Notes under the pieces: model-generated
The model's input: the letters and a program-made list of their open reading frames with translations, nothing else
Databases searched by the model: none
What the model was told of the DNA's origin: nothing
Part shown: positions 1 to 64,000 of the stretch, one piece after another
How positions within the stretch are numbered: the first letter of the stretch is position 1
How the letters are laid out: each line of letters opens with the position of its first letter
NCBI GenBank assembly: GCA_049514515.1
Contig: JBEKUZ010000008.1
Coordinates: forward strand, 9,303-73,302
Origin: Thermodesulfobacteriota bacterium
Lineage (GTDB): Bacteria; Desulfobacterota; BSN033; UBA1163
Reading direction: 5' to 3'
DNA: 64,000 bases
Made by a program: the position numbers and the translations under genes

Positions 1-1085
1 CTTTTGGTCTGCAAGTCCGCAACGATTGGATCAACAACGGGCTTTACCAAACGGAAAACCGCGTGCGCGTGGACAAGTTTGATTCCGAGGCCGGCACCGT
101 TCTGCCTGCCACGACGGAAGCGGATCATTTTACAGACACCGAAGTTGGATTGTACGTAGAAAACAGAGTGAAGTGGGCGGAAAAATTTCGCTCGGTTGCG
201 GCCCTGCGCGGTGATTTGCAGTGTTTTAACGTTACCAGCCTTGTCAACCGGGCCAATTCCGGCACCTCCAGTAAATTTCTGCCCAGTCCGAAATTGAGTC
301 TGATTTTTGGACCGTGGGCAAAAACTGAAATTTATGTGCAAGGCGGCTTCGGTTTTCACAGCAACGACGGGCGTGGTGCCACGCAGACGGTGCAACCGGT
401 TTCGGCGGACAATCCTTACCCCGGAACGCCGGCCGCGAAAATTCCCGCTCTGATCCAAACCAAAGGCGCAGAAATCGGCGTGCGCACGCTGGTTGTGCCG
501 CACCTCCAAAGCACCGTGTCACTGTGGTATCTACACAGCGATTCCGAACTCCAGCAGGATGGCGATACCGGCGGCACGGTTGCTTCAAAATCGGGAAGCA
601 ACCGCTACGGCATCGAATGGGCAAACTACTTCACGCCGACTGAACATCTCGCGTTTGACTTTGACATTGCGGATTCCATCGCCCGTTTTGACTCGGTGGA
701 CACGGTTGACGCCGCGCCGGGCAGTCCCGGGGGCAAGCGTGTGCCCGAGGCGGTTGGATTGGTGATCTCGTCGGGCATCACGTTGCACGATTGGCATGGC
801 TTTTCGGCCGGTCTGCGGCTGCGCTACTTTGGCCCGCGCGATTTGACCTCGGACGGAATTTATCGTTCCCACCAAACACTTTTGCTCAACGGAGAAGCTG
901 CCTACCAAATCAACAAGACCTGGCGCATTTCAATCACACTGTTGAACCTGCTCAACCGCCGCGACCACGACATTGACTACGCCTACACATCGCGCGTGAC
1001 ACCAACGGTCGCGCCGGTGTTTCAGGATGTTTACCATCCCGTAGAGCCGATTCAGGCGCGCGTCGCATTAACCGCGCGATTTTAA
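1..1085 (+). CDS. TonB-dependent receptor, C-terminal beta-barrel part (5' end outside window)
   Basis: The reading frame is open from nt 3 to the stop at 1083-1085; the track ORF starts at an internal GTG. Alternating-hydrophobic beta-strand pattern. C-terminal ...LTARF with a terminal Phe, typical of OM barrels. Confidence 0.6.
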   Translation, partial: FGLQVRNDWINNGLYQTENRVRVDKFDSEAGTVLPATTEADHFTDTEVGLYVENRVKWAEKFRSVAALRGDLQCFNVTSLVNRANSGTSSKFLPSPKLSLIFGPWAKTEIYVQGGFGFHSNDGRGATQTVQPVSADNPYPGTPAAKIPALIQTKGAEIGVRTLVVPHLQSTVSLWYLHSDSELQQDGDTGGTVASKSGSNRYGIEWANYFTPTEHLAFDFDIADSIARFDSVDTVDAAPGSPGGKRVPEAVGLVISSGITLHDWHGFSAGLRLRYFGPRDLTSDGIYRSHQTLLLNGEAAYQINKTWRISITLLNLLNRRDHDIDYAYTSRVTPTVAPVFQDVYHPVEPIQARVALTARF

Positions 1086-1346
1086 CATGAACGGCCACCG
1101 CCTGTGCGCGATTAACGTAAGATGCGGCCTGAGAAGAAATGCCAGGTTTCGGTAGGGCGCGGCTGAAGCCCCGCAAACTGATCGTAACCGGCTTGGCTGG
1201 TTACCGCACGTGTTCGGCTTCAATGTGAGCTCGAGATTATTCTCCTGCGCCCGTTGCGATGGCAACAAAGAAGCAGGAGTCCAGTTGAGAACATTCATAT
1301 TGATAATTTTGAATAACGTCCCCTTCATGTTGATCCTCCTGCGACG

Positions 1347-3068
1347 TCAAAATTCCCAGTGGAACCGCGCACCGAAGACCGAGACCGGACCACGATCACG
1401 ATTAAAGGCAGGATTGCTAATGAACTGGTAATCCACCGCGCCATGGATGGTTTTCCAAATTTTGAAATCGTAGTAAGATTCCAGAATTTTCTCCCACCCG
1501 TAGTTCAGCGCGCCGTCGCCAGCGAGAATGCCTGTGCCGCCAGCTTCAAAAAATTTCTGATGCACCTTGGAGATGCCGTTGAGCACGCCAGCGAGACCGA
1601 ACGTGTCGTCTGGCCGCTGCCAGGCTTGGCCTTTGACGCTGATACCCGCCGTCGCCGTGTAATCGACATCGCTAAACATCCATGCTTGATTTCGTCCGTC
1701 GCTCCAGCCCACGCGGGAAAAGACTCCGAGATTTTTAACAATCTCTTGTTCAAGGTTTAAACCGAAGCCATATTTGTAGCAAAATTCAGCCGAGGCTGTG
1801 ATGTCGGCAGGCCGGGTTGGACTATTAACCGCATCCTGGTAACTGCCCATGTTGGCGCGGTTCAGATAGGCAAGAAACCGAACCACCCCCGGATGGGTGT
1901 TTACGCTGTAACGAAACTCAAATTCCGTCACCATGCCCCAAGCATCTAAAAGCGGGCCATCGTGTGCCGAATTGTCATACGGCCATTTGAAAATCCGGTC
2001 TTCTGCGGTCAAAGAATTCGAGAAGCGCGGCACTTGAAAAAATCCGTAGCGCAAAGTCCATTTCGGCTGGTTCAATTCCACGGCAAGTCCGGTGGTGTAA
2101 CCAATGGCATCCGCCGGATAATCCCAGGCTTCGTTGGCCATCAACGCCCAGCTCATGAACTGAGTTTGCGGATCGTTCGCGTAGCCATTGTTGTCGAAAA
2201 TGTCTTTGACGCTCATCCGTCCGAGTGTGAACGTGAGTCGGGAAACATCCTGTTTTCCAGCAAGGGTGAATTGGTCATCGGGCACATCCTCCTGCTCCCC
2301 GCCCAAGCCGATGGTCTGACGGATGAACAAGCGCGCGATAGCCCCGTTGGGAACCCCAGTGCCGAGACGGAGGGCTTCACCGTTAGGAAAACCTTCCACG
2401 CCGCGCGTGTTGTTCAGACCAAACCCCTGCCACATCATTCCGTCAATGTGCGCCTCGGCACCGCGCCACAGGCGAACGCCGGCCATCAAATCCAGTGAAA
2501 CCGATTCGCGCGTTTCACCGCCGGATGGCAGGCTGTTTGGCCCGGAATACTTCGATGAGAATCTGGGATAACCCTGGACGATGTCGGTGTTCTGGACGTG
2601 CCAGTTCCAATTCTGTTCCTGAACCTCGGACGATTTTTCAACCGCCGGTTTCGTTTGGTCCGTCACTGGCGCGGACCGGTCGCACACGGAATTCGTAGAG
2701 ACTTCCGCCGGACTGTGAAAGGATGGCATGTTTTGATAGATTCCAGTAGCCTGCACACCAAGCAATTTGGGCACCCAGCTCGGCAACTGTAGGCCAAGTA
2801 AATTGGATATAGAATCATTTGCTTCGTAGGCGGACTTCGGCAGCTTCAATTTCGATATCCAATTTTCAGTTCGTCCAGACGAGGTCTCAAGTTGACGCTG
2901 ATTATCTCCGGCGATACGCTCATCATCCGTGACAGCCGTTGCGGGACGAGTGGCGGCGAGAAAGAGCAACGCAATAACGAGGGTAAGGACACGATAAAGT
3001 GATGTCCTTGGATTCTTCTTTCGCAGGGTTAATAAACGGTAACAATTAAGCGTCATGACACCTGCCAC
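1347..3068 (-). CDS. OprB-family (carbohydrate-selective) porin-like outer membrane protein
   Basis: 573 aa with a signal-like N-terminus (LVIALLFLAATRPATA). SD aggagg lies 6 nt before the GTG at 3068. C-terminal ...FHWEF. The conserved blocks (NSLP..GGETRES, FDNNGYANDPQTQFM) match the OprB porin family by recall. Confidence 0.6.
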   Translation of the reverse strand: MAGVMTLNCYRLLTLRKKNPRTSLYRVLTLVIALLFLAATRPATAVTDDERIAGDNQRQLETSSGRTENWISKLKLPKSAYEANDSISNLLGLQLPSWVPKLLGVQATGIYQNMPSFHSPAEVSTNSVCDRSAPVTDQTKPAVEKSSEVQEQNWNWHVQNTDIVQGYPRFSSKYSGPNSLPSGGETRESVSLDLMAGVRLWRGAEAHIDGMMWQGFGLNNTRGVEGFPNGEALRLGTGVPNGAIARLFIRQTIGLGGEQEDVPDDQFTLAGKQDVSRLTFTLGRMSVKDIFDNNGYANDPQTQFMSWALMANEAWDYPADAIGYTTGLAVELNQPKWTLRYGFFQVPRFSNSLTAEDRIFKWPYDNSAHDGPLLDAWGMVTEFEFRYSVNTHPGVVRFLAYLNRANMGSYQDAVNSPTRPADITASAEFCYKYGFGLNLEQEIVKNLGVFSRVGWSDGRNQAWMFSDVDYTATAGISVKGQAWQRPDDTFGLAGVLNGISKVHQKFFEAGGTGILAGDGALNYGWEKILESYYDFKIWKTIHGAVDYQFISNPAFNRDRGPVSVFGARFHWEF

Positions 3069-3108
3069 CCTAAACCTCCTTTAGGCGCCGAGCCAAGTGG
3101 AAGGAGTA

Positions 3109-3140
3109 GAAATAAAAAACCATTCCACAAGGGGGAATGG
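3109..3140 (-). terminator. Intrinsic terminator (minus strand)
   Basis: Hairpin ccattcc-ccc ttgt-ggaatgg followed by ttttttatttc on the minus strand. Confidence 0.55.
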
Positions 3141-3377
3141 TTTAAAATTCGGATCGGGCAACCATGCTAATTGCCCAACCACATATATTGCTTACGTTCC
3201 CCACTCGTTCAAGCTTCGGCACCGCGTACCGTGAGAGGCCGAATGGCCTCAGCCACATTGAGCAAACCCTTAAGCCGGGAGTGCTTGGTCAACCCGTTCG
3301 GAGAGCTTCTCTGGAAGCTTCCGGGCAGTGGCCTGTTTGTTTCGCGGGAGCCTCACCTACCGAGGACCTTTCTTTTT
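3141..3377 (-). ncRNA. Candidate structured RNA or leader of unknown class, upstream of the porin gene
   Basis: No credible ORF. Bounded by a TTGACA-17-TACACG promoter-like site and the terminator at 3109-3140. Several perfect local hairpins (gaggcc-auuc-ggccuc; agcuuc-caga-gaagcu). A possible long-range GCCAC/GUGGC pairing. Confidence 0.3.
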
Positions 3378-3384
3378 AAACTTT

Positions 3385-3413
3385 CGTGTAACACCCCTTA
3401 AAAATTCTGTCAA
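3385..3413 (-). promoter_or_regulatory. Sigma70-like promoter candidate (TTGACA, 17 nt, TGn-TACACG)
   Basis: On the minus strand, -35 TTGACA is at 3413-3408 and a weak extended -10 is at 3390-3385. Confidence 0.35.
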
Positions 3414-3511
3414 GCGAAAAATTAAGAAGAATTTTGTTTTCCTTGCTTCGTCGTCCTCTCTCAGAAGCAACTTTCTTTTCCCGATTACCGGATGAGAGTA
3501 AATAACCTTGG

Positions 3512-4195
3512 TCAGAAAAACCAGCTCACGCCGACGTGAAACATCTGAGTGTTCGTCCCGTTGTTGGGTAGCTGGGTATGCGCGTTAGAGAAGTGCAGCC
3601 ATCTGTATTGCACGGTCAGTGCGGTTCGGTCACTCAGGAAATAATGTATGCCTGCGCCTACCTGGATATTAAACTGGAAATTTCCAGTGAGATCGGGGCC
3701 ATCAATATTAGTGCTTGAAACCCCGGCCCCGGCGTCGACAAACGGCACCAAGCGGCTGCCAGTGGCAAAGTTGTAGCGAATTAGCGGCGTCAGACCAATA
3801 AAATAACGATCATTGGGTTTGAACTGCTCGCCACCGAAAAGTTCAACCAACAGTTCAAGGTTGCCACGATACCATTTGTCGGAAGCCATTACGTCCGTAA
3901 ATACCCAGCCAAGATTCACTGATGCCAGCGCCAGATCGTGAGCGACCGCGGTGCCGAAAACTCTGATGCCAAAACCCGCCCCAACCGTGCCCCCCGCTTG
4001 GAACAGACCTTTGTGAAAGCCACTACCGATACCATCCACCCAGATGTTCTCTGGCGACGGGCTCCGTTCTGATCCGGGTTCATCCGAATAGGCGCACTCT
4101 GCTGAAAGTCCTATTATCATCAGGATGCTCAACATCACCAAGGTCACCTTACCTCTGGCCCAGCAAGCACAGCGTCCTGTGGATTTCGTTTCCAT
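3512..4195 (-). CDS. PagL-like lipid A deacylase / acyloxyacyl hydrolase family OM beta-barrel
   Basis: 227 aa with a signal peptide. C-terminal WLHFSNAH...GVSWFF, i.e. the H-x-S-N motif plus a terminal Phe. Confidence 0.55.
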   Translation of the reverse strand: METKSTGRCACWARGKVTLVMLSILMIIGLSAECAYSDEPGSERSPSPENIWVDGIGSGFHKGLFQAGGTVGAGFGIRVFGTAVAHDLALASVNLGWVFTDVMASDKWYRGNLELLVELFGGEQFKPNDRYFIGLTPLIRYNFATGSRLVPFVDAGAGVSSTNIDGPDLTGNFQFNIQVGAGIHYFLSDRTALTVQYRWLHFSNAHTQLPNNGTNTQMFHVGVSWFF

Positions 4196-4366
4196 TTCTT
4201 CCTGCCATCCTTCCTATAATAGGCGCTAACATCAGATCGTTTCCTCTGACCCGACCCCTGCTATTCTTTCTTCTCTATGTCCATACTTTTCCGTTTCCCT
4301 GCCAATTTCATCAATCAGTCGCAGAAAAAGTGAACCAGTAACAAGATGATACTCACGGTTATTTTT

Positions 4367-4549
4367 CTACTCTTTACTTTTACCCGAATTGTCTTCTAAT
4401 TTCTTTTCGGTGGTTTCGTCACCTTCCAACCCTTTCTTGAAGCTTCGAATCCCCTTTCCAAGACCCGCGCCAAGGTCCGCAATTCTATTACCACCAAAAA
4501 TGACCAAAGCAATCACCAAGATCACCAACAAATCCGGTCCCGCAAGCAT
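4367..4549 (-). CDS. tatA: Twin-arginine translocase subunit TatA/E
   Basis: 60 aa: one TM helix plus an amphipathic helix, [33 protein letters not shown]. Confidence 0.85.
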
Positions 4550-4641
4550 ACATCCTCCTTTCTGAAATCCCCCAAAGTAGCAATTAAAGGAATTTCATAT
4601 CGACCTTTTATAAAAAATTCTGAGATCATGTTCATAGATCA

Positions 4642-7600
4642 CTACTTGCCTTCGGGGATGTCGTCTCCAGCATCGATTCTCCTCGACTCCTCGGCCTTAG
4701 GCAGGCGGTCTGTGGGTCGCGCCCACCAGACGTAAAAAGTAGGTAGCAAAAATATACTAATCAACAGGTCAGCGACCAATCCGCCTACAATGACGATAGC
4801 AAACGGCCGCTGCGAGTCAGACCCGATGGCGTGTGACATGGCTGCCGGCAGCAAACCCAGCGTGGCGACGAGCATGGTCATCATAATCGGCCTGAGCCGA
4901 CGTGTTGCTCCTTCAACCGCGGCATCGGTGATCGAATGGCCTCTCGCACGCAACTGATTGATATACTCAACCATAACGACGCCAATCTGAACCGAAACCC
5001 CGAGCAGGGCCAGGAACCCCACCCCCGAGGAGACGCTTAAATAAGTGCCCGTTACGAGCAATGCCAGAAGACCTCCGAAAGGAGCCACAACCATACAGAG
5101 CAAATTGAGAAACGCCCACTTAGCGGAGCCGAAGGCGCCATACATGATCATGAAGATGAGAAAGACTGTTAGGGGCACGATGATCAGCAGCCGTTCCTCG
5201 GCTCGCTTTTGGCTTTCATACTCACCCAGCCAATTGATGAAATACCCTGGCGGCAACTTCACCTGCTTATTTACCTTCTCTATTGCCTCCTCAACGGTGC
5301 TGCCGAGATCGCGGTCCCGCACGCTGTACTTGACAGCGATATAGCGCCGGTTCGCTTCACGATAGATTTGGTTCGCGCCATCCGGCGTTTCCACCGCGCA
5401 GAGCTGCGCCAGTGACACTCGCTCGCCGGAAAGCGATAATAAGCGGATCTTTTCCAGCGCTTCCTTTGTGTCGCGGTACTGAGGAAGATAGCGCATGACA
5501 AGGTCGTAACGCTCCTCGCCCCTGAGGACCTGGGTGAGGGCATTGCCGCCCACGGCAGTCTGAATGGCATCCTGGACATCCGCCACGTTGATCTGGAAAC
5601 GGGCGGCCTGCCTGCGGTCCACGATGAAATTCAGGTTGGGCTGACCGACGACGCGAAAGATGCCGAGGTCCTGGATTCCCCGAACGCGTTGCATCACGTT
5701 GTAGATCTCTTGGGCCTTGGCCTCGAGAAGTCTCAGATCATCACCGTAGATCTTCGTGGCAAGTTGCCCCTTGATCCCGCTCGTCGCCTCTTCCATGTTG
5801 TCCTGGATCGGCTGAGAGAAGTTCCAGATCGCACCGGGGATCTTCTCGAGCTCCCGGTTCATGGCGGCGATGAGTCTCTCTTTATCCTGGTGAAAGACAG
5901 GGCGCCACTGGTCCTTCGGCTTCAGGTTGACGCAGTACTCTGTGTTGAAGAACCCTGTAAAGTCTTGTCCGTCATCGGGCCGTCCGACTTGGCTGGTCGT
6001 CTGGGTTACCTCGGGAAAGGAGGCGAGTATCACGCGAGCCTGATTCGCTACCCGGATACCCTCACTCGGTCCCGTGCTCGGCGCAAGAGTGCCACGCACC
6101 CAGATTGCACCCTCATCCAAATGGGGTAGAAACTCCGATCCAATGTGATCGCTCATCACCAGATAAAGACTGCCGCACAGAGCGAGCACCGCAACGCCAA
6201 CCATCACCCAGCGATGATGGATCGACCAGGTCAGGGCCCGCCGATAGCGTTTCGTAAGCCATACAACCACCGGATTGTGCCACTCGGGGGTTTCTTTGCG
6301 GAATAAGAAACTTAGCAGAACAGGCGCGATCGTTATTGAAAATACCATTGCTCCCAGGAGAGCAAACGCTACGGTCCAGGCCATCGGTTTGAACAGGCGC
6401 CCCTCCACGCGCTGCAGGGTAAAAACGGGTAAGTAGCCGCTGATGATGATCGTAATGGCGTAGAAGACGGGCCTTTGCACCTCGTGCGCGGCAGCCCGAA
6501 TTCTATCCATCACTGACGAGCTCGGGTCGCGATGGCCTAAGTGGCGAGTGATGTTTTCGACCATGACGACCGCGCCGTCCACGACCATACCGAAATCGAG
6601 CGCACCCAGCGATAGCAGGTTTGCAGGAATCCGCCTCAGATCGAGACAGATGGACGCGAACAATAACGAAAACGGGATCGTCAGCGCAACGATGAGCGCG
6701 CTCCGGGCATTTCCCAGAAAGAGGAGCAGCACGATCGTGACAAGGATGAAGCCTTCCGTAAGGTTTTTCAGAACGGTGTGCGTCGTGTACTGTACAAGAT
6801 CGCCTCGATCGTTGAATGGAACGACCTTAACGCCCGGGGGTAGGATTTTTTCGTTCAGCTCCTGCACCTTCTTCTGCACGCCCTTGATCGTTGCGTCAAA
6901 CTCGGCGCCTTTCCGCATGAGCACGATGCCGGAGACGACATCATCGTTGTCTATGATCTTCCCATCCGAGCGATGAATCGCCCTGCCAAATTGGCCGAGC
7001 CGGATCTTGGGACCCTGTGAGACGACGGCGATGTCTTTGACACGTAACGCCGTGCCGTTCTTTGTCGTGATGACTGTATCCTCAATGTCGCGCACGTTGC
7101 GGACCAACCCGACCACGCGCACGTTGATCTGCTGCATGCCCGCTTCGATGAAGCTTCCGCCCGCGTTCACGTTGTTGTTGGTGAGCTGTTGTTCCACCTG
7201 GCCGATACTGAGTCCGTGGGAGACGAGTTTGTCCGGATCGACGCGGACCTGGTATTCGCGCGTGGGGCCGCCGAAGACCGATACGTCCACCACATTTGGC
7301 ACCGTCTTGAACTGTTTCACCAGGACCCAGTCTTGCAGGGATTTCAATTCCATCGGGTCATATTGCGGATTCGTGCTCCTCAAGGTGTAGAAGTAGATCT
7401 GGCCGACCGGGCTGAAGTCGGGGCCAATCTGGGGCTGAAGATTGGCGGGAAGATTGACCATGGAGAATCGCTCCAGGACCTTTTGCCGGTTCCAGTCGTT
7501 ATCAGAGTCGTCGTCAAACCAGAGGATCACGACGGACAACCCGGCAATCGTTACGGAGCGCAGGTGGGTGAGATGCGGAATACCGTTCATCACGTTTTCA

Positions 7601-7806
7601 AGGGGAATGGTGACTTGCTGCTCTATTTCTTCTGCGGCCCGGCCAGGCCATTGCGTGATGACCCAGGCATAATTATTCGCTACGTCAGGATACGCTTCGA
7701 TCGGAAGACGGTGGAAGGCAACGATGCCACCGGCAAAAAGCAGAAGGGCAAAGGCCAGTACGAAAGGGCGCTTGTTCAGGGCGAAGTCTACTACGGCGCG
7801 GATCAT
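4642..7806 (-). CDS. czcA: CusA/CzcA-family heavy-metal RND efflux pump
   Basis: 1054 aa, 12-TM RND architecture, typical N-terminus MIRAVVDFALNKRPFVLAFALLLF...PIEAYPDV. Confidence 0.9.
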   Translation of the reverse strand: MIRAVVDFALNKRPFVLAFALLLFAGGIVAFHRLPIEAYPDVANNYAWVITQWPGRAAEEIEQQVTIPLENVMNGIPHLTHLRSVTIAGLSVVILWFDDDSDNDWNRQKVLERFSMVNLPANLQPQIGPDFSPVGQIYFYTLRSTNPQYDPMELKSLQDWVLVKQFKTVPNVVDVSVFGGPTREYQVRVDPDKLVSHGLSIGQVEQQLTNNNVNAGGSFIEAGMQQINVRVVGLVRNVRDIEDTVITTKNGTALRVKDIAVVSQGPKIRLGQFGRAIHRSDGKIIDNDDVVSGIVLMRKGAEFDATIKGVQKKVQELNEKILPPGVKVVPFNDRGDLVQYTTHTVLKNLTEGFILVTIVLLLFLGNARSALIVALTIPFSLLFASICLDLRRIPANLLSLGALDFGMVVDGAVVMVENITRHLGHRDPSSSVMDRIRAAAHEVQRPVFYAITIIISGYLPVFTLQRVEGRLFKPMAWTVAFALLGAMVFSITIAPVLLSFLFRKETPEWHNPVVVWLTKRYRRALTWSIHHRWVMVGVAVLALCGSLYLVMSDHIGSEFLPHLDEGAIWVRGTLAPSTGPSEGIRVANQARVILASFPEVTQTTSQVGRPDDGQDFTGFFNTEYCVNLKPKDQWRPVFHQDKERLIAAMNRELEKIPGAIWNFSQPIQDNMEEATSGIKGQLATKIYGDDLRLLEAKAQEIYNVMQRVRGIQDLGIFRVVGQPNLNFIVDRRQAARFQINVADVQDAIQTAVGGNALTQVLRGEERYDLVMRYLPQYRDTKEALEKIRLLSLSGERVSLAQLCAVETPDGANQIYREANRRYIAVKYSVRDRDLGSTVEEAIEKVNKQVKLPPGYFINWLGEYESQKRAEERLLIIVPLTVFLIFMIMYGAFGSAKWAFLNLLCMVVAPFGGLLALLVTGTYLSVSSGVGFLALLGVSVQIGVVMVEYINQLRARGHSITDAAVEGATRRLRPIMMTMLVATLGLLPAAMSHAIGSDSQRPFAIVIVGGLVADLLISIFLLPTFYVWWARPTDRLPKAEESRRIDAGDDIPEGK

Positions 7807-7850
7807 CTCTATTTCCTATTCTTTCCTGTTCTCGAGTCGGCTGAAGACTG

Positions 7851-9002
7851 CTAATACTTCTGCGTAGTGTATTGGAGCGCCAGGGCGTTTGCGACTACCT
7901 GTTGACCCGGCTGGATTCCCGTAACTTCCTGCATGTTGCCGGGATTACCTGGAAGCACCTTCCCAGCGACCACCTCGACGCGCCGGAATTCACTCTCTCC
8001 CGACGGCACGTAGACCCAGTCGCGGTCTTGCAAATGCAGGATTGCGGTTGCCGGAACCTTGGCATGCGTTTCCTGCTGCACGCCATAAAAGGTGGCTGAG
8101 ACAAACATACCGATACGCATGAAGCCCGGATTCTTCATTTCCAGTCGGACCTTCGCGGTGCGGATACTTGGGTCAAGGATCGGGGCGATATTACTGATCC
8201 GACCTTTAAACACCTTGTCCGGATAGGCGTTCAGGCGGACATCTGCGTACTCACCGAGGCGAACAAAAGGGAAATCGTTTTCGTACACGTCGCACATAAT
8301 CCAGACGTAGTCGAGGTTGGCGATGGTGAAGAGGTTCGGCGAATTGTCGAGCGTCTTCACCCCGGCGCCGGCCGTCACATTCTGCTCGGTGATGACGCCA
8401 GAGATGGGAGCGAAAATGTCGACAATTCCGCTTGGGGGATGATCGAGGTCTGTTACACCAAGGACCCGGAGCTTCTCGCCAGTGGCCTCGCGGGTAACCT
8501 CCGCTTTCTCCTCCACCTCCTCCGCAACCTCCAGATCCTTCCTGGCGGTCGCCCCTTTCTCGTAGAGGACTCTGGCGCGTTCCAGCTGCGTCTTCGCCAG
8601 TCTCTCGTCGGCAACGGCTTGCCGGTAATCGGAGAAGGCCCCTGAGATGTCGGCGCTTCGCACCCTCAGGAGAAACTGGCCCTTCTTCACGGTATCCCCC
8701 AGCCGAGCCTTGACTTCCACCACGCGGCCCGAGGCGAGGGAGATAGCAGGGACGGAGCGCGAAACATCAGGGTTCACGACCCCAGTCACGGTCAGCTCCA
8801 GCGCCGCTTTGTGCTCACCGGCCGTTGCCAGCGGAAACTGCTCCGGGTGAGCTACCTTAAACCCGGTAGACTCCCCCTCGCGCTCGACCTGTGCCGGCGG
8901 CGGCATCCCGGACGCGTCATCTGCCTCCATTTCCCGGCCGCAGCCTGCGAGAAGAAGGATCACCCCAAAACAGAGAGTTGCCGCACAAATCAAACGTTTC
9001 AT
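7851..9002 (-). CDS. czcB: RND efflux periplasmic adaptor (membrane fusion protein)
   Basis: 383 aa, lipobox-like LLAGC, coiled-coil hairpin plus beta-barrel pattern. A 4-nt overlap with the upstream OMF gene. Confidence 0.85.
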   Translation of the reverse strand: MKRLICAATLCFGVILLLAGCGREMEADDASGMPPPAQVEREGESTGFKVAHPEQFPLATAGEHKAALELTVTGVVNPDVSRSVPAISLASGRVVEVKARLGDTVKKGQFLLRVRSADISGAFSDYRQAVADERLAKTQLERARVLYEKGATARKDLEVAEEVEEKAEVTREATGEKLRVLGVTDLDHPPSGIVDIFAPISGVITEQNVTAGAGVKTLDNSPNLFTIANLDYVWIMCDVYENDFPFVRLGEYADVRLNAYPDKVFKGRISNIAPILDPSIRTAKVRLEMKNPGFMRIGMFVSATFYGVQQETHAKVPATAILHLQDRDWVYVPSGESEFRRVEVVAGKVLPGNPGNMQEVTGIQPGQQVVANALALQYTTQKY

Positions 9003-10261
9003 TCCATAACCTCCCGACCTACCGCGAGATTCAATTGAGCCGAGGCGGACAAGTAAGACCCAATCAGGGTCAAATAGCTTCGTTGAACATTCCGGTAGTC
9101 ATTTTGCGCTTGCAGAAAATCGAGCAAAGATGCCCCGCCGCGCTCATAGGAAAAGGTCACTATATCGCGAACCGTCACAGCCTGTTGCAGGTATTTCGCC
9201 TTATACGGCCGCAGCAAGATCAGGGTGCTGTTCAGGGTTGCATACGCCGAGTCGACATCGCTATAAACCGACGCTTCAGAGGCATCCCGCAATCTTTCGT
9301 TGCGCAGGATGTCAAGTTGGGTGCGCAGCCTCTCCCCCTGGTTCCTATCGAAGATGCGCAATGGAATGCTAACGCTCAAACCCACATAGGTCTCGTAACC
9401 CGCTTGAAACGAAGTATTTCGCCCGAAATCTACGCCGATCGTCGGATCGGTCGAGGCATTTGCTTCGGCAAGCCGATGGTTCGTCCTGGCCTGGTCGATC
9501 GATTGCACCACGGCCCTCAGGTCCGGCCTTGTCTCGAGCGCGATCCTGCGGAACTCCTCGAGCGGTGAAATTTGCTCGGAGAAATCAAATGGCCCTACCA
9601 CGTCAAACTGTTCGACGTGCGTCCGGTCGTTCAGCAGCATCAAAAGTTGGATCTTCGCCGTTCGCACATTCACTTCAGCAGTTTCCACATCCGATTCAAA
9701 TGTAACGCGCTGCAGTTGCAGTCGATCCAGGTCGATTCGCGCGATATCCCCTGCTTTGAATCGGTCGTTGCTTACCTGAAGCACGCGATCGTAGTAGGAA
9801 AGGTTCTCCTTCGCCAGCTCCAAAATTGCCTTTTGTTGAAGGACCTGTACAAATGCGCTCCGCAAACTGAAGAGCAGGTCTCTCTGCTCGTCCGCCAGTT
9901 GCGAGATTGCAATTGCTGTCCCCTTCTGTGCGCTCTCTAGTCGCAATTGCCGCTTGTGCCGCCGCTCGAACAAATAGCTTAGTGAGACTATTGGCAGCGT
10001 GTCTACGTACGCGTGGGAAGACTTCCATGGGTGGAGTTGGTCCACCGACGCCGTGAAGGTCGGGTTCGGACGCAGAAAGGCTGTGAGTTCTTGCGCCCTG
10101 GACTCTTCAATACCGATCCGCCCTGCCAGCAAAGTCGGATTATTCACCTCAAATTTCTCTCGGACCTCCCGCCAGGTTAAAGCCTGCTGCGCGAAAGACC
10201 CTTTTGTAAAACAACCCACGAGTACAAACACGATGAACGGAAGCCACATCAGGCGCTTCAT
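8999..10261 (-). CDS. czcC: TolC-family outer membrane efflux protein
   Basis: Duplicated OEP repeat pattern. Start moved to the internal ATG at 10261 (MKRLMWLPFIV...), which has gggagg 5 nt upstream. The track ORF extends to 10315. Confidence 0.8.
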   Translation of the reverse strand: MKRLMWLPFIVFVLVGCFTKGSFAQQALTWREVREKFEVNNPTLLAGRIGIEESRAQELTAFLRPNPTFTASVDQLHPWKSSHAYVDTLPIVSLSYLFERRHKRQLRLESAQKGTAIAISQLADEQRDLLFSLRSAFVQVLQQKAILELAKENLSYYDRVLQVSNDRFKAGDIARIDLDRLQLQRVTFESDVETAEVNVRTAKIQLLMLLNDRTHVEQFDVVGPFDFSEQISPLEEFRRIALETRPDLRAVVQSIDQARTNHRLAEANASTDPTIGVDFGRNTSFQAGYETYVGLSVSIPLRIFDRNQGERLRTQLDILRNERLRDASEASVYSDVDSAYATLNSTLILLRPYKAKYLQQAVTVRDIVTFSYERGGASLLDFLQAQNDYRNVQRSYLTLIGSYLSASAQLNLAVGREVME

Positions 10262-10662
10262 ACTACCTCCCTGAGCATGTTGCTCCTCTCTTTCCACCGG
10301 AGCCCCCAAGGCCATCGGGACCCGTAAACATGCGGAGTCGCGACCCCGGGTAGTACCAAGATTTATGATAAATGGATTACTGTAATCGAGTAAACCTATC
10401 TCTTGGCCATACAGACCCTATCTTTTGGCTATCTCCATTGCACTGCCACCAGAATGTTCGTATATTGAGAGAAGAGATCCGAGGGACCTGGCGGGAAATC
10501 AGACGTTTCATAACCAGGTGTAATATTTTGATTTCACTTTGAATTTTTGACCTGATCCGCGCCATTGCTGACAATAAGCATTGACCGGGACCGATATATT
10601 ACAATGTGTCAAGCGCCCTTTCCTATTGCCTGGCCTACACCTATAATTGTCCCGAGGGGGTT

Positions 10663-12072
10663 ATGAAACTGCGTCTTCGCGATTTGCAGAGAACTCCTCG
10701 AGCAGTACTCACATGCGCTGGCATACTCACTGCGGTTATTGCTCTCGTGGATTGGTGGGTCGTTGGCAACATTTACTTCGGCACTCTCTATGTATTCCCC
10801 ATGTTGCTTGCCGGGACCGTTCTTCCACGCTGGCAGATCACCCTGGCCGCAATCTTTTGTTCGGTTCTTGGCGAGCTATTCGACCCGTTCCCGTTTCAAC
10901 TAATCACCACCTTGTCGCAGGACATTTTGCTTTTCATCGCGCTCGCTGGAATGGGATTGTATTCCCGTGAGATAACAGTAACCCAGCTGCGGGAGCTGGA
11001 GAATCGCCAAAGAGTCGAAAAAGAGGTGGCCGCCCGGCGTGAGGCAGAAGAGCAACTGGAATTTGTAATCCAGAGCAGTCCGGTCGCGATTCTCGTCATG
11101 AGCGCAAATGGAGAGATTCTTATCGGAAATCCCACAGCACACCACCTCTTTCGAGTAGGAGCGGGAGAACTGGTCGGAAGGAATATTTCACGCTATGTCC
11201 CGGCGCTTGGCCGCGTGCCTTCTGTGGAGGACACGAGCCAAAGCTTCCGAACCGAAATGCAGTGCCGTGGGAAACGAAACAATGAGGAAATCTTCCTGGC
11301 CAATGTTTTCTTTTCCACTTACAGAACGGCGATGGGGCCCCGCCTGGCTGCCCTAGTGGTAGACGCCTCCGAGGATTTACGGGATCGCGCGGAATACGGC
11401 CTCGAGCAGCTAATGGCGGGATCGCGGGTCCTTGTGGGAGCCGTTTCTCATGAAGTAAGAAATGTGTGCAGTGCTATTGCTGTTATTTATCAGAATCTCG
11501 GGCGAAACCGAGGACTCGTGAAGAATCAGGATTTTGAAGCTCTCGGCTCTTTGGTCGAAGCGCTGAACAAGATCGCGTCTCTGGAGTTGCGACAGAGCAC
11601 CGGTGGCTTCGAGGCTAAAATTGTCGATCTTACCGAGCTTCTCGACGAGGCACGCATTGTACTGGAACCTTATTGCGCGGAATCGGATGTCACGCTGAAT
11701 TGGAACATCCCTGAAAAGCTCCCTTATGTCTGGGGTGATCGTCACGGCTTATTGCAGGTGCTCCTTAACCTTACAAAAAATAGCCGACGAGCATTGGAAG
11801 GAGCAAGCCTGAAGAGAATCGACGTCTCCGTTGCCGTCGAACATGGAATCGCGTCTATTAGGGTTGCCGACACCGGGCCGGGTATCGCCTCGACCGAAAA
11901 GCTGTTCCAGCCATTGCAGAAAGGTGCCGAGGCTACGGGACTTGGGTTGTTTCTTTCTCGCGCTTTGATGCGGTCTTTAAGAGGCGACCTTCGATACGAT
12001 CCCGAAGCGCCGAGGTGTTGTTTCGTAATTGAACTGGTCATAGCTGATATCGCTGAAGCAGATCATGTGTGA
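10663..12072 (+). CDS. Membrane PAS sensor histidine kinase
   Basis: TM segments, a PAS region, an H-box (AVSHEVRN) and HATPase N/G boxes (LLNLTKNS, DTGPGI, GLGLFL). Probable start is the ATG at 10663 after gaggggg; the track ORF starts at 10606. Confidence 0.8.
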   Translation: MKLRLRDLQRTPRAVLTCAGILTAVIALVDWWVVGNIYFGTLYVFPMLLAGTVLPRWQITLAAIFCSVLGELFDPFPFQLITTLSQDILLFIALAGMGLYSREITVTQLRELENRQRVEKEVAARREAEEQLEFVIQSSPVAILVMSANGEILIGNPTAHHLFRVGAGELVGRNISRYVPALGRVPSVEDTSQSFRTEMQCRGKRNNEEIFLANVFFSTYRTAMGPRLAALVVDASEDLRDRAEYGLEQLMAGSRVLVGAVSHEVRNVCSAIAVIYQNLGRNRGLVKNQDFEALGSLVEALNKIASLELRQSTGGFEAKIVDLTELLDEARIVLEPYCAESDVTLNWNIPEKLPYVWGDRHGLLQVLLNLTKNSRRALEGASLKRIDVSVAVEHGIASIRVADTGPGIASTEKLFQPLQKGAEATGLGLFLSRALMRSLRGDLRYDPEAPRCCFVIELVIADIAEADHV

Positions 12073-12733
12073 GCGGGTAAGGATGCAGCGAATACGACTC
12101 TTATTGGTGGACGATCACCCCCTCTTTCGGGAAGGTTTGGCCCGGCTGCTGGCATCGGAGCCTGACTTCGAGATGGTTGCCCAGTGCAGCACTTCAGCCG
12201 AGGCTCTCCAATTACTCGGTCGTTCTGAGGTCGATGTAGTACTTCTGGATTTTGACCTGGGGGAAAAGCAGGGAAATCACTTCATATCGTCGGCGCGTCA
12301 ATCCGGATATGCAGGCAAGATACTTATGGTCACTGCCGGCATGAACGCGACGGAATCTTCGGTTGCATTGAAGCTGGGCGCATCGGGTATTGTCCTTAAA
12401 CATAGTTCTCCGAGTACCCTGGCAAACGCTATTCGGCTGGTCGCAAACGGAGAGACATGGATCGACCAGAAAGTCATTCAACAAATGGCCGACCGGTTCC
12501 TGCAAGGCGACCAACAAGGTCTCCCACGAACTCTTACTGAGCGGGAGGATCAAGTGCTCCGAGGCGTGTTCGAAGGGCTTGCAAACAAAGAAATCGCGGC
12601 GAAAATAGGTGTATCGGAAAGTTCAGTGAAGGCAACGCTCCAGCAATTGTTCGACAAAACTGGCGTACGAACGCGCAGCCAGCTTGTCCGAATTGCACTC
12701 GAAGGCCCCTTCCGTATGAATAAAAAGTTATAA
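12065..12733 (+). CDS. NarL/FixJ (LuxR-type) response regulator
   Basis: REC domain (LLLVDDHP...) plus a LuxR HTH (LTEREDQVLRGVFEGLANKEIAAKIGVSESSVK). ATGTGTGA overlap with the kinase stop. An alternative start is at 12083. Confidence 0.85.
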   Translation: MCERVRMQRIRLLLVDDHPLFREGLARLLASEPDFEMVAQCSTSAEALQLLGRSEVDVVLLDFDLGEKQGNHFISSARQSGYAGKILMVTAGMNATESSVALKLGASGIVLKHSSPSTLANAIRLVANGETWIDQKVIQQMADRFLQGDQQGLPRTLTEREDQVLRGVFEGLANKEIAAKIGVSESSVKATLQQLFDKTGVRTRSQLVRIALEGPFRMNKKL

Positions 12734-12894
12734 TCTACCGTATCCGATTTCGTGCCCGTTAAGGTTTGCTATAGTACTTTTCCGTCCCATGCCGCATCCA
12801 TAGGGTCGAAAGTGACCGTACTTTCTTACCTTAGGCATTAGTTCCGGAATCTTTAGGACGAAGCTTCTTAGGGGACAATAACTGGCCGGCGGAA

Positions 12895-14037
12895 TCAGAT
12901 CTTGCCGGAAAGGGATTCGGCATATCCGGTTAATTCGACATAGCCCACGCCCTTGATGGGTTCCCGCTGGTATTTCCCGTCCACCTTAACGCTTCCCTCC
13001 CAGTAGGTCACCCGAGTGGATTCTTTGGTAATCAATTCTTGATCTTTAACGGTCGGGGAAAGGGTCAACTTAATTTGGCGAGCCGGGACTGTTATTCTCC
13101 ATTTGGAAGGATAGATTGCGCCGCTCTTTGAGCTTTTCCAGTGATCCAGGGCTTCAATCTGAAATTCCTTTTTAGGTAAGTGCTGGTATGTTCCATCAGG
13201 AAAGATGATGGTTCCACTTGAATAAGGATCTATTTCCCCGTCCTTGTGTCGGATCTGATAAAACATCAGCTCCGTCCTGTTATCTAATTGGATGCTAAAC
13301 CAATCCCATCCAACCTGGTATTCCCGGAGTTGAGACGAGCCAAACTCATGGTCCATCCAGCTGATTCCTTGGACAGAAATCTCCTTGTTTTGCAGAAAGA
13401 TTTTTCCTTCCGTTTTTAAGCGAGGGATGGAGTAATAATGCGAGGCATACCCCTCTCCTTCAGCTTTCTGGCTGATCCCATTTTGCCCATGGATGGCAGG
13501 GTTTTTTCCAGGGATAAGCATCAGCTCAATCCCAAAAGTCTTGTCTCCGGCTTTGAGAACATGATTCTGCATCCCGGGACCTTTGCCTTCAATCGACCAG
13601 CCTTCGATCCAGATCCGGAAGGTCTTTTCGCCTTTTTTGTAAGGGTAAGCTCCGGCCTCTCCCAAGCTTCCGCGGCTGATCTTCTCAAGATATTCAAACT
13701 TCGCCCTCGATTCATCCGTGACGGCAAGATGGGCAAAATAAAGGTCTTGAATGGACCAATTCGATTTTTGATGTTTTGTTCCCCTGTTTAAACCCGTTCT
13801 GAAAAAGGTGAGCTGGTATCCAAACGATTTCTTCTCTTGACTGTAAAGATGGCCGGAATAGTACCACCATTCGGTTCTAAATTCAGGATGAGAAAAATGA
13901 TCCTGGGGAAAAGAAAAAACTCTTCCCGGAAGCACCCGTTTGAACTCTTGTCCAAGAAGCATAGAACTAAAGACGACAATAGCCAGAAAAATTAAAAAAA
14001 AGGTGGTCCTTGCGAGCCGAAAGCGAACCAATCTCAT
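12895..14037 (-). CDS. AttH/CrtC-like (hydroxyneurosporene synthase family) lipocalin-domain protein
   Basis: 380 aa, N-terminal TM or signal segment, motifs EWWYYSGHL and YQLTFFR characteristic of the family by recall. Confidence 0.65.
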   Translation of the reverse strand: MRLVRFRLARTTFFLIFLAIVVFSSMLLGQEFKRVLPGRVFSFPQDHFSHPEFRTEWWYYSGHLYSQEKKSFGYQLTFFRTGLNRGTKHQKSNWSIQDLYFAHLAVTDESRAKFEYLEKISRGSLGEAGAYPYKKGEKTFRIWIEGWSIEGKGPGMQNHVLKAGDKTFGIELMLIPGKNPAIHGQNGISQKAEGEGYASHYYSIPRLKTEGKIFLQNKEISVQGISWMDHEFGSSQLREYQVGWDWFSIQLDNRTELMFYQIRHKDGEIDPYSSGTIIFPDGTYQHLPKKEFQIEALDHWKSSKSGAIYPSKWRITVPARQIKLTLSPTVKDQELITKESTRVTYWEGSVKVDGKYQREPIKGVGYVELTGYAESLSGKI

Positions 14038-14046
14038 CCTCCAATC

Positions 14047-14107
14047 CCCACCCTTCCCTTCCCTCTCTTCCCCTCTCCCCTCGTGGGAGAGGGCGCGGGT
14101 GAGGGGG
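14047..14107. repeat. Palindromic intergenic repeat, family PU (CCCCTCACCC..CCCTCTCCCCnnnnGGGGAGAGGG..GGGTGAGGGG), copy 1
   Basis: Inverted arms around tcgt. Same family as the copies at 22002, 27592, 28830, 31258, 36766, 53428, 62425 and 63095. Confidence 0.85.
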
Positions 14108-14259
14108 AAAATTTTCTGTTATTGTAATGGAAAAACCGAAATAGAATCAAGAATTCTATAGACGATAAATGAGAAAGGTGGTAAATAAGTACAATTAGAG
14201 GAGCCAATTGGAAAGAAATCAGACCTTCGTCTAATAAGCATTACATTCTGCGAGAGCAT

Positions 14260-14919
14260 ATGGATAGCATGCTCAAGAAATGGCTGCGATGGCTCAAAGT
14301 CGTTCATGACGACATTCAGCAGTTGCTAATAAAACAGAATATCTTCTGGGAAGTCCAGGATATTATTAGAACTAACGCTAAGCTTCACAAACCCAGTTCC
14401 TTTTACAGCTATCTGGGGGATACTTACGTTGCCTACATCTCAATTGGAATTCGCCGCCAAATCAAGATTGACAATCAGAGTATTTCTTTTGCCCGGTTAC
14501 TCACTGAGCTTGCCAACACACCAGCCGTTTTGTCCCGGAAGTACTATGTCAGCCTTTATAAAGGGTCCAGGGTTGAGCAATTTGCAGACAGAGACTTCGA
14601 CAGATACTGCGGAAATGACAAAGCCTATATTTGTCCAGACATGGTACTCGCCGATCGCGATGAGCTAAACCGCGCGGCATTGGTGGTTGAGGACTTCGCC
14701 GATAAGCGGATAGCTCATCGCGACAAACGCAAACCGAAGGCGCTGCCACGATTTGAACAAGTCGACTCGTGTCTGAATACGCTGGATAAATTATACTGCA
14801 AATACCACGGGATTTTTCACGCATCGGCCATGAGTACTCTAGTGCCTGTTTACCAGTATGATTGGAAGGAGATATTTACCGTCCCTTGGCTGAGATATGA
14901 AGAAGAATCAGAAGAGTGA
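14260..14919 (+). CDS. Hypothetical protein, AbiU2-like HEPN-motif candidate
   Basis: 219 aa, helical. It has DKRIAHRDKR (R-x-x-A-H-[RN]-[DE]) after an IGIRRQIKID-NQSISFARLL block. This matches the layout of ORF 17601..18164. Confidence 0.45.
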   Translation: MDSMLKKWLRWLKVVHDDIQQLLIKQNIFWEVQDIIRTNAKLHKPSSFYSYLGDTYVAYISIGIRRQIKIDNQSISFARLLTELANTPAVLSRKYYVSLYKGSRVEQFADRDFDRYCGNDKAYICPDMVLADRDELNRAALVVEDFADKRIAHRDKRKPKALPRFEQVDSCLNTLDKLYCKYHGIFHASAMSTLVPVYQYDWKEIFTVPWLRYEEESEE

Positions 14920-15061
14920 AGGACCTAACAACATGCACCCAGTCGCCCAAACTGCGGGCTCTGGGATAACCAGGCCGTTGAGTCATGAGGCTGTGGAAAA
15001 TCATAATGGTAATGGAGCTAAGAACTAACCTATGAAGTGTCATCTTGTTTCTAGCCACTGA

Positions 15062-15607
15062 ATGTGGAAGAATACTCGCATGCAAAGAGATTTAAGAACC
15101 AAGCCCTTCTACGAGACCAAACTTGGACGGACGTATTGCGTGGATTCGTTGGAGTTCATGCGCGCTGAGATGAACGACCCTTCCGTGGATCTAATTATGA
15201 CGAGCCCCCCATTCGGCTTGGTTCGTAAGAAGACCTATGGCAATGTCGATGCCGACAGCTACTTGGCCTGGTTTCATCCCTTCGGGCTTGAATTCCACCG
15301 CATCCTGAAGCCCCACGGTTCTCTCGTTATAGACATCGGTGGTGCCTGGAACCGCGGACAACCTACCCGAAGTCTCTATCACTTTGAACTGCTCATTATG
15401 CTATGCAAAGACCTCGGCTTCTACCTAGCCCAGGAGGTTTTCTGGTGGAATCCCTCAAAACTGCCAACTCCTGCTGAGTGGGTTACTGTTCGCAGAGTAC
15501 GCGTCAAGGATGCTGTCAACTGCATTCAGTCTGAGTATCACAAGGTAGACAATGGCGCCCTCGGCAAACTGCAGTCGCTAATATCGACTCGTCTCCCTTT
15601 TAATTAA
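15062..15607 (+). pseudogene. N4/N6 DNA methyltransferase (PF01555-type, beta class), 3'-truncated
   Basis: Catalytic motif IV is present (DLIMTSPPFGL). The sequence follows the family up to VKDAVNCI, then diverges and stops at 181 aa. The C-terminal AdoMet motif I (FxGxG) half is absent, and the next gene starts 18 nt later. Confidence 0.65.
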
Positions 15608-15624
15608 AGGAGTTAAAAACTCTC

Positions 15625-16509
15625 ATGCCCCAATGGAAATTGCTTGCACGTGACTGGAAATCAAATCTTGCTTCCCTTTTTGGCTCCGTAACCTCCCAAC
15701 TTGTCATATCTTCGCCATATGTTACGAGGGATGGAACGTCATATCTACTCTCTTATTTGCCTCGCGCCGGAATCAACTCTATTAACCTCCGCCTTGTTAC
15801 AGATCTGTCAGCTGTAAACATCTATCAAGGGGCAACCGACCCGGATGCACTGCGGATTCTTGCTGATACCGTCCCGAATTTCAAATTATTGCATCTACCC
15901 AAATTACACGCCAAAGTCTACATTTCTGACTACCATAACGCGATAGTCACTTCTGCCAATCTTACTGAAGGAGGATTAAACCGAAATTATGAATATGGCC
16001 TATTCACCGATTGCACACCTTTAATTCACCAGATACTCGAAGATATTACGGAATACTCCGACCTTGGTGCTCTAGTCACCTCAGAAAATCTCCTTGAGTA
16101 CTGTAGAATCGCCGAGAAATTAAAGACAACTTTCAAAAAGCAACAACTTTCAATACGGTCTGCTTTGCAAAAAGAATTCGAACATTGTGTTCTTTCTGCC
16201 GAGGATAATCTCATCCGACTTCGCTTGGCAGGGGGTGCAATGCATACCGTATTTGCCAAGACAATTCTGTATCTCCTTCGGCGTTACGGACCGATGCCAA
16301 CCACCGATATTCATCCGAAGATCCAACGGATCCACCCAGACCTGTGCGATGACAACGTCGACCGTGTCATAGATGGTAAGCGCTTCGGAAAAAAATGGAA
16401 ACACGCTGTCCGGACAGCGCAACAACAACTCAAGAAACAAGGACTCGTGAGGTTTGCTGATGGCCGTTGGAGAATTTCTTCGATTAACGACGGCCTAAAA
16501 GGAGTTTAA
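15625..16509 (+). CDS. PLD-superfamily (single HKD) nuclease with C-terminal Mrr_N-like winged-helix domain
   Basis: HKD motif LHAKVYISD followed by VTSANLT. C-terminal ...KKWKHAVRTAQQQLKKQGLVRFADGRWRIS resembles the Mrr N-terminal wH domain. Confidence 0.7.
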   Translation: MPQWKLLARDWKSNLASLFGSVTSQLVISSPYVTRDGTSYLLSYLPRAGINSINLRLVTDLSAVNIYQGATDPDALRILADTVPNFKLLHLPKLHAKVYISDYHNAIVTSANLTEGGLNRNYEYGLFTDCTPLIHQILEDITEYSDLGALVTSENLLEYCRIAEKLKTTFKKQQLSIRSALQKEFEHCVLSAEDNLIRLRLAGGAMHTVFAKTILYLLRRYGPMPTTDIHPKIQRIHPDLCDDNVDRVIDGKRFGKKWKHAVRTAQQQLKKQGLVRFADGRWRISSINDGLKGV

Positions 16510-16513
16510 AACA

Positions 16514-16756
16514 ATGGCAAAACGAAAAACATGCAAAGCATGCAATGGCAAAGGCCTATTTGCACCTGCCGATCCTTCTTGCAAAATCCATGCACTTAGG
16601 CCACCATGGGTAGTAGTGGAGAGATGCGACTCTTGTGAATTCTTTTCCGACGATCTCCTTGCAGCGCAATCGCTTTATGGTCTGGCTGGCTGGTTTACTT
16701 GCACCGGGGGCGCATTTCATGCCCTTGCAGATACTCGGACATATGTGCGAAAGTAA
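16514..16756 (+). CDS. Small Cys-rich (zinc-ribbon-like) hypothetical protein
   Basis: 80 aa with CKACNGKG...C...CDSC. It starts 4 nt after the PLD gene stop. Confidence 0.4.
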   Translation: MAKRKTCKACNGKGLFAPADPSCKIHALRPPWVVVERCDSCEFFSDDLLAAQSLYGLAGWFTCTGGAFHALADTRTYVRK

Positions 16757-16818
16757 AGTGTGCGACATCTGCCATCGTCAGCTCCGCATTATCAGGAAGT
16801 CGCCGGCAAAAAGTACAA

Positions 16819-17433
16819 ATGGAGTCGGTATCAGCGACAAAGACCAACCAGGAAATAGCAGTTGCAATTCGGCCGGACCAGATGTTGAACTACATGGCCA
16901 ATGCTGAAGAACTTCATCGTCTGGGTAAGAATGCTGCCATGTACAGCCTACTGTCCAAGGCATCGGCATCTGAGAAGATTTTAGCGGAAGAGATCACCAA
17001 ACTTACCCCAAAACGTCAGAAAATCCTCTCCACCCTGACCCGATGGGCTCGATCAGCCTCTTTTCATCAGCAAGTGCTCCGTGCCTATGATAACAGATGC
17101 TCTGTTACACGGATGCAGCTGCGCCTTGTTGATGCAGCACATATCCTACTGGTTCAGGCTGAAGAGACCACTGACGACGTTCGTAACGGCATAGCCTTGT
17201 CACCGACCTACCATCGAGCCTTTGACGCAGGATTGATTTACCTTGATGAAAACTACGTAATGAGAATCAATACTGAACAGCAACTTCAACTCGTGACCCT
17301 AAGACTTGATGGAGGGATAGAAGATTTTAAGCACTATTTGAGCAAGCGGATCTATTTGCCCCCGGACAAACGGCAATGGCCTGACACTACTATGATTCGA
17401 AAGGCTAATAGATACCGACGCATTTCTCAATAG
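16819..17433 (+). CDS. HNH_2-family (PF13391-like) HNH endonuclease
   Basis: FHQQVLRAYDNRCSVT...VDAAHI...VRNGIALSPTYHRAFDAGLI matches the HNH_2 pattern. Start set at the ATG at 16819; the track ORF start at 16699 overlaps the previous gene. Confidence 0.7.
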   Translation: MESVSATKTNQEIAVAIRPDQMLNYMANAEELHRLGKNAAMYSLLSKASASEKILAEEITKLTPKRQKILSTLTRWARSASFHQQVLRAYDNRCSVTRMQLRLVDAAHILLVQAEETTDDVRNGIALSPTYHRAFDAGLIYLDENYVMRINTEQQLQLVTLRLDGGIEDFKHYLSKRIYLPPDKRQWPDTTMIRKANRYRRISQ

Positions 17434-17600
17434 AGATGCGATGCAGGAGCCTATAAAGCGTACGAACCAAACACTTACAGAAAATGCGATTTCTCAGGAT
17501 GCTCCGGCACAACGATCTCATATTGGGAGCGGTCAAGTGCCCCCCGAAAACCACCGTTTAATCCTGGTTAGCTTTTTTTACACGCTCGTTAGGCATTCCT

Positions 17601-18164
17601 ATGAGCGAAGCGCGTGCGATCATCGAAGTTTTAATTGAGGAGGGAAATGCAGCGCGCGCCCATTTCCAAGTGTGGTGGGCGCTTCGCAACGTGGCCATTC
17701 CGCGTTTCCTTCCGACTATGAATAACCTTGAGTATGTGGATTTCTTCCACGCTTCCAACGCTGGCCATTACAAGTTGTTCCTGCTGGCATTGTCGAAGAT
17801 ATTTGATCGAGACACTCGTGTTTCAGGTATTCGCGAACTTCGACGAGCATTGAAACAAGAAGGTCGCAATGACCTCGCCATGTACATTGGCAAAGAGCTC
17901 AACCCATTCCGCAAACACATCAGTGCGATTATGGGCATTCGTAGCCAATCTCTGGTGCACAATGAACGAGCCTTGCCACGTACAAAGGTTTACCAAATTA
18001 ATGGGGTTACCCCGAACCAGATTCGTAGCCTGATCGACAAGACCGCCAAAGCGATAAATTACGTTGCTCGCGAGCTCGGAATTACCAACACTATATTCGA
18101 GAGTGACCGTGCTGAACGAGCCACCATAAGAATGCTGAAAAAGCTTCAACGTGGAAGCATTTAA
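17601..18164 (+). CDS. Hypothetical protein, AbiU2-like HEPN-motif candidate (second copy)
   Basis: 187 aa. LALSKIFDRDTRVSGIRELRRAL block, then IRSQSLVHNE (R-x5-H). Same arrangement as ORF 14260..14919. Confidence 0.45.
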   Translation: MSEARAIIEVLIEEGNAARAHFQVWWALRNVAIPRFLPTMNNLEYVDFFHASNAGHYKLFLLALSKIFDRDTRVSGIRELRRALKQEGRNDLAMYIGKELNPFRKHISAIMGIRSQSLVHNERALPRTKVYQINGVTPNQIRSLIDKTAKAINYVARELGITNTIFESDRAERATIRMLKKLQRGSI

Positions 18165-18426
18165 CTTGCAGTTGGCGTGGAGTGACAAACAGCGGCCCTG
18201 TTGGGTTCCCGCGCACCACGTTTGGAAGTCCTTGCCCATCTACAATGTTGAGGCTGCAGAAAAAGCTCAAGCAGATTTGTGAGCGAGACGTAGAAAAAAA
18301 TGACCTGACGGGAGCGTTACGCCGAGGCGAGTGGGTTTTGCTAGGAGAAAAACCGACGAGTCGTTTGATCGGATCGCCGATAAACCCGGCTCCCGGTGAA
18401 CTCCACTGTCCGGACAAGAGAGGGAG

Positions 18427-18801
18427 ATGATGATCGAGAATCGATTTGACCATGTTGGGCTGAACGTCATTGATCTTGAGGCAAGCATCACCTTTCTCAA
18501 GGATATGTTCGGATTCGAGATCATCCAGAGATGGGATTCGCCGAGGCAGGCCTTTGTCGGAAAAGATAGTGTGGTTCTTGGCGTGATGGAAGTCAAGGAC
18601 TACGATTTCACAAAGCAAACGATGGCGCATATTGCCTTTCCGTGCAGGAAGGAAGACTTCGGTTTCGTTGTCGAGCGGGTGAAGCAACTGAAGGCTCCAA
18701 TTGTCTCAGGACCGAAAGCCCAGAGGGATGGTGAGACTATCTTGTTTCGTGACCCGTCAGGAAATATTTTCGAGGTGTGCTATCCCCCTCTGAGAAAATA
18801 A
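18427..18801 (+). CDS. VOC/glyoxalase-family protein
   Basis: 124 aa. RFDHVGLNVIDLEASITFLKDMFGFE plus HIAF...DPSGNIFEV pattern. Confidence 0.8.
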   Translation: MMIENRFDHVGLNVIDLEASITFLKDMFGFEIIQRWDSPRQAFVGKDSVVLGVMEVKDYDFTKQTMAHIAFPCRKEDFGFVVERVKQLKAPIVSGPKAQRDGETILFRDPSGNIFEVCYPPLRK

Positions 18802-18881
18802 GAGACAAAATCCATTCAAACTCGTGAGACTCGCTACGGGTCGAGTGGAGGGGCTACCGTAGTTCAAACGGAGGTGAATCT

Positions 18882-19268
18882 ATGGCAGTTCGTATCGTGC
18901 AGCTTGGAAGCCCCCGTGCAAGCGACGAAGGGCTTCGCATTGGCACCGTTCGGCGCCCACCAAGAGGCGTGGCTAAAAGGGAGTTTGCATCGCGCAATTA
19001 CTATGATGTATGGCTACCAAACCTCGCCCCTAGTGAACAGCTTGTCAAGGCCGGACGATCGGCCAAAAATGAGACCGGTTGGCGCTCTTTCATCAAACGC
19101 TACCGCTCAGAAATGAGCCGAGCGGAGAACAGTCGGGTTCTTGATCTGCTCGCTGCGTTATCCCACCAGGCGAATTTCTCGGTCGGATGTTATTGCAATG
19201 ACGAGCAGCACTGCCATCGCTCGGCGCTTCGTCAACTCCTCGCCGAGCGTGGTGCTTTAATCGCGTGA
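18882..19268 (+). CDS. DUF488-family protein
   Basis: 128 aa. RIGTVRRPPRGV...WLPNLAPS...CYCNDEQHCHRSAL is typical of DUF488. Confidence 0.75.
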   Translation: MAVRIVQLGSPRASDEGLRIGTVRRPPRGVAKREFASRNYYDVWLPNLAPSEQLVKAGRSAKNETGWRSFIKRYRSEMSRAENSRVLDLLAALSHQANFSVGCYCNDEQHCHRSALRQLLAERGALIA

Positions 19269-19838
19269 GAGAGCAGGCCGTCGCAGAACAGAAGAAATCT
19301 TTTTCAGCTATGAAAAGTCCCGGTATAAGTATATTTTACAAAACTGTAAATGTTTTGCACAAAAACCGTCAGATTCAATTCCTTCAATATTAGTTCAAGG
19401 CCGGCTTCATACAATTCACCAATAAAATTCAAAAGATGGAACATCTTAGAGGCATTCCGAAATTGGCTACGGGTACATACTACACATAGAGAATTTTTAA
19501 ATTTTAACCCGGCCCTAAATTAATACAAACGCCATAAATAATTTGAAGAGAATCTTGAAACAAGAGCTCAGAGGCACGTTCAAGGAATCGATCTCCCTTT
19601 CTCTTTACGTTTCCTCTCCCCCCGATTACTGCATTAGATTTCCATACATAAGGTCTGAGAATTTTTTCCAACTTTTTGCCTCCTCCCCTCTCCGGGAGAC
19701 TGTGTCGTAATGGCGATGCGGGACTTCGTGCAGGCAGGCCGCTTTGGCGACGGCGCGGGGGAGGAAGAATATTGGGAACGGAATATTGGAAATTGATACG
19801 GCAACATATTAAATTAATCCCATAGGCAGGAAGAAGAT

Positions 19839-21230
19839 ATGGACAAGGAATTCGGAAGAGATTTTTCAAAAGGGAGTATTCGCAGACACCTTTTGAACTT
19901 CTCCATCCCTATGCTCTTAGGAAACTTGATACAAATCGGTTACAGTCTCATCAATATTATATGGGTTGGACATTTAGTCGGAGAAAATGCGGTCGGGGCG
20001 GTAGGGATTAGTTTCCCTATCCTTCTCATCCTCATCGGATTTGCCATGGGCATCACCCTGGCAACGACGATACTCGTTTCACAGTATTATGGGGCAAGAG
20101 ATTATGGGATGGTAAGAAAGGTTGTCAACAATTCATTTTCGTTACCGCTGATCGTCGGGGTCGTTTTGACTCTTGCATGCATCCTTTCGCGCAATTTTCT
20201 TTTGGAACTGATCAAAACACCTTCCGAAAACTTTGCCATGGCATCAAGCTACCTTCGAATCATGTTGCTAAGCTTCATCCTGACGTATATGGGATTTCTC
20301 ATAAGTTCCATCCTCAGGGGAATAGGCGACACAATGACTCCCCTGATATTCATGGCGACGGGGGTAGGACTCAACGCCATCCTTGATCCGTTTTTAATCG
20401 GAGGTTTCGGCCCGTTCCCCCGTCTTGGTCTGAACGGAGCCGCCTATGCGACATTGATATCGCAGACCGCCGCACTCAGTTTAGGTTTTGTCTACCTGAA
20501 CTGGAAAAACCATCTGGTAGCGTTCCATCCCCGAGAAGTTGCCTTTGACAGACACCTGACCCTTCTGCTTTTCAAGATCGGTGTTCCGTCCATCATTCAG
20601 CAATCACTGGTTTCGATCGGCGCTATGTTTGTCACCACTTTCGTTAACTCCTTTGGCAGTACGGCGACCAATGCCTTCGGAGCGGTTGGCAGGGTGGACA
20701 TGATCGCTATTATGCCTGCCTTGTCGATGAGCATGGCGGTTGCGACGCTGACCGGACAAAATCTTGGGGCCGGAAAACCCGAGAGGGTAAAAGAGGTATT
20801 TAAATCGGGTGTTCTCATGACCTCTTCCATCACCATTTTTATATCGCTGATCGTGGTCTTCTTTTCAAAATTCATGCTGATCCTGTTCGGTCTTGGAAAT
20901 GATCCAAAAGTTGTGGAGATCGGAACAACCTATCTGCGGATTGTGGGTTCGAGCTACCTATTTCTCGCTGTGATGTTTATTTCAAACGGTGTGATCAACG
21001 GGGCAGGTCATACCATGATCACCATGACGTTTACATTGCTTTCATTATGGTTAGTCAGGGTGCCGGTTTCATGGTGGCTGTCAAAAACCAGCCTTGGAAT
21101 CACAGGGGTATGGATTGCCATTGCATTAAGCTTTTTTGTGACGATGACCGTTAGTCTTACCTATTACTTCTCGGGAAGGTGGAAAAAATCAGCGATTATC
21201 AAGCGTGCTGCCGTTCCGGCAATAGGGTAA
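19839..21230 (+). CDS. MATE-family efflux transporter
   Basis: 463 aa, 12 TM, N-terminus ...LLNFSIPMLLGNLIQIGYSLINIIWVGHL. Confidence 0.9.
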   Translation: MDKEFGRDFSKGSIRRHLLNFSIPMLLGNLIQIGYSLINIIWVGHLVGENAVGAVGISFPILLILIGFAMGITLATTILVSQYYGARDYGMVRKVVNNSFSLPLIVGVVLTLACILSRNFLLELIKTPSENFAMASSYLRIMLLSFILTYMGFLISSILRGIGDTMTPLIFMATGVGLNAILDPFLIGGFGPFPRLGLNGAAYATLISQTAALSLGFVYLNWKNHLVAFHPREVAFDRHLTLLLFKIGVPSIIQQSLVSIGAMFVTTFVNSFGSTATNAFGAVGRVDMIAIMPALSMSMAVATLTGQNLGAGKPERVKEVFKSGVLMTSSITIFISLIVVFFSKFMLILFGLGNDPKVVEIGTTYLRIVGSSYLFLAVMFISNGVINGAGHTMITMTFTLLSLWLVRVPVSWWLSKTSLGITGVWIAIALSFFVTMTVSLTYYFSGRWKKSAIIKRAAVPAIG

Positions 21231-21235
21231 GTGGC

Positions 21236-21976
21236 TCAAACAATTCCGCCGTCCACGACAATCGTTTGGCCGGTGATATAGTCTGATTGGTCTGAGGCAA
21301 GAAAGAGGACGGCCCGGGCGACCTCTTCCGGCTTCCCAATCCTTCCCAGGCTGGATGATTTAATGATGGCTCCCACCTTCTCTTTGGGCATCTTGGACAC
21401 CACTTCCGATTCGATCAGGCCCGGAGCCACCGCATTCACATGGATGTTGAAAGAGCCTAACTCTCGGGCCAGGGATTTTGTGAAGCTGATCATCCCTCCC
21501 TTGGTTGCCGCATAATTGGCCTGGCCCGGAGTGCCCATGATTCCGCTGATGGAAGAGATATTGATGATCTTTCCCTTCCTCTGAGGAATCATCTTTCGAA
21601 TCACAATTCTGCAACAATAAAAAAGGCTGGTCAGATTCGCTCTAAGGAGAGAGTTCCAATCCTCATCGCTCATCAACATGAGGAAGTTATCCCTGACGAG
21701 GCCCACGTTGTTTACCAAAATATCGATCTTCCCGTATTGGGCGAAGGTCTCTTCCACCATTTCTTTTACCTGATCGGGCTGCGTGACATCCGCTTTAAAC
21801 AGGCCGACGCTGAGCCCTCCGGATTTGGATTCCTTCTTCAGATTTTCCGCGGCCTCCACGTCCTTTGAAAAATTGGCGACCACCTTTGCCCCATTCTCGG
21901 CAAAGAGAAGGGAGATCGCTTTTCCGATTCCCTTCGTTCCCCCGGTGACTATGGCTACTTGATCCTTCAATAGCAT
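21236..21976 (-). CDS. fabG: 3-oxoacyl-ACP reductase (SDR)
   Basis: TGGTKGIG cofactor motif, NNVG, S...YAATKGG catalytic triad region. Confidence 0.85.
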
Positions 21977-22001
21977 CTTCCAACTCCCTTCTCTCGCGGA
22001 G

Positions 22002-22040
22002 CCCCCTCACCCTGTCCCTCTCCCCGCAGGGGAGAGGGGA
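22002..22040. repeat. PU palindromic repeat, copy 2 (right arm truncated)
   Basis: ccccctcaccctgtccctctcccc gca ggggagagggga. Confidence 0.8.
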
Positions 22041-22044
22041 AAAT

Positions 22045-22121
22045 GTAGCGTCGGCATTTATTGCCGACGAAAATCTTTTGAATCGAGAATGCTAACCGCC
22101 CCCAGTAAATGGGGGCGCTAC
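22045..22121. repeat. REP doublet (GTAGCG-hairpin ... hairpin-CGCTAC), inverted orientation, 28-nt spacer
   Basis: gtagcgtcggcatttattgccgac ... cgcccccagtaaatgggggcgctac. This is the reverse complement of the units at 26520, 27094 and 32364. Confidence 0.85.
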
Positions 22122-22245
22122 AACCCCCCTTACATAATCCATGTGCCTAAAGTGTGGAATGAACTAAAGTTGGAAAAGATTTCAAATTCATTGAATTTCA
22201 CTTTAGGCACTTTAAGCACTTGTAACTTTAGTCACTCTTTTTACG

Positions 22246-23646
22246 TCACTTTAGTTCACTCAAGGGTCTTATTCTTGGTTTCTTCATTCTTCCCACCAGC
22301 TCCCATAGGGGGCCGCGAATTCGAAATCTCCGTATTTGCTCCATTAGATTTTTCGTGATGTTGATCTCCAGTCCGGGGACGATCCACCGCTGCCTTGCAA
22401 GGGCTTTTTCCTGAACGATCTCGCTCAGCCTCCCTCCCAATTTTGGCGAAATGTAGAAATGAGGGTAGATGAGGTTAGCGTCCTGAGAGATCACCCCCTG
22501 AGAACGGGAAATTCGCTCCATTTCGGTTCCCGGATAGATTCGGATGCCCAACATCGCAATGACCGCAGTGGGATCGACTTGATCCATCAAATGGAAAGAC
22601 TCCTCGATCGTCTCTTCATCTTCCCCTGGCCCTCCGAACAGGAGATAGTGGCACTGATTCACCATCAATTTGGAACAGAGGTTTGAGGCTTGGATGATGT
22701 CCTCTCGAGTGAAAGACTTTCTGTAACTCTCAAGCATCCGCGGAGATCCTGAATCCGTCCCAAACTCGATTCCATCACACCCAGCCTCTTTCATACTTTG
22801 CAAAAGTGTCTCATTCAGAAAGCTCGGGTTGACAAAAGCACTCCATTTGACATCGACCTTTCTTCCAACTATCTCACGACATAAAGCTTCTGCATAAAAG
22901 GGTGGATAGTTAAAGATATCGTCAACAAAATAGAGGTAGTCCACGCCCTCTCCCACGAGGTGTTGAATTTCCCCTACCACATCCTCCGTCTTCCTCAGCC
23001 TGACCCTTTTCCCTTCTAACAAAGGGTAAGTGCAGTAGATACAGGAGAAGGGGCAGCCTCGCTTCGTCTGAATATTTCCCATCCCTCCCTCTTCCAAATA
23101 ACGATGGGTTTCGAAAAGACTCCGATCAGGGCTTTGGATGGGAGAGACTCGAGCTCCTTCTGTCAAAGGAGGGAAAGGCTTCTCTTTAATAAGAAGATGG
23201 GGGGATGGAGAAATGGGAACACCCTTCTCGAGATGCTTCACCAATTCCACGAACACTTTTTCCCCCTCTCCTACAACCCCAACATCGACGTCGAAATGCT
23301 GAAGAAGCTCTTTGGGTGCCAAAGAATATCCTGAGCCTCCGATGACTAAATGTGAGGAGGTGAATTGACGACATATTCCAATGACCTCCTCTACCTCTTT
23401 GAGATAAGAGATGGAGGTTGGGTAAGTGAGATTATCGAGATTTCTAAGGGAGATGCCGATCATGTCGGGTTGAAAGCGCTGAAGGGTGTTCTTGAGATCA
23501 ACCGGTACCTCTTGAGAAAAGCAGAGGTCGATGACTTCAATCGGATGGCCCTCTTCTCTTAATGCCTCGGCGATGTAAGCCAATCCCAGAGGGAAGACAG
23601 GAAAAGGCATCTTCTCACGATTGACGGAGATGAGGAGAATTTTCAT
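22246..23646 (-). CDS. B12-binding-domain radical SAM protein (class B), paralog 4
   Basis: N-terminal Rossmann-like B12 domain (MKILLISVN...GLAYIA). CX3CX2C in TKRGCPFSCIYCTY. Confidence 0.85.
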   Translation of the reverse strand: MKILLISVNREKMPFPVFPLGLAYIAEALREEGHPIEVIDLCFSQEVPVDLKNTLQRFQPDMIGISLRNLDNLTYPTSISYLKEVEEVIGICRQFTSSHLVIGGSGYSLAPKELLQHFDVDVGVVGEGEKVFVELVKHLEKGVPISPSPHLLIKEKPFPPLTEGARVSPIQSPDRSLFETHRYLEEGGMGNIQTKRGCPFSCIYCTYPLLEGKRVRLRKTEDVVGEIQHLVGEGVDYLYFVDDIFNYPPFYAEALCREIVGRKVDVKWSAFVNPSFLNETLLQSMKEAGCDGIEFGTDSGSPRMLESYRKSFTREDIIQASNLCSKLMVNQCHYLLFGGPGEDEETIEESFHLMDQVDPTAVIAMLGIRIYPGTEMERISRSQGVISQDANLIYPHFYISPKLGGRLSEIVQEKALARQRWIVPGLEINITKNLMEQIRRFRIRGPLWELVGRMKKPRIRPLSELK

Positions 23647-24991
23647 AAGGAAGTTCTTTATCTTTGATCCTTCGAATCACCTCCATCTGGGCGCCCCGTA
23701 GGACAAAGTTTGACATCAGGAAGTAAAAAAAGTGATGCTTGGGGCCCCAGAGCAGGCGCTTCAATATGGATCGAGGGGCACAGATATATTTCTGTGCCCA
23801 GAGGTATCCGTCTTGGAGTTCCTGGACAGTCATTTTTCTCGGCTCGAAGACCACATGGCTCATGTCATAATGGGACCAATTGCGGTCGAAGATCCTCCCC
23901 TCCTCCTCCAATCGCTTCTCAAGAGGCGTCCCCGGAAAGGGAGTGAGAATGGAGAAAGTGGGGAGTTCAATATTATTTTTCTGGACGAATTCAACCGTTC
24001 TTCTAAAAATGGTGGGATCGTCTCCATCGAATCCGAAGATGAAAGAACCGTGTATCCCGATTTGGTGGTGTTGGATCGTATTGACCCAATTTGATAATTC
24101 TCCAGCATTGACAAATCGTTTCGAGACGCTGTCCAGATTCTCCTGGAGAAGGGATTCGAAGCCGATGAAGAGGGAGACACAGCCGCTCTCCTGAGCCTTT
24201 TTGAGAAGCTCCTCATTCATGGCAATCTTGATGGTGGTAAACGCCATCCATTTGACCCTGTGGCGTTTAAAGATCTCAAAGAGGCCACGGGCATAGTTTT
24301 CATTAGCGGTCACGTTGTCATCGGCTAAAAAGAGGTATTCCCCTTTTTTCTCGATGATGAGGGACAGTTCCCGATCTATTTCTTCAAGCGGGCGGAGCCG
24401 ATAACGCTTCCCATTGATGATCGGAATAGAGCAGAATTCACACCGGTTCGGACAACCTCGCGTGGTCTCGATGACCTTGAAGAAGGGTCGATACCCTTCC
24501 GCCAGAAGGTCCCTCCTCGGAAGAGGCATTCCTTTTAGATCCGACCACTCCCGATTCTTATAAAACGGCTTGAGTTCCCCTGCCTCGAAGTCTCGCAGGA
24601 CTTTTTCGAGTACCCCTTCCGCCTCTCCGATGAAGACCGAGTCAGCATGCTCTTTTGCCTCCTCGGGCAAAAGGCTGGGGTGGACTCCTCCCAAAATCAC
24701 CTTGACTCCCCTCTGACGAAACCCATCCGCAATTGCATAGGCTCTATTTATCACACAGGTCAGACCGGTGATCCCTACTAAATCGACTTCCGAATTGAAA
24801 TCGACTTCTTCGACCACCTCGTTGATGATCTTGACCTCATAGGTTTTGGGAAAGAGAGAGGCGAGAAGGGTAAGGCCTAATATGGGGAAAGGGTACAACG
24901 TGTCATTGGAAAATTTAATTCCTTTCTCCCTGGGAAAGATGAGAAGAACCTTCTTCAAATGCGGATTGCGGAATGCGGATTGCGGAGTCAT
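23615..24991 (-). CDS. B12-binding-domain radical SAM protein, paralog 3
   Basis: TTRGCPNRCEFCSI. The first about 11 codons (TPQSAFRNPH) are repeat-encoded. A TTG at 24958 (LKKVLLIFP) is a plausible true start. Confidence 0.85.
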   Translation of the reverse strand: MTPQSAFRNPHLKKVLLIFPREKGIKFSNDTLYPFPILGLTLLASLFPKTYEVKIINEVVEEVDFNSEVDLVGITGLTCVINRAYAIADGFRQRGVKVILGGVHPSLLPEEAKEHADSVFIGEAEGVLEKVLRDFEAGELKPFYKNREWSDLKGMPLPRRDLLAEGYRPFFKVIETTRGCPNRCEFCSIPIINGKRYRLRPLEEIDRELSLIIEKKGEYLFLADDNVTANENYARGLFEIFKRHRVKWMAFTTIKIAMNEELLKKAQESGCVSLFIGFESLLQENLDSVSKRFVNAGELSNWVNTIQHHQIGIHGSFIFGFDGDDPTIFRRTVEFVQKNNIELPTFSILTPFPGTPLEKRLEEEGRIFDRNWSHYDMSHVVFEPRKMTVQELQDGYLWAQKYICAPRSILKRLLWGPKHHFFYFLMSNFVLRGAQMEVIRRIKDKELPYENSPHLRQS

Positions 24992-25089
24992 TTTTCTTCT
25001 GTTCTATATATTCCTGCTGCCCACTGCCTTCTGCTTGCTGCCTCCTATTTCCTGGTTTCTAATCCGAACTCTGGACTCATCACTCCGAG

Positions 25090-26511
25090 CTAGGATTCAA
25101 AGTTCGGCTGTTTCCACGGCCTTTTCGTCGCATTCTCCCAAACGTATCGGAGGATGAGCCGATAGGCCATTCGTTTGAAAGGATTCGGGTTGAAGAAGGC
25201 TCCCAGAAGGATCCTCGGTTGGGTGTAATATTTTTTCAGGTAGACTTGTTGAAGGTGATGGAGCTCCTCAGGAGACAAAAATTTTGTATCCATCACGGGA
25301 TGCATGAAATCATAATTACCCAGATCCCTCTCTCGAATCCTTCCCAACCGCTCCGCCTCTTCAAAATATTTTGTCCCTGGAAGGGGGGTAGTCAGGGTAA
25401 GTACCAGGAAGTCGCTCTGAGACTTGACGAATTGGAAGACCTCCTTGATCGACTCTCGGGAGTCATTCCAGTCTCCGAACATGATGTTGGCCATGACCAT
25501 GATCTCATTTTTTCTGAGAATATCGATGGCCTTCTGGGCCATCTCTCTGGATTGATGTTTCTCATATCGGTCGAGCACATCGGGCTGGATGCTTTCGATT
25601 CCCAGCATCACCTCATACAGTCCGAGCCGTTTCATCTCGGGGATGAGATCCTCATCTCGAATAATGTCCTTGGTCCGGGATTGAAACCAAAAATGGATGC
25701 GCAGGCCCGACTTCCCCAACTCGTCAAGGAACTCTTCCACCCGCCTCCGACTCCAGTTGAAGGTATTCTCGTTGAAGACGAAAAGCGTCTTGCCGTATTG
25801 ACGGTGCAGATGCGAAATCTCCTCTACGATTTTCTTCCCGCTCCGTCCCCTCCAGACCGCTTCCCAGAACCTGGACTCCGAGCAATAAGCGCATCGATCT
25901 CCGCAGCCGCGGCTCGTAGAAATCCCGAAGGCCCTTCTCCCCATCCCGTGCCAGTAGTAAGCGTCTTTCTCCATATCGATGAGGTGGTAGGCCGGGAGAG
26001 GAAGAGAGTCCAAATTTGGAATGGGAGGGTGTCTTTCGTTCAGAACCACCCTCCCATTCTCGCGATAGGCGATACTCTTCATCGCTCTTCCCTTCCCACC
26101 TCCGGACAGATCCTTGAGAAGCTGGGAAAAGGCGATTTCCCCTTCACCTAAGACGACGCAGTCCAGTTCCTTTAACTCCTGAAGGATTGTTTCGGCCATC
26201 AGCGTGAAATGGCTTCCTCCTGCTACGATGGTGGCGTGGGGGGAGAGTTTTCGACAGAGATGAACGGTCTGAATGGCCTCTGGCGAGAGACAGGTAGCGG
26301 AACAAGTGACGCCGATGACATCGGCTTTGGATGTGGAAACGGCAGTCTCAATATCTCTCCAGGGAGCCGGAAGGGTCGTGGCGTCAACGATTTGAACTTG
26401 ATTCCCTTCTCTTTCGAGGTAGGCACCTAATTGGAGAAGACCAAAAGAAGGGGTCCACATCCGAAGGCCCGGAAAGAGTTTATGCGGCGGATCGATCAGA
26501 AGAACTTTCAT
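25090..26511 (-). CDS. B12-binding-domain radical SAM protein, paralog 2
   Basis: TSRGCGDRCAYCSE. Start set at the internal ATG at 26511 (MKVLLIDPP), because the track start at 26532 (MGALQEN) lies in the REP unit. Confidence 0.85.
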   Translation of the reverse strand: MKVLLIDPPHKLFPGLRMWTPSFGLLQLGAYLEREGNQVQIVDATTLPAPWRDIETAVSTSKADVIGVTCSATCLSPEAIQTVHLCRKLSPHATIVAGGSHFTLMAETILQELKELDCVVLGEGEIAFSQLLKDLSGGGKGRAMKSIAYRENGRVVLNERHPPIPNLDSLPLPAYHLIDMEKDAYYWHGMGRRAFGISTSRGCGDRCAYCSESRFWEAVWRGRSGKKIVEEISHLHRQYGKTLFVFNENTFNWSRRRVEEFLDELGKSGLRIHFWFQSRTKDIIRDEDLIPEMKRLGLYEVMLGIESIQPDVLDRYEKHQSREMAQKAIDILRKNEIMVMANIMFGDWNDSRESIKEVFQFVKSQSDFLVLTLTTPLPGTKYFEEAERLGRIRERDLGNYDFMHPVMDTKFLSPEELHHLQQVYLKKYYTQPRILLGAFFNPNPFKRMAYRLILRYVWENATKRPWKQPNFES

Positions 26512-26519
26512 ATTTTCTT

Positions 26520-26577
26520 GTAGCGCCCCCATTTACTGGGGGCGATTGTTCTCGTCGGCAATGAGTGCTGACGCTAC
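26520..26577. repeat. REP doublet abutting the RAYT stop codon
   Basis: gtagcgcccccatttactgggggcg - 9 nt - gtcggcaatgagtgctgacgctac. Confidence 0.85.
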
Positions 26578-26578
26578 A

Positions 26579-27085
26579 TCACATGTATTTCTTTATCTCA
26601 GCATCGAACGATTCACTATATGGATAGTCATCAGCATTCTCTACAATGCCCTTTCTAACCGGGTTATTTCGAATATACTCGATGACCCTTTTCAAATTCT
26701 CCTCTGTCCTAATGACATGGTCAAAGGCAGATCTTTGCCATATCTTTCTTAAATTATCCTTGTCCTTGAAAACCTTGGCTGTTCTCCCTTTGAAAATATT
26801 AAGAAATTTAGGGAGTGCAACGGTCGATTCGCCGGGACATACGATTACATGTAGATGGTCAGGCATTAGACAATAGCAAAGAATTCTAAATCTAAGGTCT
26901 TTTGCAGTCTTTAGCAGTTCATTGACTACAATTGTTGCATTAACCTCTGAACCAACAATATTTTCCTTATCTTCTGTACAGATAGTCACATGGATCGGCC
27001 GGTCTTTTGAATAATCATAATTCGACAACCTGTTAGAACGACTTTCCCCCCATGTCTTGTATTGATCCTTAGCTTTTGTCTCCAT
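26579..27085 (-). mobile_element. REP-associated tyrosine transposase (RAYT, IS200/IS605 Y1-like)
   Basis: CYCLMPDHLHVIV (HUH region) and a ...NPVRKGIV tail. Flanked on both sides by directly oriented REP doublets. Start set at the ATG at 27085, because the track start at 27106 (MRALQQK) lies in the REP. Confidence 0.8.
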
Positions 27086-27093
27086 CTTTTGTT

Positions 27094-27151
27094 GTAGCGC
27101 CCTCATTTATTGAGGGCGAACGTTTTCGTCGGCAGTAAATGCCGACGCTAC
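27094..27151. repeat. REP doublet upstream of RAYT
   Basis: gtagcgccctcatttattgagggcg - 9 nt - gtcggcagtaaatgccgacgctac. Confidence 0.85.
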
Positions 27152-27155
27152 ACAT

Positions 27156-27578
27156 TTACACCTCCAAATATTTCTGCATAGCCTCGATTCGTTCGAGCAC
27201 CTCTCGAGGAACCCGGTAGAGAAGATTCCCTTTAAGGTCGGTGAGGACATGCGTGGTGAAGCCCGTTGCAAGAACCTTTCTGCTTTCTTGATCAAGGACC
27301 CGATAATGAAAGATCAGCTTAGCTACCTCTGTCCTCTCCATCGTTGTCTGGATGATGAGAGGGGCGCCAAAGGTAGCTGGGAGCTTAAACTCGCAGTTTA
27401 GTTCGACGACCGGTGCCAGATAATTTGTGTCCTTAAGCTGAAGCGGCCCCATCTGGAATCGCTGGGTTAGGTCATTTCGACCCGCCTCAAACCACCCCAC
27501 ATAGTGGCCATGCCAGACCACTCCATAAGAATCCACTTCATAGAAACGAACTTGGAGGGGCGTCTCGTGGTATTTCAT
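27156..27578 (-). CDS. Hotdog-fold (4HBT/YbgC-like) acyl thioesterase
   Basis: MKYHETPLQVRFYEVDSYGVVWHGHY. Start at the internal ATG at 27578. The track N-terminal extension is PU-repeat translation. Confidence 0.75.
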   Translation of the reverse strand: MKYHETPLQVRFYEVDSYGVVWHGHYVGWFEAGRNDLTQRFQMGPLQLKDTNYLAPVVELNCEFKLPATFGAPLIIQTTMERTEVAKLIFHYRVLDQESRKVLATGFTTHVLTDLKGNLLYRVPREVLERIEAMQKYLEV

Positions 27579-27579
27579 T

Positions 27580-28542
27580 CTAATCCTTTTTCCCCCTCTC
27601 CCTCCCCTCGCCCCCCTGGGGAGAGGGATAGGGTGAGGGGCACCCGGCCGAAAAAGCCCCTGCCTCCCGATCAATCCATCGCATCAATTTCGTAAGAGCT
27701 GCCTCATGTCCTACTTCGACGAATTGCGTAAACCCTTCCCCCAGCAAGTTCTCGACACATCGGACCCAATAGACAGGCCGTGCGATCTCTTGGGAGAGAA
27801 AATCTTTGATCTCCTCTCTCCTCAAAGGCTTGATCGTCCAATGATTGAGGACGGGAACGTTGGGAGCTTGAATCTTGATATCTTGAAGGATGGTCATAAT
27901 CTCTTGCCTGAGAGAATAAAGCGAAGAGGAATGAAGAGCCGTGTTGAAGGCAAGACGGGTGGCTGAAACCGCCTTCCTGGAAAGGGCAAGGGAAATCGCG
28001 CTGTCCACTCCCGCCTCCTCCCCCGAGAGGACGAAATGCATCGAGCCATTATAATTAGCGATGGAGAGTTGAAACCCGTTGAGGTCTTGACAGATCTTTT
28101 GGACTTCCTCCAAGGGGAGGCCGATGATGCTGGCCATGCCTCCCCGGTGAGTCACCCCTTCTTTCTTGAGGAGCCGGCCGATGGCCTCCGTGATAAAGAG
28201 CCCTTCTTCGAAGCGGATGGCTTCCGACGCGGCCAGGGCTGCGTAGATTCCCATGCTGTGTTCGGCAAGGATATCCGGATTCCATCCCGCAGCTCGAAGA
28301 CGGTAGTAGTGGACCATCGAGAGGAGGTAAGTCGCGACCTGAAGCTTGAGGCTGAAATCTTCCTCTTCGTCCTTATCCCCGAATGAGAAGTTGAGGAGAT
28401 CGAATTTCGTCTGGCTGGAAGCCCTTCTTAATAGTTCTCTAAAATGGGGATCTCCTCTCAGGGGATGATGATCTTCAAGGATCGGCTTCTCATGAAGTTG
28501 GCCGGGAAAACAGAAAGCCGTTTTCCCTGTTGATCCCATCAT
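27580..28542 (-). CDS. FabD-like acyl-carrier-protein acyltransferase, divergent
   Basis: FPGQ..., nucleophile elbow EHSMG (canonical GHSLG), ALHSS (canonical AFHS). The last about 20 aa (PSPYPSPQGGEGRERGKKD) are encoded by the PU repeat. Confidence 0.7.
   Translation of the reverse strand: MMGSTGKTAFCFPGQLHEKPILEDHHPLRGDPHFRELLRRASSQTKFDLLNFSFGDKDEEEDFSLKLQVATYLLSMVHYYRLRAAGWNPDILAEHSMGIYAALAASEAIRFEEGLFITEAIGRLLKKEGVTHRGGMASIIGLPLEEVQKICQDLNGFQLSIANYNGSMHFVLSGEEAGVDSAISLALSRKAVSATRLAFNTALHSSSLYSLRQEIMTILQDIKIQAPNVPVLNHWTIKPLRREEIKDFLSQEIARPVYWVRCVENLLGEGFTQFVEVGHEAALTKLMRWIDREAGAFSAGCPSPYPSPQGGEGRERGKKD
27592..27641. repeat. PU palindromic repeat, copy 3 (inside the 3' end of the acyltransferase ORF)
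   Basis: ccccctctccctcccctcgcccccctggggagagggatagggtgaggggc. Confidence 0.85.
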
Positions 28543-28811
28543 GCGGTCCCCTGATGTTCCAAAACATATTGGGCCATGGTTCTCACGGACTGAAAGACTT
28601 TTTTCCCTACCTCCGCATCGGGAATGACGACCCCAAACTCCTTCTCCAGGCCCAGGACGAGCTCAAGGGCGTCAATCGAGTCCAGCCCGAGGCCCTCACC
28701 GAAGAGAGGAGCATCGGTCTCGATCATCTCCGGGGTCATATCCTCAAGTTTTAGTCTCTGGATGATGAGCTGTTTAAGGGTTTCGATCAGGTGATCATTA
28801 GGTTCAACCAT
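28539..28811 (-). CDS. Acyl carrier protein
   Basis: 90 aa, LGLDSIDALELV phosphopantetheine site, 4-nt overlap with the acyltransferase start. Confidence 0.85.
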   Translation of the reverse strand: MVEPNDHLIETLKQLIIQRLKLEDMTPEMIETDAPLFGEGLGLDSIDALELVLGLEKEFGVVIPDAEVGKKVFQSVRTMAQYVLEHQGTA

Positions 28812-28829
28812 TCTTCTCCTCTTCTGTGT

Positions 28830-28873
28830 CCTCCCCTCCCCTCTCCCCGCTGGGGAGAGGGGAGGGTGAGGGG
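28830..28873. repeat. PU palindromic repeat, copy 4 (between acyltransferase and ACP genes)
   Basis: cctcccctcccctctccccgctggggagaggggagggtgagggg. Confidence 0.85.
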
Positions 28874-28874
28874 A

Positions 28875-29786
28875 TTATTCCTTCCAATAAGAGTAAAAAT
28901 TATACCATTGATCCGGGTATTTTTCGATATACCCCTCAAATTTTTTGATTAATCTCTCCATCCCCTCTCGAATAACGGCCTCCCGGGCCTTTCTCGAGGA
29001 GGGATTAAAATAGATGGGGGGCTCAATGATTCCTCTGTACTTTCGATTCTTTTCCATCACGACGAAGACGGGTAAGACCGGGGCCTCCGTGGCCATCGCG
29101 AGAATGGCGACGCCGATGGGAAAGGCCGTCTTCTTCCCAAAAAAATCGAAGACCATCGTCTTTTGAGACTCTATCCGATCCCCCAACATGGCCAGGATCT
29201 CGTTCCGCCGAAGGGCCTTGACAGCATCCAGGATCGCCATGGGAGAGTCATCCTTCGGATTGATATAGAGAATCTTTATTCCCCTCCTTCTTCTCATTTC
29301 CTCCCGAAAGGACCGGGTATCCGCATCTCTCTCGTCGAGAGTGAGGACATTGAGACTTCCTCCCCTGAAAGAGAAGAGCAATCCTCCGATCTCCCAATTC
29401 CCAAGATGGGGTGTGATACAAATCGCTCCTTTTCCGGCACGAAGGGCTTCGATCATATGATCCGCCCCTACCTCCTCTTCAACCCATCGTTCTTTATTGG
29501 ACGGACGGAGGCGATGCATCACCATGTAATCCAGAAGGTATTGTCCGTAGTTCTGGAACGTCTTGCGCGTTAAAACATCCACTCTCTCCTTTGACCACCT
29601 TCTTCTACTCACCCCTTCCATATTTTTTCGGACATGAGCTCTCGTCTTCCTCATCAGAAGATAAAAGAGATCTCCGATGACCACACTGAAGAATTTCTGG
29701 ATTGGCCGGGGGATGAGGGTGGAGCAAAACTGGAAGAAGAAGAGGTAGATAAACCGATTTAGTGATCGGGGGTGACGTTCTTCCAT
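28875..29786 (-). CDS. LpxL/HtrB-family (lysophospholipid/lipid A) acyltransferase
   Basis: 303 aa, N-terminal TM segment, ITPHLGNWEIGG (H-x-G-N-W-E motif). Confidence 0.75.
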   Translation of the reverse strand: MEERHPRSLNRFIYLFFFQFCSTLIPRPIQKFFSVVIGDLFYLLMRKTRAHVRKNMEGVSRRRWSKERVDVLTRKTFQNYGQYLLDYMVMHRLRPSNKERWVEEEVGADHMIEALRAGKGAICITPHLGNWEIGGLLFSFRGGSLNVLTLDERDADTRSFREEMRRRRGIKILYINPKDDSPMAILDAVKALRRNEILAMLGDRIESQKTMVFDFFGKKTAFPIGVAILAMATEAPVLPVFVVMEKNRKYRGIIEPPIYFNPSSRKAREAVIREGMERLIKKFEGYIEKYPDQWYNFYSYWKE

Positions 29787-29787
29787 A

Positions 29788-31158
29788 TTAACCCCCGAAG
29801 TAGTCTCTTAAAAAAGCAAGAAGCGTCCGCATACCCAAATGATGTTTCTTGACGTGATGCCAGATATCCTGAATCGCTTTCTTCGACCGGGTATAGTAGA
29901 GAAGATGTGCCTTTAGCAGAAGCCACTCCATTCGGATAAATGAGAGATGGTCGTGCTTGAAGACCAGGTGCTGCATATCAAAGAAGGACCAGGGCGATCT
30001 CCATTTGAAGATCCGGTCCTTCACCTGCTGATAGATGGCTGTCCCCGGATAAGGGGTGAGGATGGCGAACTGGGCCACATTCGTGTCGAGCTTTTTTGCA
30101 AAACGGATGGTGTCATGAATCGTCTTGGCGGTATCGTGGAGCCCCGCCAGGATATAGGAGGCATGAATCTCAAGGCCATTCCGTTTCAGCATCTCCACCG
30201 TCTGAACGGTTTCGTCCACATGAATCCCCTTCCTCAGCTCTTCGAGGGTTTTCGGGCTGGAGGATTCCACTCCGATAAAAACCGACTTTGCTCCTGCCCT
30301 CACCATCTCTTTCACCATCTCTCCATTTCGGAGCAGGAGGTCGATCCTGGAGAGGCACCACCACCAGAGGTCGAGTTCTTTTTCAACGATCCCATGGCAA
30401 ATTTCAATCACCCTTTTTGGATTGAGGTTGAAGGTATCATCCACGAAGGCGACGGCATGAAAATGATATCGATAATAAACCTCTTCGATTTCCTTTAGAA
30501 CAGAGGCCACACTCCTGGCCCTGATTTTCGTTCCCCAAAAATGGGAGGAAGAACAAAAAACGCATTGATAGGGACACCCACGGCTCGTGATCATAGGGGT
30601 AATGGGACGGCCTCCAATTTTTGTCTTTTGATAATCTTCGATATGGATCAGATGCCTGGCGGGGAGGGGAAGACTGTCGAGATCCTCGATGAAAGGTCTG
30701 GGAAGAGTTCGTACCAGCTTTCCCTTTGAAAAGAAACTAATTCCCTTGACCGAATCAAATGGACCATTTTTCTTTTCTAAGGCAGCAACCAATTCTGAAA
30801 AGGTGATCTCGCCTTCTCCGCGGACGATGAAATCAACTTTCTTCGTTGAGAGGATTTCTTCATCTACATATCCTGGATGGGGTCCCCCCATCACTACCGT
30901 GCAACCGTTGGCCTTTGCTTTCTTGGCTAATCGAAGGGCCTGACGGTGGCGGGTTGTATCCGTGGAGATACCGACCAAATCATATTTTTTAAAATCGATC
31001 TCTTCCTTCTTCCTTCGAACAGCCAAGTCCCTGACCACGACCGGTTGGCCCTCTTTCTCCGCATACGCCGCAACGTAGAGAAGGCCGAGAGGGGGAAAGA
31101 GAACCCCTGTTGCTTTTAAGGTTCCCGTAGGAGCAGGGTTGATCAATAGGATGTTCAT
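29788..31158 (-). CDS. B12-binding-domain radical SAM protein, paralog 1
   Basis: MNILLINPAP..., TSRGCPYQCVFCSS. Start at the internal ATG at 31158. The stop is 1 nt from the LpxL-like start. Confidence 0.85.
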   Translation of the reverse strand: MNILLINPAPTGTLKATGVLFPPLGLLYVAAYAEKEGQPVVVRDLAVRRKKEEIDFKKYDLVGISTDTTRHRQALRLAKKAKANGCTVVMGGPHPGYVDEEILSTKKVDFIVRGEGEITFSELVAALEKKNGPFDSVKGISFFSKGKLVRTLPRPFIEDLDSLPLPARHLIHIEDYQKTKIGGRPITPMITSRGCPYQCVFCSSSHFWGTKIRARSVASVLKEIEEVYYRYHFHAVAFVDDTFNLNPKRVIEICHGIVEKELDLWWWCLSRIDLLLRNGEMVKEMVRAGAKSVFIGVESSSPKTLEELRKGIHVDETVQTVEMLKRNGLEIHASYILAGLHDTAKTIHDTIRFAKKLDTNVAQFAILTPYPGTAIYQQVKDRIFKWRSPWSFFDMQHLVFKHDHLSFIRMEWLLLKAHLLYYTRSKKAIQDIWHHVKKHHLGMRTLLAFLRDYFGG

Positions 31159-31187
31159 TGAAAAACTTCTCCCAGAACTACACGACG

Positions 31188-31360
31188 TTCCAAATTTCAA
31201 ATTACAAATCCCAAATAAACTCCAGTCTCCATTATCCAATGACCGGAGCCGATTTTGCCCCCTCACCCTTCCCCTCTCCCCGCTGGGGAGAGGGAGGGGG
31301 TGAGGGGAATTTCAAGTATCTTCGGTTGATATTCATTTGGAGTTTAGTATTTGTAATTTG
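31188..31360. repeat. Nested composite palindrome (AT-rich outer arms around PU copy 5 at 31258-31307)
   Basis: The left arm caaattacaaatcccaaataaactcc is the inverted match of the right arm ggagtttagtatttgtaatttg, with PU at the centre. Confidence 0.75.
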
Positions 31361-31380
31361 ATGCTTTTCTTCGCTGTGCT

Positions 31381-32352
31381 CTATGCGCCATGCGCTATGC
31401 TATCCTTTTTTTGGCGATAGCGCTCGCAGAGGTCGCCCCAGCAGGCCACCACTTGGTGGTCCACCAGAAGCTGGATCACTTCACACTGATTTCCGCATTC
31501 TTCACAATCAAACCCCCGTGTGGAACACGACTTTTGAGGAAGATCAAATCCTCTAAATTGAGTTTTGGAGGGTTTGGCCTTCTTCACCAATTTTGCAGCC
31601 CCGATGGCACCCATGACGTCAAAATGTTCCGGGATGACGAGAGAGACCTCCAACTCTCTTTCGAGCGCTCTTTGGATGCCTCGATTCGCCGCGACACCAC
31701 CCTGGAAGACGATGGGAGAAAGGATTTCTTTCCCACGGCAGACGTTATTCAAATAGTTCTTCACCAGGGAGTCACAGAGGCCAGCCACAATATCCTCAAC
31801 AGAATGTCCGATCTGTTGCTTATGAATCATATCTGTTTCGGCAAAGACCGTGCATCGGCCTGCGATCCGGACAGGGTGGTCGGCCTTGAGCGCGAGGTCT
31901 CCGAAAGCCTCGATGGAGATCCCGAGCCTCGCTGCCTGCTGATCCAGGAAAGATCCCGTGCCTGCCGCGCAGACGGTATTCATGGCAAAGTCGACGACGA
32001 CGCCGTTCCTCAGGACGATGACCTTGGAATCCTGGCCGCCGATCTCGATGATGGTCTTGGCCTCCGGCAGGAAATCAATTACGGAAACGGCATGGGCCGT
32101 GATCTCATTTTTGACAAGATCGGCGCCTACCAGATAAGCAGCCAAATGTCTGGCACTGCCGGTGGTCGCCACTCCGTCAATAGAAACGATTTTCCTAAGC
32201 TGAGTCAGGATTTCCTCCATCCCCTGCTGGATGGCTTCGATGGGCCGCCCGCTATTGCGAATATAGGACTTGGCCAAAACCCGGTCGTCTCCGCTAAGCA
32301 CCACTAACTTGGTGGTAATGGACCCGACATCAATGCCTAAATAGTTTGCCAT
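31381..32352 (-). CDS. BcrAD/BadFG/HgdC-type ATPase (activase) with Cys-rich C-terminal tail
   Basis: MANYLGIDVGSITTK (ASKHA phosphate-1), IEIGGQDSK, CAAGTGSF. Tail CSTRGFDCEECGNQCE. Start at the ATG at 32352, because the track start (MRALQ) lies in the REP. Confidence 0.8.
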   Translation of the reverse strand: MANYLGIDVGSITTKLVVLSGDDRVLAKSYIRNSGRPIEAIQQGMEEILTQLRKIVSIDGVATTGSARHLAAYLVGADLVKNEITAHAVSVIDFLPEAKTIIEIGGQDSKVIVLRNGVVVDFAMNTVCAAGTGSFLDQQAARLGISIEAFGDLALKADHPVRIAGRCTVFAETDMIHKQQIGHSVEDIVAGLCDSLVKNYLNNVCRGKEILSPIVFQGGVAANRGIQRALERELEVSLVIPEHFDVMGAIGAAKLVKKAKPSKTQFRGFDLPQKSCSTRGFDCEECGNQCEVIQLLVDHQVVACWGDLCERYRQKKDSIAHGA

Positions 32353-32363
32353 AATAGGAATTT

Positions 32364-32418
32364 GTAGCGCCCTCATTTATTGAGGGCGGAGTCGGTCGGC
32401 AATGAATGCCGACGCTAC
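32364..32418. repeat. REP doublet
   Basis: gtagcgccctcatttattgagggcg - 6 nt - gtcggcaatgaatgccgacgctac. Confidence 0.85.
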
Positions 32419-32433
32419 TCTATTTGACCTTTG

Positions 32434-33471
32434 TCATTTGTAATTGATTTGAACTTGATTCACCTTCGGTTCATCACTCCGTGCGACATTTGAACTTTGT
32501 AATTTCTTCTGCTCTTCCACGACATCCCGGAACGCCTCCAGCCGGGTGGTCAATCCTTCCCTTCCGGTATGTTCGTCAAGGGAGAGAATGAGCAGGGGGA
32601 CGGAGGCTCTTCCCTGGACTTTCAACCTTCTTTTGATAAATTCTTGAAGAAGGGCATCGATACCGCACTTAAAGGAGGTAAGGAAGACCACTCCATCCAC
32701 CCCATCGGATAGAAAGTGAAACAGAGACCCTACAATTTCTCTCCCGGACGACCAGTAGATCTCTTTGGAGAGGTCAGAGACTTCTCGATCGATCTCCTTT
32801 TCGGAAAGAAGATCAGAGGTAACGATCTCCATTTGCAAACTTTTCGCCAGGGCAAGGAGGTCTTTGTTGATATCGGTGTCGAAGAGATTGTAAGGATGAC
32901 CGATGAAAGCGATACGGAACGGAGCTTTTTTTCTCACGGGCGACATTGGAACATCCATTTCGAAAAGCTGGGCCGTGGGAAGCCGGTTGATTCGGTCCAC
33001 CCAATCCTTCTGAAATTTGGAAAAAGACTTCTCTGCCTCTCGAAAGGCCCTCTTGCTCTCTTGCCTTGAGGCGCCCAGCTTTTCACCGATCCTTAGAAAA
33101 GTCTGAAGAAGGGACATTCCTCCTTTTCGAAGATCGATGGTTTCGTCAAGGATGGAAACATTTCCTTCCGTAGCAAGCCGCACGATGTCGGGGGCTCCCC
33201 GAAACTTAGGACACATGATGTAAGTTCGATGAATACTGACTAACCGAGGGATAAAAAGATGATCCACCTTGTCTTTCAATTGAACTGCATGCGTGACCAG
33301 AAGTTTCATCGGAAGACAACTGTCTTCGAAATAGATGATCTTCTCCTTCTGTCTTGCCCCGTCGGAAATCTTCACCCTCCAGCCCAGCCTTTCAAAAAAA
33401 GGGCGCCAGAGAGGAAGGTAGCGATAAAACATCAGGGCTCTGGGAATGCCTATGCGGCCTTTCTCTTCCAT
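32434..33471 (-). CDS. Acyl-CoA dehydratase activase-related protein (DUF2229/HgdB-like), subunit B
   Basis: MEEKGRIGIPRALMFYRYLPLWRPFFERLGW..., FKCGIDA, LSLDEHTGREGLTTRLEAF. Start at the internal ATG at 33471, giving a 22-nt overlap with the upstream gene. Confidence 0.7.
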   Translation of the reverse strand: MEEKGRIGIPRALMFYRYLPLWRPFFERLGWRVKISDGARQKEKIIYFEDSCLPMKLLVTHAVQLKDKVDHLFIPRLVSIHRTYIMCPKFRGAPDIVRLATEGNVSILDETIDLRKGGMSLLQTFLRIGEKLGASRQESKRAFREAEKSFSKFQKDWVDRINRLPTAQLFEMDVPMSPVRKKAPFRIAFIGHPYNLFDTDINKDLLALAKSLQMEIVTSDLLSEKEIDREVSDLSKEIYWSSGREIVGSLFHFLSDGVDGVVFLTSFKCGIDALLQEFIKRRLKVQGRASVPLLILSLDEHTGREGLTTRLEAFRDVVEEQKKLQSSNVARSDEPKVNQVQINYK

Positions 33472-34550
33472 TCCAACATCTCCACAAAGGCCTCGAGAAG
33501 TGTCTGAATGCGGCCTTCGATCTCTTGCTCGTCCAGGATGAGCGTCAGGATAGGAATGTCTCGGTCCCTCCCGACCTTTGTCAGAATTCCAGAGGCGGTG
33601 GTCTCCGGCATGCAGGCAAAGGGCATGAGATGGACGATCCCGTCGTATCCTTCTTGGGCTCTCAGGATGGCCTCGCCGATGGAGATATTGCATTCTGCGC
33701 CGACATCGTAACCCAGGTAAGCCTTTGATGCTTCGAAGAACCGAACGCGTTCCGAAGCCCGATCCGCCTTATTTTTGCGAAGACTCCTCAGAATATGAGT
33801 GGAGAACCAGGAGGTGCGCGTTACTTCGACGCCCAGTTCCCCCAGCTTTTGCTCCACTCCTCGATTGATATGGGGGTCCATGACCGTATAAAGCTCGCCC
33901 ACAATGGCGACCCGAAACGGGATGCGGGACCGGTCTTGCTCCATTTCCTGAAGAAGGGTCTTTCCATTTTGAATGGCTTCTTCGACGGTCTTTTGAGTTT
34001 TCGCCTCATCTACCAGGGAGAGGGCCTTCTTCAGTCGCTTTTGAGTCTCTCCTTTCTTGAGCTCCATCGGTCTGACCTTCATGGCCAATCGTTCTAAGGC
34101 TTCACAGGCCATCATCTTCTTCCATCCCATCCAGAGCCCGTAAGGGAAGAAGAGAACGTTTCTGGCGCTCAATTCTTTTCTCAGATCCTTCGTCTCCTCG
34201 TGATTCTTCCAGAGGGCCTTCCAGCTAAATCGAGGTGGAATCGTCAGCCATCGATAATGAAGGCCCATATCTTCGAGGATCACTTTTTGGACAAGGTCAT
34301 AGAGTCCGAGACGGCAAGGAGGCCCACTGCCGACCATCACAATGGTATCCGCCCCCATCTGAAGGGCTTCGATAAAATTTCCCAGGATGATTTTGAAAGG
34401 AAGACAGATACACTCATTCGAGTGGAGGACACCCAGGGTCAGGGTCTTGCGACTGGTTTCAGGAGGAAGGATGTAAGGAATGCCGGCGGTCTCTGCGATC
34501 GCCTTGCAGAAGATGTGCATCGAGCCCAGACGGGGAAAGGTCACCTTCAT
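33450..34550 (-). CDS. Acyl-CoA dehydratase activase-related protein (DUF2229/HgdB-like), subunit A
   Basis: LTLGVLHSNECICLPFKIILGNFIEALQMGADTIVMVGSGPPCRLGLY and FACMPE...ILTLILDEQE blocks, typical of the CoA-enzyme activase C-terminal region. Confidence 0.7.
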   Translation of the reverse strand: MKVTFPRLGSMHIFCKAIAETAGIPYILPPETSRKTLTLGVLHSNECICLPFKIILGNFIEALQMGADTIVMVGSGPPCRLGLYDLVQKVILEDMGLHYRWLTIPPRFSWKALWKNHEETKDLRKELSARNVLFFPYGLWMGWKKMMACEALERLAMKVRPMELKKGETQKRLKKALSLVDEAKTQKTVEEAIQNGKTLLQEMEQDRSRIPFRVAIVGELYTVMDPHINRGVEQKLGELGVEVTRTSWFSTHILRSLRKNKADRASERVRFFEASKAYLGYDVGAECNISIGEAILRAQEGYDGIVHLMPFACMPETTASGILTKVGRDRDIPILTLILDEQEIEGRIQTLLEAFVEMLEWKRKAA

Positions 34551-35956
34551 CCATGTCTACCCACTACCTTTTTCCCTGTCGAAAGGGGCTCGGGGGTTGG
34601 ACCCTCCATTTTTTCTTTCCAGGCGGCTTCCGCAATCTCTCCGTAAGCTTTCGCGTAGCTGTCGATGGCCTGTGCAAAATCCGTAAAAAGCTGCTCTGCC
34701 CCTTCATGGGTAAAGTATTTTGCGTACTGAAGGGCAAACTCCCTCCCTTTCTGAGGGTGATCGATCAGGGGACAGGCTCGAAACAAGTTCTCCGAGAAAG
34801 GCTGGTGGGATCGCATTTCCTTGAAGAGAGGAGAATTGAGAGCTTCCATGAGAGACTTCTCTTTGATATTGTCAGAAGCAAAATGGCAAAAGATACAGGG
34901 CTCGACATCCCCCTGGGCATTCACATGAAAGTACTTCCTCCCCGCGGCAATGCATCCCTGAGTGAGACAGCCATCGTTCCAGAAATCAACGAAAAGCATC
35001 GGTTTGGTGGCCCGAAAATAGGCCAGCCGTTCCCTTGCCCGACACCTCTGCTCAGGAGTCACCATGAGGGAGAGATCAGGGTTTCTTCCGATGGGGACGT
35101 AATGGAAGTTCCAGAGAAGGATGCATCCTCGCTCCACCAGAAAATCGACAAAGGCATCGCTCGTCAGGACATCGTGATTTTTGGAAGTCTGCGTCGTGGA
35201 GACAGCAAAAAAGATCCCAGCTTCTTTGAGTCGATCCATCACCCGCAGAGCTCGATCGAACTGCCCCTTGCCTCTTCTTCCATCGGTTTCTTCTCTGAGC
35301 CCTTCGAGGCTGATTGCGGGAGAGACATTCCCCAGAGCCACGAATCGATCGATCATCTTCTCGTCGATCAAGGTGGCATTGGTATAGACCTGAAACATCA
35401 TATCATCATGCTTTTCAAAGAGGTCGAAAAGATCCTGCCTCAAGAAGGGTTCTCCGCCCGTCATCATGACCAGATGGATACCCATCTCTTTACATTCCCC
35501 CATGAGCCGATCCAGCACCTCATAAGGAAGATCCTCCTGGGAATAGACCCCTGAATAACAACCATAGCAATTCAGGTTGCACCGCATCGTCGGGCTGATC
35601 AACATGGCGTCCGGCGGATAAAATCCCCTTTCTGCCTCAAAGGCCTTTCTTCGATTGGTGCCCACGAGGAGTTGGTTAACGATGAAGTTGGAGATGAGTT
35701 TTCTCCGATGATGGGGATGCGTCTCGCTGAGAACCCTCTTCGCAATCGACAGACCGGGATGATTGGTTTGGAACAGGGTGCGAATCCATCGAATCTTCTC
35801 TCGATAGGATTCCTTTTGGGGAATTTTCTCCGCAAGATAGGTCAGACGGATCAAATTCTCTGTGGAGGCGCCTGCCAGGAGAGAAAGAGCGCTCGCGGTG
35901 AATTTTTCTATGGAATATCGCTTCGCTCGCTGATAAAAATCCATCTTCCTCCTCAC
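34547..35956 (-). CDS. Radical SAM protein with SPASM/twitch-like C-terminal Cys cluster
   Basis: SPTMRCNLNCYGCY (CX3CX2C), GGEPFL, C-terminal CIAAGRKYFHVNAQGDVEPCIFC. 4-nt overlaps at both ends. Confidence 0.8.
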   Translation of the reverse strand: MRRKMDFYQRAKRYSIEKFTASALSLLAGASTENLIRLTYLAEKIPQKESYREKIRWIRTLFQTNHPGLSIAKRVLSETHPHHRRKLISNFIVNQLLVGTNRRKAFEAERGFYPPDAMLISPTMRCNLNCYGCYSGVYSQEDLPYEVLDRLMGECKEMGIHLVMMTGGEPFLRQDLFDLFEKHDDMMFQVYTNATLIDEKMIDRFVALGNVSPAISLEGLREETDGRRGKGQFDRALRVMDRLKEAGIFFAVSTTQTSKNHDVLTSDAFVDFLVERGCILLWNFHYVPIGRNPDLSLMVTPEQRCRARERLAYFRATKPMLFVDFWNDGCLTQGCIAAGRKYFHVNAQGDVEPCIFCHFASDNIKEKSLMEALNSPLFKEMRSHQPFSENLFRACPLIDHPQKGREFALQYAKYFTHEGAEQLFTDFAQAIDSYAKAYGEIAEAAWKEKMEGPTPEPLSTGKKVVGRHG

Positions 35957-36642
35957 CAGAACAGACCCCGAAGAAAAAGCATACAGACGATCCAGGTATC
36001 GGCCACTGGCCTGAAATGGCTGGAGCCGGTTCCGTCAATTCTGGGCGTATTGATAGGAACAGATAACACACTGAACCCCTTTTTGCAAGCTTTAATAAGG
36101 AGTTCCAATTCCGTCTCGAATCGGGATGTCGAGAGCTCGACCGCCCTTAACACCTCCGTCCGAATGAGTCGAAACCCGGATTGGCTGTCCAAAATGTCCG
36201 AGTGGCAGAGCCGTGAAACAGCCTTTACCCCCAAACGATTCCAAAAGCGGCGGAGGAAGGTCATTTTGTCAAACTCCGTTGCCCGGGAGGCAATGAGGAT
36301 ATCGGGTTTGACGCTTTGAAAAATCCTGAGAAGGGACGGGATTTCTGCGGGATCATGTTGACCGTCTGCATCCAGAGTGATCACCACCCGATAGTCTCTT
36401 TGGAGGATATATTGGAATCCTGTCCGAAGGGCAGCCCCCTTTCCAAGGTTAAGGGGGTGCACCAGGAGTTGGACTCTATTTTCCAAAGCCAACCGCTTCG
36501 TCTCATCCGAAGATCCGTCATCGACGACAACGATATCGCTTTTGAGAGGTTCGATTTTTTTTAGAACCGAACCAAGAGTGTCCTGAGCATTATAAGCAGG
36601 GATGAGGATACAGATTTTATCCGACCGTTGCATACAATCCAT
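35953..36642 (-). CDS. Family 2 glycosyltransferase
   Basis: ICILIPAYNAQDTL...VVVDDGSSDET...LDADGQHDP. Confidence 0.8.
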   Translation of the reverse strand: MDCMQRSDKICILIPAYNAQDTLGSVLKKIEPLKSDIVVVDDGSSDETKRLALENRVQLLVHPLNLGKGAALRTGFQYILQRDYRVVITLDADGQHDPAEIPSLLRIFQSVKPDILIASRATEFDKMTFLRRFWNRLGVKAVSRLCHSDILDSQSGFRLIRTEVLRAVELSTSRFETELELLIKACKKGFSVLSVPINTPRIDGTGSSHFRPVADTWIVCMLFLRGLFW

Positions 36643-36679
36643 TGCTTACGATTTAAGATAACTGTGATATCTTGACCCA

Positions 36680-36875
36680 CAAAGCACCAAATTCCAAGTG
36701 CTAAGCTTCAAATAAATCTCCCCGCCTGCCGGCAGGCAGGAATAACCAAGAGTTCGAATTCAAAACCCCTCACCCTCCCCTCTCCCCGCCGGGGAGAGGG
36801 ATAGGGTGAGGGGCGTCATTGGGTTTTGCTGATTGGAATTTATTCGTAATTTGGGATTTCGAAATTAGAATTTTG
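36680..36875. repeat. Composite palindromic element (AT-rich arms, cctgccggcagg palindrome, PU copy 6 at 36766-36813)
   Basis: caccaaattccaag...aaataaatc on the left is the inverted match of gattggaatttattcgtaatttgggatttcgaaatt on the right. Confidence 0.7.
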
Positions 36876-36938
36876 ACTCCCAAGCTCTTTAGATCTGTAT
36901 CTCCCTTTGGCGTTTCAAGAGTTGATATGTCAGGTATT

Positions 36939-38096
36939 TCATCGTCTCTCCAAAAATCGTTTCATTTCAGCATCGTACAGGAAGGTGAAAAAGGTTGCAA
37001 CCGATCCCAACAACGGAAGGGGGTCATCTTTTGAAAACACATCATAGCAAGTATTGGGATCAAAGAAGTTGAAGAAGGAAGGATCAAGGCCAAAACGTTG
37101 CGGATGGTTCAAAAAATGAAGGATGTCCCCCAGGAGAAGCCAGCGAAAACGTTTCCCCACGGCGTAGTGAAGAACGGGGTCGAAATGTTCCTTCCTGGCC
37201 ATCTTCAAAATGAGAAAGGGAAAATCAACTCCAGATACAATGGCCAGCTGTAATGAGCCCCAAAAGCGGGGGTTCACCTCCATCAATTTCGGAATCCCAT
37301 CTCTTGGATCGACTTTGAATTCGACCATGCCCACGCCAACCCAATTTAACGACTTAAGGAGGGAGAGGCCCAACTCCATGATCTGAGGATGTTCTATCCC
37401 TTCCGCCAACGTGCTGGGACCTCCTTGAATCGGATACATCCTCAACTTCTTATGAACGAAGGCAGCCTTGACGTTCGAAGCCTCATCAAACAGGGCGGAC
37501 AGCCCAAAGGTCCCTCCTCCGTCGGGAATCCATTCCTGAATCAACGGAAAAGGATACCGTCCATGGACGTTTTGATAAGACGAGCTGAGGTCCTCCCCCT
37601 TCTTTACATAGACTATGCCAAAGGAGCCGGAACTGATCCGCGGTTTAATCACTGCTGGAATTGGAATAGAGGAGGATGAAGAAGTAGGAAGGTCATAGAA
37701 TGTTTTGGGCGTTGGGATCCCGTGGGCTTCTGCAAACCGTATAAGATTTCCCTTGTCCCGCACGAATTCAATCTTTTTCAAATCGGGAATGAGGAGGTAA
37801 GCATATTTGGAGATTTCAGAATGATATTTCGCCAGCGAAAGCAGCGTTCCCTCTTCCATGGGGAAGAGGCAGTCGTACTGTTTTTTTTTAATCTCTCTCA
37901 GAATAAATTCAATAAATTGATTTGGGGATTGCTGTGGTGAAGGATAGACCAGACGCCTGGTGCAATACCTCGAAAAGAAGGAGGTATTCAGGCATGTCCG
38001 CTCTCCGACAGTGACAGGGACCCCTTTCCGACCAAGGGATCGAACCACAGCCAATGATTTTCTAAAGTGCCCATCCGTGACCAGAACACGCGCCAT
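36939..38096 (-). CDS. ATP-grasp domain protein (carboxylate-amine/thiol ligase type)
   Basis: MARVLVTDGHFRKSLAVVRSLGRKG..., AVIKPRISSGS, EWIPDGG, MVEFKVDPRDGIPKLMEVNPRFWGS. Start at the ATG at 38096. The track TTG start at 38150 reads through a repeat. Confidence 0.75.
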   Translation of the reverse strand: MARVLVTDGHFRKSLAVVRSLGRKGVPVTVGERTCLNTSFFSRYCTRRLVYPSPQQSPNQFIEFILREIKKKQYDCLFPMEEGTLLSLAKYHSEISKYAYLLIPDLKKIEFVRDKGNLIRFAEAHGIPTPKTFYDLPTSSSSSIPIPAVIKPRISSGSFGIVYVKKGEDLSSSYQNVHGRYPFPLIQEWIPDGGGTFGLSALFDEASNVKAAFVHKKLRMYPIQGGPSTLAEGIEHPQIMELGLSLLKSLNWVGVGMVEFKVDPRDGIPKLMEVNPRFWGSLQLAIVSGVDFPFLILKMARKEHFDPVLHYAVGKRFRWLLLGDILHFLNHPQRFGLDPSFFNFFDPNTCYDVFSKDDPLPLLGSVATFFTFLYDAEMKRFLERR

Positions 38097-38105
38097 GAAC
38101 TTATA

Positions 38106-38200
38106 TTGCGGATTTCGAAATGCGGATTGCGGATGAACATCTAATACCAAATCTGTCGTTTGAATTTAAACTCCGCAATCGCCACTCCGCAATCCGAAAT
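38106..38200. repeat. Inverted pair of cgcaatccgca-type repeats
   Basis: ttgcggatttcgaaatgcggattgcgga (38106-38133) is the inverted match of ctccgcaatcgccactccgcaatccgaaat (38171-38200). Related copies lie at 24959-24987 and 63136-63156. Confidence 0.75.
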
Positions 38201-38889
38201 CAGATTAGTCCTTCGTCAGCCAGGCTTCGATAACTCTCGCCTGCCAAGATGATATGATCATAAACCTTGATCCCAAGAAGCCGGCCCGCGTCCACCAACT
38301 GTTTGGTGATTCGAAGATCCTCTTCACTGGGGCTTGGATTTCCACTCGGGTGATTGTGGATCAGAATAACCCCTGCGGCAGGTTCCAAGAGAGCTTCACG
38401 AAAGACATCCCTGGGATGGACGATGCTCGCCTCGAGTGTCCCTTCTGAAATCGTCACGTCTTTAATCAAACGATTCGCTCTGTTGAGGAGAATGACTTTG
38501 AAAACTTCTTTCCTGAGGTCTCTCATCAACGGCAGATAGTGGCTCGCCACATCCGCAGATCGCTTGAAAGAGACTTTGGAGCCCTCTTTCTGGGATTGAA
38601 ACCTTCTGACTAGCTCAAAGGCGGCAGAGAGCGTAGCGGCCTTGGCAGATCCAATCCCCTTGACCTTCATCAATTCCGAAGGGGAACGGGAAAAAAGCTT
38701 CTGGAGTGATTGGTACCGGTCTAACAGCTCCCTCGCTAAATCGACGGCTGTCTTCTTCCTCGTCCCCTTTCCAAGTAAAATGCCCAAGAGCTCTGCTTCG
38801 GCGAGGGGTTGGGGACCATGTTGAAGAAGCCGTTCCCTGGGTCTCTCCTTTTCGGGCCATCGGGTAATTTTGTAAGAGGACTCGGCCAT
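38200..38889 (-). CDS. radC: RadC-family JAB/MPN domain protein
   Basis: HhH N-terminal region. JAMM motif ILIHNHPSGNPSPSEED. Confidence 0.85.
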   Translation of the reverse strand: MAESSYKITRWPEKERPRERLLQHGPQPLAEAELLGILLGKGTRKKTAVDLARELLDRYQSLQKLFSRSPSELMKVKGIGSAKAATLSAAFELVRRFQSQKEGSKVSFKRSADVASHYLPLMRDLRKEVFKVILLNRANRLIKDVTISEGTLEASIVHPRDVFREALLEPAAGVILIHNHPSGNPSPSEEDLRITKQLVDAGRLLGIKVYDHIILAGESYRSLADEGLI

Positions 38890-38895
38890 GACTGA

Positions 38896-39675
38896 TTAAG
38901 TCGATGCAGGGGATCCTGTCTTAGTCCCGTCACTTTCAGAAGAAACCGGCGCAGGTCTTCTCCCAAAAATCCTGCAAAGCAGGATGCTCAGTTCGTAGAG
39001 TCCCACCAGAGGAACGGCCATGAGCACCTGAGAGATCATGTCAGGGGACGGGGTAACCACTGCCGCAAAGATGAAGATAAGGAGAAAGGCGTATTTCCTC
39101 TGCCTGGCCAACATCTTCGCATCAACGATTCCGATCTTCGACAGAAGGACCAAAGCCACAGGAAGCTCAAAAACGAGACCGCAGGCCAGCAAAAACTTGA
39201 GGCTGAAAGAGAGGTATTCCTTCATGCTCGGCATGGGTTTAATGATGTCGGTGGCATAACCCAAAAGAAACTTAAAACCGACGGGGATCGCAACATAATA
39301 TCCGAAGAGAATCCCTAAGGCAAAAAAGAGTGAGCTGCCGAGCACAAAGGGAACCACATATCTCTTTTCTTTTTGATAAAGACCCGGGGCAACAAAAACC
39401 CAGATTTGGTACACGATAAAAGGCGATGTCACGATGATTCCGGCGATGAGCGCCACCTTCATGTATGTGAAGAAGGCTTCGGCTACGCTGGTAAAAATGA
39501 GCGATCCCCCCTTGGGCATCAATTCGTTCGTCAGCGGGGCGGCGAGGACGTTGAAGATCGTATCGGCGAAGGCATAGCAAAGAATGAAACCCACCCCTAT
39601 CGCGATAAATGAAAAAATGAGCCGCTTCCTCAATTCCTGAAGGTGAGCGGTGAGGGGGAGTTTTTTTTCATCCAT
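38896..39675 (-). CDS. tatC: Twin-arginine translocase subunit TatC
   Basis: PLTAHLQELRKRLI..., 6 TM. Confidence 0.9.
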   Translation of the reverse strand: MDEKKLPLTAHLQELRKRLIFSFIAIGVGFILCYAFADTIFNVLAAPLTNELMPKGGSLIFTSVAEAFFTYMKVALIAGIIVTSPFIVYQIWVFVAPGLYQKEKRYVVPFVLGSSLFFALGILFGYYVAIPVGFKFLLGYATDIIKPMPSMKEYLSFSLKFLLACGLVFELPVALVLLSKIGIVDAKMLARQRKYAFLLIFIFAAVVTPSPDMISQVLMAVPLVGLYELSILLCRIFGRRPAPVSSESDGTKTGSPAST

Positions 39676-40069
39676 GGGAAGGAATCCCTTCTTTGGGCTC
39701 CTCGGGTTCCCCTTTCTTTTCCTCTTTTACCTCTTTCCGCTCGGCTTGGACGGAAGCCCCTTCAACGGCAGGTGTCTCCGGAGGGAGAGACGACTCCGGA
39801 TGTGCAGATGTCTCTTCTGTGGTAGGCGATTCATGAGAAAGCTCTTCGGCTAGATTGGCTAAAAGACTTTTGTCCACAAGGGTCTGTTTAAATTCTTCTA
39901 AGCCTTTCGTCTCTGCCTCAAAACTTTCTTTAATCTCTTCGGTCGCCTTCTTAAACTCCCTCATGGCTTTCCCGAAAGCCCTCGCCAGTTCTGGGAGTTT
40001 ATTAGGACCAAAGACGATCAAGGCAATGGCCACGATGATCAACAGTTCCGGGAATCCGATATTAAACAT
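39668..40069 (-). CDS. TatA/TatB-family Tat subunit with acidic C-terminal tail
   Basis: MFNIGFPELLIIVAIALIVFGPNKLPELARAFGKAMREFKKA. ggagga lies 5 nt before the ATG at 40069. Overlaps the tatC start. Confidence 0.85.
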   Translation of the reverse strand: MFNIGFPELLIIVAIALIVFGPNKLPELARAFGKAMREFKKATEEIKESFEAETKGLEEFKQTLVDKSLLANLAEELSHESPTTEETSAHPESSLPPETPAVEGASVQAERKEVKEEKKGEPEEPKEGIPSHG

Positions 40070-40134
40070 AGATCCTCCATTAAATTTATACCACAATTTT
40101 TCTTCTTATTGCAATGGCCCCCTTCCCCTTCGCT

Positions 40135-40224
40135 CCCCAGAGACTGTGTCGTAATTAACGAAAAGCCATCCTAGTTCCGCCCATATCTACCCTTCGTTAC
40201 GTTAATGATACAGTCTCCCAAGGG
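40135..40224. repeat. About 90-bp imperfect palindrome with TIR-like ends (gagactgtgtcgtaattaac / gttaatgatacagtctc)
   Basis: Inverted ends read directly. A partial related copy (gggagactgtgtcgtaatgg) lies at 19688-19711. Confidence 0.6.
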
Positions 40225-40449
40225 AGAACGGATAGGAGGGTTGTTGTCTGTCCCAACGGGGAAGAAACTGGAGAGGAATTGAGTTTAGTCATATGGCATG
40301 CTATAAATTATTTTGTTAGGGTTTTCGACTTATTTGGTTTGTCGGATCTATCTGGCTACAACAAAAAACAGAATAAGAACTAGATAGGCCAACAGAACAA
40401 AGAAGACCGAGAAAATGTTAGGAGATTCAAGAATCCGGAGATCTTAAGG

Positions 40450-41244
40450 ATGACTATCATTCACGTAAATGTGCCTTATTCCATGCTGCTTTCTCGCATC
40501 GATTTTGCGATCAAGAACCAAGTCCATCCTGAAATTTATTTCAGTGCGGAAGATTTGGATGCCTGCCGTAAAAAAGATGCTCAACGCCTGTCACGAACCC
40601 TCCAAGAAAACCAATTGGAAACTACCCTCCATGGTCCGTTCATGGACTTAAGCCCTGGAGGAGTGGATCGAAGGGTGAAGGAGGTGACCCGTGACCGACT
40701 TTTGAAAACGATCGAATTGGCCCATTTCTTCAAACCTAAGATGATCGTCTTTCACCCAGGATACGAGAGATGGAAATTCGATGGCGATGTCAAACTTTGG
40801 CTCGACAGCAGTCTCGAAACCTGGAAACCTTTGGTTAAGAGAGCAGAAGATATGGGGTTGACGCTTGCCATTGAAAACGTTTTTGAAGAAACTCCCGAGT
40901 CCATCAAAAATCTTCTGGAGGAGATCGATTCCCCTCACTTTCGATTCTGTTTCGACACAGGCCACCACAACGTCTTCAGCAAGGCCCCTCTTCCTATTTG
41001 GATGGAAGCCTTGGGAGGATTTTTGGGTGAGGTTCATCTCCACGATAATCACAAAGAGATGGACGAACATCTTCCGATGGGGGAAGGAGGATTCGATTTC
41101 AACCAATTCTTTGCACTCCTTTCACAGTACAAACTGAATCCTCTTTACACCATCGAACCCCACGAAGAAGCTCACCTCTGGAGAGGATTGGAGGCGGCAA
41201 GAAAATACCTGAGCACCAAATCCCAAGCACCAAATTCCAAATAA
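40450..41244 (+). CDS. Sugar phosphate isomerase/epimerase (xylose isomerase-like TIM barrel)
   Basis: 264 aa. HGPF..., FHPG, AIEN, FDTGH, HLHDN metal-ligand pattern. The last codons (STKSQAPNSK) are repeat-derived. Confidence 0.65.
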   Translation: MTIIHVNVPYSMLLSRIDFAIKNQVHPEIYFSAEDLDACRKKDAQRLSRTLQENQLETTLHGPFMDLSPGGVDRRVKEVTRDRLLKTIELAHFFKPKMIVFHPGYERWKFDGDVKLWLDSSLETWKPLVKRAEDMGLTLAIENVFEETPESIKNLLEEIDSPHFRFCFDTGHHNVFSKAPLPIWMEALGGFLGEVHLHDNHKEMDEHLPMGEGGFDFNQFFALLSQYKLNPLYTIEPHEEAHLWRGLEAARKYLSTKSQAPNSK

Positions 41245-41435
41245 ATTTCAATCACCGAAGGCTACATCTAAAAATGCCATGCCTCCCCCGATTTTTATCG
41301 GGTAAACTTCAACAGGAATCCAGAAGGTCCCAACAATACCGTCTCCCGGCGCAGTTTACACATACTGGATAGGGAGCGGAAGTGATAAACCGGTAATTAT
41401 TAAAGATACCACAGAATTCAAAACAACGCTGTTTC

Positions 41436-41495
41436 GGTCATTGGAGATTGGAATTTAGAAATTGTTTGGTATTTGGGATTTGTAATTTGGAATTT
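41436..41495. repeat. AT-rich 'ggaatttgtaatttgggatt'-type repeat block
   Basis: ggtcattggagattggaatttagaaattgtttggtatttgggatttgtaatttggaattt. The inverted partner is at 41212-41255. Same family as the arms at 31188 and 36826. Confidence 0.65.
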
Positions 41496-41503
41496 TTCTC
41501 CTT

Positions 41504-42217
41504 CTACATCTCACCCAGATAGGCTTTCCGTACCATCTCGTTCGCGCGCAAATTCTCCGCTGTGTCGCTGAGCACCACAGAACCGCTTTGCAGCACATAG
41601 CCGTGATTGGCAATTTGGAGGGCCATCCGCGCGTTCTGTTCAACGAGAAGGATCGTTGTCCCATCGGTATTCAATCGCTGGATCGTTTCAAAGATACTAT
41701 CGACCAGCACCGGCGCCAAACCCATGGAAGGCTCATCCATTAAGAGAAGCCGCGGGTTTGCCATCAGGGCCCGACCCATCGCCAGCATCTGTTGCTCCCC
41801 TCCGCTTAGCGTACCCGCTACCTGTTTACTGCGCGCCTTCAGCCTTGGGAAGAGCGTGAAGACCCTTTCGAGGTTTGTCCGGATCAACTTGGGATCTTTG
41901 CAGCCGAAGGCGCCCATTTCCAGATTTTCCATCACGGTGAGTTGGCCGAACACGCGCCGTCCTTCAGGGACCTGCACGATCCCTTTGACCACAATCTCAT
42001 GAGCGAGATAACGGATAAGGTCTTCAGAGTCGAAGCGGATCGACCCGAGCCGTGGCCGCAACAGGCCACTGATTGTTCTAAGCAAGGTGCTCTTGCCCGC
42101 TCCATTCGCTCCGATCAGAGTGACGATCTCCCCTTTTTCAACGGAAAGCGAAACCTCTTTGAGGACATGGATCTGCCCGTAGTAGGTATGGATGTTTTCG
42201 ACTTCAAGCATCGGCAT
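41504..42217 (-). CDS. livF: Branched-chain amino acid ABC transporter ATPase
   Basis: Walker A GANGAGKST, signature LSGGEQQML. Confidence 0.9.
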   Translation of the reverse strand: MPMLEVENIHTYYGQIHVLKEVSLSVEKGEIVTLIGANGAGKSTLLRTISGLLRPRLGSIRFDSEDLIRYLAHEIVVKGIVQVPEGRRVFGQLTVMENLEMGAFGCKDPKLIRTNLERVFTLFPRLKARSKQVAGTLSGGEQQMLAMGRALMANPRLLLMDEPSMGLAPVLVDSIFETIQRLNTDGTTILLVEQNARMALQIANHGYVLQSGSVVLSDTAENLRANEMVRKAYLGEM

Positions 42218-42232
42218 GTCGCTTACACTCTT

Positions 42233-43024
42233 CTACCCACTGGCGCTCCGAGCTTGGACCTCGCTCCTTCGGCCTAAGTACGCCTCGATGACCTGCGGGT
42301 TATTCTGAATTTCGGCCGGAGTGCCTTCAGCAATCTTCTCCCCATAGTCTAATACCGTCACGGTCTCTGAGATACCCATTACCACTTTCATCTGATGTTC
42401 GATAAGAAGGATGGTGATGCCCAATTCATCCCGGAGGTGACGAATAAAATCCATCATCTCTTGGGTCTCCCGCGGATTCATTCCAGCAGTCGGCTCGTCG
42501 AGGAGAAGGAGTTTTGGCCGGTTGGCGAGGGCTCGGGCAATTTCCAGCCGCCGTTGGTCGCCATAGGGAAGGTTCTTCGCCAGAAAATCATCTTTTGCAG
42601 AAAGGTTGACGAACCGGAGGAGATTCTGTGCCTCTTCTGAAGCCTCTTTCTCCTCTTGCCGGGTGGCAGGCCATCCCAAGACGATGCCGACGAATCCCGC
42701 CCTCAGATGACTATGAAGGCCCACCAGGACATTCTCCTTCGCCGTCAGATTGGGGAAGAGGCGAATATTCTGATAGGTTCGGGAAATCCCGAGCCGAACG
42801 ATTTGATCAGGCAAGAGGCCCACTAGTGAATGGCCGTCCAAGAGAATTTCTCCAGCTTCAGGCCGGTAAAATCCCGTGACACAGTTGAAGAAGGTCGTCT
42901 TGCCCGCACCATTGGGCCCGATGACGCTGTGGATCGCATGCTCTCGGACCTCCAGGTCCAACTCATCCAGCGCAACCAATCCGCCGAAGCGTTTCGTAGC
43001 TTTTCGTGCCGTGAGAATAGCCAT
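42233..43024 (-). CDS. livG: Branched-chain amino acid ABC transporter ATPase
   Basis: GPNGAGKTT, LPYGDQRRLEIARAL, C-terminal BCA_ABC_TP_C-like region. Confidence 0.9.
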   Translation of the reverse strand: MAILTARKATKRFGGLVALDELDLEVREHAIHSVIGPNGAGKTTFFNCVTGFYRPEAGEILLDGHSLVGLLPDQIVRLGISRTYQNIRLFPNLTAKENVLVGLHSHLRAGFVGIVLGWPATRQEEKEASEEAQNLLRFVNLSAKDDFLAKNLPYGDQRRLEIARALANRPKLLLLDEPTAGMNPRETQEMMDFIRHLRDELGITILLIEHQMKVVMGISETVTVLDYGEKIAEGTPAEIQNNPQVIEAYLGRRSEVQARSASG

Positions 43025-43033
43025 AAGATCTTT

Positions 43034-44704
43034 CTATTTACCGGAGGCAGCGCCTGATGCCGATTCGATCTCAGGGGCTTCCTCCCTGTGCAACTCCTGA
43101 CGCCGTTTGGCCTCTGGCCACAGGCCCTCGGGCCGCAGAATCATCATGGCCACGAGGGCGGCCCCATAAACAAGAAGACGATACTCAGCGAACTCCCGAA
43201 GCAACTCCGGGAGTCCCACGAGAGCGATGGCCCCTACGATGACTCCGGGAATGCTTCCCATGCCTCCCACGATAATGAGACAGAGGATGTTAATAGAAAT
43301 CATCACGCTGAAACTGTGGGGATAGACCGATCCGAGTTTGCTGGCGAAGATGGCGCCGCTCAACGCGGAGAAGCCAGCGCCGGTGGCAAAGGCAAGCAGC
43401 TTGGCGGCGACAAGATTGATTCCCATGGCCTGGGCCACGTCCTCATCTTCGCGGACTGCCATCCATGCGCGGCCCAACCGGGAATCTCTCAGACGCCAGG
43501 AGATAAAGCCGGCAAGCAAACATCCGGCAAGAATGAGATAGTAGATCTGCTGGGGGGTGGCGAATTCTACGCTTCCAATAGAGGGCCTTGGTATTTTAGC
43601 AATACCCTGTGCTCCGCCCAGCCATGGCCGCAGAAAGTCAGAGAGGACGAGAATGCGAATGATTTCGCCGAAGCCAAGGGTCGCGATGGCCAGGTAGTCG
43701 CCACGCATCTTGAGGACGGGTATGCCTAATAGGATACCGGACACCACTCCCGCGACGATTGCAAAAGGAAGAGCCCCCCAAAATGACAGATTCAAAAAAC
43801 CCAGCTCAGGCGACGTTAATACGGCAACCGTGTAGGCGCCGATGGCAAAGAAGGCCACGTAACCGAGGTCCAAGAGGCCAGCGAAACCAACGACGATATT
43901 GAGGCCCAAACCCAGCAGAACAAACAGACCCACAATGGTCAATACTTCGCTTAGAAAGAGGCCAAGAATCTGCGGCAGGGCAAGTAAGATAACGGCGAGA
44001 AGAAACGAACTTGTTATCCTTAGTACGCGTTGGTTTGTAGGAGGCAGACGCCGCAGGCTTGTTTTCATCTTGCTTCCACTTTTCCTCCAAAAGTAAGAAA
44101 TGGCGGCAATGAGAATAAACAACGATACCGCGCCCTGAACCGTGAGCCCGTTTATAGGGAAGAACCACTGGTTGATCTCCGCAATGGGTCCCCAAGGAGC
44201 AAAGATGGCCCGGAGCAAATCTTGCAGCAAACCAGCCATCGCCACACCTGCCAAGGACCTGATCAATACCCCACGGAGAAGCGAGGGAGAAAGAAAGAGC
44301 AGACCCGAGAGTGAGCTACTCAGAGTTCCAAAAATAAGAAGCAGGAGGATACCGGTTCCTATTCCTTGATTAAAAGTGAGCAGTTTAAAAAGATCCGGCG
44401 ATGCGTTGATGAAGACAGCCCTTAGTCTTACCATACTTCCGAGGATAACCAACAATGACAGCAGTCCACCAATGATCAAACCCGAAATGAGACTGTTGGC
44501 CAAAACCCATAAGGGCTCGGATCGATTAGTCCGTTTTGCAGCCAGGTAGCCTGTAAACATCGCGACTACGAGCAACAGGGTCTGCCCCATCGAAATGACG
44601 TCGCTAATAATATAGCGTTGGCTAAACGCCTCCACCATTCCGACGAGTGCCAACAGGACTTCTATGATCCCTCCGATCAGTCCGATTTTGATTCCCTGTC
44701 TCAT
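43034..44704 (-). CDS. livM: Branched-chain amino acid ABC permease with long N-terminal multi-TM extension
   Basis: The C-terminal about 300 aa match the LivM pattern. Start set at the ATG at 44704 (MRQGIKIG), because the track start at 44752 reads through a 'ctaaagt' repeat. Confidence 0.8.
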   Translation of the reverse strand: MRQGIKIGLIGGIIEVLLALVGMVEAFSQRYIISDVISMGQTLLLVVAMFTGYLAAKRTNRSEPLWVLANSLISGLIIGGLLSLLVILGSMVRLRAVFINASPDLFKLLTFNQGIGTGILLLLIFGTLSSSLSGLLFLSPSLLRGVLIRSLAGVAMAGLLQDLLRAIFAPWGPIAEINQWFFPINGLTVQGAVSLFILIAAISYFWRKSGSKMKTSLRRLPPTNQRVLRITSSFLLAVILLALPQILGLFLSEVLTIVGLFVLLGLGLNIVVGFAGLLDLGYVAFFAIGAYTVAVLTSPELGFLNLSFWGALPFAIVAGVVSGILLGIPVLKMRGDYLAIATLGFGEIIRILVLSDFLRPWLGGAQGIAKIPRPSIGSVEFATPQQIYYLILAGCLLAGFISWRLRDSRLGRAWMAVREDEDVAQAMGINLVAAKLLAFATGAGFSALSGAIFASKLGSVYPHSFSVMISINILCLIIVGGMGSIPGVIVGAIALVGLPELLREFAEYRLLVYGAALVAMMILRPEGLWPEAKRRQELHREEAPEIESASGAASGK

Positions 44705-44783
44705 ATTGAAGTGACTAAAGTGATCTAAAGTTATAAGTGAGCTAACTTGCAACCGGATACAACCCGTTTGCTAACCCGCTATT

Positions 44784-44926
44784 CCGTCATGCCGGACTTG
44801 AGGAGCCCGCCCCGTACTTGATACGGGGGCATCCAGACGTCGTCCCGATGAAAGTCGCGAACCATCTCAATATTGGGTCCCGGTTTTCACCGGGAACCCT
44901 GGATTCCGGCTTTCGCCGGAATGACG
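44784..44926. repeat. MITE-like element inside the liv operon (TIR cgtcatgccgg / ccggaatgacg)
   Basis: Terminal inverted repeats plus three internal perfect hairpins (ccccgta..tacgggg, cccgg..ccggg, ttccggc..gccggaa). Confidence 0.65.
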
Positions 44927-44982
44927 ACCTCTGATGAAAACCATAAATTTGTGGACAAACTTTTAATATAGTCCGCTCATCT

Positions 44983-46083
44983 TTAGGCTTTTTTGATAGC
45001 CAACCGCTCGCCGAGAATGCCCGTGGGTCGAAAGATCAGCACGAGGACGAGCAGGGTAAAGGCAATGGCGTCTTTCAGTTGGTACGGCGCCACAATACCC
45101 AGGCCATCGAGAAAGAGGCTGGGTCCCACCGATTCGACGAGGCCAAGAAAAATTCCTCCTAGCATGGCGCCAGGAATATTGCCGATGCCTCCCAACACTG
45201 CTGCCGTAAAGGCCTTGATCCCCGGAACAAAGCCCATGAAAAAGTGCACCTGCTTGAACATAAGAGCGTAGAGAACGCCGGCGGCTCCGGCCGCCATCCC
45301 CCCGATCACGAATGTCGTCACAATCATCCGGTCGATGTTGATACCCATCAACGTGGCGACCTCCTTATCCTCCGACACCGCGCGTATCGCCTTACCCACT
45401 CGGGTGCGCTGAATAAAGGTATAGAGGCTGATCATGAGAAATGCCGCGGCCCCGATCACAACAGCTTGAAACTTTAAGATCCGGAATCCACCGATGACCA
45501 TCGGGCTTTCCAGTATTTTCACCGTGGGGTAGGCTTGGAAACCCGAGCCGTAAAGCCCCCGAAAGGTGTATTGCAAAAAGAAAGAGGCCCCGATCGCCGT
45601 GATGAGGGGAACCAGGCGGGGCGCGTTCCGTAGGGGGCGGTAAGCAACGCGTTCGAGAAGAACGGCGATCAGAGTTGACGTGGCCATAGAAACAATGAAA
45701 ACGATGAGAAGGCTGACGATGGGCTGACGATCGAGGAAACCCGAGTTGTTGAGAGAAGCTGCGACAAAATAAGCGGTGTAAGGACCGCTCATGAAGACCT
45801 CTCCGTGGGCAAAATTGATCATCCGAAGAGTGCCGTAGACCATGGTGTAACCCATGGCGATGAGGGCGTAGATGCTTCCTTGAGCTAAACCGAAGATGAT
45901 GAAATCGAACCAGTGCCGGGAGGTATATCGGCCTGCGGCCAAAGTGGCGATGGACCCAGAAACAATCAAGGCCAAAATGGCCGCCCCGATTAGCCACATG
46001 AGAATATCTGTGACCTTAATAGATTCTTCCCATCGTTGCCGCATAGGAATGCTCGTCCTTTCAGACCGGCTCACAAATCGCAT
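44983..46083 (-). CDS. livH: Branched-chain amino acid ABC permease
   Basis: GLAQGSIYALIAMGYTMVYG core. About 60 aa N-terminal extension, so the true start is uncertain. Confidence 0.8.
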   Translation of the reverse strand: MRFVSRSERTSIPMRQRWEESIKVTDILMWLIGAAILALIVSGSIATLAAGRYTSRHWFDFIIFGLAQGSIYALIAMGYTMVYGTLRMINFAHGEVFMSGPYTAYFVAASLNNSGFLDRQPIVSLLIVFIVSMATSTLIAVLLERVAYRPLRNAPRLVPLITAIGASFFLQYTFRGLYGSGFQAYPTVKILESPMVIGGFRILKFQAVVIGAAAFLMISLYTFIQRTRVGKAIRAVSEDKEVATLMGINIDRMIVTTFVIGGMAAGAAGVLYALMFKQVHFFMGFVPGIKAFTAAVLGGIGNIPGAMLGGIFLGLVESVGPSLFLDGLGIVAPYQLKDAIAFTLLVLVLIFRPTGILGERLAIKKA

Positions 46084-46232
46084 TTTGCCATTACTTTGGA
46101 CAAATGGTCAAGAACAGATTCACTTCTTATTGCGACTTTGTTTTGGAGGGACGATTCTTTGGCCCGGCTCATCCTGGCTGTTTGCAAGAGCTCCGGGTTT
46201 CTTTAAGAAGTCAAGTTCCTTTGAGCGGGAAA

Positions 46233-47489
46233 TCAGTAGGGTTTCCAGAAGGGTTTATCCGGCATCACCAACTTCTTCACATTGTCCGCGGTCGTCTGAT
46301 AGACCGCGATTCTCGGATCCGCACAGTCACCATAGGCGTCGCAGGTGAGCGTCCCTGTCAATCCCTTAAAGCCCTTGGTAGCGTAGAGAGCATCCCGGAG
46401 GGCCTGGCGACCGATGTAGAGTGTACCGTCCGGGGCTTTCTTGGCCACCTTTTCAATCGCTGCAAAAATGATCATGGTCGCATCGTAGGCATGGGCATGA
46501 AAAACAGAAAGTGGTTTTCCGCCGTATTTCTTCTGATGTTTTTCCAAGAAGCTTCTGTAGCCCCCGGCAAAAGCGGAGAAGTCAGGGCTTGAGTGAAACA
46601 TGCCGATCGCTGCCTCACCCGCAGCCTTGTAGAAATCCGGAGAGAACATGCCATCGGCACCCATGAGATAAACCCTCTCCAATCCAGCTACCTCTTTCAC
46701 CTGGCGCGTGATATGGCCGCCTACGGCGATAAAGACCGGGTAGTAGATGAACTCGGGTCTGCCTGTCGCAATCTTGGTCAGCACCGGGCGCATATCCGTG
46801 TCGGTTGGAGCAACAGCTTCTTGAGAGGTAATGATTCCACCCAATCTCTTGAAGGTCGCGACGAAGACCGCCTGTAGTTGTTCGGAATAGGGGCTGCCAT
46901 CGTGAATGGTCGCCGTCCTTTTAACAGCTAATTTCTTGCGGGCGAACTCGGCGGCGACAGCTCCTTGTACTTTATCATTGTGCGCCGTGCGCAGATAACC
47001 GGCATATTCCGGCCCGCGCTTCGGAGACGTCAGTTCCGGTGCGGTATTGGAGGGTGAAACCGTCACGATTCCGGCTCTCCAAAGGATTGGCGCCCCCGGG
47101 CGAGCCTCGCTCGAGCAAGTCGATCCAATCGCTGCTACGATGGTAGGGTCCGAAGCGATTTTGGTCGCAGCCGCCTGACCTCCTTCGGGATTACAGCCTG
47201 TGTCTTCAACGGTTAACTTAATGGGAAAGCCAAGGAGCTTTCCGCCTCTATCCTCAATGGCAATCTCCACACCTCGTTTGGAATCGATGCCCAACGTAGC
47301 TTCCGACCCGGCTACGGCGAACCAGCATGCGATATGGATGGGTCCGCCGGGCTTGATCTTTACCACTCCGATCCTATCTTCGTATTCAAAAGATGATTTC
47401 GGCTTTGCAGGCGAAGCTGCTGGTGCCGAGGCCACACCCAAACCAAGTACCATAATCAGAACCATAACGACGCAAGCAAGCTGTTTCAT
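46233..47489 (-). CDS. livJ: Branched-chain amino acid ABC substrate-binding protein
   Basis: Signal peptide MKQLACVVMVLIMVLGLGVASAPA (start at the ATG at 47489). Type I periplasmic binding fold pattern. Confidence 0.85.
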   Translation of the reverse strand: MKQLACVVMVLIMVLGLGVASAPAASPAKPKSSFEYEDRIGVVKIKPGGPIHIACWFAVAGSEATLGIDSKRGVEIAIEDRGGKLLGFPIKLTVEDTGCNPEGGQAAATKIASDPTIVAAIGSTCSSEARPGAPILWRAGIVTVSPSNTAPELTSPKRGPEYAGYLRTAHNDKVQGAVAAEFARKKLAVKRTATIHDGSPYSEQLQAVFVATFKRLGGIITSQEAVAPTDTDMRPVLTKIATGRPEFIYYPVFIAVGGHITRQVKEVAGLERVYLMGADGMFSPDFYKAAGEAAIGMFHSSPDFSAFAGGYRSFLEKHQKKYGGKPLSVFHAHAYDATMIIFAAIEKVAKKAPDGTLYIGRQALRDALYATKGFKGLTGTLTCDAYGDCADPRIAVYQTTADNVKKLVMPDKPFWKPY

Positions 47490-47698
47490 AGGTACCCCTA
47501 TTCTGGCAACTCCATTCAAGTTGTCCTCTTCTCGGAAAAATATTAATGAAAAATAGACTCTTGTCAACCGTTTCTATCCAACAGGATCCCTCCACGGAAT
47601 CTATCCTACTCAAAATTCAGCAGGCTCATCCTATGGGAAACGCCATCTCCGAGTGAATCCGTCTTAAATTCCGCATGTATTCCAAACCTAAAAATAGG

Positions 47699-47726
47699 TT
47701 GACACGTAACAAAATATGTATATAAT
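47699..47726 (+). promoter_or_regulatory. Consensus sigma70 promoter (TTGACA, 16 nt, TATAAT)
   Basis: TTGACA at 47699-47704 and TATAAT at 47721-47726, read directly. Confidence 0.6.
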
Positions 47727-47732
47727 CTCCTC

Positions 47733-47886
47733 CAAGAAGTCATATTAGAGTAGGGGGGCCATTAATCCTTTAACGGTGGGGAAAGGTAATGGTAAACCCT
47801 GACCGTGCAACGAAAATGGAGCTCTCATTGTTTCGCCCTGCCTGTGGCTGACAGGCGAGGTCAGAACTATGAGGGCTTTTTTATTT
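47733..47886 (+). ncRNA. Candidate about 150-nt leader or small RNA ending in an intrinsic terminator, unknown class
   Basis: Starts just after the consensus promoter. A GC-rich nested hairpin (gctctcat...cgccctgcctgt ggctg acaggcgagg...atgagggc) is followed by ttttttatttg, ending about 20 nt before the kinase ATG at 47908. Confidence 0.4.
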
Positions 47887-47907
47887 GTTTAGTATGAGGG
47901 TGCCAGG

Positions 47908-49854
47908 ATGAAAGATCAATACAAAACAAAAAAACAACTCATTGAGAAATTGGAGGTTTTACGCAATCAGCTCGTTGGACTTAAAAAGGCAGAAACTAAA
48001 CGCAAGCGTGCAGAGGAGGATTTGAAAGTAAGGGAAGATTCCCTTCAAAAAGTAATCGAACAAACACCCAACGCAATCTGGATATCAGATGAGCACGGAA
48101 CCGTAATAAGAATGAACCAAGCGCTTAGAGATCTTTTGGAAATAACCGACGGGGAAATCATAGGGAAATATAATATATTAAGAGATGTCCAAGTTATAAA
48201 GCAAGGCTTTCTTCCTTTAGTAAAGAGCGTATTTGAAGAAGGCATGACCGTTAATTTTGTGATTGATTATTACACTGAAAAGGAGAAGCAAGTTGAATTA
48301 GCACACAAAACACATAAAGTGCTTCAAATAGTTCTTTCTGCAATCAAAAATAAAGATGGCAAGTTAGTTAATGCTATTTGTCAACATAGGGACATCACCG
48401 AGCGCAAGCACGCAGAGGAAGCGTTGCGATTAGCAAGTGCTTATAACCGGAGTTTGATTGAAGCCAGTCTTGATCCACTTGTGACGATCGGTTCGGATGG
48501 AAGGATCACAGACGTGAATGCTGCTACGGAGAAGGTTACCGGCCATTCCCGTGGAGAACTTATTGGCACTGACTTCATGGACTATTTTAGCGAACCTGAG
48601 AAGGCGAAAGCAGGATACCAGCAGGTGTTTCAAGATGGTTTCGTCCAGGATTATGCTCTTGAGATCCGCCGGAACGACGGACATCTGACACCGGTCCTGT
48701 ACAATGCCTCGGTTTACAGAGACGAACAAGGGAAGGCCATCGGAGTATTTGCTGCGGCACGAGATATCACCCAGCGCAAACGGGCGGAAGAAGCGATAGA
48801 AAGCTTGGCGAGATTCCCCTCTGAAAATCCCAGCCCCGTCTTGCGAGTTAAACGAGATGGCACTCTGCTCTACGCCAACGGGGCCAGTTATATGCTTCTT
48901 CACGACTGGCAACTGGAGATAGACAAACCGGCACCATTGGCTTTGCAGGAGGCGGCTTCTGAGACATTGACACAGCAGACCAGAAAAATGATTGATACGG
49001 AGCATCGTCAACGGATCATCTCATTTTTTGTTGCCCCTATTGTGAATGCCGGCTATGCCAACTTCTATGGCCGGGATGTCACTGAGCGCAGGCAGGCGGA
49101 GGAGGAGATCCGCAACCTCAACGCCGAATTGGAAAAGCGCGTCCGTGATCGAACCGCGCAACTTGAAGCTGCCAACAAGGAACTTGAAGCCTTTTCCTAC
49201 TCTGTCTCACACGACCTGCGTGCGCCGCTTCGGGCAATTGATGGGTTCTCACGCGTGATACTGGAAGATTATACCGACAAACTCGATGACGAAGGTAAAC
49301 GGTATCTGAACATCATCGAAAGTAATACCAAAAAGATGGGTCAACTTATTGATGATCTTCTCGCCTTCTCTCGTTTAGGGCGACAGGAGATAAGAGTTTC
49401 AGAAATGGACATGGGGAAATTGGCAAAGTCTGTTTCTGAGGAACTTAAACTTGCTGTTCCTGAGCGGAAGTTAAACATCACTATAAACACTCTCATTCCC
49501 GCTCAGGGAGACCAGGCAATGGTTCGCCAGGTCTTTGTCAATCTTTTGTCCAATGCTGTCAAATTTACAAGACCAAGGGACACTGCATTCATTGAAATAA
49601 CCGGTTCAGGAGAGGGAAATGAAAATGTTTATTCTGTCAAAGACAATGGGGTGGGGTTTGATATGCAATATGTAAATAAGTTGTTTGGCGTTTTCCAGCG
49701 ACTTCATAGCTCTGAAGAATTTGAAGGAACAGGCGTCGGACTTGCCATTGTCCAACGTATTATCCACCGACACGGTGGACGTGTATGGGCCGAAGGGAAG
49801 GTGAACGAGGGAGCTACCTTTTATTTCACACTTCCACGAGAGAGGAGGGAATAA
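47908..49854 (+). CDS. Multi-PAS sensor histidine kinase
   Basis: Three PAS-like repeats (each ending ...DITERK/QRKRAEE), H-box [13 protein letters not shown], HATPase G-boxes. Confidence 0.9.
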
Positions 49855-49855
49855 G

Positions 49856-50299
49856 ATGACTATTACAAATGAGATTGAAATTCTTTTGGTTGAGGACAAT
49901 CCCAACGATGTTGAGCTAACCCTCAGGGCACTGAAGAAAAACAATCTAACCAATAGAGTGCAAGTGGTAAAGGATGGAGCAGAGGCCCTGGAATATATCT
50001 TTGCCAATGGGGCCTATGCTTATCGGAAAGTTGAACACCATCCTAGGGTGATCCTCCTTGATCTAAAGCTTCCCAAAGTAGATGGTTTAGAGGTTCTGCG
50101 CCGAATAAAGTCGGACGAGCGAACAAGGGTCATTCCAGTCGTTGTGTTGACCTCATCAAAGGAAGAGAGAGATCTCGTGGAAAGCTACAAACTTGGAGCG
50201 AACAGCTACATCACTAAGCCCTTAGATTTCGAGAGCTTTGTCAAATCGGTCGCAGAGCTAGGGCTCTATTGGTTGCTCCTGAATCAGCCGCCCCGATAA
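49856..50299 (+). CDS. Stand-alone response regulator receiver protein
   Basis: 147 aa. [13 protein letters not shown]...[12 protein letters not shown]...NSYITKP. Confidence 0.9.
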
Positions 50300-50332
50300 A
50301 AGAACAATGAGGGAAGGCCAGAAGGGGAACTC

Positions 50333-52687
50333 ATGGACAAGAAGCTTCGCATCCTGATACTGGAAGACGTCCCCGTCGATGCCGAGTTGATGGAACGAGA
50401 ATTACGCAAAGGAGGAATTAAATTCTCCTCGAAGCGAGTGGACACAAAGGAAACCTTCCTAAAGGAACTAAAAGAGTTTGAGCCGGATCTCATCCTCGGT
50501 GACTACAAACTTCCCTCCTTCGACGGTCTCTCGGCCTTGGGAATCGTTCAGGAGAATTGTCCCAACGTGCCCTTTATCTTCATCTCCGGGACCATCGGCG
50601 AGGAATTGGCCATAGAAACCCTCAAATCGGGCGCGACAGACTATGTTCTCAAAGACAGACTATCGCGTCTTGTACCTGCTGTAAGCCGCGCTTTGAGGGA
50701 AGTCGAAGAGCGAACTGAGCGCAAGCGGGCGGAAAAATCCCTGCAGGATTCAGAAAAGAGATACAGAGAGGTCGTGGAGAACGCGACAGAGATTATTTAT
50801 ACGGTCGATGAGAGCGGAAATTTCACTTATGCCAACCCGGCTGGGTTGAAGGCGACCGGCTATTCACTTGGGGAACTTCGGCAACTTAATTATGCGGATC
50901 TTGTGCTTCCCGAACACAAGGAAAGAGTCTCTCAGGTATATGTCAACCAGATCCGGGAAAAACTTCCAAAGACATATGTTGAGTTCCCTTTTTCGGGCAA
51001 GGGTGGAGAAGTCATATGGTTCGGCCAAAATTCGACACTCGTTATGGATCGCGACAAAATCGTTGGATTTCATATCATCGCCCGCGACATCACTGAGCGC
51101 AAGCAAGGCGAGAGTGCGTTACGTGAGAGTGAAGAAAGATACCGAACGCTTGTCGAAACCTCTCCCGATGCCATTACGCTTTTGGACCTAAATCTCAACA
51201 TTGTTATGGCCAACCGGCCGGCTTTGGTCTTATACGGGTCTGAAAGCCTTGAAGAGGTAATCGGGCGCAGTGCACTGGACTTTATCGCTCCGGAGGATCG
51301 ACTGCGTGCAATGGAGGAGGCACGAAGAATGTTGGGAACTGGAAGCATTGCAACCACCGAGTTTACCCTATTGAGGAAAGGGGACGTCTCTTTCCCCGCC
51401 GAGCTGAGTGCCTCATTGATCCTGGATGGGGAAAAGAAGCCTCTCGCCATTATCTGTGTCACCAGAGATATCAGTATCCGCAAGCGGAGTGAGGAAGAAA
51501 GGACAGCCCTTGAAGACCAGCTTCGCCAATCGCAGAAGATGGAGGCCATCGGCCAATTGGCAGGCGGTGTTGCCCACGATTTCAATAACCTATTAACCGT
51601 CATCAAAGGCTATTGCCAACTCTCGCTCGCCGAAATGAAAGAGAGCACCCCTATAAAGGATGTCCTTGAGGTGATTAACAAAGCCGCTGAGAAAGCGGCC
51701 GATCTCACCCGCCAACTCCTGGCCTTCAGTCGGCGCCAGATCATGGAGGTGAGAGTACTGGATCTAAACGCCCTTTTGCAAAATCTTGACAAGATGCTTC
51801 GCCGGATTATCGGCGAGGATATTGAGCTGGTGACGCTGTTAGGAAAAGATGTCGGAAGAGTCAAGGCAGATCCCGGGCAGATTGAGCAGGTGGTCATGAA
51901 TCTCGCAGTCAATGCCAAGGATGCGATGTCCAAAGGGGGGAAACTTATCATTGAGACAGCCAACGCGGAGTTAGACGAGGCGTATGCACACGCTCATGTG
52001 GCCGTGACGCCCGGTCGTTATGTGATGATCGCGGTAAGCGACACAGGGGTGGGGATGGGGCCGGAGGTCAGGGATCGGGTCTTCGAGCCCTTTTTTACGA
52101 CAAAAGGCAAGGGCAGGGGGACAGGATTGGGTTTATCGACGGTCTATGGGATTGTGAAGCAAAGTAGCGGGAACATCTGGGTCTATAGTGAGCCTGGGAA
52201 AGGGACGACCTTCAAAATCTTCCTGCCTCGTGTCGATGAACCCGCCGAGAAACTCAGGGCGCAAGCGGTAAAGGAAGAGTTTTCTCTCGGAAGTGAGACA
52301 ATTCTTGTCGTGGAGGCCGATAAAGAGGTCCGGAACTTAGCGGTACGGATTTTGAAAAGGCAGGGTTACACTGTTTTGGACGGAAGCTACGGGGACGAGG
52401 CCCTTAATGTTTGCAGGAACCATCAGGGCCCAATCCATCTGCTACTGACAGATGTAGTTATGCCCGGGATGAGCGGTCATGAGTTGGCAAAACGTTTGGA
52501 ATCCTTCCACCCCGAAATGAAGGTGCTCTATATGTCTGGCTATACCGACGACGCGATTGTCATGCACGGTGTTTTGGTGCGAGGGGTCAATTACATCCAG
52601 AAGCCCTTTACCGTGGATGCCCTGGCAAAAAAAGTAAGGGAGGTGCTCGAACAGTCACGGCAGAATTCGGAATCCACCTTGCACTAA
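50333..52687 (+). CDS. Hybrid sensor kinase (REC-PAS-PAS-HisKA-HATPase-REC)
   Basis: N-terminal REC, two PAS domains, [12 protein letters not shown]-box, GTGLGLS, C-terminal REC ([13 protein letters not shown]). Confidence 0.9.
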
Positions 52688-53166
52688 GGCGCTTGCTCAT
52701 TGAGATAATCCCACACTCTAAAGCCCTCCTTTCGAGCAGCCTCCGCCAACCCCGAATCTGCCGTCACCAGGATCGGCTGGGCTTCTTGAAACCTGGAAAA
52801 GAGGTCTTTTTTAATGGTGATGATTTGATAAGCATCGACGATGTCAAGACCGTATCGCTTGGCTGTTTTTTCGACTTCCCAGAATATCTCACTATCCGAG
52901 ATGTCCATATCGGCGAGCTCAATGCGGTCGCCTATGTAGCCCCTTAAGATATCGCCCGCCTTGAAGTATGTCTCTTGATCGATCCCCTTGTGTGAATATA
53001 TCGACTTCAATGCCCCAAGAGCCTCCGCAAAGCAGAACGATGTGGCATAGAACGTCGATGCAGGTTCCGCCGACATATACTTTTCGATCGCCTCGCTACC
53101 GCTCTCCTTTACTGCGAGCTTAAACAACGCCGACGCATCTAAGTAGTACACACGCTGAGAACCCAT
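52684..53166 (-). CDS. PIN-domain protein (VapC-like)
   Basis: YYLDASAL (Asp 1), ...FAEALG, DIVDAYQ, VTADSGL acidic residues in PIN order. ggaggag lies before the ATG. Confidence 0.7.
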   Translation of the reverse strand: MGSQRVYYLDASALFKLAVKESGSEAIEKYMSAEPASTFYATSFCFAEALGALKSIYSHKGIDQETYFKAGDILRGYIGDRIELADMDISDSEIFWEVEKTAKRYGLDIVDAYQIITIKKDLFSRFQEAQPILVTADSGLAEAARKEGFRVWDYLNEQAP

Positions 53167-53427
53167 AGGCTTCTCCTCCGGTGGACTCAGACATTATTAT
53201 TTTTAACAATCTGATGCCGCATCCTTGTAACGCATGAATACAACTGATCCGGCCGGGATCACCAGGTTTTAAAATGATCGACCATGGTTCGGAATATACA
53301 CCCCTTTTCGAAATTTTGGAAGTGAAGATTTTAAAGGGAGAAAGAGGGACGGAAAAGGACAGCCGATCCGTCGACAATGCTGGGATGTTCTTGTGCTCAG
53401 GATTCTAATGATGATGGGATTCCAATG

Positions 53428-53466
53428 CCCGCCCTTCCCTCCCCTCGCAGGAGAGGGAGGGGCAGG
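53428..53466. repeat. PU palindromic repeat, copy 7 (degenerate)
   Basis: cccgcccttccctcccctcgcaggagagggaggggcagg. Confidence 0.6.
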
Positions 53467-53484
53467 AGACTACGAATCATACAC

Positions 53485-53835
53485 TTATGAAGTGAAGGAG
53501 GAAACCCCGATTTTCCCCTCTAACTCCTTCACCTTCGCCTCAAGCTGAAAAATCTTCTCTTCGGTGACTTTCTTATAGCTCTCCATATCCACATCTTTAG
53601 AGGCTAATTGTCTATTTTTATATTCAACTTCGTCCCTTAACCGATTCATTTCGGCTTCCTTCGCATTCGATTCCCTTCGCAACTTTGCCATCTGTTGTTT
53701 CAGCAAGGCCGCCTCATTCTTTTTGGGTTTTCTCGCGCCTGCCGATCTTACCACCTTTTTGGGCTTGGTTTTGACCTTCTTCACCTTAGCTTTGACCTTC
53801 TTAATCTTCTTCGCCATAGCTTTTCCCCCCTTCAT
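53485..53835 (-). CDS. Lys-rich (histone H1-like tail) plus coiled-coil small protein
   Basis: 116 aa. N-terminal KKIKKVKAKVKKVKTKPKKVV. The C-terminal half has heptad-like charged repeats. Confidence 0.5.
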   Translation of the reverse strand: MKGGKAMAKKIKKVKAKVKKVKTKPKKVVRSAGARKPKKNEAALLKQQMAKLRRESNAKEAEMNRLRDEVEYKNRQLASKDVDMESYKKVTEEKIFQLEAKVKELEGKIGVSSFTS

Positions 53836-53917
53836 TAGATTTTAGATTTGCCATTCCTGAACGTTTAAGGGACAGGTTTTAGATTTAAAACCTTATTCCG
53901 CGTTCGGCCGTCCGCCA

Positions 53918-53972
53918 CGTACCACGTAGGGTGCTTGGAAGCTCTGAACCTCACATGGCTCGGGGCGCGACA
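53918..53972. repeat. Two-hairpin repeat (family shared with 63150-63208)
   Basis: ccacgtaccacgtagggtgc...gctctgaacctcacatggctcggggcgcg compared with gcaccacgtcgggtgc...gccctgaaccgcacatggttcagggcgc. Confidence 0.6.
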
Positions 53973-53977
53973 ACCCA

Positions 53978-55261
53978 TTAAGCCTCATTAAAAAAATCCT
54001 TTAGCCTTTTGATGGCACAAAACTCTCCGCACATCGTGCAGACGTCTTGTTCCCCGGATTTGCCTTCCTCATGATAGCGCTTTGCTTTCTCCGGGTCAAG
54101 TGAAAGTTCTATCTGCTTCTCCCAGTCAAAAGCCAATCGAGCCTTTGCCATCGCAATATCCCTTTCAAGGGCTATCTTATTTCCCCGTGCAATATCAGCA
54201 GCATGACCCGCAATTCGGGCAGCAATTACTCCTTCCCGGACATCTTCAACGGAGGGCAACTTGAGATGCTCCGAAGGCGTCACATAACATAAGAAATCTG
54301 CTCCTGCTTTGCCCGCTACAGCACCGCCAATGGCGCAGCTGATGTGGTCATATCCCGGAGAAACATCGGTCACCAATGGTCCGAGTACGTAAAAAGGAGC
54401 TCCCCTGCACAACCTCTTTTCCAAAAGAACATTGGCTTCGATCTGATCGAGCGGGACATGGCCGGGTCCTTCGATCATGACCTGAACTCCCTCCGCCCAT
54501 GCCCTTTCCGTCAATTCTCCGAGGAGAATCATCTCCTCCACTTGAGGCCGGTCTGTGGCATCTGCCAGGCAGCCTGGCCTCAACCCGTCTCCCAGGCTCA
54601 ACGTCACATCGTGCTTTTTTGCGATGTCCAAGAGTCGATCAAAATGTTCATAGAGCGGATTCTCTCTGCGATTGTAAATCATCCATTCAATGAGAAAAGA
54701 GCCACCCCGGCTGACCACTCCCAAGACCCGATGCGCTTTCCGCAACCTCTCCATAGCACTCCGGGTTACACCGCAATGGACCGTTATAAAGTCGACGCCT
54801 TCCTCTGCCTGACGCTCAATGACTTCGAAGAGATCTTCAACCCGCATTTTGGCAAGAGCCTTCCTCTTCTTAACCGCTTCGATAGCCGCTTCGTAAATAG
54901 GAACGGTCCCCACAGGGATAGGAGAATGACGAATGATCTCCTTGCGGATGACGTCGATATCTCCACCTGTGCTCAGATCCATCACTGTATCGGTCCCGGC
55001 TTGAATCGAAACCTCAAGTTTTTCCAGCTCCTCCTCTAAATCGACGTGATCAGAAGAAGTCCCGAGGTTCGTATTCACCTTGATCCGGAGCCCTTCTCCA
55101 ATCCCTGTGGGCCTCACCCCGCGATGGCTTGGATTGGCCGGGATAACCACTCGACCAGAAACAATATTTTCCCGGAGCCGTCCCACAGAGACCCCCTCTT
55201 CTCTGGCGACCCTCTTCATTTCCTGCGTGACAACACCCTTTTGGGCTTCTATTTTTTGCAT
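53978..55261 (-). CDS. thiC: Phosphomethylpyrimidine synthase (short form)
   Basis: 427 aa. ...TVHCGV..., C-terminal CTMCGEFCA Fe-S motif. Confidence 0.95.
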   Translation of the reverse strand: MQKIEAQKGVVTQEMKRVAREEGVSVGRLRENIVSGRVVIPANPSHRGVRPTGIGEGLRIKVNTNLGTSSDHVDLEEELEKLEVSIQAGTDTVMDLSTGGDIDVIRKEIIRHSPIPVGTVPIYEAAIEAVKKRKALAKMRVEDLFEVIERQAEEGVDFITVHCGVTRSAMERLRKAHRVLGVVSRGGSFLIEWMIYNRRENPLYEHFDRLLDIAKKHDVTLSLGDGLRPGCLADATDRPQVEEMILLGELTERAWAEGVQVMIEGPGHVPLDQIEANVLLEKRLCRGAPFYVLGPLVTDVSPGYDHISCAIGGAVAGKAGADFLCYVTPSEHLKLPSVEDVREGVIAARIAGHAADIARGNKIALERDIAMAKARLAFDWEKQIELSLDPEKAKRYHEEGKSGEQDVCTMCGEFCAIKRLKDFFNEA

Positions 55262-56073
55262 CGTGGTATCACCTTCCTCGCTAAAGTTTGCAGTAGGCAG
55301 TCAGCAAAAGGATTGACAGGACCCGCTCCTTTTCCAAGGGTGAGGCCGGATTGGATCGCCATGGTGATAAAAGTCTTCGCCTTTGTCACCGCTTCATCGA
55401 CCCTGTCTCCTTTCGCCACAAGTGTTGCAAGCGCTGAGGCGAAGGTGCAACCTGTGCCGTGAGTATTTTTCGACTCAATCCTTGGTCCTTTCGCCTCGGT
55501 AAATTTTTTCCCGTCATAAAGCAGGTCAACTGGCATCCCTTTCAGGTGACCTCCCTTCACCACCACATGTTTTGCCCCCATTCTGTGAATGAGACGGGCG
55601 GCGCCCTTCATTCCTTCCAGAGAGTCTACCCTTAATCCGGTGAGGGCCGATGCCTCCATGAGGTTCGGCGTAATCAGCCACGCGAGGGGAATCAATTTTT
55701 GGATGAGGGCATCTTGAGCATCCCTTCGAAGAAGAAGGGTCCCGCCCTTTGACACCATCACCGGATCCACCACCACCTTCTTCACCTTATACTGCTTAAT
55801 TTTCTTCGACACGACATCAATGATTTCCCCATTGACCAGCATCCCCGTCTTGATCGCATCCGCGCCGATGTCCGAGAGAACGGAATCGATTTGGGCCCCG
55901 ACAAATCGGGCAGGAATCTCATGGATGCCTTGAATTCCCAACGTGTTTTGTGCTGTGACGGCCGTAATCACACTCATTCCGTAACCGCCGAGCAGGCTGA
56001 TGGTTTTCAGATCTGCCTGAATTCCTGCTCCGCCTCCGGAATCCGATCCGGCAATCGTCAGTATTCGTTTCAT
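55249..56073 (-). CDS. thiD: Hydroxymethylpyrimidine/phosphomethylpyrimidine kinase
   Basis: ILTIAGSDSGGGAGIQADLKT, GTGCTFASA. Confidence 0.95.
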   Translation of the reverse strand: MKRILTIAGSDSGGGAGIQADLKTISLLGGYGMSVITAVTAQNTLGIQGIHEIPARFVGAQIDSVLSDIGADAIKTGMLVNGEIIDVVSKKIKQYKVKKVVVDPVMVSKGGTLLLRRDAQDALIQKLIPLAWLITPNLMEASALTGLRVDSLEGMKGAARLIHRMGAKHVVVKGGHLKGMPVDLLYDGKKFTEAKGPRIESKNTHGTGCTFASALATLVAKGDRVDEAVTKAKTFITMAIQSGLTLGKGAGPVNPFADCLLQTLARKVIPRCKK

Positions 56074-56100
56074 CTCCCCTTCATTTCAAACGGAAAGCCA

Positions 56101-56138
56101 AAAAACAAAAGCCGTAATCCCAATGGAGGTATTACGGC
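56101..56138 (-). terminator. Intrinsic terminator (riboswitch expression platform)
   Basis: On the minus strand: gccgtaatacctccattgggattacggc followed by ttttgttttt. Confidence 0.7.
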
Positions 56139-56149
56139 TCGCTTTTCTT

Positions 56150-56248
56150 TTCCGCTTCCCTTCGCTGGAATTACCCAAACAGGTTCGGAGGGTCTCCCTA
56201 TCCCACTGCCGCAGGACAAGGACTCTCAGCCCAATGAGCTCCCCTAGC
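56150..56248 (-). ncRNA. TPP (THI-box) riboswitch
   Basis: The minus strand reads aggggagc...gctgagag...gagaccctccgaacctgtttgggtaattccagcgaagggaagc. This matches the conserved CUGAGA, ACCC..GAACCUG and GGUAAU.CCAGCG.AGGGAA blocks. It lies upstream of thiD-thiC. Confidence 0.85.
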
Positions 56249-56501
56249 TATCTCTTTAAAACCATTATTACGAAGAAATTGTAATATGTCAATCAGTCCC
56301 TTTGAAGAAACAGTCTGCTTCCAGTTGGGGGACGTATGGAGGGAGGCCTATGGGAGGCCTATATCTCAAACTGACCGTGTCTACCGATGAAGGGTTAAGC
56401 CCAGTCCAAGACAGAATCTATTATAATTTTATGAAATAATTGATGTATTCTCTGCGACATCCATAGCATATTAACTCAGGGAAAACTTTGTGAAAAATTT
56501 C

Positions 56502-56530
56502 TTGACTTCTCGAAACCTTTGCTTTATATT
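56502..56530 (+). promoter_or_regulatory. Sigma70-like promoter (TTGACT, 17 nt, TATATT)
   Basis: Read directly, 85 nt upstream of the hppA ATG. Confidence 0.5.
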
Positions 56531-56614
56531 CTACCCGAACTTTTTGGCAAATCTTCCCTACAAAAGTTATTACACTTCATAACTTTGCGGGGATCATAAA
56601 GAGGAGAGGGCGTT

Positions 56615-59131
56615 ATGAGAATAAAAAATGTATGGTCAAAGTTATTGTTGTTGATGGCAGGTGCTTACCTGCTCATCCCCCTCGCGGCTTTTGCCAGCGA
56701 GGCGGATCTCGCGATACCCGACTTGCATAAAGGTGCTCCCTATACCCACCTGGGCGGGATAAGGCCGTGGTATCTTCTCTTCTATGGCGCGTGCATCATC
56801 GCAGGTACACTTGGAATCAGCTTATTTCTGCGCCACCAGGTCAAGAAGCTGCGAGCCCATGAGTCGATGCTCAAAGTGTCCGAAACCATCTTTCAGACCT
56901 GCCGCACCTATCTGATCCAGCAGGGCAAATTTCTGATCATGCTGTTCCTGTTTATTGCCGCCGCCATGACCTTCTATTTTCTGGCCCTGAAGGGCGAGGG
57001 GATCCCCACTCTGCTGCTGGTCTTGTTCTTCTCGGTGGTGGGTATGGGCGGTTCCTATACCGTGGCCTGGTACGGCATTCGAATCAACACCTATGCGAAC
57101 TCCCGTACCGCTTTTGCCTCGCTCGCAGGGAAGCCCTGGGATGTGGTAAATATTCCTCTTCGCTCCGGGATGAGCGTTGGGCTTTTCCTCATTTCCCTCG
57201 AACTTGTCATGATGGTGATCATTCTTCTCTTCGTACCCCGTAACATCGTCGGCTACTGCTTTCTTGGATTTGCCATCGGTGAATCTTTGGCCGCCTCCGC
57301 GCTGCGGATCGCCGGAGGTATCTTCACGAAGATCGCTGACATCGGCTCCGACCTCATGAAAATTGTTTTCAAGGTGAAGGAAGACGACCCACGTAACCCT
57401 GGTGTGATTGCTGACTGCACGGGTGACAATGCGGGCGATAGCGTGGGCCCCACGGCAGACGGTTTCGAGACCTATGGCGTTACTGGCGTGGCGCTGATCG
57501 TTTTTATCACGCTTGCCGTTATCAGTTCCGACAGCGCGACCAAGGAGGCCATCCAGGGGAAACTCATCGTGTGGATTTTTGCAATGCGGTTTCTCATGGA
57601 CTTCTGCTCCGGGCTTTCCTATTTTGTCAATCAGGCTATCTCTTCCGTAAAATATAGGGGAAAGAAAGAGATCGATTTCGAAGAACCTCTCATGAGGCTG
57701 ATCTGGATCGCCGCCGCGCTGTGCATCAGCACCTCGTTTGTGATGAGCTACCTCCTGATCAGCGATCTCCAGGTTCTGAAAGGGGGCGTGCTTACCCCGA
57801 TGCCCCATGTCTGGTGGCAACTTGCCATGATCATCAGCTGTGGCACTCTGGCAGCGGTTCTCATCCCCGAATTCACCAAGATCTTTACCAGCTCCAAGTC
57901 GAAGCACGTCCAGGAGATTGTGACCGCCTCGCGTGAGGGAGGCGCATCCCTCACCATACTGTCCGGTATCGTTTCCGGCAACTTCAGCGCTTTTTACAAA
58001 GGCATGCTGATCGCCTTCCTCCTGGGCATCGCCTACTTCGTCAGCCTTTTGATTCCAGCCGAGGTGATCAATTATCCATCCATCTTCGCCTTCGGTCTCG
58101 TCGCCTACGGATTCCTCTGTATGGGCCCGGTCAACATCGCTGTCGACTCTTACGGTCCGGTCACGGACAACGCCCAGTCCATATTCGAGCTGGCGCAGAC
58201 CGAAACGATTCCCGGCATCAAAGAAGACATTAAGAAGAATTTCGGGTTTGATCCCAACTTCGAGGAAGGCAAGCATTACCTCGAGGCCAACGACTCCGCG
58301 GGCAATACCTTCAAGGCAACGGCGAAACCGGTGCTCATCGGCACCGCGGTGTGTGGCGCAACAACGATGATCTTCTCGATCATCCTGCTACTCCAGAGCA
58401 AGAACATGCTGAATGTGCAGCTCACCGATGCGCCCATTATTATCGGCCTGATTTGCGGCGGCGCAGTGGTCTACTGGTTCTGTGGGGCCTCCATGCAGGC
58501 GGTTACCACCGGGGCTTATCGGGCGGTCGAGTTCATTAAAAAGAACATGAACCTGGAAAAGACAACAGCCGATATCGAGGATTCCAAGACGGTTGTCAAA
58601 ATCTGTACCCAGTACGCGCAGAAAGGGATGTGGAACATCTTTATCGCCCTGATATCCGTCACACTGGCTTTCGCGCTGCTGAACCCCAATTTCTTCGTTG
58701 CGTATCTGATCTCCATCGCCTGCTTCGGCCTCTTTCAGGCCATTTATATGGCGAACACCGGCGCCGCATGGGACAATGCCAAGAAGATCGTTGAAGTCGA
58801 CCTCGACCAGAAAGGCACGCCGCTCCACGCCGCGACGGTGATTGGCGACACGGTGGGCGATCCCTTCAAGGATACCTCTTCCGTATCCCTGAACCCTATC
58901 ATCAAGTTCTCCACTCTGTTTGGCCTGCTTGCGACCGAAATTGCGATCGCGATGGCGGTAGACGCGAAGGAGGCCAGTTCCACAAACTACGCTCCCTATA
59001 TCGCTATTCCGCTGTTTATCGTGGGGCTCATCTTCGTGTGGCGTTCATTCTACAAGATGAGGATACCAATAGAGCCAGCCGCCGAAAAACTGCCAACGGC
59101 GGAAGTAAAGATCGCTCACGTCCACGAATAA
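56615..59131 (+). CDS. hppA: Membrane-integral H+-translocating pyrophosphatase, K+-independent type
   Basis: 838 aa. DCTGDNAGDSVGP, DSYGPVTDNA, GDTVGDPFKDT motifs. GNTFKATAKP carries Lys at the A/K position of the GNTT(A/K)A motif. Confidence 0.9.
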   Translation: MRIKNVWSKLLLLMAGAYLLIPLAAFASEADLAIPDLHKGAPYTHLGGIRPWYLLFYGACIIAGTLGISLFLRHQVKKLRAHESMLKVSETIFQTCRTYLIQQGKFLIMLFLFIAAAMTFYFLALKGEGIPTLLLVLFFSVVGMGGSYTVAWYGIRINTYANSRTAFASLAGKPWDVVNIPLRSGMSVGLFLISLELVMMVIILLFVPRNIVGYCFLGFAIGESLAASALRIAGGIFTKIADIGSDLMKIVFKVKEDDPRNPGVIADCTGDNAGDSVGPTADGFETYGVTGVALIVFITLAVISSDSATKEAIQGKLIVWIFAMRFLMDFCSGLSYFVNQAISSVKYRGKKEIDFEEPLMRLIWIAAALCISTSFVMSYLLISDLQVLKGGVLTPMPHVWWQLAMIISCGTLAAVLIPEFTKIFTSSKSKHVQEIVTASREGGASLTILSGIVSGNFSAFYKGMLIAFLLGIAYFVSLLIPAEVINYPSIFAFGLVAYGFLCMGPVNIAVDSYGPVTDNAQSIFELAQTETIPGIKEDIKKNFGFDPNFEEGKHYLEANDSAGNTFKATAKPVLIGTAVCGATTMIFSIILLLQSKNMLNVQLTDAPIIIGLICGGAVVYWFCGASMQAVTTGAYRAVEFIKKNMNLEKTTADIEDSKTVVKICTQYAQKGMWNIFIALISVTLAFALLNPNFFVAYLISIACFGLFQAIYMANTGAAWDNAKKIVEVDLDQKGTPLHAATVIGDTVGDPFKDTSSVSLNPIIKFSTLFGLLATEIAIAMAVDAKEASSTNYAPYIAIPLFIVGLIFVWRSFYKMRIPIEPAAEKLPTAEVKIAHVHE

Positions 59132-59183
59132 ACCTATGGAGCAGGACGGCCTGCCTGCGCTTGGCATAGAGTAGATATCAAAA

Positions 59184-59217
59184 GCCCTCACCCTCTTCAG
59201 GATGAGGGCTTTTTTAT
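59184..59217 (+). terminator. Intrinsic terminator after hppA
   Basis: gccctcaccctcttcaggatgagggc followed by ttttttatt. Confidence 0.7.
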
Positions 59218-59364
59218 TGGCGAAAGCAACAGCTGGGTTTGAAAGATTAGTTCTGAAAGGTCACATTTTCTTCAGATTCGCCGATTTCGTGCAGGATTGA
59301 TTTTTTCTACGACCTCAACGCACGGCGGGCAATCGCCCATCCGCACGGGTGAGTTATTAACCTT

Positions 59365-60087
59365 TTATTTTTTCCCTCCGTACATTGTAAATATCCCATA
59401 TTTATAGAAGCAATCCACATCCTTAAATCCAATAGCCTGTAGTAGGTTGAGTTGTGCAGTTAAAACGTCAGGCTTGTTATCTGCATTGTCTTTATATTTC
59501 CAAACAATGTCTTCATAATGGCCGCCCTCAATCCCTAAAAATGATTTTCTTTCATCAATCCATTGCTTCCAAAGTAAAAGATACCACTGCTCAAGTGCGT
59601 CTGAGGGAGCAAGGACAACATCGATATTCAAAAAATAGCCGTCAACCTTCAAGTGGGAGTAAATGGTCCTGAATAAGACCGTTTTCTCCTCCATCGTCAG
59701 ATGATGGATCGCCAGTGAAGAAACTATGAAATCATAATTTTGGAGAAGAGTGGTTTTGTTGAGAAGCTCTTGAAAACTTGCTCGGATAAAATGAACATTT
59801 TTAAAATCTTTCAGCCGATCCTTAGCCCTATTCAGCATATCTTCAGAGCCATCTATCAAAGTGGCCTCTATTGAATTATCAATTTTTAAAAGCTCATCTA
59901 TGACAATTCCGTCTCCGCACCCAAGGTCAAGAATACTGCTATTTCGTTTATTGCTGTTGAAATGCTTATAAAAAGACTTCAAAATTTCAAGCAGTCTCTT
60001 CCGCTCCACGATGTAAACATCAGCACTATCCCTGTATTCCTGCGTATATTCTGGCTTCGCCCATTGTAGATCGTTAAATTCTGTCAT
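59365..60087 (-). CDS. Class I SAM-dependent methyltransferase
   Basis: ILDLGCGDGIV motif I. Confidence 0.8.
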   Translation of the reverse strand: MTEFNDLQWAKPEYTQEYRDSADVYIVERKRLLEILKSFYKHFNSNKRNSSILDLGCGDGIVIDELLKIDNSIEATLIDGSEDMLNRAKDRLKDFKNVHFIRASFQELLNKTTLLQNYDFIVSSLAIHHLTMEEKTVLFRTIYSHLKVDGYFLNIDVVLAPSDALEQWYLLLWKQWIDERKSFLGIEGGHYEDIVWKYKDNADNKPDVLTAQLNLLQAIGFKDVDCFYKYGIFTMYGGKK

Positions 60088-60167
60088 AAATATACTTTCT
60101 CGATTTTAGGTTAACGCTACGGGCCGCCGGGAGCTGGATATATTGCCTATTGCGGTGTACGCCATGG

Positions 60168-60803
60168 TTATGTGAAAACTGCCTTTTTGACGGCTCTTGC
60201 ACTTGTTACCTGGACACCGATGCTCGACATTTCTTCCTTTCCCTTGGCGTATAAACCAGAAATAGCATCCTCCACCAATGCGATCTTGAAGTCTCGTTCG
60301 CTTGCCTGGTAAATCGATGTTCTTGGACAATTCGGAAAATTACACCCGACGAACACAAGAGTGTCTACCCCGAGCTTGCTTAGGTGGGAGTCGAGTGGCG
60401 TATTGTAAAAAGCTCCCCACCTTGGCTTATACATTACAACCTCGTGGCTGCTGATTTCCTGCACCTTCCCGGACAGAAGCAAGTCAAAATTCAAACGGAC
60501 AGGACGTCGAAATATCTCGGATGCCAATTCACAGCCAGAGGTACCCTCCAATAGTATTTGCGCCCCGTTCTCAACAGCCTCTTTGCGGCACAAGTCAACA
60601 TTGCTTCCATCTTTCTTGTATATCCTGACGATATGCACGATGGGCATTCTTTGGTCTCGATAGGCGTCCAACACCATCTTCATGTTTGGCAAAGCCGCCG
60701 ACGTCCCGGGGATTTCGAAAGGTTGCCCGTCGAGCGTGTCACGCTGGGTATCAATTGAGATCAGGGCCGATGATCTAAAACTTGGTTCGCTATATTTCTT
60801 CAC
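60168..60803 (-). CDS. Isochorismatase-family cysteine hydrolase
   Basis: ALISIDTQ (Asp), YKPRWGAF (Lys), VGCNFPNCPR (Cys). Confidence 0.8.
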   Translation of the reverse strand: MKKYSEPSFRSSALISIDTQRDTLDGQPFEIPGTSAALPNMKMVLDAYRDQRMPIVHIVRIYKKDGSNVDLCRKEAVENGAQILLEGTSGCELASEIFRRPVRLNFDLLLSGKVQEISSHEVVMYKPRWGAFYNTPLDSHLSKLGVDTLVFVGCNFPNCPRTSIYQASERDFKIALVEDAISGLYAKGKEEMSSIGVQVTSARAVKKAVFT

Positions 60804-60866
60804 CTTAATGCTCTCCTTGTCCCTATTTCTTACACGTATTTCTTAGGGGAGAAAGGACGTAAAGGG

Positions 60867-61196
60867 TTATGGCCAATTCAAATCGAAGGCGTTCTTGATC
60901 AGTTCGATTTCTTCTCCCTTTTGCCCGAGGAGAATGGCCACCACATCAAACCGAGCTTTCACGTCTTCAAGCTTTTTCTCTTTTAAGAAATTGAGGGCTA
61001 CTTTGGAAAGTTGCCTTTGCTTAAAATTAGTCACGGCCAGCTGGGGAGGACCAAAGTGCATTGATGTCCGAGTCTTCACCTCAATAAAGACCAGGGTGTC
61101 TTTCTCTTTGGCAATAAGGTCCATTTCCCCCAACTTGCACACATAATTTGTTTCAATGATCCGATACCCTTTCTTCTTCAAAAATCGAAGGGCCAC
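60867..61196 (-). CDS. yraN: YraN-family (UPF0102) endonuclease-like protein
   Basis: FLKKKGYRIIETNY...GEMDLIAKEKDTLVFIEVKTR. The conserved LGKKGEE lies upstream of the GTG in frame, so the real start is uncertain. Confidence 0.75.
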   Translation of the reverse strand: MALRFLKKKGYRIIETNYVCKLGEMDLIAKEKDTLVFIEVKTRTSMHFGPPQLAVTNFKQRQLSKVALNFLKEKKLEDVKARFDVVAILLGQKGEEIELIKNAFDLNWP

Positions 61197-61237
61197 CTCC
61201 TCGCCCTTCTTCCCGAGTTCTTTCTTTTCTGTTCGTG

Positions 61238-61317
61238 GTCCGTGTCCGTGATCCGTGTCCGTAACAAATCCTCCCTTTCTCCCTGTCTCCCTATCTCCTT
61301 ATCTCCCCGTCTCCCTA
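61238..61317. repeat. Short tandem heptamer-like repeats (gtccgtg x3; tctccct-type x about 7)
   Basis: gtccgtgtccgtgatccgtgtccgt and ctccctttctccctgtctccctatctccttatctccccgtctccctatc, between the rnhB stop and yraN. Confidence 0.7.
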
Positions 61318-61950
61318 TCAAAGGTATTCTTTCACTCCTCGAAAGGTTTTTCGATGGAGCTCGCAGACACCGAATTCTTCAATCGCACTCCGATGTTCCT
61401 TTGTCCCATAACCTTTATGTCTCGCAAAATTATACTGAGGATATTTCTGGTGGCATTCCAGCATCATTCGGTCCCGAGTCACTTTGGCGACGATGGAAGC
61501 TGCCGCAATAGAGTTACTGAGCTGGTCGCCTTTTCGGATGGGTTTCTGAGGAATGGGAAATGTAATACCTTGAAGACCGTCAATCAGAATGAAATCCGGA
61601 GGCGGGGAAAGGTTTCCAATGGCCAGAGCCATGGCTTTTAGCGTCGCCTGGAGAATATTGATGCGATCGATCTCCTCCTGTCCAACGACCCCAACCCCCA
61701 CACCCAAGGCTTCATTCAGGATCGAAGAGTAAAGTTCTTCCCGCTTTTTCGAAGAGATTTGTTTGGAGTCGAAGAGTTGGGGGCCTATCCCATCCTTAGG
61801 CAGAATAACAGCTGCTGCGACCACCGGCCCGGCTAAGGGCCCTCTTCCCACCTCATCCACACCGGCAATCTTTTGGTAGCCCCGGCGATAGTACATCTTT
61901 TCGAAATAATCCATGGGCTGGAGTGGAAGGGATGGAAATAGCATAAACAA
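61318..61950 (-). CDS. rnhB: Ribonuclease HII
   Basis: IAGVDEVGRGPLAGPVV, ...ASIVAKV. Confidence 0.95.
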   Translation of the reverse strand: MFMLFPSLPLQPMDYFEKMYYRRGYQKIAGVDEVGRGPLAGPVVAAAVILPKDGIGPQLFDSKQISSKKREELYSSILNEALGVGVGVVGQEEIDRINILQATLKAMALAIGNLSPPPDFILIDGLQGITFPIPQKPIRKGDQLSNSIAAASIVAKVTRDRMMLECHQKYPQYNFARHKGYGTKEHRSAIEEFGVCELHRKTFRGVKEYL

Positions 61951-62038
61951 TGAAACTAAGTAGAAGGCAGTTGGCGGTAAGCAGAAAAAAATTCGATCCT
62001 TCGCTGCTTACTGCATGCTGCTTTCTGCATCCTGATTG

Positions 62039-62392
62039 TTAGGCGACCTGTTTCTTTTCGCCCCGAATACGCGCTGCCTTCCCTCTCAGGCCTCGAAGAT
62101 AGAAGAGTTTAGCCCGTCTCACCTTTCCATGGCTGATCACATCGATCCGGTCGAGACGGGGTGAATGGAGGGGGAAAACTCTCTCGACGCCGATCCCGTA
62201 GGAGATTTTCCTCACAGTGAAGGTGGATCGAATCCCTCCTCTTTTCTTACGAATGACCACTCCTTCGAAGGGCTGTATTCTTTCCTTCTCTCCCTCTACG
62301 ATCTTCACATGGACCCTTATCGTATCTCCCACCCTGAAATCAGGAAGATCCGTCCTGAGCTGCTCCCTCTCAACCAATTCCATCGGATTCAT
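62039..62392 (-). CDS. rplS: 50S ribosomal protein L19
   Basis: [31 protein letters not shown]. Confidence 0.95.
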
Positions 62393-62424
62393 CTTCTTCT
62401 TCCTTTCTAATCAGTTTCGGAATG

Positions 62425-62472
62425 CCCCCTCACCCTCCCCTCTCCCCGCTGGGGAGAGGGCGGGGTGAGGGG
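62425..62472. repeat. PU palindromic repeat, copy 8
   Basis: ccccctcaccctcccctctccccgctggggagagggcggggtgagggg. Confidence 0.85.
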
Positions 62473-62481
62473 AACCCGCGA

Positions 62482-63057
62482 TCACGAACGATCCCCTAAT
62501 AATCGATCCAAGATAATCGCTACGGCGGACCGAACGGAAAGGTGATTATAGCCTCTTCCTTCAATCGGCGCCAGCACGTAATCGGAACCGTCCTTCACTT
62601 CCTGAGTTAAACCCCATCCCGTTCCAAAAAGAATAATAAACGGGGTGCTCTCATCTTTCAATAACTTCTTTAAGAATCCAAAATCTATACTTTTCGGATG
62701 GGGGGAGGCTCCTGTGGCAACCCTCTGGGCTTTTGTCTTCCAGAGATCGGAAATCTCTTGCTCGGCTTCGTCAATGCTCCGTGAGACCCGGACAAGAGAC
62801 AGAGATTCCTTTCTCGTTGGATTATAAATTGATCCGATGCCCACCACCCAATGGCGAATGATCCTCTCTGCTAACTCAACCTGGCTCGCCAAGGGAGTGA
62901 TAATGAAGAAACCTCCTATTCCAAACGTCTTCGCACACCGTGCAATGTCGTGAATATCGAAATTGGTAAGGGCTGTAGCGACTACCTCTTTTTTCTTGTC
63001 ATAGATCGGATAGTGAACCAACCCTATATAGAGATTAGACCCCATGCCAGCACTCAT
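62482..63057 (-). CDS. Predicted SPOUT-type RNA methyltransferase (PF09936-like)
   Basis: 191 aa. YIGLVHYPIYDKKKEVVATALTNFDIHDIAR and ILFGTGWGL...GYNHLSVRSAVAIILDRL. Conserved position between trmD and rplS. Confidence 0.6.
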   Translation of the reverse strand: MSAGMGSNLYIGLVHYPIYDKKKEVVATALTNFDIHDIARCAKTFGIGGFFIITPLASQVELAERIIRHWVVGIGSIYNPTRKESLSLVRVSRSIDEAEQEISDLWKTKAQRVATGASPHPKSIDFGFLKKLLKDESTPFIILFGTGWGLTQEVKDGSDYVLAPIEGRGYNHLSVRSAVAIILDRLLGDRS

Positions 63058-63094
63058 TCCCGCTTCGATATATCTTCGGCCAGGGACTTCCGTT

Positions 63095-63208
63095 CCCCCT
63101 CACCCTCGCCCTCTCCCGCCAGGGGAGAGGGGGATATCCGCATTCCGCAATCCGCCGTGCACCACGTCGGGTGCACGGCAGCCCTGAACCGCACATGGTT
63201 CAGGGCGC
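63095..63208. repeat. Repeat cluster: PU copy 9 (truncated), cgcaatccgc unit, two-hairpin unit
   Basis: ccccctcaccctcgccctctcccgccaggggagaggggg; atccgcattccgcaatccgcc; gcaccacgtcgggtgc...gccctgaaccgcacatggttcagggc. Confidence 0.75.
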
Positions 63209-63214
63209 AATCTA

Positions 63215-63970
63215 TTATTGGCAATCACTCTTTGAATCATTTTTGCGAATCTCTTTTAAGAGTCCCCGGTCCTCCTCGGAGAGATTGGCCTTGGCTAACA
63301 GATCCGGCCGCCTCAACGACGTTCGCCTCAGTGCTTCTTTTCTCCTCCACAGAGAAATGGCTGAATGATTCCCGGAAAGGAGGACCTCTGGAACGCAACT
63401 CCCCCTGAAATCAGATGGCCGCGTATACTGGGGATATTCTAAGAGAGAGTCGAAGAAGGAATCCTCCTCGGCGGAGCGATCAGATCCCAAAACCCCGGGA
63501 ATGAACCTTGAGACGGCGTCGATGAGGACCATGGCTGCCAATTCCCCCCCTGTCAAGACATAGTCCCCAATTGAAATCTCTTCATCGATAAAGAGCTTTC
63601 TGGCCCTCTCATCCACGCCCTCATATCGGCCGCAGAGAAGGATGAGATGGGGCTGAGTGGAAAGCCTGCGAGCCAAATCCTGGTTGAAGGGGTTCCCCTG
63701 GGGAGTCAAGTAAACTGTCCACGCAGATGGATTTTTAGACTTGACCGATTCGATGGCCCGGGCAATGGGCTCCACTTTCATCACCATCCCCTGGCCTCCC
63801 CCATACGGAGTGTCGTCCACCACCTGATGTTTATCCAGTGAGAAATCCCGGATGTTGATCGTTTGGACCTGGATGAGCCCTTTCTCAGCGGCCTTGCCTA
63901 AGATGCTTTCCTCCAGAGGGGACGAGAACATCCTAGGAAAGAGGGTAAGAATATCAAACCTCATCTTCAT
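63215..63970 (-). CDS. trmD: tRNA (guanine37-N1)-methyltransferase
   Basis: [13 protein letters not shown]..., [20 protein letters not shown]. Confidence 0.95.
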
Positions 63971-64000
63971 CCTCCCACAAGCCCTCCTTCCGGATGACTT
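63954..64000 (-). CDS. rimM: Probable 3' end of rimM (partial)
   Basis: Open frame ...[14 protein letters not shown]-stop overlapping the trmD start. The call rests mainly on the conserved rimM-trmD order. Confidence 0.35.

Follow-up and report, generated by a model that had tools for sequence, protein, structure and literature searches.

The window examined here, the whole stretch of 64,000 nucleotides, carries six open reading frames (g1 to g6) on the plus strand at 14260-18164, and the question is whether they form one defence system or several lying side by side. A preliminary description had listed six plus-strand genes with gaps of 142, 17, 4, 62 and 167 nt from g1 to g6, and re-derivation of the ORF coordinates returned identical gaps. 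Its domain assignments (AbiU2-type HEPN, methylase, PLD and HNH_2) were upheld by profile matches. It had recognised no named system, and no PADLOC system covers the combination. The features are as follows.

14238..17509, no strand: variable segment with g1-g5, downstream of an AttH-like gene (L178/L179 comparison)
14260..14919, plus: g1, solitary AbiU2-family (HEPN-like) protein, 219 aa (weak PF18734 match, family members, AF2 model)
15062..15607, plus: g2, N-terminal half of a beta-class N4/N6 amino-methyltransferase (partial profile coverage)
15606..15620, plus: repeat family D2, 15 nt, Shine-Dalgarno-containing, AAAGGAGTT[A/T]AAAAC, preceding the PLD (g3) start
15625..16509, plus: g3, PLD (HKD) nuclease with C-terminal winged helix (PLDc_2, RE_NgoFVII, AF2, Foldseek)
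16498-16512: second copy of the D2 repeat, preceding the g4 start
16514..16756, plus: g4, 80-aa Cys-rich protein, CxxCxGxG ... CDxC ... C ... H, directly downstream of the PLD gene
16819..17433, plus: g5, HNH_2 nuclease without the N-terminal MTaX1 domain (HNH_2 profile; comparison with L026/L136)
17505..17555, plus: junction stretch common to module-only relative L013 and g6-only relative L178
17601..18164, plus: g6, solitary canonical AbiU2 HEPN protein, 187 aa (HEPN_AbiU2 profile)

The ATG start of g5 lies at 16819, and a TTG is found further upstream at 16699. No tRNA was found within the window and no integrase within about 10 kb (JGI/Pfam gene calls on identical contigs), in agreement with the earlier statement that the borders have neither. 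The stretch at 19269-19838, previously called AT-rich, does have a lower GC content (0.42-0.44 against about 0.50 elsewhere); no Rfam match was found in it. The island had also been described as free of the genome's palindromic repeats. The G-rich repeat at 14085-14107 has five copies in the window and none in the island, but this is uninformative since its density is about one copy per 11-13 kb and the island spans 3.9 kb.

The island is a mosaic

The island was compared with related loci (L numbers). In a related genome (L178/L179), positions 2321-3732 of L178 match window 12860-14237 (84.5%) and positions 4778-5582 match window 17510-18307 (86.2%). Between these flanks a 1045-nt cassette with a single gene, Mrr_N+Mrr_cat, replaces window 14238-17509, in the same place as g1-g5, and g6 is retained. 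The g1 cassette is homologous to L177 and L174 over 14242-14965 only, the inner genes to L013, L094 and L095 over 15466-17551 and to L012 over 15623-16740 only, which corresponds to the PLD and zinc genes; in L012 these adjoin an acetolactate-synthase gene. The island is thus a mosaic of three separately inherited anti-phage-type units and not one system. In our view the data demonstrate this mosaic structure and its boundaries, the domain layout, the preservation of the catalytic residues, the action of selective constraint and the distribution. With somewhat more belief than doubt, we read the region as a probable hot spot of defence genes that follows an AttH-like gene and holds three independent units, namely g1, a putative cut-down restriction-modification-type operon (g2-g5) centred on a little-studied PLD nuclease, and g6. 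The earlier suggestion of a composite of decayed R-M plus Abi modules was therefore essentially right, each unit having its own nearest relative.

The other suggestion made at that time was one new multi-nuclease system. If all six genes were integrated in this way, the flanking HEPN proteins could serve as effectors or sensors. The genes do lie on one strand with short gaps, and an association of HEPN genes with R-M operons is known from the literature (PMC3710099). Against this, g1 and g6 homologues were not next to the PLD gene in any of 160 other PLD loci, both occur alone elsewhere in unrelated contexts and so do not flank the module as functional partners, and the nearest relative differs for each unit. 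The proposed check, conservation of the six-gene order in related genomes, found L178/L179 keeping g6 with Mrr in place of g1-g5. The six-gene reading is contradicted by these observations, and we consider it extremely unlikely.

The two AbiU2-family genes

The g6 protein matches HEPN_AbiU2 with an E value of 3.8e-10 (40 bits against a 26.8-bit cut-off) and carries the motif R114-x5-H120, in which R114 and H120 are invariant. Among its 225 homologues, contexts include L093, where it adjoins Shedu, and L178/L179, where it adjoins Mrr at the same locus as in the window. In the putative hot spot g6 is the resident gene and part of the backbone of the locus.

The match of g1 to the same model (PF18734) runs over its full length and falls below the cut-off (E 1.2e-3, 18.8 bits), and 25 of 30 members of its family match the model. 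Instead of Rx4-6H it has the non-canonical motif [DN][KR]xxAH, and hence lacks the canonical HEPN arginine; N39, R65, H153, Y182, P196 and W202 are invariant. The AF2 model is all-alpha (pLDDT 94), with no fold match among PDB structures. g1 is probably a cassette of one gene, whose product is a divergent member of the AbiU2 family.

Compared with AbiU2 (Lactococcus AbiU; PMC3710099), g6 is a clear member with Rx5H and g1 belongs to a sister family covered mostly by the same Pfam model; in contrast to AbiU2, g1 lacks the canonical arginine and no AbiU1-like partner gene was identified. AbiU2 genes have been reported within R-M operons and next to Sel1 genes (PMC3710099), and the context in L175 agrees with these settings.

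The inner module and its intact form

The four inner genes recur in a fixed order, a half amino-methyltransferase followed by the PLD-winged-helix (PLD-wH) nuclease, the 80-aa Cys-rich protein and an HNH nuclease without MTaX1. Among 55 species-level PLD loci with enough flank to be counted, the PLD gene stands alone in 29, has the zinc gene in 17, shows the window-like four-gene form in seven, in several phyla, and has a fully intact methyltransferase and HNH gene in one. This last, L026, was the only fully intact form found, with a 293-aa methyltransferase, a 287-aa PLD protein and a 336-aa MTaX1-HNH protein. The intact operon is accordingly predicted to comprise a beta-class amino-methyltransferase, a PLD-winged-helix nuclease, (optionally) the small zinc protein and an MTaX1-HNH nuclease.

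Measured against this form, g2 aligns to residues 11-163 of the L026 enzyme, and it covers only positions 1-100 of 221 of the N6_N4_Mtase profile and 6-147 of 330 of PADLOC MTase_II. Motif IV (TSPPF) is present and the AdoMet-binding C-terminal half is missing, so that g2 is predicted to be unable to methylate; the same region is missing in 43 of the 45 methyltransferase copies directly upstream of a PLD gene. The last ~25 aa form an unrelated tail with a dN/dS of 0.86 against L013 (46 codons). The intact relatives of g5, in L026 and L136, are MTaX1+HNH_2 proteins, whose MTaX1 reader domain g5 has lost. Its HNH core is intact, with all invariant residues kept and one substitution (P111L), and its dN/dS is 0.10-0.25. 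In close relatives the HNH gene has a frameshift (L095), a 324-nt deletion (L013/L094) or is almost entirely lost (L012, L096, L152). L026 and L136 resemble the MTaX1-HNH R-M systems of the Aravind group (PMC10853773), which pair an amino-methyltransferase with MTaX1-HNH; the window differs from them in lacking MTaX1 and the AdoMet-binding half, and in having the PLD-wH and zinc genes in between.

The 'Zn-ribbon ORF' of the preliminary description proves to be a conserved partner gene, with a g4 homologue immediately 3' of the PLD gene in 76 loci. C7, C10, G12, G14, C23, C38, C41, C63 and H69 are invariant and dN/dS is 0.08-0.26; no relative was found in PDB or Pfam.

Every close relative retains the PLD and zinc genes (dN/dS 0.07-0.26), both of which are complete in the window. 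Unexpectedly, the truncated methyltransferase (dN/dS 0.04-0.12) and HNH (0.07-0.3) fragments are also under purifying selection, even in same-junction pairs that have co-diverged with the PLD gene, such as L043/L164 at a dS of 1.3, and 'remnant' may therefore be too simple a term for them. The inner genes might instead be a working multi-nuclease system with exapted subunits, with the half-methyltransferase perhaps serving in DNA binding or regulation and the MTaX1-less HNH protein as a second nuclease, alongside the PLD-wH and zinc proteins. All four genes have low dN/dS in such pairs (0.04, 0.10, 0.22 and 0.13 in L035/L147), most of the methyltransferase fragments that remain have an unbroken reading frame, in at least six PLD clades the truncations concentrate immediately after DIGGAW, gene order is identical in seven of the 55 species, and g5 keeps every invariant HNH residue. 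However, the truncations fall anywhere between residues 42 and 235 and so mark no single domain boundary, some copies have internal stops or frameshifts (L038, L034, L006, L095), HNH has been lost independently in the closest relatives of the window while the PLD and zinc genes were kept, the g2 tail is neutral against L013, and the PLD gene stands alone in more than half of the species. Divergence of the methyltransferase fragment and PLD is also discordant (93% against 50% in L032/L047), an indication of recombination, which could make the fragments look younger than they are. We consider such a four-protein system a serious but clearly lesser possibility.

It is also conceivable, if unlikely, that the PLD-wH and zinc proteins are a toxin-antitoxin or addiction pair that invades R-M operons, replacing the methyltransferase-HNH junction, killing both genes at once and spreading through homologous arms. 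Both flanking genes are truncated toward the PLD-zinc core, homology with L012 starts at the PLD ribosome-binding site and stops at the zinc-gene stop codon, arm and core divergence disagree, and L154 has the PLD and zinc genes followed by a 5'-truncated methyltransferase. PLD-wH proteins are described as toxic and not expressible in E. coli (PMC11037411). On the other hand, no recombinase (gene calls over ~10 kb) or terminal repeats were found, all three large genes are intact in L026, about half of the PLD genes have no zinc gene, and common junctions with deep co-divergence oppose frequent fresh invasion.

The PLD-winged-helix nuclease

The g3 protein matches PLDc_2 and, weakly, RE_NgoFVII. 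Residues 1-150 form a Nuc-like single-HKD domain, residues 153-201 a helical hairpin and residues 206-285 an Mrr_N-like winged helix; H95, K97, D102, S110 and N112 are invariant in 24 sequences, and dN/dS is 0.07-0.17. Its AF2 model (pLDDT 90) gave Foldseek matches to Nuc, NucT, Zucchini and SauUSI. The C-terminal domain looks Mrr_N-like, on weak scores against Pfam Mrr_N (E 0.009) and the Mrr of L178 (hhalign, E 0.0011 over 78 columns), and has no sequence relative among PDB chains, DpnI included. The PLD family was not found in IMG/VR viral contigs or phage records, and plasmid records gave partial matches to the PLD domain only. Where the gene stands alone, most of its neighbours are housekeeping genes and no partner recurs.

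DISARM DrmC is the top-scoring model for the PLD domain in PADLOC and NCBIfam. This candidate was rejected, with 48 bits against a 133-bit cut-off and no helicase-type or DISARM-type partner within ~10 kb (gene calls, Pfam).

Like BfiI and Nuc, g3 has one HKD motif per chain in a Nuc-like fold and, like BfiI, a catalytic domain followed by a separate DNA-binding domain. This resemblance, the weak RE_NgoFVII match and the truncated methyltransferase would suit a dead classical Type II R-M system, with the PLD protein as a BfiI-like restriction enzyme and all four genes disappearing. BfiI, however, has a B3-like domain and needs two cognate methyltransferases, whereas in g3 the place of that domain is taken by a winged helix, and a working methyltransferase is usually absent nearby. 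The PLD and zinc genes are under strong purifying selection, and in most genomes the PLD gene is intact with no methyltransferase nearby, where a methylation-sensitive enzyme could not persist. We find this reading very unlikely.

The Type IV enzyme Mrr (Mrr_N winged helix and PD-(D/E)xK nuclease) shares the Mrr_N-like DNA-binding domain with g3, and in L178/L179 it is an Mrr gene that occupies this hot spot. Mrr differs in carrying its domains in the opposite order and in its nuclease fold, Mrr_cat being unrelated to PLD. By published description, the closest kind to g3 reads as the PLD-wH fusion endonucleases Aba4572I and CbaI, proposed to be N6-methyladenine-dependent Type IV enzymes (Front Microbiol 2024, PMC11037411). 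The available part of that report gives them an N-terminal PLD nuclease and a C-terminal winged helix, as in g3; the winged helix of g3, however, has no sequence match to DpnI and looks Mrr_N-like instead. It places the Aba4572I gene beside an amino-methyltransferase and two hypothetical genes, a neighbourhood that matches the gene order of the module. The proteins were never purified, and their mechanism is a proposal. Their source phyla (Anaerolineae, Chloroflexi) also hold g3 homologues (L023, L027, L028, L082). The zinc partner and the systematic methyltransferase/HNH truncation are features of the module that this part of PMC11037411 does not mention.

Proposed function

The preferred reading of three independent units would give each its own activity. 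As in Nuc and BfiI, two PLD-wH chains would combine into a dimer with a single HKD active site, which would cut DNA without metal ions, with the Mrr_N-like winged helix probably selecting the DNA substrate and the zinc protein acting as a putative partner or regulator. Several observations weigh against this reading. The constrained methyltransferase and HNH fragments agree better with four proteins acting as a working system than with plain decay, and the four-gene form recurs across several phyla. An intact methyltransferase accompanies an intact PLD-wH protein in L026, and also in L009, L077 and L081 (full-length methyltransferase downstream), which is awkward if PLD-wH attacks the methylation product of that enzyme. 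The winged-helix scores are weak, with no sequence relative found in the PDB, and g1 lacks the canonical HEPN arginine.

To the preliminary description the analysis adds the recurrent ordered inner module, its MTaX1-HNH ancestor, the PLD winged helix, the conserved zinc gene and the constraint on the 'remnants'. Since a working neighbouring methyltransferase is nearly always missing and Mrr takes the place of the module in a relative, the PLD-wH protein is most likely a restriction nuclease of a Type IV-like kind, which depends on modification or at least needs no methyltransferase, and the two AbiU2 proteins would act apart from it as abortive-infection-type toxins.

Gene content and surroundings of the island

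The preliminary description had read the stretch from 14260 to 18164 as a six-gene island of defence type, either a composite of decayed restriction-modification (R-M) and Abi modules or one new multi-nuclease system. The six plus-strand ORFs were recovered where it had placed them, with the same gaps of 142, 17, 4, 62 and 167 nt, and family searches with all six proteins bore out its domain assignments:

14260-14919 (+), g1: AbiU2-like protein of 219 aa, with a full-length yet sub-threshold HEPN_AbiU2 match
15062-15607 (+), g2: N-terminal methyltransferase half of 181 aa, matching the first half only of N6_N4_Mtase and positions 6-147 of 330 of the PADLOC model MTase_II
15625-16509 (+), g3: PLDc_2 protein of 294 aa, predicted to carry a winged helix (PLD-wH)
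16514-16756 (+), g4: Cys-rich zinc protein of 80 aa, without a family match
16819-17433 (+), g5: HNH core (HNH_2)
17601-18164 (+), g6: HEPN_AbiU2 protein of 187 aa, above threshold

As had been claimed, tRNAs and border integrases are absent: there is no tRNA in the whole window, and the same contig in several JGI samples (L001-L003) has no integrase among the neighbours. Direct or inverted repeats at the flanks are also lacking, and the region thus does not classify as an integron cassette or integrative island. The reported absence of palindromic repeats from the island holds for the G-rich repeat, of which it contains no copies, but is uninformative since the repeat is so sparse (five copies in the window). 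This 23-nt repeat, GGGAGAGGGCGCGGGTGAGGGGG, lies at 14085-14107, 22002-22024, 31258-31280, 31286-31308 and 63095-63117 (at most three mismatches; none expected by chance), with a degenerate copy near 19680-19760, and is probably the genome's REP/PU-type element. An Rfam scan of 13.8-20 kb gave a single match, a chance one on this repeat, and promoter and terminator scans gave signals no better than those of shuffled sequence. The minus-strand ORF at 18091-18687 (198 aa), antisense to the glyoxalase gene and to the end of g6, is absent from the gene calls of the identical JGI contigs and is probably spurious. Further along, at 22246-26532 (-), a MATE transporter gene and a short-chain dehydrogenase gene are followed downstream by three B12-binding radical SAM genes in tandem. 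A sodium-translocating pyrophosphatase match of at least 90% identity, to a Thermodesulfobacteriota MAG, gives a hint of the host phylum.

Independent units at a hot spot

All six proteins were used as queries against 160 other loci carrying a g3 homologue, 80 from species-representative genomes and 80 from metagenomes. A methyltransferase fragment, g4 and HNH genes recurred around the PLD gene, always in the order methyltransferase-PLD-zinc-HNH, and no homologue of g1 or g6 adjoined it in any of the 160. The six-gene order is therefore not conserved in these genomes; the composite half of the earlier interpretation is supported, and the idea of a single six-gene system is not.

Elsewhere, homologues of g1 (2065 representative clusters) and g6 (225 matches) stand alone, and their surroundings vary: housekeeping genes (L174, L175, L092), a Sel1-repeat gene (L175), a Type I R-M/NACHT island and Shedu (L093). 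A description from 2013 already placed AbiU2 genes within R-M operons or next to Sel1 genes (PMC3710099). The two proteins differ in how well they fit the family. With 40.0 bits against PF18734, g6 exceeds the Pfam gathering cut-off of 26.8, and the Rx4-6H motif is present, with R114 and H120 invariant. Scoring 18.8 bits, g1 falls under the same cut-off, and 25 of 30 of its relatives match the family (best E 1.1e-17). The g1 family lacks Rx4-6H: H153 alone of the motif is invariant, a basic residue stands at -4 and the aligned arginine column is unconserved. The confident structural model of g1 found no match among PDB structures that would identify a HEPN fold, and profile comparison of g1 with g6 gave a marginal match only (probability 1.6%).

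A related genome (L178/L179, ~85% nucleotide identity) matches the window at 12860-14237, an AttH-like gene, and at 17510-18307, which holds g6. Between these blocks it has 1045 nt with one Mrr gene (Mrr_N+Mrr_cat), where the window has 3272 nt with g1-g5. The g1 cassette is bounded at 14242-14965 by comparison with L177 (88.7%) and L174, and the module g2-g5 is common to the window and three other loci (L013, L094, L095) up to 17551. Because of this swap, and because boundaries and nearest relatives differ from unit to unit, the region is, as judged from sequence comparison, a hot spot with cassette turnover, in which g6 belongs to the older backbone.

Three observations concern the junctions. 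About 45 nt (window 17505-17555; L013 ~1740-1796; L178 ~4775-4825) are common to a relative having the module without g6 and a relative having g6 without the module; they may be a recombination joint or the trace of an older module-g6 adjacency. A 25-nt junction motif occurs once in the window, and among the loci retrieved its degenerate form matches L178 and L179 only. A 62-nt sequence flanks the g6 homologue on both sides in L178 (4698-4759 and ~5521-5582), and the window has the downstream copy only (18247-18306).

Intact and cut-down forms of the module

The sole fully intact version found, L026, encodes a 293-aa methyltransferase, a 287-aa PLD protein and a 336-aa HNH protein with overlapping starts and stops. 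Its HNH protein is of MTaX1+HNH_2 type; MTaX1, a domain associated with methylases, has been proposed to distinguish modified DNA (PMC10853773). At another locus (L136) the zinc gene coexists with a nearly full MTaX1-HNH gene.

Measured against L026, both arms of the window's module are incomplete. The g2 protein aligns only to residues 11-163 of the 293 of the methyltransferase, covers Pfam positions 1-100 of 221 and ends in a tail of unrelated sequence. Motif IV (TSPPF) is retained and the AdoMet-binding half is absent; g2 does not, therefore, provide the combination of motif IV and AdoMet motif I of a Type II R-M methyltransferase. No C-terminal methyltransferase fragment occurs anywhere in the window. 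As a separate observation, L154 (1-1540) has PLD and zinc genes followed by a 5'-truncated methyltransferase (~residue 130 to the end, AdoMet motif included), the mirror image of the usual order, on a short contig that ends before the upstream side. The g5 protein corresponds to the L026 protein from about residue 138 onwards, without MTaX1, and so is not a complete cognate nuclease; it keeps every invariant HNH residue and carries a P111L substitution at a nearly invariant position.

Arrangement around the PLD gene in 55 species-level loci with enough flank
PLD alone: 29/55 loci
With zinc gene: 17/55 loci
Window-like four-gene form: 7/55 loci
Methyltransferase and HNH both complete: 1/55 loci

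Where the PLD gene is solitary, most of its neighbours are housekeeping genes and no partner recurs. The closest relatives, with PLDs 84-89% identical, all keep the PLD and zinc genes intact, and their HNH genes are damaged in different ways: L095 has a frameshift, L013/L094 have a 324-nt deletion, and in L012, L096 and L152 the gene is almost entirely lost. The stretch that L012 shares with the window is limited to 15623-16740, which begins at the ribosome-binding site of the PLD gene and stops where the zinc gene ends; in L012 it adjoins an acetolactate-synthase gene. Across 15466-17551, the PLD and zinc genes of L012 (a Pirellulales MAG) and L013 (a Nitrospirota MAG) are 82-86% identical in nucleotides to those of the window, and such cross-phylum identity indicates either recent horizontal transfer or a binning error.

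Other sequences are found in and beside the module. L104 (1126-1764) has an ORF between the zinc gene and the HNH fragment whose translation reads as a RAYT/IS200-like Y1 transposase. At the same position, L043 (~4450-5050) and L164 (~7130-7720) share a conserved antisense ORF, which by analogy we read as a putative transposase remnant; the missing C-terminal methyltransferase half was sought in this gap and rejected, the gap being occupied by that ORF. In two unrelated lineages (L004/L021, 5347-5955; L028, 3221-3889) a LexA/S24-type repressor gene, identified by a Pfam match in L004 and from the translation in L028, lies directly upstream of the PLD module, and could mean damage-inducible control or merely a mobile-element context.

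The predicted PLD-wH nuclease and its candidate zinc partner

The g3 family is well conserved (~286 aa, 50-60% identity across phyla), and its 1804 matches come from Planctomycetota, Chloroflexota, Bacteroidota, Omnitrophota and other phyla. Each chain has one HKD motif, HxK(x)4D...(S/T)xN, in which H95, K97, D102, S110 and N112 are invariant across 24 homologues, and dN/dS is 0.07-0.17. The AF2 model (pLDDT 90.3) predicts a Nuc-like single-HKD domain, a helical hairpin and a C-terminal winged helix. Foldseek against the PDB matched the model to 7e0m, 1byr (Nuc), 6ehi (NucT), 4ggj (Zucchini) and the PLD domain of SauUSI (7clg) with E values of 1e-5 to 1e-4, and residues 206-285 are modelled in winged-helix order (three helices, short strands before the last helix, then a beta-hairpin). 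A phage or plasmid origin was considered and rejected: IMG/VR viral contigs and phage records contain no member of the family, and matches in plasmid records are partial and confined to the PLD domain.

A g4-type gene lies directly after the PLD gene in 76 loci. With C7, C10, G12, G14, C23, C38, C41, C63 and H69 invariant and a dN/dS of 0.08-0.26, g4 is by these sequence measures a real gene; it has no relatives in Pfam or the PDB. One 15-mer, AAAGGAGTT[A/T]AAAAC, which includes a Shine-Dalgarno sequence, lies ahead of the PLD start (15606-15620) and again ahead of the zinc-gene start (16498-16512).

Among known systems, no PADLOC v2.0.0 model is dedicated to g3 or g4. The PLD domain of g3 scores 48 bits against the 133-bit cut-off for DISARM DrmC, and no DISARM partner (DrmA, DrmB or helicase-type) is among the neighbouring gene calls. 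Against the phosphorothioate-dependent HNH endonuclease (NF045808), g5 scores 53.6 bits where the cut-off is 180, matching profile positions 148-275 (the HNH core) only, without the sulfur-binding and SRA domains. The closer likeness is to Aba4572I and CbaI, for which a 6mA-dependent Type IV activity has been proposed and which proved toxic in E. coli and were never purified (PMC11037411). Like these, g3 is predicted from its AF2 model to be a PLD domain followed by a winged helix and, compared by published description, it is a probable member of this PLD-wH group. A profile of the g3 winged helix, compared with the PDB for a relationship to the DpnI-type 6mA reader, matched no chain at E<=10, DpnI included; the domain is instead weakly Mrr_N-like (Pfam E 0.009; hhalign against the Mrr N-domain of L178, E 0.0011 over 78 columns). 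According to the same report, Aba4572I adjoins an amino-methyltransferase and two hypothetical genes, and frameshift-inactivated methyltransferases occur beside DpnI-like enzymes (PMC11037411). CGATCG was the predicted methylation target of the Aba4572I neighbour.

By analogy, PLD-wH would act as a dimer of the Nuc/BfiI type, since there is a single HKD motif per chain, and would cut DNA independently of metal, with the winged helix presumably setting target choice. We favour a Type IV-like nuclease, and consider a methylation-sensitive Type II role unlikely, because the PLD gene does well in the absence of a functional methyltransferase (of the copies directly upstream, 43 of 45 lack the AdoMet-binding region), because most PLD loci have no methyltransferase and because the relative has Mrr at the same site.

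Constraint on the truncated fragments

What the methyltransferase and HNH fragments have lost is, in both, the part towards the PLD-zinc core. The methyltransferase fragments end anywhere from residue 42 to 235, with one cluster of ends directly behind DIGGAW (residues 108-117), seen in at least six PLD clades, and another behind WPKA (~residue 166). The fragments are not neutral, with dN/dS of 0.04-0.12 for the methyltransferase and 0.07-0.3 for the HNH pieces. In L043/L164, which share a junction, fragment (dS 1.29, omega 0.05) and PLD gene (dS 1.34, omega 0.08) have co-diverged, and in L035/L147 dS is 1.1-1.7 and omega 0.04-0.22 across the four genes. Other pairs are discordant: the fragments of L032/L047 are 93% identical and their PLDs 50%, and those of L121/L129 have dS 0.06 against 0.53 for the PLDs. 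The fragments may be reused as proteins, or kept young by recombination with intact genes.

Two other readings of the junction with the PLD gene were discarded. In-frame fusion or readthrough of the methyltransferase fragment into the PLD gene would fit 10 of 22 junctions, not clearly more than one third, and the proximity of the fragment stop to the PLD start, as translational coupling, is largely a trivial result of the short gap.

Because the fragments are constrained, a single working system of four proteins (methyltransferase half, PLD-wH, zinc protein and HNH) is kept as a serious rival. For the window itself the sole measurable piece, the g2 tail compared with L013, looks neutral (dN/dS 0.86) in a low-powered test over 46 codons. 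That the methyltransferase N-half, PLD-wH, zinc protein and HNH core form a selected architecture seems to us rather improbable. Such an architecture could be a new four-protein nuclease system, with the half-methyltransferase and reader-less HNH exapted, or it could have been left by a PLD-wH/zinc-protein cassette taking over resident R-M operons. The cassette would then replace the methyltransferase-nuclease junction, disarming both genes at one step, and would persist with conserved arms, perhaps spreading through them.

Significance

Every domain discussed here is already known, as are AbiU2 genes beside R-M genes and, as a proposal, PLD-wH enzymes. As far as we have checked, what is new is the ordered methyltransferase/PLD-wH/zinc/MTaX1-HNH operon with its cut-down derivatives, the conserved zinc partner of PLD-wH, the scale of methyltransferase truncation together with the constraint on the fragments, and the exchange of Mrr for PLD at one hot spot. 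The locus documents the turnover of such a site, with Mrr in one genome and PLD-wH plus extras in another. The PLD-wH and zinc genes are a candidate defence pair without counterpart in PADLOC v2.0.0. The one experimental report on PLD-wH nucleases achieved neither expression nor purification (PMC11037411), and the zinc-protein gene is a candidate for co-expression when these enzymes are purified. The disabled adjacent methyltransferase at 43 of 45 loci offers a large natural data set on how conflict between nuclease and methyltransferase is resolved, and, with the truncated fragments under purifying selection, one may ask whether half-enzymes are reused. The interest of the region would rise if the four-gene architecture were functional.

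Follow-up and report, generated by a model that had tools for sequence, protein, structure and literature searches.

Does an array that encodes an acyl carrier protein and five radical SAM enzymes, but no ketosynthase (KS), act on ready-made acyl chains, or is it one part of a longer lipid pathway whose chain-building genes lie elsewhere? The question is raised by a locus of an uncultured syntrophic bacterium, a peat Syntrophaceae, from which a stretch of 64 kb (the window) was analysed. Positions 21236-38150 hold 16 intact minus-strand genes, identified by ORF listing, Pfam and NCBIfam. An earlier sequence-only reading had counted 17; its gene content and strand were right and each of its gene identities was reproduced from the same three sources, but the number is 16, as its own list of checks also had it. 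The features are, in descending coordinates:

36939-38096, minus strand: ATP-grasp protein, adjacent gene (Pfam ATP-grasp_3, ATPgrasp_Ter)
35953-36642, minus strand: GT2 glycosyltransferase (Pfam PF00535)
34547-35956, minus strand: SPASM radical SAM enzyme (Pfam Radical_SAM and SPASM)
33450-34550, minus strand: DUF2229/HGD-D subunit a (Pfam DUF2229, HGD-D)
32434-33471, minus strand: DUF2229 subunit b (Pfam DUF2229)
32394-32418, no strand: REP in the spacer between DUF2229b and BcrAD
31381-32376, minus strand: BcrAD ATPase (TIGR00241)
29788-31158, minus strand: B12-radical SAM enzyme A (Pfam)
28875-29786, minus strand: LpxL-like acyltransferase (Pfam Lip_A_acyltrans)
28539-28811, minus strand: acyl carrier protein, ACP (NF006617)
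27580-28542, minus strand: FabD-like acyltransferase, AT (PDB match DisD)
27156-27578, minus strand: hotdog thioesterase (Pfam 4HBT_2)
26579-27106, minus strand: RAYT (NF047646; insert including REPs 26553-27151)
25090-26511, minus strand: B12-radical SAM enzyme B (Pfam)
23615-24991, minus strand: B12-radical SAM enzyme C (Pfam)
22246-23646, minus strand: B12-radical SAM enzyme D (TIGR04072)
22045-22073, no strand: REP in the spacer between FabG and enzyme D
21236-21976, minus strand: FabG (NF009466)
19839-21230, plus strand: MATE transporter (Pfam MatE)

The 4-nt overlaps (GT2/SPASM, SPASM/DUF2229a, ACP/AT) and the 1-nt gaps (enzyme A/LpxL, AT/thioesterase) described before are exact, and further overlaps join DUF2229a to DUF2229b (22 nt) and enzyme C to enzyme D (32 nt). 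The CxxxCxxC motif is retained in all five radical SAM enzymes, as are the DS motif of the ACP, the Asp of the thioesterase and the HLGNWE motif of the LpxL-like protein. Orthologues with 80-97% identity occur in many MAGs, which argues that the genes are under selection, and the identical gene order in dozens of independent contigs places the array beyond chance.

Not everything within these borders belongs to the pathway. The RAYT (NF047646 at 105.6 bits, cut-off 80) is a mobile insert, as had been proposed: REP copies flank it at 26553-26577 and 27127-27151, and just five of 31 related loci contain it. The ORF of enzyme B would start at 26532, inside a REP; its likely start is 26511 (MKVLLID). 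The ATP-grasp gene had been counted as a member as well, but is probably only a neighbour, since a 297-bp gap with a terminator-like hairpin (36742-36719) separates it from the array, it lies at the opposite cluster end and in opposite orientation in locus L034, and the window's protein has no homologue in any Geobacter-type locus; in Syntrophia, the gene is syntenic with TatC-RadC. At the other border, the MATE gene converges on FabG, a position conserved within this sub-lineage and shared by four related loci (L010, L013, L018, L171), and in L043 and L171 it is found between FabG and a KS gene; its product may possibly serve as an exporter.

The array is no orphan, as relatives carrying the same gene order are widespread. 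Dozens of Syntrophia contigs repeat the order GT2-SPASM-DUF2229a-DUF2229b-BcrAD-[enzyme A]-LpxL-ACP-AT-thioesterase-enzymes B-C-D-FabG, and MAGs of Syntrophaceae and Syntrophorhabdus, again numbering in the dozens, contain the array. Geobacterales contain a shorter core, GT2-SPASM-LpxL-ACP-radical SAM-AT-thioesterase-TIGR04072-FabG-KS-CLF followed by genes for LolA-like, LolB-like and MMPL proteins. Compact operons of the L149 type combine SPASM, BcrAD, DUF2229, LpxL and one B12-radical SAM enzyme, with neither ACP nor KS. Cultured carriers of the cluster family include Oryzomonas japonica and Geobacter argillaceus. The locus is genuine and represents an uncharacterised variation on a cluster family of Desulfobacterota that is known yet unsolved, the "ladderane-type" family of TIGR04072. 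The sequence-only reading had described an ACP-centred, radical SAM-rich cluster of lipid type, similar to candidate ladderane clusters and assignable to no characterised one; the gene content, the TIGR04072 membership of one enzyme and the failure to find a characterised orthologue agree with this.

That membership belongs to enzyme D (rSAM_ladder_B12, lipid biosynthesis B12-binding/radical SAM; 385.8 bits, cut-off 360), whose best PDB relative is TsrM (8e-40) and whose next NCBIfam match is BzaD; among related loci whose two ends are both covered by sequence, most have its gene paired with that of FabG, and at times the two stand alone. Homologues of enzyme C (34-41% identity) are encoded by 30 of the 33 Geobacter-type loci, some of these loci having two such genes, and by the L149-type operons. 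Enzyme B is BchE-like (235 bits, cut-off 481) and accompanies the Syntrophia-type cluster, with one further occurrence among the 33 Geobacter-type loci. Enzyme A (456 aa), best matched in NCBIfam by BchE and HpnJ, yet far under their cut-offs, is accessory, being encoded in 21 of 36 Syntrophia-type loci. The SPASM enzyme (469 aa, motif CNLNCYGC) adjoins GT2 in all cluster versions. SPASM radical SAM enzymes and B12-radical SAM methylases are frequent in RiPP clusters, and in the PDB the SPASM protein is most closely related to SkfB (1.7e-11), so that one might suspect modification of a small precursor peptide. However, its N-terminal extension of about 115 aa has no Pfam match at E <= 0.1 and none to RRE/PqqD, the intergenic ORFs are short and located in REP-containing spacers without a convincing precursor among them, and the constant partners are ACP, AT, thioesterase, FabG, KS and LpxL. 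A peptide product is extremely improbable, in line with the earlier reading of a lipid-type cluster.

The carrier, release and anchoring proteins point to a different relative, the aryl-polyene (APE) cluster of E. coli (gene table in PMC8253772). The ACP (NF006617 with 76.4 bits, cut-off 70; LGLDS motif) is a dedicated carrier of the ApeE type, sharing 47% identity with ApeE (E 4e-23) as opposed to 42% over 57 aa with AcpP. The thioesterase equals ApeK in length (140 aa; 33% identity, E 3e-21). GT2, a soluble protein of 229 aa with a DAD motif (PF00535, E 1e-24) and the conserved cluster head in Syntrophia and Geobacterales, aligns over 229 aa with the N-terminal half of ApeJ (28% identity, E 6e-18), and the LpxL/PatA-family acyltransferase (Lip_A_acyltrans, 9e-36) its C-terminal half (24% over 206 aa, E 5e-15). 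In the AT (PDB DisD, 9e-30), Ser92, His91, His201 and Gln11 are invariant among 69 orthologues, while the malonyl-binding Arg117 is replaced in every one of them, by Ile in 35 of 35 Syntrophia-type and by Ile, Val or other residues in 34 Geobacter-type sequences.

An acyltransferase of the LpxL family with intact HX4E motif beside a dedicated ACP also brings lipid A to mind, for which the AcpXL/LpxXL system is a precedent of acylation from a dedicated carrier; a special chain would then become a secondary acyl group of lipid A. The organism is Gram-negative, a gene for the lipid A deacylase PagL lies within the window, and lipid A is considered a possible anchor by the authors of the APE study too (PMC8253772). 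Nevertheless, the acyltransferase stays under every NCBIfam cut-off and scores best against PatA (PDB, 6e-14; LpxM, 7e-11) and the C-terminal half of ApeJ rather than the LpxL/LpxM families, and GT2 and the thioesterase would have no role in an AcpXL system. We regard such remodelling of lipid A or LPS as distinctly unlikely.

Where, then, is the chain built? Pfam (precomputed on identical contigs for window positions 1-56000, own scan for 56-64 kb) detected no KS, dehydratase or enoyl reductase across the 64 kb, tblastn with the KS, CLF, FabZ, LolA, LolB and MMPL proteins of the relatives gave nothing better than E = 0.35, and ApeH, ApeD and ApeL/M/N have no equivalents in the window. The lack of KS, dehydratase and enoyl reductase had thus been described correctly for the window, but the lack of KS is no property of the pathway family. 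Ten of 25 Syntrophia-type loci have a FabF-type KS behind FabG; a relative whose gene order is exactly that of the window has it 4.4 kb from FabG, on the far side of MatE and DUF488. All sufficiently long Geobacterales loci encode, directly after FabG, a KS that keeps the Cys-His-His triad and a dead partner (CLF) that has lost all three residues. A FabZ-type dehydratase above the FabZ cut-off is encoded in locus L044. The missing KS reflects how the genes are arranged locally. The opposite view, originally preferred, holds that an acyl group is taken ready-made from CoA or AcpP by the Arg-less AT, modified on the ACP by the radical SAM and DUF2229 enzymes and passed to a glycolipid, with no dedicated chain-building enzymes at all. 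The replaced Arg117 speaks for it, as do the L149-type operons and the 15 of 25 Syntrophia-type loci without KS in the 3.8-9 kb available past FabG. Against it stand the KS genes of the relatives and the nearly constant attachment of FabG, a beta-keto reductase requiring a condensation product, and we consider it unlikely. It should be noted that the cluster-associated KS meets the cut-off of the FabF subfamily and that FabG (NF009466, 261.8 bits, cut-off 222; TIGR01830 just missed with 295.9 against 297.75) is closer to E. coli FabG (43% identity) than to ApeQ (36%), so that both enzymes might also serve, or simply belong to, housekeeping fatty acid synthesis.

The BcrAD/DUF2229 trio is confined to the Syntrophia-type version and missing from all 33 Geobacterales versions. 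The ATPase belongs to TIGR00241, 'acyl-CoA dehydratase activase' (201.7 bits against 125.4), with invariant Cys136, 175 and 201 and a C-terminal four-Cys tail (291, 294, 298, 317). DUF2229a (DUF2229, 9e-13; HGD-D, 4e-6) has Cys49, Cys79 and Cys313 invariant in 30 homologues, and DUF2229b (345 aa; DUF2229, 1e-39) Cys52, Cys87 and Cys269; the AlphaFold model of the latter (pLDDT 92) finds 2-hydroxyisocaproyl-CoA dehydratase, DCCP and benzoyl-CoA reductases as best PDB folds with a probability of 1.00. Both are predicted subunits of an ATP-driven Fe-S reductase or dehydratase. The glycerol ester reductase Ger and PlsA of the plasmalogen synthase PlsA/PlsR share the Pfam families BcrAD_BadFG, DUF2229 and HGD-D with the trio, which adjoins a lipid acyltransferase, and a conversion of an ester-linked chain into an ether had been suggested. 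However, in the Ger and PlsA homologues of confirmed ether-lipid producers, two ATPase domains and DUF2229 are fused into a common core, whereas the locus encodes one separate ATPase and two separate subunits of about 350 aa, and the best 150 of 2049 relatives (50% clustering) are all shorter than 800 aa. In distant lineages, the DUF2229 module adjoins SPASM, LpxL and B12-radical SAM genes or KS-CLF-FabZ, a DUF2229b homologue directly preceding the latter in L090-L095. Together with the absence from Geobacterales, this makes an ether-lipid module very improbable.

We think it rather probable that the array supplies the tailoring and anchoring steps of a type-II fatty-acid- or polyketide-like lipid pathway of the TIGR04072 family, having carrier, release and anchoring proteins in common with APE clusters. 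What was observed directly is which genes are present, their homology and synteny, and the integrity of their motifs; the chemistry, deduced from homology and synteny, would run as follows. The Arg-less AT with its Ser-His dyad would load a monocarboxylic acyl starter from CoA onto the ApeE-like ACP, and a FabF-type KS encoded outside the window, in some relatives with dead partner and FabZ-type dehydratase, would extend the chain, with FabG reducing the beta-keto groups. Four deeply diverged B12-radical SAM enzymes and the SPASM enzyme may then modify it, most likely by methylation, the TIGR04072 member being nearest to the methylases TsrM and BzaD, possibly by C-C bond formation. In an add-on step specific to Syntrophia, the Fe-S proteins DUF2229a and DUF2229b, supplied with electrons by the BcrAD ATPase, may carry out a demanding reduction or dehydration. 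Finally, the ApeK-like thioesterase, along with the LpxL-type acyltransferase and GT2, which together correspond to ApeJ, would bring the product to an envelope glycolipid anchor.

In anammox bacteria, too, the B12-radical SAM enzyme has a presumed role only. The sequence-only reading, which found support for a lipid-type, ladderane-like cluster but not for a KS-less family or the ester-to-ether step, had overlooked the closest characterised architecture: in the APE cluster of E. coli, ApeE, ApeK, both halves of ApeJ and ApeQ have homologues at this locus.

The array at 21236-38150 on the minus strand is real, intact and conserved, and is an enlarged, Syntrophia-specific variant of the TIGR04072 "ladderane-type"/aryl-polyene (APE)-like lipid cluster family. 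Pfam and NCBIfam searches reproduced the domain content described in the sequence-only reading for all 16 genes, and the 4-nt overlaps and 1-nt gaps reported there are exact; its total of seventeen is to be corrected, since its own list and the ORF listing both hold 16 minus-strand genes. The genes most often referred to here are the following (rSAM, radical SAM enzyme).

21236-21976, minus strand, FabG
22246-23646, minus strand, TIGR04072 protein, a B12-dependent rSAM (rSAM D)
23615-24991, minus strand, B12-dependent rSAM C
25090-26511, minus strand, B12-dependent rSAM B
27156-27578, minus strand, hotdog thioesterase (TE)
27580-28542, minus strand, FabD-like acyltransferase (AT)
28875-29786, minus strand, LpxL-like acyltransferase
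29788-31158, minus strand, B12-dependent rSAM A
31381-32376, minus strand, BcrAD ATPase
32434-33471, minus strand, DUF2229b
33450-34550, minus strand, DUF2229a
35953-36642, minus strand, glycosyltransferase GT2

The CxxxCxxC motif is retained in all five rSAMs (the four above and the SPASM enzyme), the acyl carrier protein (ACP) has the serine of its LGLDS motif, the thioesterase its N-terminal Asp and GT2 its DAD motif, and the LpxL-like acyltransferase carries HLGNWE at the PatA/LpxM catalytic position. Pairwise identity among the four B12-rSAMs is only 23-30%, which makes them old paralogues and not recent copies. The proteins that were looked up have exact copies with the same gene neighbours on peat-bog metagenome contigs (JGI, ENA); the nearest genome belongs to an uncultured "delta proteobacterium" MAG (94% protein identity), and those relatives that bear names are Syntrophaceae or Thermodesulfobacteriota.

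The general proposal made from the sequence, namely an uncharacterised pathway in which an ACP-bound chain undergoes radical tailoring, transfer and glycosylation, stands. No characterised orthologue was found in the literature searched (TIGR04072; Geobacter or Syntrophus with ladderane or arylpolyene; clusters of rSAM, ACP and 2-hydroxyacyl-CoA dehydratase). A RiPP cluster, which the SPASM-type enzyme might bring to mind, can be rejected: the N-terminus of the SPASM protein has no Pfam match at E <= 0.1 and no RRE domain, and none of the small ORFs in the array spacers is convincing as a precursor peptide gene. Rfam revealed no cobalamin riboswitch 5' of the B12 enzymes, and only two riboswitches elsewhere in the window. 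One is an M-box (magnesium) riboswitch (3193-3371, minus strand, 117 bits) that directly precedes a gene for an OprB-family porin (1347-3068) rather than for a Mg2+ transporter, with a PagL lipid A deacylase gene (3512-4195) just upstream of it; the other is an ordinary TPP riboswitch (56140-56255, minus strand) upstream of thiD/thiC.

All window proteins were mapped onto 80 genome loci retrieved with the TIGR04072 protein as seed and 80 metagenome loci retrieved with relatives of DUF2229b, and two main arrangements emerged (genes present in part of the loci in brackets). In the Syntrophia type, found in MAGs of Syntrophaceae and Syntrophorhabdus, the order is (polysaccharide deacetylase)-GT2-SPASM-DUF2229a-DUF2229b-BcrAD-(rSAM A)-LpxL-ACP-AT-TE-(RAYT)-rSAM B-rSAM C-TIGR04072-FabG-(KS...), KS being a ketosynthase, with rSAM A in 21 of 36 loci and RAYT in five of 31. 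The Geobacterales type (33 loci, among them those of Oryzomonas japonica and Geobacter argillaceus) reads deacetylase-GT2-SPASM-(rSAM A)-LpxL-ACP-rSAM C-like (one or two copies)-AT-TE-TIGR04072-FabG-KS-CLF-small ORF-LolA-like-LolB-like-MMPL, where CLF denotes a catalytically dead KS partner; BcrAD and DUF2229 genes occur in none of these 33 loci. The polysaccharide deacetylase (DUF3473, XrtA-type) lies between ATP-grasp and GT2 in six of nine Syntrophia-type loci and 5' of GT2 in 23 of 33 Geobacter-type loci; no remnant of it is detectable in the 297-bp ATP-grasp/GT2 spacer of the window (36643-36938), from which the gene is cleanly absent.

Three checks combined revealed no KS, dehydratase or enoyl reductase anywhere in the 64-kb window: precomputed Pfam matches on identical public contigs (window 1-56000), a Pfam scan of 56-64 kb, and tblastn of the relatives' KS, CLF, FabZ, LolA, LolB and MMPL against the window (best E = 0.35). 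The LolA-like/LolB-like/MMPL export genes, which follow KS-CLF in the Geobacterales orthologous clusters, are likewise absent from the window. The emphasis that the sequence-only reading had placed on the missing ketosynthase is nevertheless not borne out, as a KS adjoins orthologous loci: it follows FabG in 10 of the 25 Syntrophia-type loci with at least 3 kb of sequence 3' of FabG. A 367-kb relative contig has exactly the order of the window (TatA-TatC-RadC-ATP-grasp-GT2...FabG, then MatE and DUF488 on the opposite strand) and carries a KS 4.4 kb past FabG, after which come IDH and a 2-oxoacid:ferredoxin oxidoreductase; the window has no KS there, DUF488 being followed by a defence-type islet. 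None of the best 120 KS homologues maps to the 2.2-Mb contig of the closest genome (L010). Given the KS near FabG in relatives, its lack reflects the local gene order of this lineage and is not a trait of the pathway family. The Cys-His-His triad is intact in the relatives' KS and entirely lost from its partner, and the pair is similar to amxFabF2/amxFabFmut of anammox bacteria and to type II KS/CLF pairs; in one retrieved locus (L044) the KS series is followed by a small membrane protein and a dehydratase scoring above the FabZ cut-off. The KS and FabG may also double as general fatty acid synthesis enzymes: the KS lying 4.4 kb off in the same-order relative reaches the FabF subfamily cut-off, and the window FabG has higher identity to E. 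coli FabG (43%) than to ApeQ (36%).

The islet and its contents are as follows.

14260-18164, plus strand, defence-type islet, at a site taken by KS or other genes in relatives

It encodes an AbiU2-like protein, a PLD-family nuclease (DrmC-like), an HNH nuclease and a HEPN_AbiU2 protein, and also holds a truncated type II N6/N4 methyltransferase, whose 181 aa correspond to positions 6-147 of a 330-aa model. The only REP elements of the 64 kb lie within the array, all four in intergenic spacers of the cluster. Each has a GTAGCG head and the 8-bp palindrome CGTCGGCA...TGCCGACG.

22045-22073, REP copy, FabG/rSAM D spacer
26553-26577, REP copy, flanking RAYT
27127-27151, REP copy, flanking RAYT
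32394-32418, REP copy, DUF2229b/BcrAD spacer

RAYT is a passenger. Because the annotated ATGs of rSAM B (26532) and RAYT (27106) fall in REP-derived sequence, the true starts probably lie at 26511 and 27085. A 297-bp spacer containing a terminator-like hairpin lies between the ATP-grasp gene and GT2. The ATP-grasp gene travels with TatC-RadC in Syntrophia and stands at the opposite cluster end and in reverse orientation in retrieved locus L034, and its window protein picked up no homologue in any Geobacter-type locus. We treat it as a neighbour of the cluster. The MATE gene, which is convergent on FabG and a conserved neighbour in the sub-lineage, may encode an exporter, since in two retrieved loci (L043, L171) it sits between FabG and KS.

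The protein of rSAM D, adjoining FabG, matches the NCBIfam equivalog model TIGR04072 over its full length (2-450) with 385.8 bits, the trusted cut-off being 360 bits. Its nearest solved structure is TsrM (6WTE, E 8e-40) and its second-best NCBIfam family BzaD (233 bits, far under the cut-off of 450 of that family). TsrM, a tryptophan C2-methylase, and BzaD are cobalamin-dependent rSAM C-methylases, both acting on sp2 carbons; the TIGR04072 protein differs from them in sitting in an equivalog family of its own. Among the retrieved loci, the TIGR04072 rSAM is almost always paired with FabG. In loci of other Thermodesulfobacteriota (L049-L056) the two form an isolated two-gene unit without the remaining cluster, as in L052 (10001-12393), where the pair lies beside an AMP-binding enzyme and gidB/parAB, an unrelated context confirmed by Pfam on the neighbours. 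These isolated pairs suggest that rSAM D and FabG are the functional core of the family, and as a hypothesis only, the TIGR04072 enzyme might methylate at or near the beta-keto stage.

The remaining rSAMs are less readily placed. A, B and C show class-level likeness only to AprD4, TokK, CysS, OxsB, BchE, HpnJ and HpnR, all matches being far under the family cut-offs, and the SPASM enzyme is nearest to SkfB and the NirJ/AhbD families, again far under cut-off. Among the PDB matches of the five rSAMs at E <= 0.001 none is labelled a tetraether synthase, and no NCBIfam match names a Tes-type family, in an indirect comparison with Tes/Mss that went through match descriptions and family names.

The best structural relatives of AT are the trans-AT DisD and FabD proteins, and its residues were read from an alignment of 69 orthologues with E. 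coli (K-12) FabD as reference. Gln11, His91, Ser92 and His201 are invariant in all 69. Arg117 of FabD, the residue that binds the malonyl carboxylate, is replaced by Ile in the window and in all 35 Syntrophia-type sequences, and by the non-basic Ile, Val, Ala, Phe or Gly in all 34 of the Geobacter type; Gly90 is changed to Glu in all but three of the orthologues and Gln250 to Glu in all but one. A FabD-type malonyl-CoA:ACP transacylase thus does not fit, as Arg117 is gone although the Ser92-His201 dyad is kept, and the protein scores 151.9 on TIGR00128 against a cut-off of 260.9. In acyltransferases, absence of this Arg is a sign of a monocarboxylic acyl substrate. From the loss of Arg117 we infer that AT, instead of being a malonyl transacylase, would load a starter or acyl group.

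The feature that sets the Syntrophia type apart from the Geobacterales type is the trio of BcrAD ATPase, DUF2229a and DUF2229b, which is accessory to the core cluster. The ATPase (331 aa) belongs to TIGR00241, "acyl-CoA dehydratase activase" (201.7 bits, cut-off 125.4), with Cys136, Cys175 and Cys201 invariant. Its C-terminal ~65 aa (31381-31590) contain four further cysteines (291, 294, 298 and 317), which do not vary across 20 homologues (46-63% identity); this tail, with only a weak zinc-ribbon match (E 0.0085), could provide a further metal site through which electrons enter. In both DUF2229 subunits the invariant Cys residues number exactly three, at corresponding positions. An AlphaFold model of DUF2229b (diverse alignment, pLDDT 92) matched 3o3o, 7yyl, 6eno, 9gai and 8s02 in Foldseek with probability 1.00 and TM 0.41-0.52, that is, the 2-hydroxyisocaproyl-CoA dehydratase HadB/C, DCCP, and the class I benzoyl-CoA reductases MbdONPQ (MbdO/N) and BzdN/O. 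A PDB sequence search returned nothing for DUF2229b and only a marginal match of DUF2229a to DCCP (E 0.05-0.09), so that the kinship of the subunits to HAD/DCCP is convincing by profile and fold searches only, with marginal profile E values (0.003-0.012). Activator (TIGR00241 and Cys residues) and catalytic subunits (fold and Cys residues) both show the marks of the HgdAB/DCCP/BCR superfamily. As in the 2-hydroxyacyl-CoA dehydratases, DCCP and benzoyl-CoA reductases (BCR), a separate activating ATPase accompanies two paralogous catalytic subunits; unlike in these, the subunits are shorter (~350 aa), the ATPase has the additional conserved 4-Cys tail, and the context is one of ACP and lipid genes, not of CoA-ester fermentation or aromatic degradation. 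Our guess at the reaction would be that a conjugated or aromatic thioester is reduced or a hydroxyacyl intermediate dehydrated.

A conversion of ester to ether, as had been considered from the sequence, would call for kinship with the plasmalogen synthase PlsA/PlsR or the glycerol ester reductase Ger, with which the trio has the same three Pfam domain families and a plausible anaerobic lipid-related context in common. The Ger and PlsA homologues of proven ether-lipid producers have a fused core of two ATPase (BcrAD) domains and DUF2229, termed BBD (PMC13159169). By contrast, the trio is split into one separate ATPase and two separate subunits, has no fused BBD core and is accessory to an ACP-based cluster; orthology is rejected on this architecture, and the ether idea is unsupported. 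Relatives number only 2049 among 1.84 billion cluster representatives, and the best 150 of them (128-765 aa) are stand-alone proteins of ~330 aa or two-subunit fusions of ~730 aa, none exceeding 800 aa. In L090-L095, a DUF2229b homologue (48% identity) lies directly 5' of KS-CLF-Sm-FabZ. Five loci from sediment metagenomes (L142, L147, L149, L154, L159) hold a compact operon, SPASM-BcrAD-DUF2229a-b-b'-a'-LpxL-(START/SRPBCC-like)-B12-rSAM, which in L149 spans 6351-15827 without ACP, KS or FabG and in L147 is followed by an MMPL gene; it is possibly a minimal lipid-modifying module. In further loci the trio stands alone. From these contexts in distant loci, the trio's association with SPASM-rSAM, LpxL-type acyltransferase and B12-rSAM is old and recurrent.

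What these bacteria make of the pathway can be put forward tentatively, and with more doubt than confidence: syntrophic Desulfobacterota of peat and sediment might produce an undescribed class of envelope lipids, their acyl or polyketide chain begun from a non-malonyl CoA ester, with multiple methylation or cross-linking by the four B12-rSAMs and the SPASM rSAM, an ATP-driven reductive step related to BCR/DCCP, and a TIGR04072 key step in common with the anammox ladderane cluster. If true, this would give the benzoyl-CoA reductase/DCCP superfamily a new role in lipid biosynthesis; an ATP-driven Fe-S system of this class inside a lipid cluster, as in the Syntrophia variant, is a combination not found in the searchable literature and a possible new role for the enzyme class. 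Since carriers of the cluster are abundant in peat and anoxic sediments, their lipids could be unrecognised biomarkers.

The TIGR04072 family takes its name from the putative ladderane cluster. Rattray et al. (2009; PMC2649909) reported FAS-II-like clusters containing rSAM genes from Kuenenia and comparable ones from Desulfotalea, Geobacter and Pelobacter, and it is already known that genome-mining tools flag the cluster family as "ladderane" in non-anammox phyla, antiSMASH reporting such clusters, their function unknown, in Desulfobacterota and others. In anammox bacteria the role of the B12-rSAM is unproven, and its expression failed (PMC10139942); the TIGR04072-family reaction has resisted study because anammox bacteria lack genetics and heterologous expression failed (PMC10139942). 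Culturable members of the Geobacterales (Oryzomonas japonica, Geobacter argillaceus) carry the enzyme in a conserved, APE-like cluster and make its function approachable. On the NCBIfam model and the Geobacterales synteny, the window array may be likened to the Kuenenia stuttgartiensis-type clusters: both have a TIGR04072 B12-rSAM beside FabG and a dedicated ACP, glycosyltransferase and polysaccharide-deacetylase genes occur within the same clusters, and relatives of the window add a FabF-type KS, a dead partner and a FabZ-type dehydratase. Regarding adjacency to FAS-II genes, the window itself thus has FabG and ACP, with KS, dead KS and FabZ only in orthologous loci. In contrast to ladderane-type clusters, the window is without a phytoene-dehydrogenase-like gene and without the anammox-specific FabZ or ACP, lacks KS and dehydratase locally, and adds the BcrAD/DUF2229 system, the SPASM rSAM and three more B12-rSAMs. 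Ladderane biosynthesis proper does not fit a window with neither an amine-oxidase/PDH-like gene nor FabZ, and the host, a peat Syntrophaceae, is not expected to make ladderanes.

The second known system is the APE cluster, against which the window proteins were compared by blastp using apeA-R of E. coli CFT073 (locus L170; gene table from PMC8253772). An ApeE-type ACP and counterparts of ApeK, ApeJ and ApeQ are present.

Window ACP, ApeE, 47% identity, E 4e-23
Window thioesterase, ApeK (same length), 33% identity, E 3e-21
Window GT2, one half of ApeJ, 28% identity, E 6e-18
Window LpxL-like protein, other half of ApeJ, 24% identity, E 5e-15
Window FabG, ApeQ, 36% identity, E 6e-50

No window protein matched ApeH, ApeO/R/C or ApeI/P, and no array protein has an AMP-binding Pfam match. 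Missing from the window are counterparts of the aryl-activating ApeH, of ApeB (a SAM methyltransferase), and of ApeD and ApeG; conversely, the rSAM enzymes, the Arg-less FabD-like acyltransferase and the BcrAD/DUF2229 system have none in APE clusters. ApeJ (558 aa; L170 41213-42889) is a fusion of GT2 and an LpxL-type acyltransferase, whereas in the window the counterparts of its halves (35953-36642 and 28875-29786) are two genes with six others between them, and in all relatives, unlike in E. coli, they are separate genes several kb apart. The Geobacterales orthologous clusters, like APE clusters, contain KS and CLF as well as LolA-like/LolB-like/MMPL export genes. Judged from these genes and the APE matches, the cluster family appears to have APE logic in common, in which a private ACP would carry chain building, followed by release, attachment to an envelope lipid anchor and export to the outer membrane.

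Follow-up and report, generated by a model that had tools for sequence, protein, structure and literature searches.

What does a FabD-like acyltransferase do when it is encoded next to an acyl carrier protein (ACP) of its own, and its nucleophile elbow departs from that of FabD? This question is raised by four genes in a 64,000-nucleotide stretch of DNA from a Thermodesulfobacteriota bacterium (the window, meaning the whole stretch analysed), which encode an LpxL-like acyltransferase, a dedicated ACP, a FabD-fold acyltransferase homologue (AT*) and a hotdog thioesterase (TE). Judging from its sequence and those of its relatives, AT* probably loads or removes a fatty-acyl group other than malonyl. 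Far from forming a self-contained unit, the four genes are one section of a type II lipid cluster whose ketosynthases are encoded elsewhere in the genome.

Results

The four genes are tightly coupled

The LpxL-like enzyme, the ACP, AT* and the TE are encoded by four intact minus-strand open reading frames, each scoring above its Pfam cut-off (Table 1). The ACP and AT* genes overlap by 4 nt (ATGA), the AT* and TE genes are separated by 1 nt, and the 63-nt gap between the LpxL-like gene and the ACP gene is filled by a GC-rich palindromic repeat. The gene order, the tight coupling and the motifs HLGNWE, DSID, GQLHEKP and EHSMG are present in the sequence just as a first-pass annotation of the window had described them. 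Ser45 is the predicted attachment site of the ACP. The start of the TE was placed at the ATG at 27578, which has a purine-rich ribosome-binding site upstream, and a TTG further upstream, at 27674, was set aside in its favour. Twenty of 23 related loci show LpxL-ACP-AT-TE in full; of the remainder, two are cut by contig ends, and one has no visible TE. Uncultured Thermodesulfobacteriota/Syntrophaceae-like genomes are the closest relatives.

The palindromic repeat occurs at 27600-27627 and at 28834-28861, the second copy being the one in the LpxL-ACP gap, and has 42 matches in the genome at no more than 3 substitutions, both strands counted. The copy at 27600-27627 is read through by AT*, adding about 20 aa to its C-terminus. 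A scan of promoters and terminators gave no surplus over shuffled sequence.

Table 1. Genes of the array and the inserted transposase region, from the head of the array to its last gene (positions counted from the first letter of the window).
Feature	Position	Strand	Remarks
ATP-grasp protein	36939..38150	-	head of array
GT2 glycosyltransferase	35953..36642	-	homologue of ApeJ N-terminal half
SPASM-type radical SAM protein	34547..35956	-	kept with AT* in Geobacter clusters (53%)
BcrAD/BadFG ATPase and two DUF2229/HGD-D proteins (three genes)	31381..34550	-	PlsA/Ger domains, split
B12-binding radical SAM protein 1	29788..31158	-	missing in several relatives
LpxL-family acyltransferase	28875..29786	-	PF03279, 124 bits; HLGNWE at residues 127-132; homologue of ApeJ C-terminal half
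Dedicated ACP	28539..28811	-	PF00550; PRK09184 family above cut-off; DSID at 44-47
FabD-fold acyltransferase homologue (AT*)	27580..28542	-	PF00698; GQLHEKP at 14, EHSMG at 94
Hotdog thioesterase (TE), ApeK-like (33%)	27156..27578	-	PF13279; 140 aa
REP-associated tyrosine transposase region	26509..27152 (transposase 26579-27106)	-	between two 70-nt repeats, after TE
B12-binding radical SAM protein 2	25090..26511	-	
B12-binding radical SAM protein 3 (DUF4070)	23615..24991	-	
TIGR04072 'lipid biosynthesis B12-binding/radical SAM protein'	22246..23646	-	385.8 bits, cut-off 360
FabG-like ketoreductase (ApeQ homologue)	21236..21976	-	last gene of array

AT* retains the catalytic residues of FabD and has lost its malonyl clamp

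The AlphaFold model of AT* (pLDDT 82.7) was assigned a FabD fold by Foldseek and could be superimposed on E. coli FabD 6U0J with a VIA Z of 34.0 and an rmsd of 2.4 Å over 289 residues, the identity between AT* and E. coli FabD (1MLA/2G2Z/6U0J) being 26-28%. When the FabD residue numbers were carried onto AT* from the 1MLA sequence, AT* was found to retain Gln11 (Q15), Gln63 (Q68), His91-Ser92 (H95-S96), Asn160 (N163) and His201 (H204); it also has a TALH motif. Arg117, the established malonyl clamp of FabD (PMC11775670), is replaced by Ile121 (position Ser+25). In FabD itself, the R117A variant loads acetyl-CoA (10.1101/2020.05.15.098798). Further replacements are Gly90 by Glu94, the nucleophile elbow being EHSMG and not the GHSxG of FabD, Gln166 by His169 and Gln250 by Glu252. 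Moreover, Lys189/Arg190 have become Val192/Ser193 and Arg287 has become Trp289, so that the basic contacts with which E. coli FabD touches CoA and AcpP (10.1101/2020.05.15.098798) are gone, although Trp289 could still stack on adenine. Against the TIGR00128 model, AT* scored 151.9 bits, under the cut-off of 260.9.

The first-pass annotation had proposed that AT* loads something other than malonate, arguing that the changes in GQLHEKP and EHSMG line the malonyl pocket, and had named the equivalents of Arg117 and Gln11 as the positions to inspect. The cited motifs turned out to be the weaker evidence: EHSMG does replace GHSxG, but Gly90 makes no known carboxylate contact, and the Gln of GQLHEKP corresponds to FabD Gln11 and is kept. 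The conclusion 'not malonate' nevertheless holds because Arg117, a residue outside both motifs, is lost in AT* and is I, V or S in 120/120 close homologues, the reverse of the conserved Arg by which the annotation would have been refuted. The word 'loads' was too narrow, since Arg-less or AT-like enzymes are known for three activities: loading, editing hydrolysis (acyl hydrolases, ZhuC, EncL) and late long-chain transfer (PfaB), the last two of which the annotation did not take into account.

Other explanations of the missing Arg were rejected. Arg123 does not stand in for Arg117, as it corresponds to FabD Lys119, a variable position (L/Q/T/K). A misalignment is excluded by the ungapped helix, by Gly118 standing at Ser+26 in 240/240 sequences and by the register control, in which all 11 FabDs have Arg at Ser+25. 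A decayed pseudogene is at odds with the invariant dyad and with the dN/dS of AT*, which is 0.10-0.20 in comparison with nine relatives.

AT* belongs to a single Arg117-less group

Among 120 close homologues of AT*, the residue at Ser+25 is I in 103, V in 16 and S in 1, and Arg in 0/120; E94, H95, S96, H204 and E252 are invariant, as are Gln15 and Asn163. Remoter relatives at 29-47% identity have in common the loss of Arg and an RW motif at FabD Lys286-Arg287. In a maximum-likelihood tree of 43 rows, one branch (100/99, all bootstrap trees) separates the 26 Arg117-less rows from the rest; because the root was drawn at the midpoint, this is to be read as a split and not as a rooted clade. The group takes in cultured Geobacter species, for instance G. 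sulfurreducens PCA, whose protein AAR33574.1 is named malonyl-CoA-ACP transacylase (FabD) in databases. The Geobacter branch (P0384 / L099:10001-10843 and homologues) has an Arg at Ser+24 in 120/120, and the window branch has none at Ser+24 or Ser+25; the two branches may differ in substrate. Some sister members have no His before the Ser (GYS, GFS), sister P0156 having GYSMG. Since acyltransferases without this Arg are familiar, the finding is only moderately surprising; what is shown here is the loss of Arg in AT* and the single Arg117-less group to which it belongs. A literature and profile search found neither a paper nor a curated model for this AT* family, which does not prove that there is none.

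Every Arg117-less member with enough flanking DNA (L058-L062, L091, L093, L095, L096, L099, L103-L106, L120-L123) lies within an aryl-polyene-like ('ladderane-like') lipid cluster with B12-radical-SAM genes, the one of Geobacter sulfurreducens included. Among 301 sampled genomes of the phylum, the EHSMG branch was found in 14, 13/14 of which match TIGR04072, and TIGR04072 was matched in 76/301, the kin in both counts not being independent. Most TIGR04072 clusters thus do without AT*; in 18 other regions, AT* was not found within ~10 kb of TIGR04072. The genome of the window also has a canonical FabD, encoded in a plsX-fabD-fabG-acpP-fabF operon (contig C54), and so do 11/11 other AT* carriers checked (12/12 in all).

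The quartet lies in a larger array

The array, which is conserved and has the quartet in its middle, runs ATP-grasp, GT2, SPASM radical SAM, two DUF2229/HGD-D, BcrAD ATPase, radical SAM, LpxL, ACP, AT*, TE, three radical SAMs and FabG. The transposase (NF047646, 105.6 bits, cut-off 80), whose two 70-nt direct repeats bear hairpins, is an insertion inside the operon and not part of the pathway. It stands at the same site in four related loci (L014, L015, L018, L022) and is absent in others; the genome has three further, more distant copies.

No ketosynthase (KS) was found in this array. A ketosynthase-free pathway was nevertheless rejected, because the array of some relatives is flanked by KS genes that have orthologues here on other contigs: in L031, L033 and L063, FabG is followed by a KS whose orthologue lies on C43 (74-77%), and in L019 and L020 the second B12-binding radical SAM gene is followed by a FabZ-MT-MT-KS-CLF block, to which a block on C9 corresponds. 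Complete single clusters with KS/CLF, FabZ and MMPL are present in G074 and G135.

The same genome holds a second large aryl-polyene/flexirubin-like type II region (G000:C9:30578-80833) with two ACPs, many KS, LolA, MMPL, HAL-like, LpxL-like, radical SAM and phytoene-desaturase-like genes. It also has a type I PKS/FAS-like gene of 2673 aa with its own KS and AT domains (G000:C26:26144-34165) and three stand-alone FabF-like genes (G000:C28:29434-30675, C74:19339-20580 and C76:5166-6479), two of which directly precede membrane histidine-kinase-like genes.

The SPASM gene adjoins the split PlsA/Ger-like module. This module is missing from the G. sulfurreducens cluster, and in L095 its two DUF2229-type genes stand beside an Arg-less AT. 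The operon's split module has one ATPase gene; a fused PlsA/Ger-like copy at G000:C51:10681-14871 has two ATPase domains. A paralogue of the SPASM protein (L083, 43% identical) has relatives in DPANN archaea, CPR, Firmicutes, Chloroflexi and Bacteroidales. [quoted passage not shown]

Discussion

Proposed priming of the cluster ACP and its alternatives

Our best explanation, which we hold tentatively and at somewhat less than an even chance, is that AT* is a priming enzyme that sets an uncharged acyl chain on the cluster ACP. From the fold, the dyad, the loss of Arg, the conservation, the gene context and the separate FabD described above, we infer an activity, a donor, a substrate, an order of steps and a product as follows. 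AT* would be an active Ser-His transacylase with its malonyl specificity lost, handing the ApeE-like ACP an uncharged acyl primer whose donor would be acyl-CoA or, possibly, the housekeeping ACP, and the malonyl units would come from the housekeeping FabD. Chain extension would fall to the KS/CLF, FabG and FabZ that belong to this cluster family (in this genome, KS and FabZ are encoded on other contigs), and tailoring to the B12-radical-SAM enzymes. The LpxL-like enzyme would then acylate a sugar-lipid made by the GT2 enzyme, as ApeJ does, and the hotdog TE would clear stalled chains.

Loading is favoured by the FabD fold, by the invariance of Ser96, His204, Gln15 and Asn163 in 120 homologues and by the dN/dS of 0.10-0.20. 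It is likewise favoured by the invariant His95 and by the adjoining TE gene; with a His before the Ser, hydrolysis is about 7-fold lower (PMC4186864), and editing acyl-ACP hydrolases (AHs; PMC11775670) often have none there. The Ile/Val of AT* at position 117 is like the hydrophobic I306 found there in the fungal FAS acetyl transferase (PMC5353594) and unlike the Gln/His that AHs typically have. Among the 14 AT*-bearing regions, none showed a FabH and one showed an acyl ligase; a precedent is GilQ, which loads propionyl in a type II system without a priming KS (PMC12664062). The idea that AT* and an acyl ligase are mutually exclusive was dropped as too weak, ligase-like matches lying near 6/18 AT*-less and 1/14 AT*-bearing regions in genomes that are not independent. 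Against loading stand the loss of the basic Lys189/Arg190/Arg287 across the clade, a less basic entrance being an AH trait, and the sister members without the His (GYS, GFS).

AT* may instead be an editing hydrolase like the trans-AT enzymes PedC and PksD or the type II enzymes ZhuC and EncL, stripping acetyl or other wrong short primers from the cluster ACP, which we regard as less probable but as a serious rival. The absence of Arg117, which has been called diagnostic of AHs (PMC11775670), the lost CoA-contact residues and the dispensability of AT* in most clusters of the family, which also counts against loading, would all suit this function, and AT-like proteins beside the type II ACPs of R1128 and enterocin are proven editing thioesterases (ZhuC, EncL; PMC12664062). 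However, AT* has neither the Gln/His at 117 nor the G(A/S/V)SL motif that are typical, though not strict, features of AHs, but Ile/Val and EHSM, and PksD needs its Gln (Q124A is inactive; PMC11775670). The His before the Ser is invariant in AT* homologues, a hotdog TE already adjoins AT*, and phmmer places AT* nearer FabD/DisD (E 1e-29) than PksD (E 5.5e-07). Nor does the loss of Arg alone make PedD a hydrolase (PMC11775670). It is unlikely that AT* is a late-acting long-chain transferase in the manner of PfaB or VinK, for which CoA, a further ACP or a lipid would be the acceptor of the complete or radical-SAM-modified chain carried by the cluster ACP: an exit route is already offered by the LpxL-like enzyme, AT* retains the Gln63 equivalent (Q68), and its likeness to the PfaB motifs may be convergent. 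That likeness consists of TALH in AT* and GYSMG in sister P0156, and PfaB, which is without Arg and has GYSMG and TAMH, transfers palmitoyl (PMC12895367). VinK moves acyl groups between ACPs (PMC6164871), and in family f13 the core that is kept together is ACP-AT*-TE-rSAM-rSAM, without KS or LpxL, which also fits a late step.

More speculative, and improbable in our view, is that AT* is the founder of an unrecognised long-chain transacylase family and would feed saturated fatty acyl chains onto its private ACP for B12-radical-SAM tailoring. The operon, with its Mss-like SPASM protein and its split Ger-like reductase, would then produce, in Desulfobacterota of anoxic habitats, an ether glycolipid that is methyl-branched and possibly spans the membrane, and would be a candidate source of orphan branched lipids. 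We give the least credence to AT* being what database names for its family say, an ordinary malonyl-CoA:ACP transacylase serving the cluster ACP, or else a non-catalytic scaffold. The invariant Ser+24 Arg might partly replace Arg117 in the Geobacter branch, but neither Ser+24 nor Ser+25 is Arg in the window clade, the TIGR00128 score lies below the cut-off and a separate canonical FabD is present; the invariant dyad speaks against a scaffold.

A conserved enzyme that could not be a malonyl loader would point at the starter or a key intermediate of ladderane-like lipid clusters, and assays of its substrate range do not require the final lipid to be known, which offers a concrete entry into an orphan pathway. 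AT* is, moreover, diagnostic of one subtype of cluster, and its family (e.g., AAR33574.1) is systematically mis-annotated as FabD. G. sulfurreducens is a tractable, though not identical, representative of the group.

Comparison with known systems

With FabD, AT* has in common the fold, Gln11, His91-Ser92, Asn160 and His201; it differs in the replacement of Arg117 by Ile and of Gly90 and Gln250 by Glu, in the lost Lys189/Arg190/Arg287, in its sub-cut-off score and separate clade, and in coexisting with a true FabD. The Arg-less or AT-like enzymes PedC/PksD, ZhuC/EncL, GilQ, the fungal FAS acetyl transferase, PfaB and VinK share a FabD fold, a Ser-His dyad and the handling of non-malonyl acyl groups, and AT* resembles them in the fold and the dyad, its non-malonyl use being predicted. 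Arg117 is absent in AHs, the fungal acetyl transferase and PfaB, as in AT*. In sequence, AT* is close to none of these enzymes (PksD, E 5.5e-07; 5CZC, E 2.4e-06). Peculiar to it are the combination of EHSMG with Ile/Val at 117, the RW motif and the setting in anaerobic radical-SAM lipid clusters.

The array also resembles the aryl polyene cluster apeA-R of E. coli CFT073 and Xenorhabdus doucetiae: its ACP corresponds to ApeE (47%), its TE to ApeK (33%) and its FabG to ApeQ (36%), its GT2 and LpxL-like enzymes together represent a split ApeJ, and relatives of the array add KS/CLF, LolA and MMPL to the likeness. ApeJ has been proposed to add an amino sugar and then to acylate it from ApeE (10.1101/2020.12.19.423268), and the transfer of an acyl group to a sugar-lipid proposed for the LpxL-like enzyme agrees with its being a homologue of the C-terminal part of ApeJ. 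Unlike the ape cluster, the array has only one ACP and additionally encodes AT*, four B12-radical-SAM enzymes, a SPASM enzyme and the PlsA/Ger-like module. In the ape cluster, the ligase ApeH is present and a FabD homologue absent; the array shows the opposite.

The four genes belong to an already known, uncharacterised lipid cluster family of anaerobic bacteria. Clusters marked by TIGR04072 were first compared by Rattray et al., who did not describe AT* (PMC2649909). With these 'ladderane-like' FASII/radical-SAM clusters of Kuenenia, Desulfotalea and Geobacter (PMC2649909), the array shares the TIGR04072 member, several radical SAM genes, an extra ACP and FabG. The orthologous cluster of G. 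sulfurreducens finds its best matches in the array, and to its ACP the ACP of the array is 60% identical.
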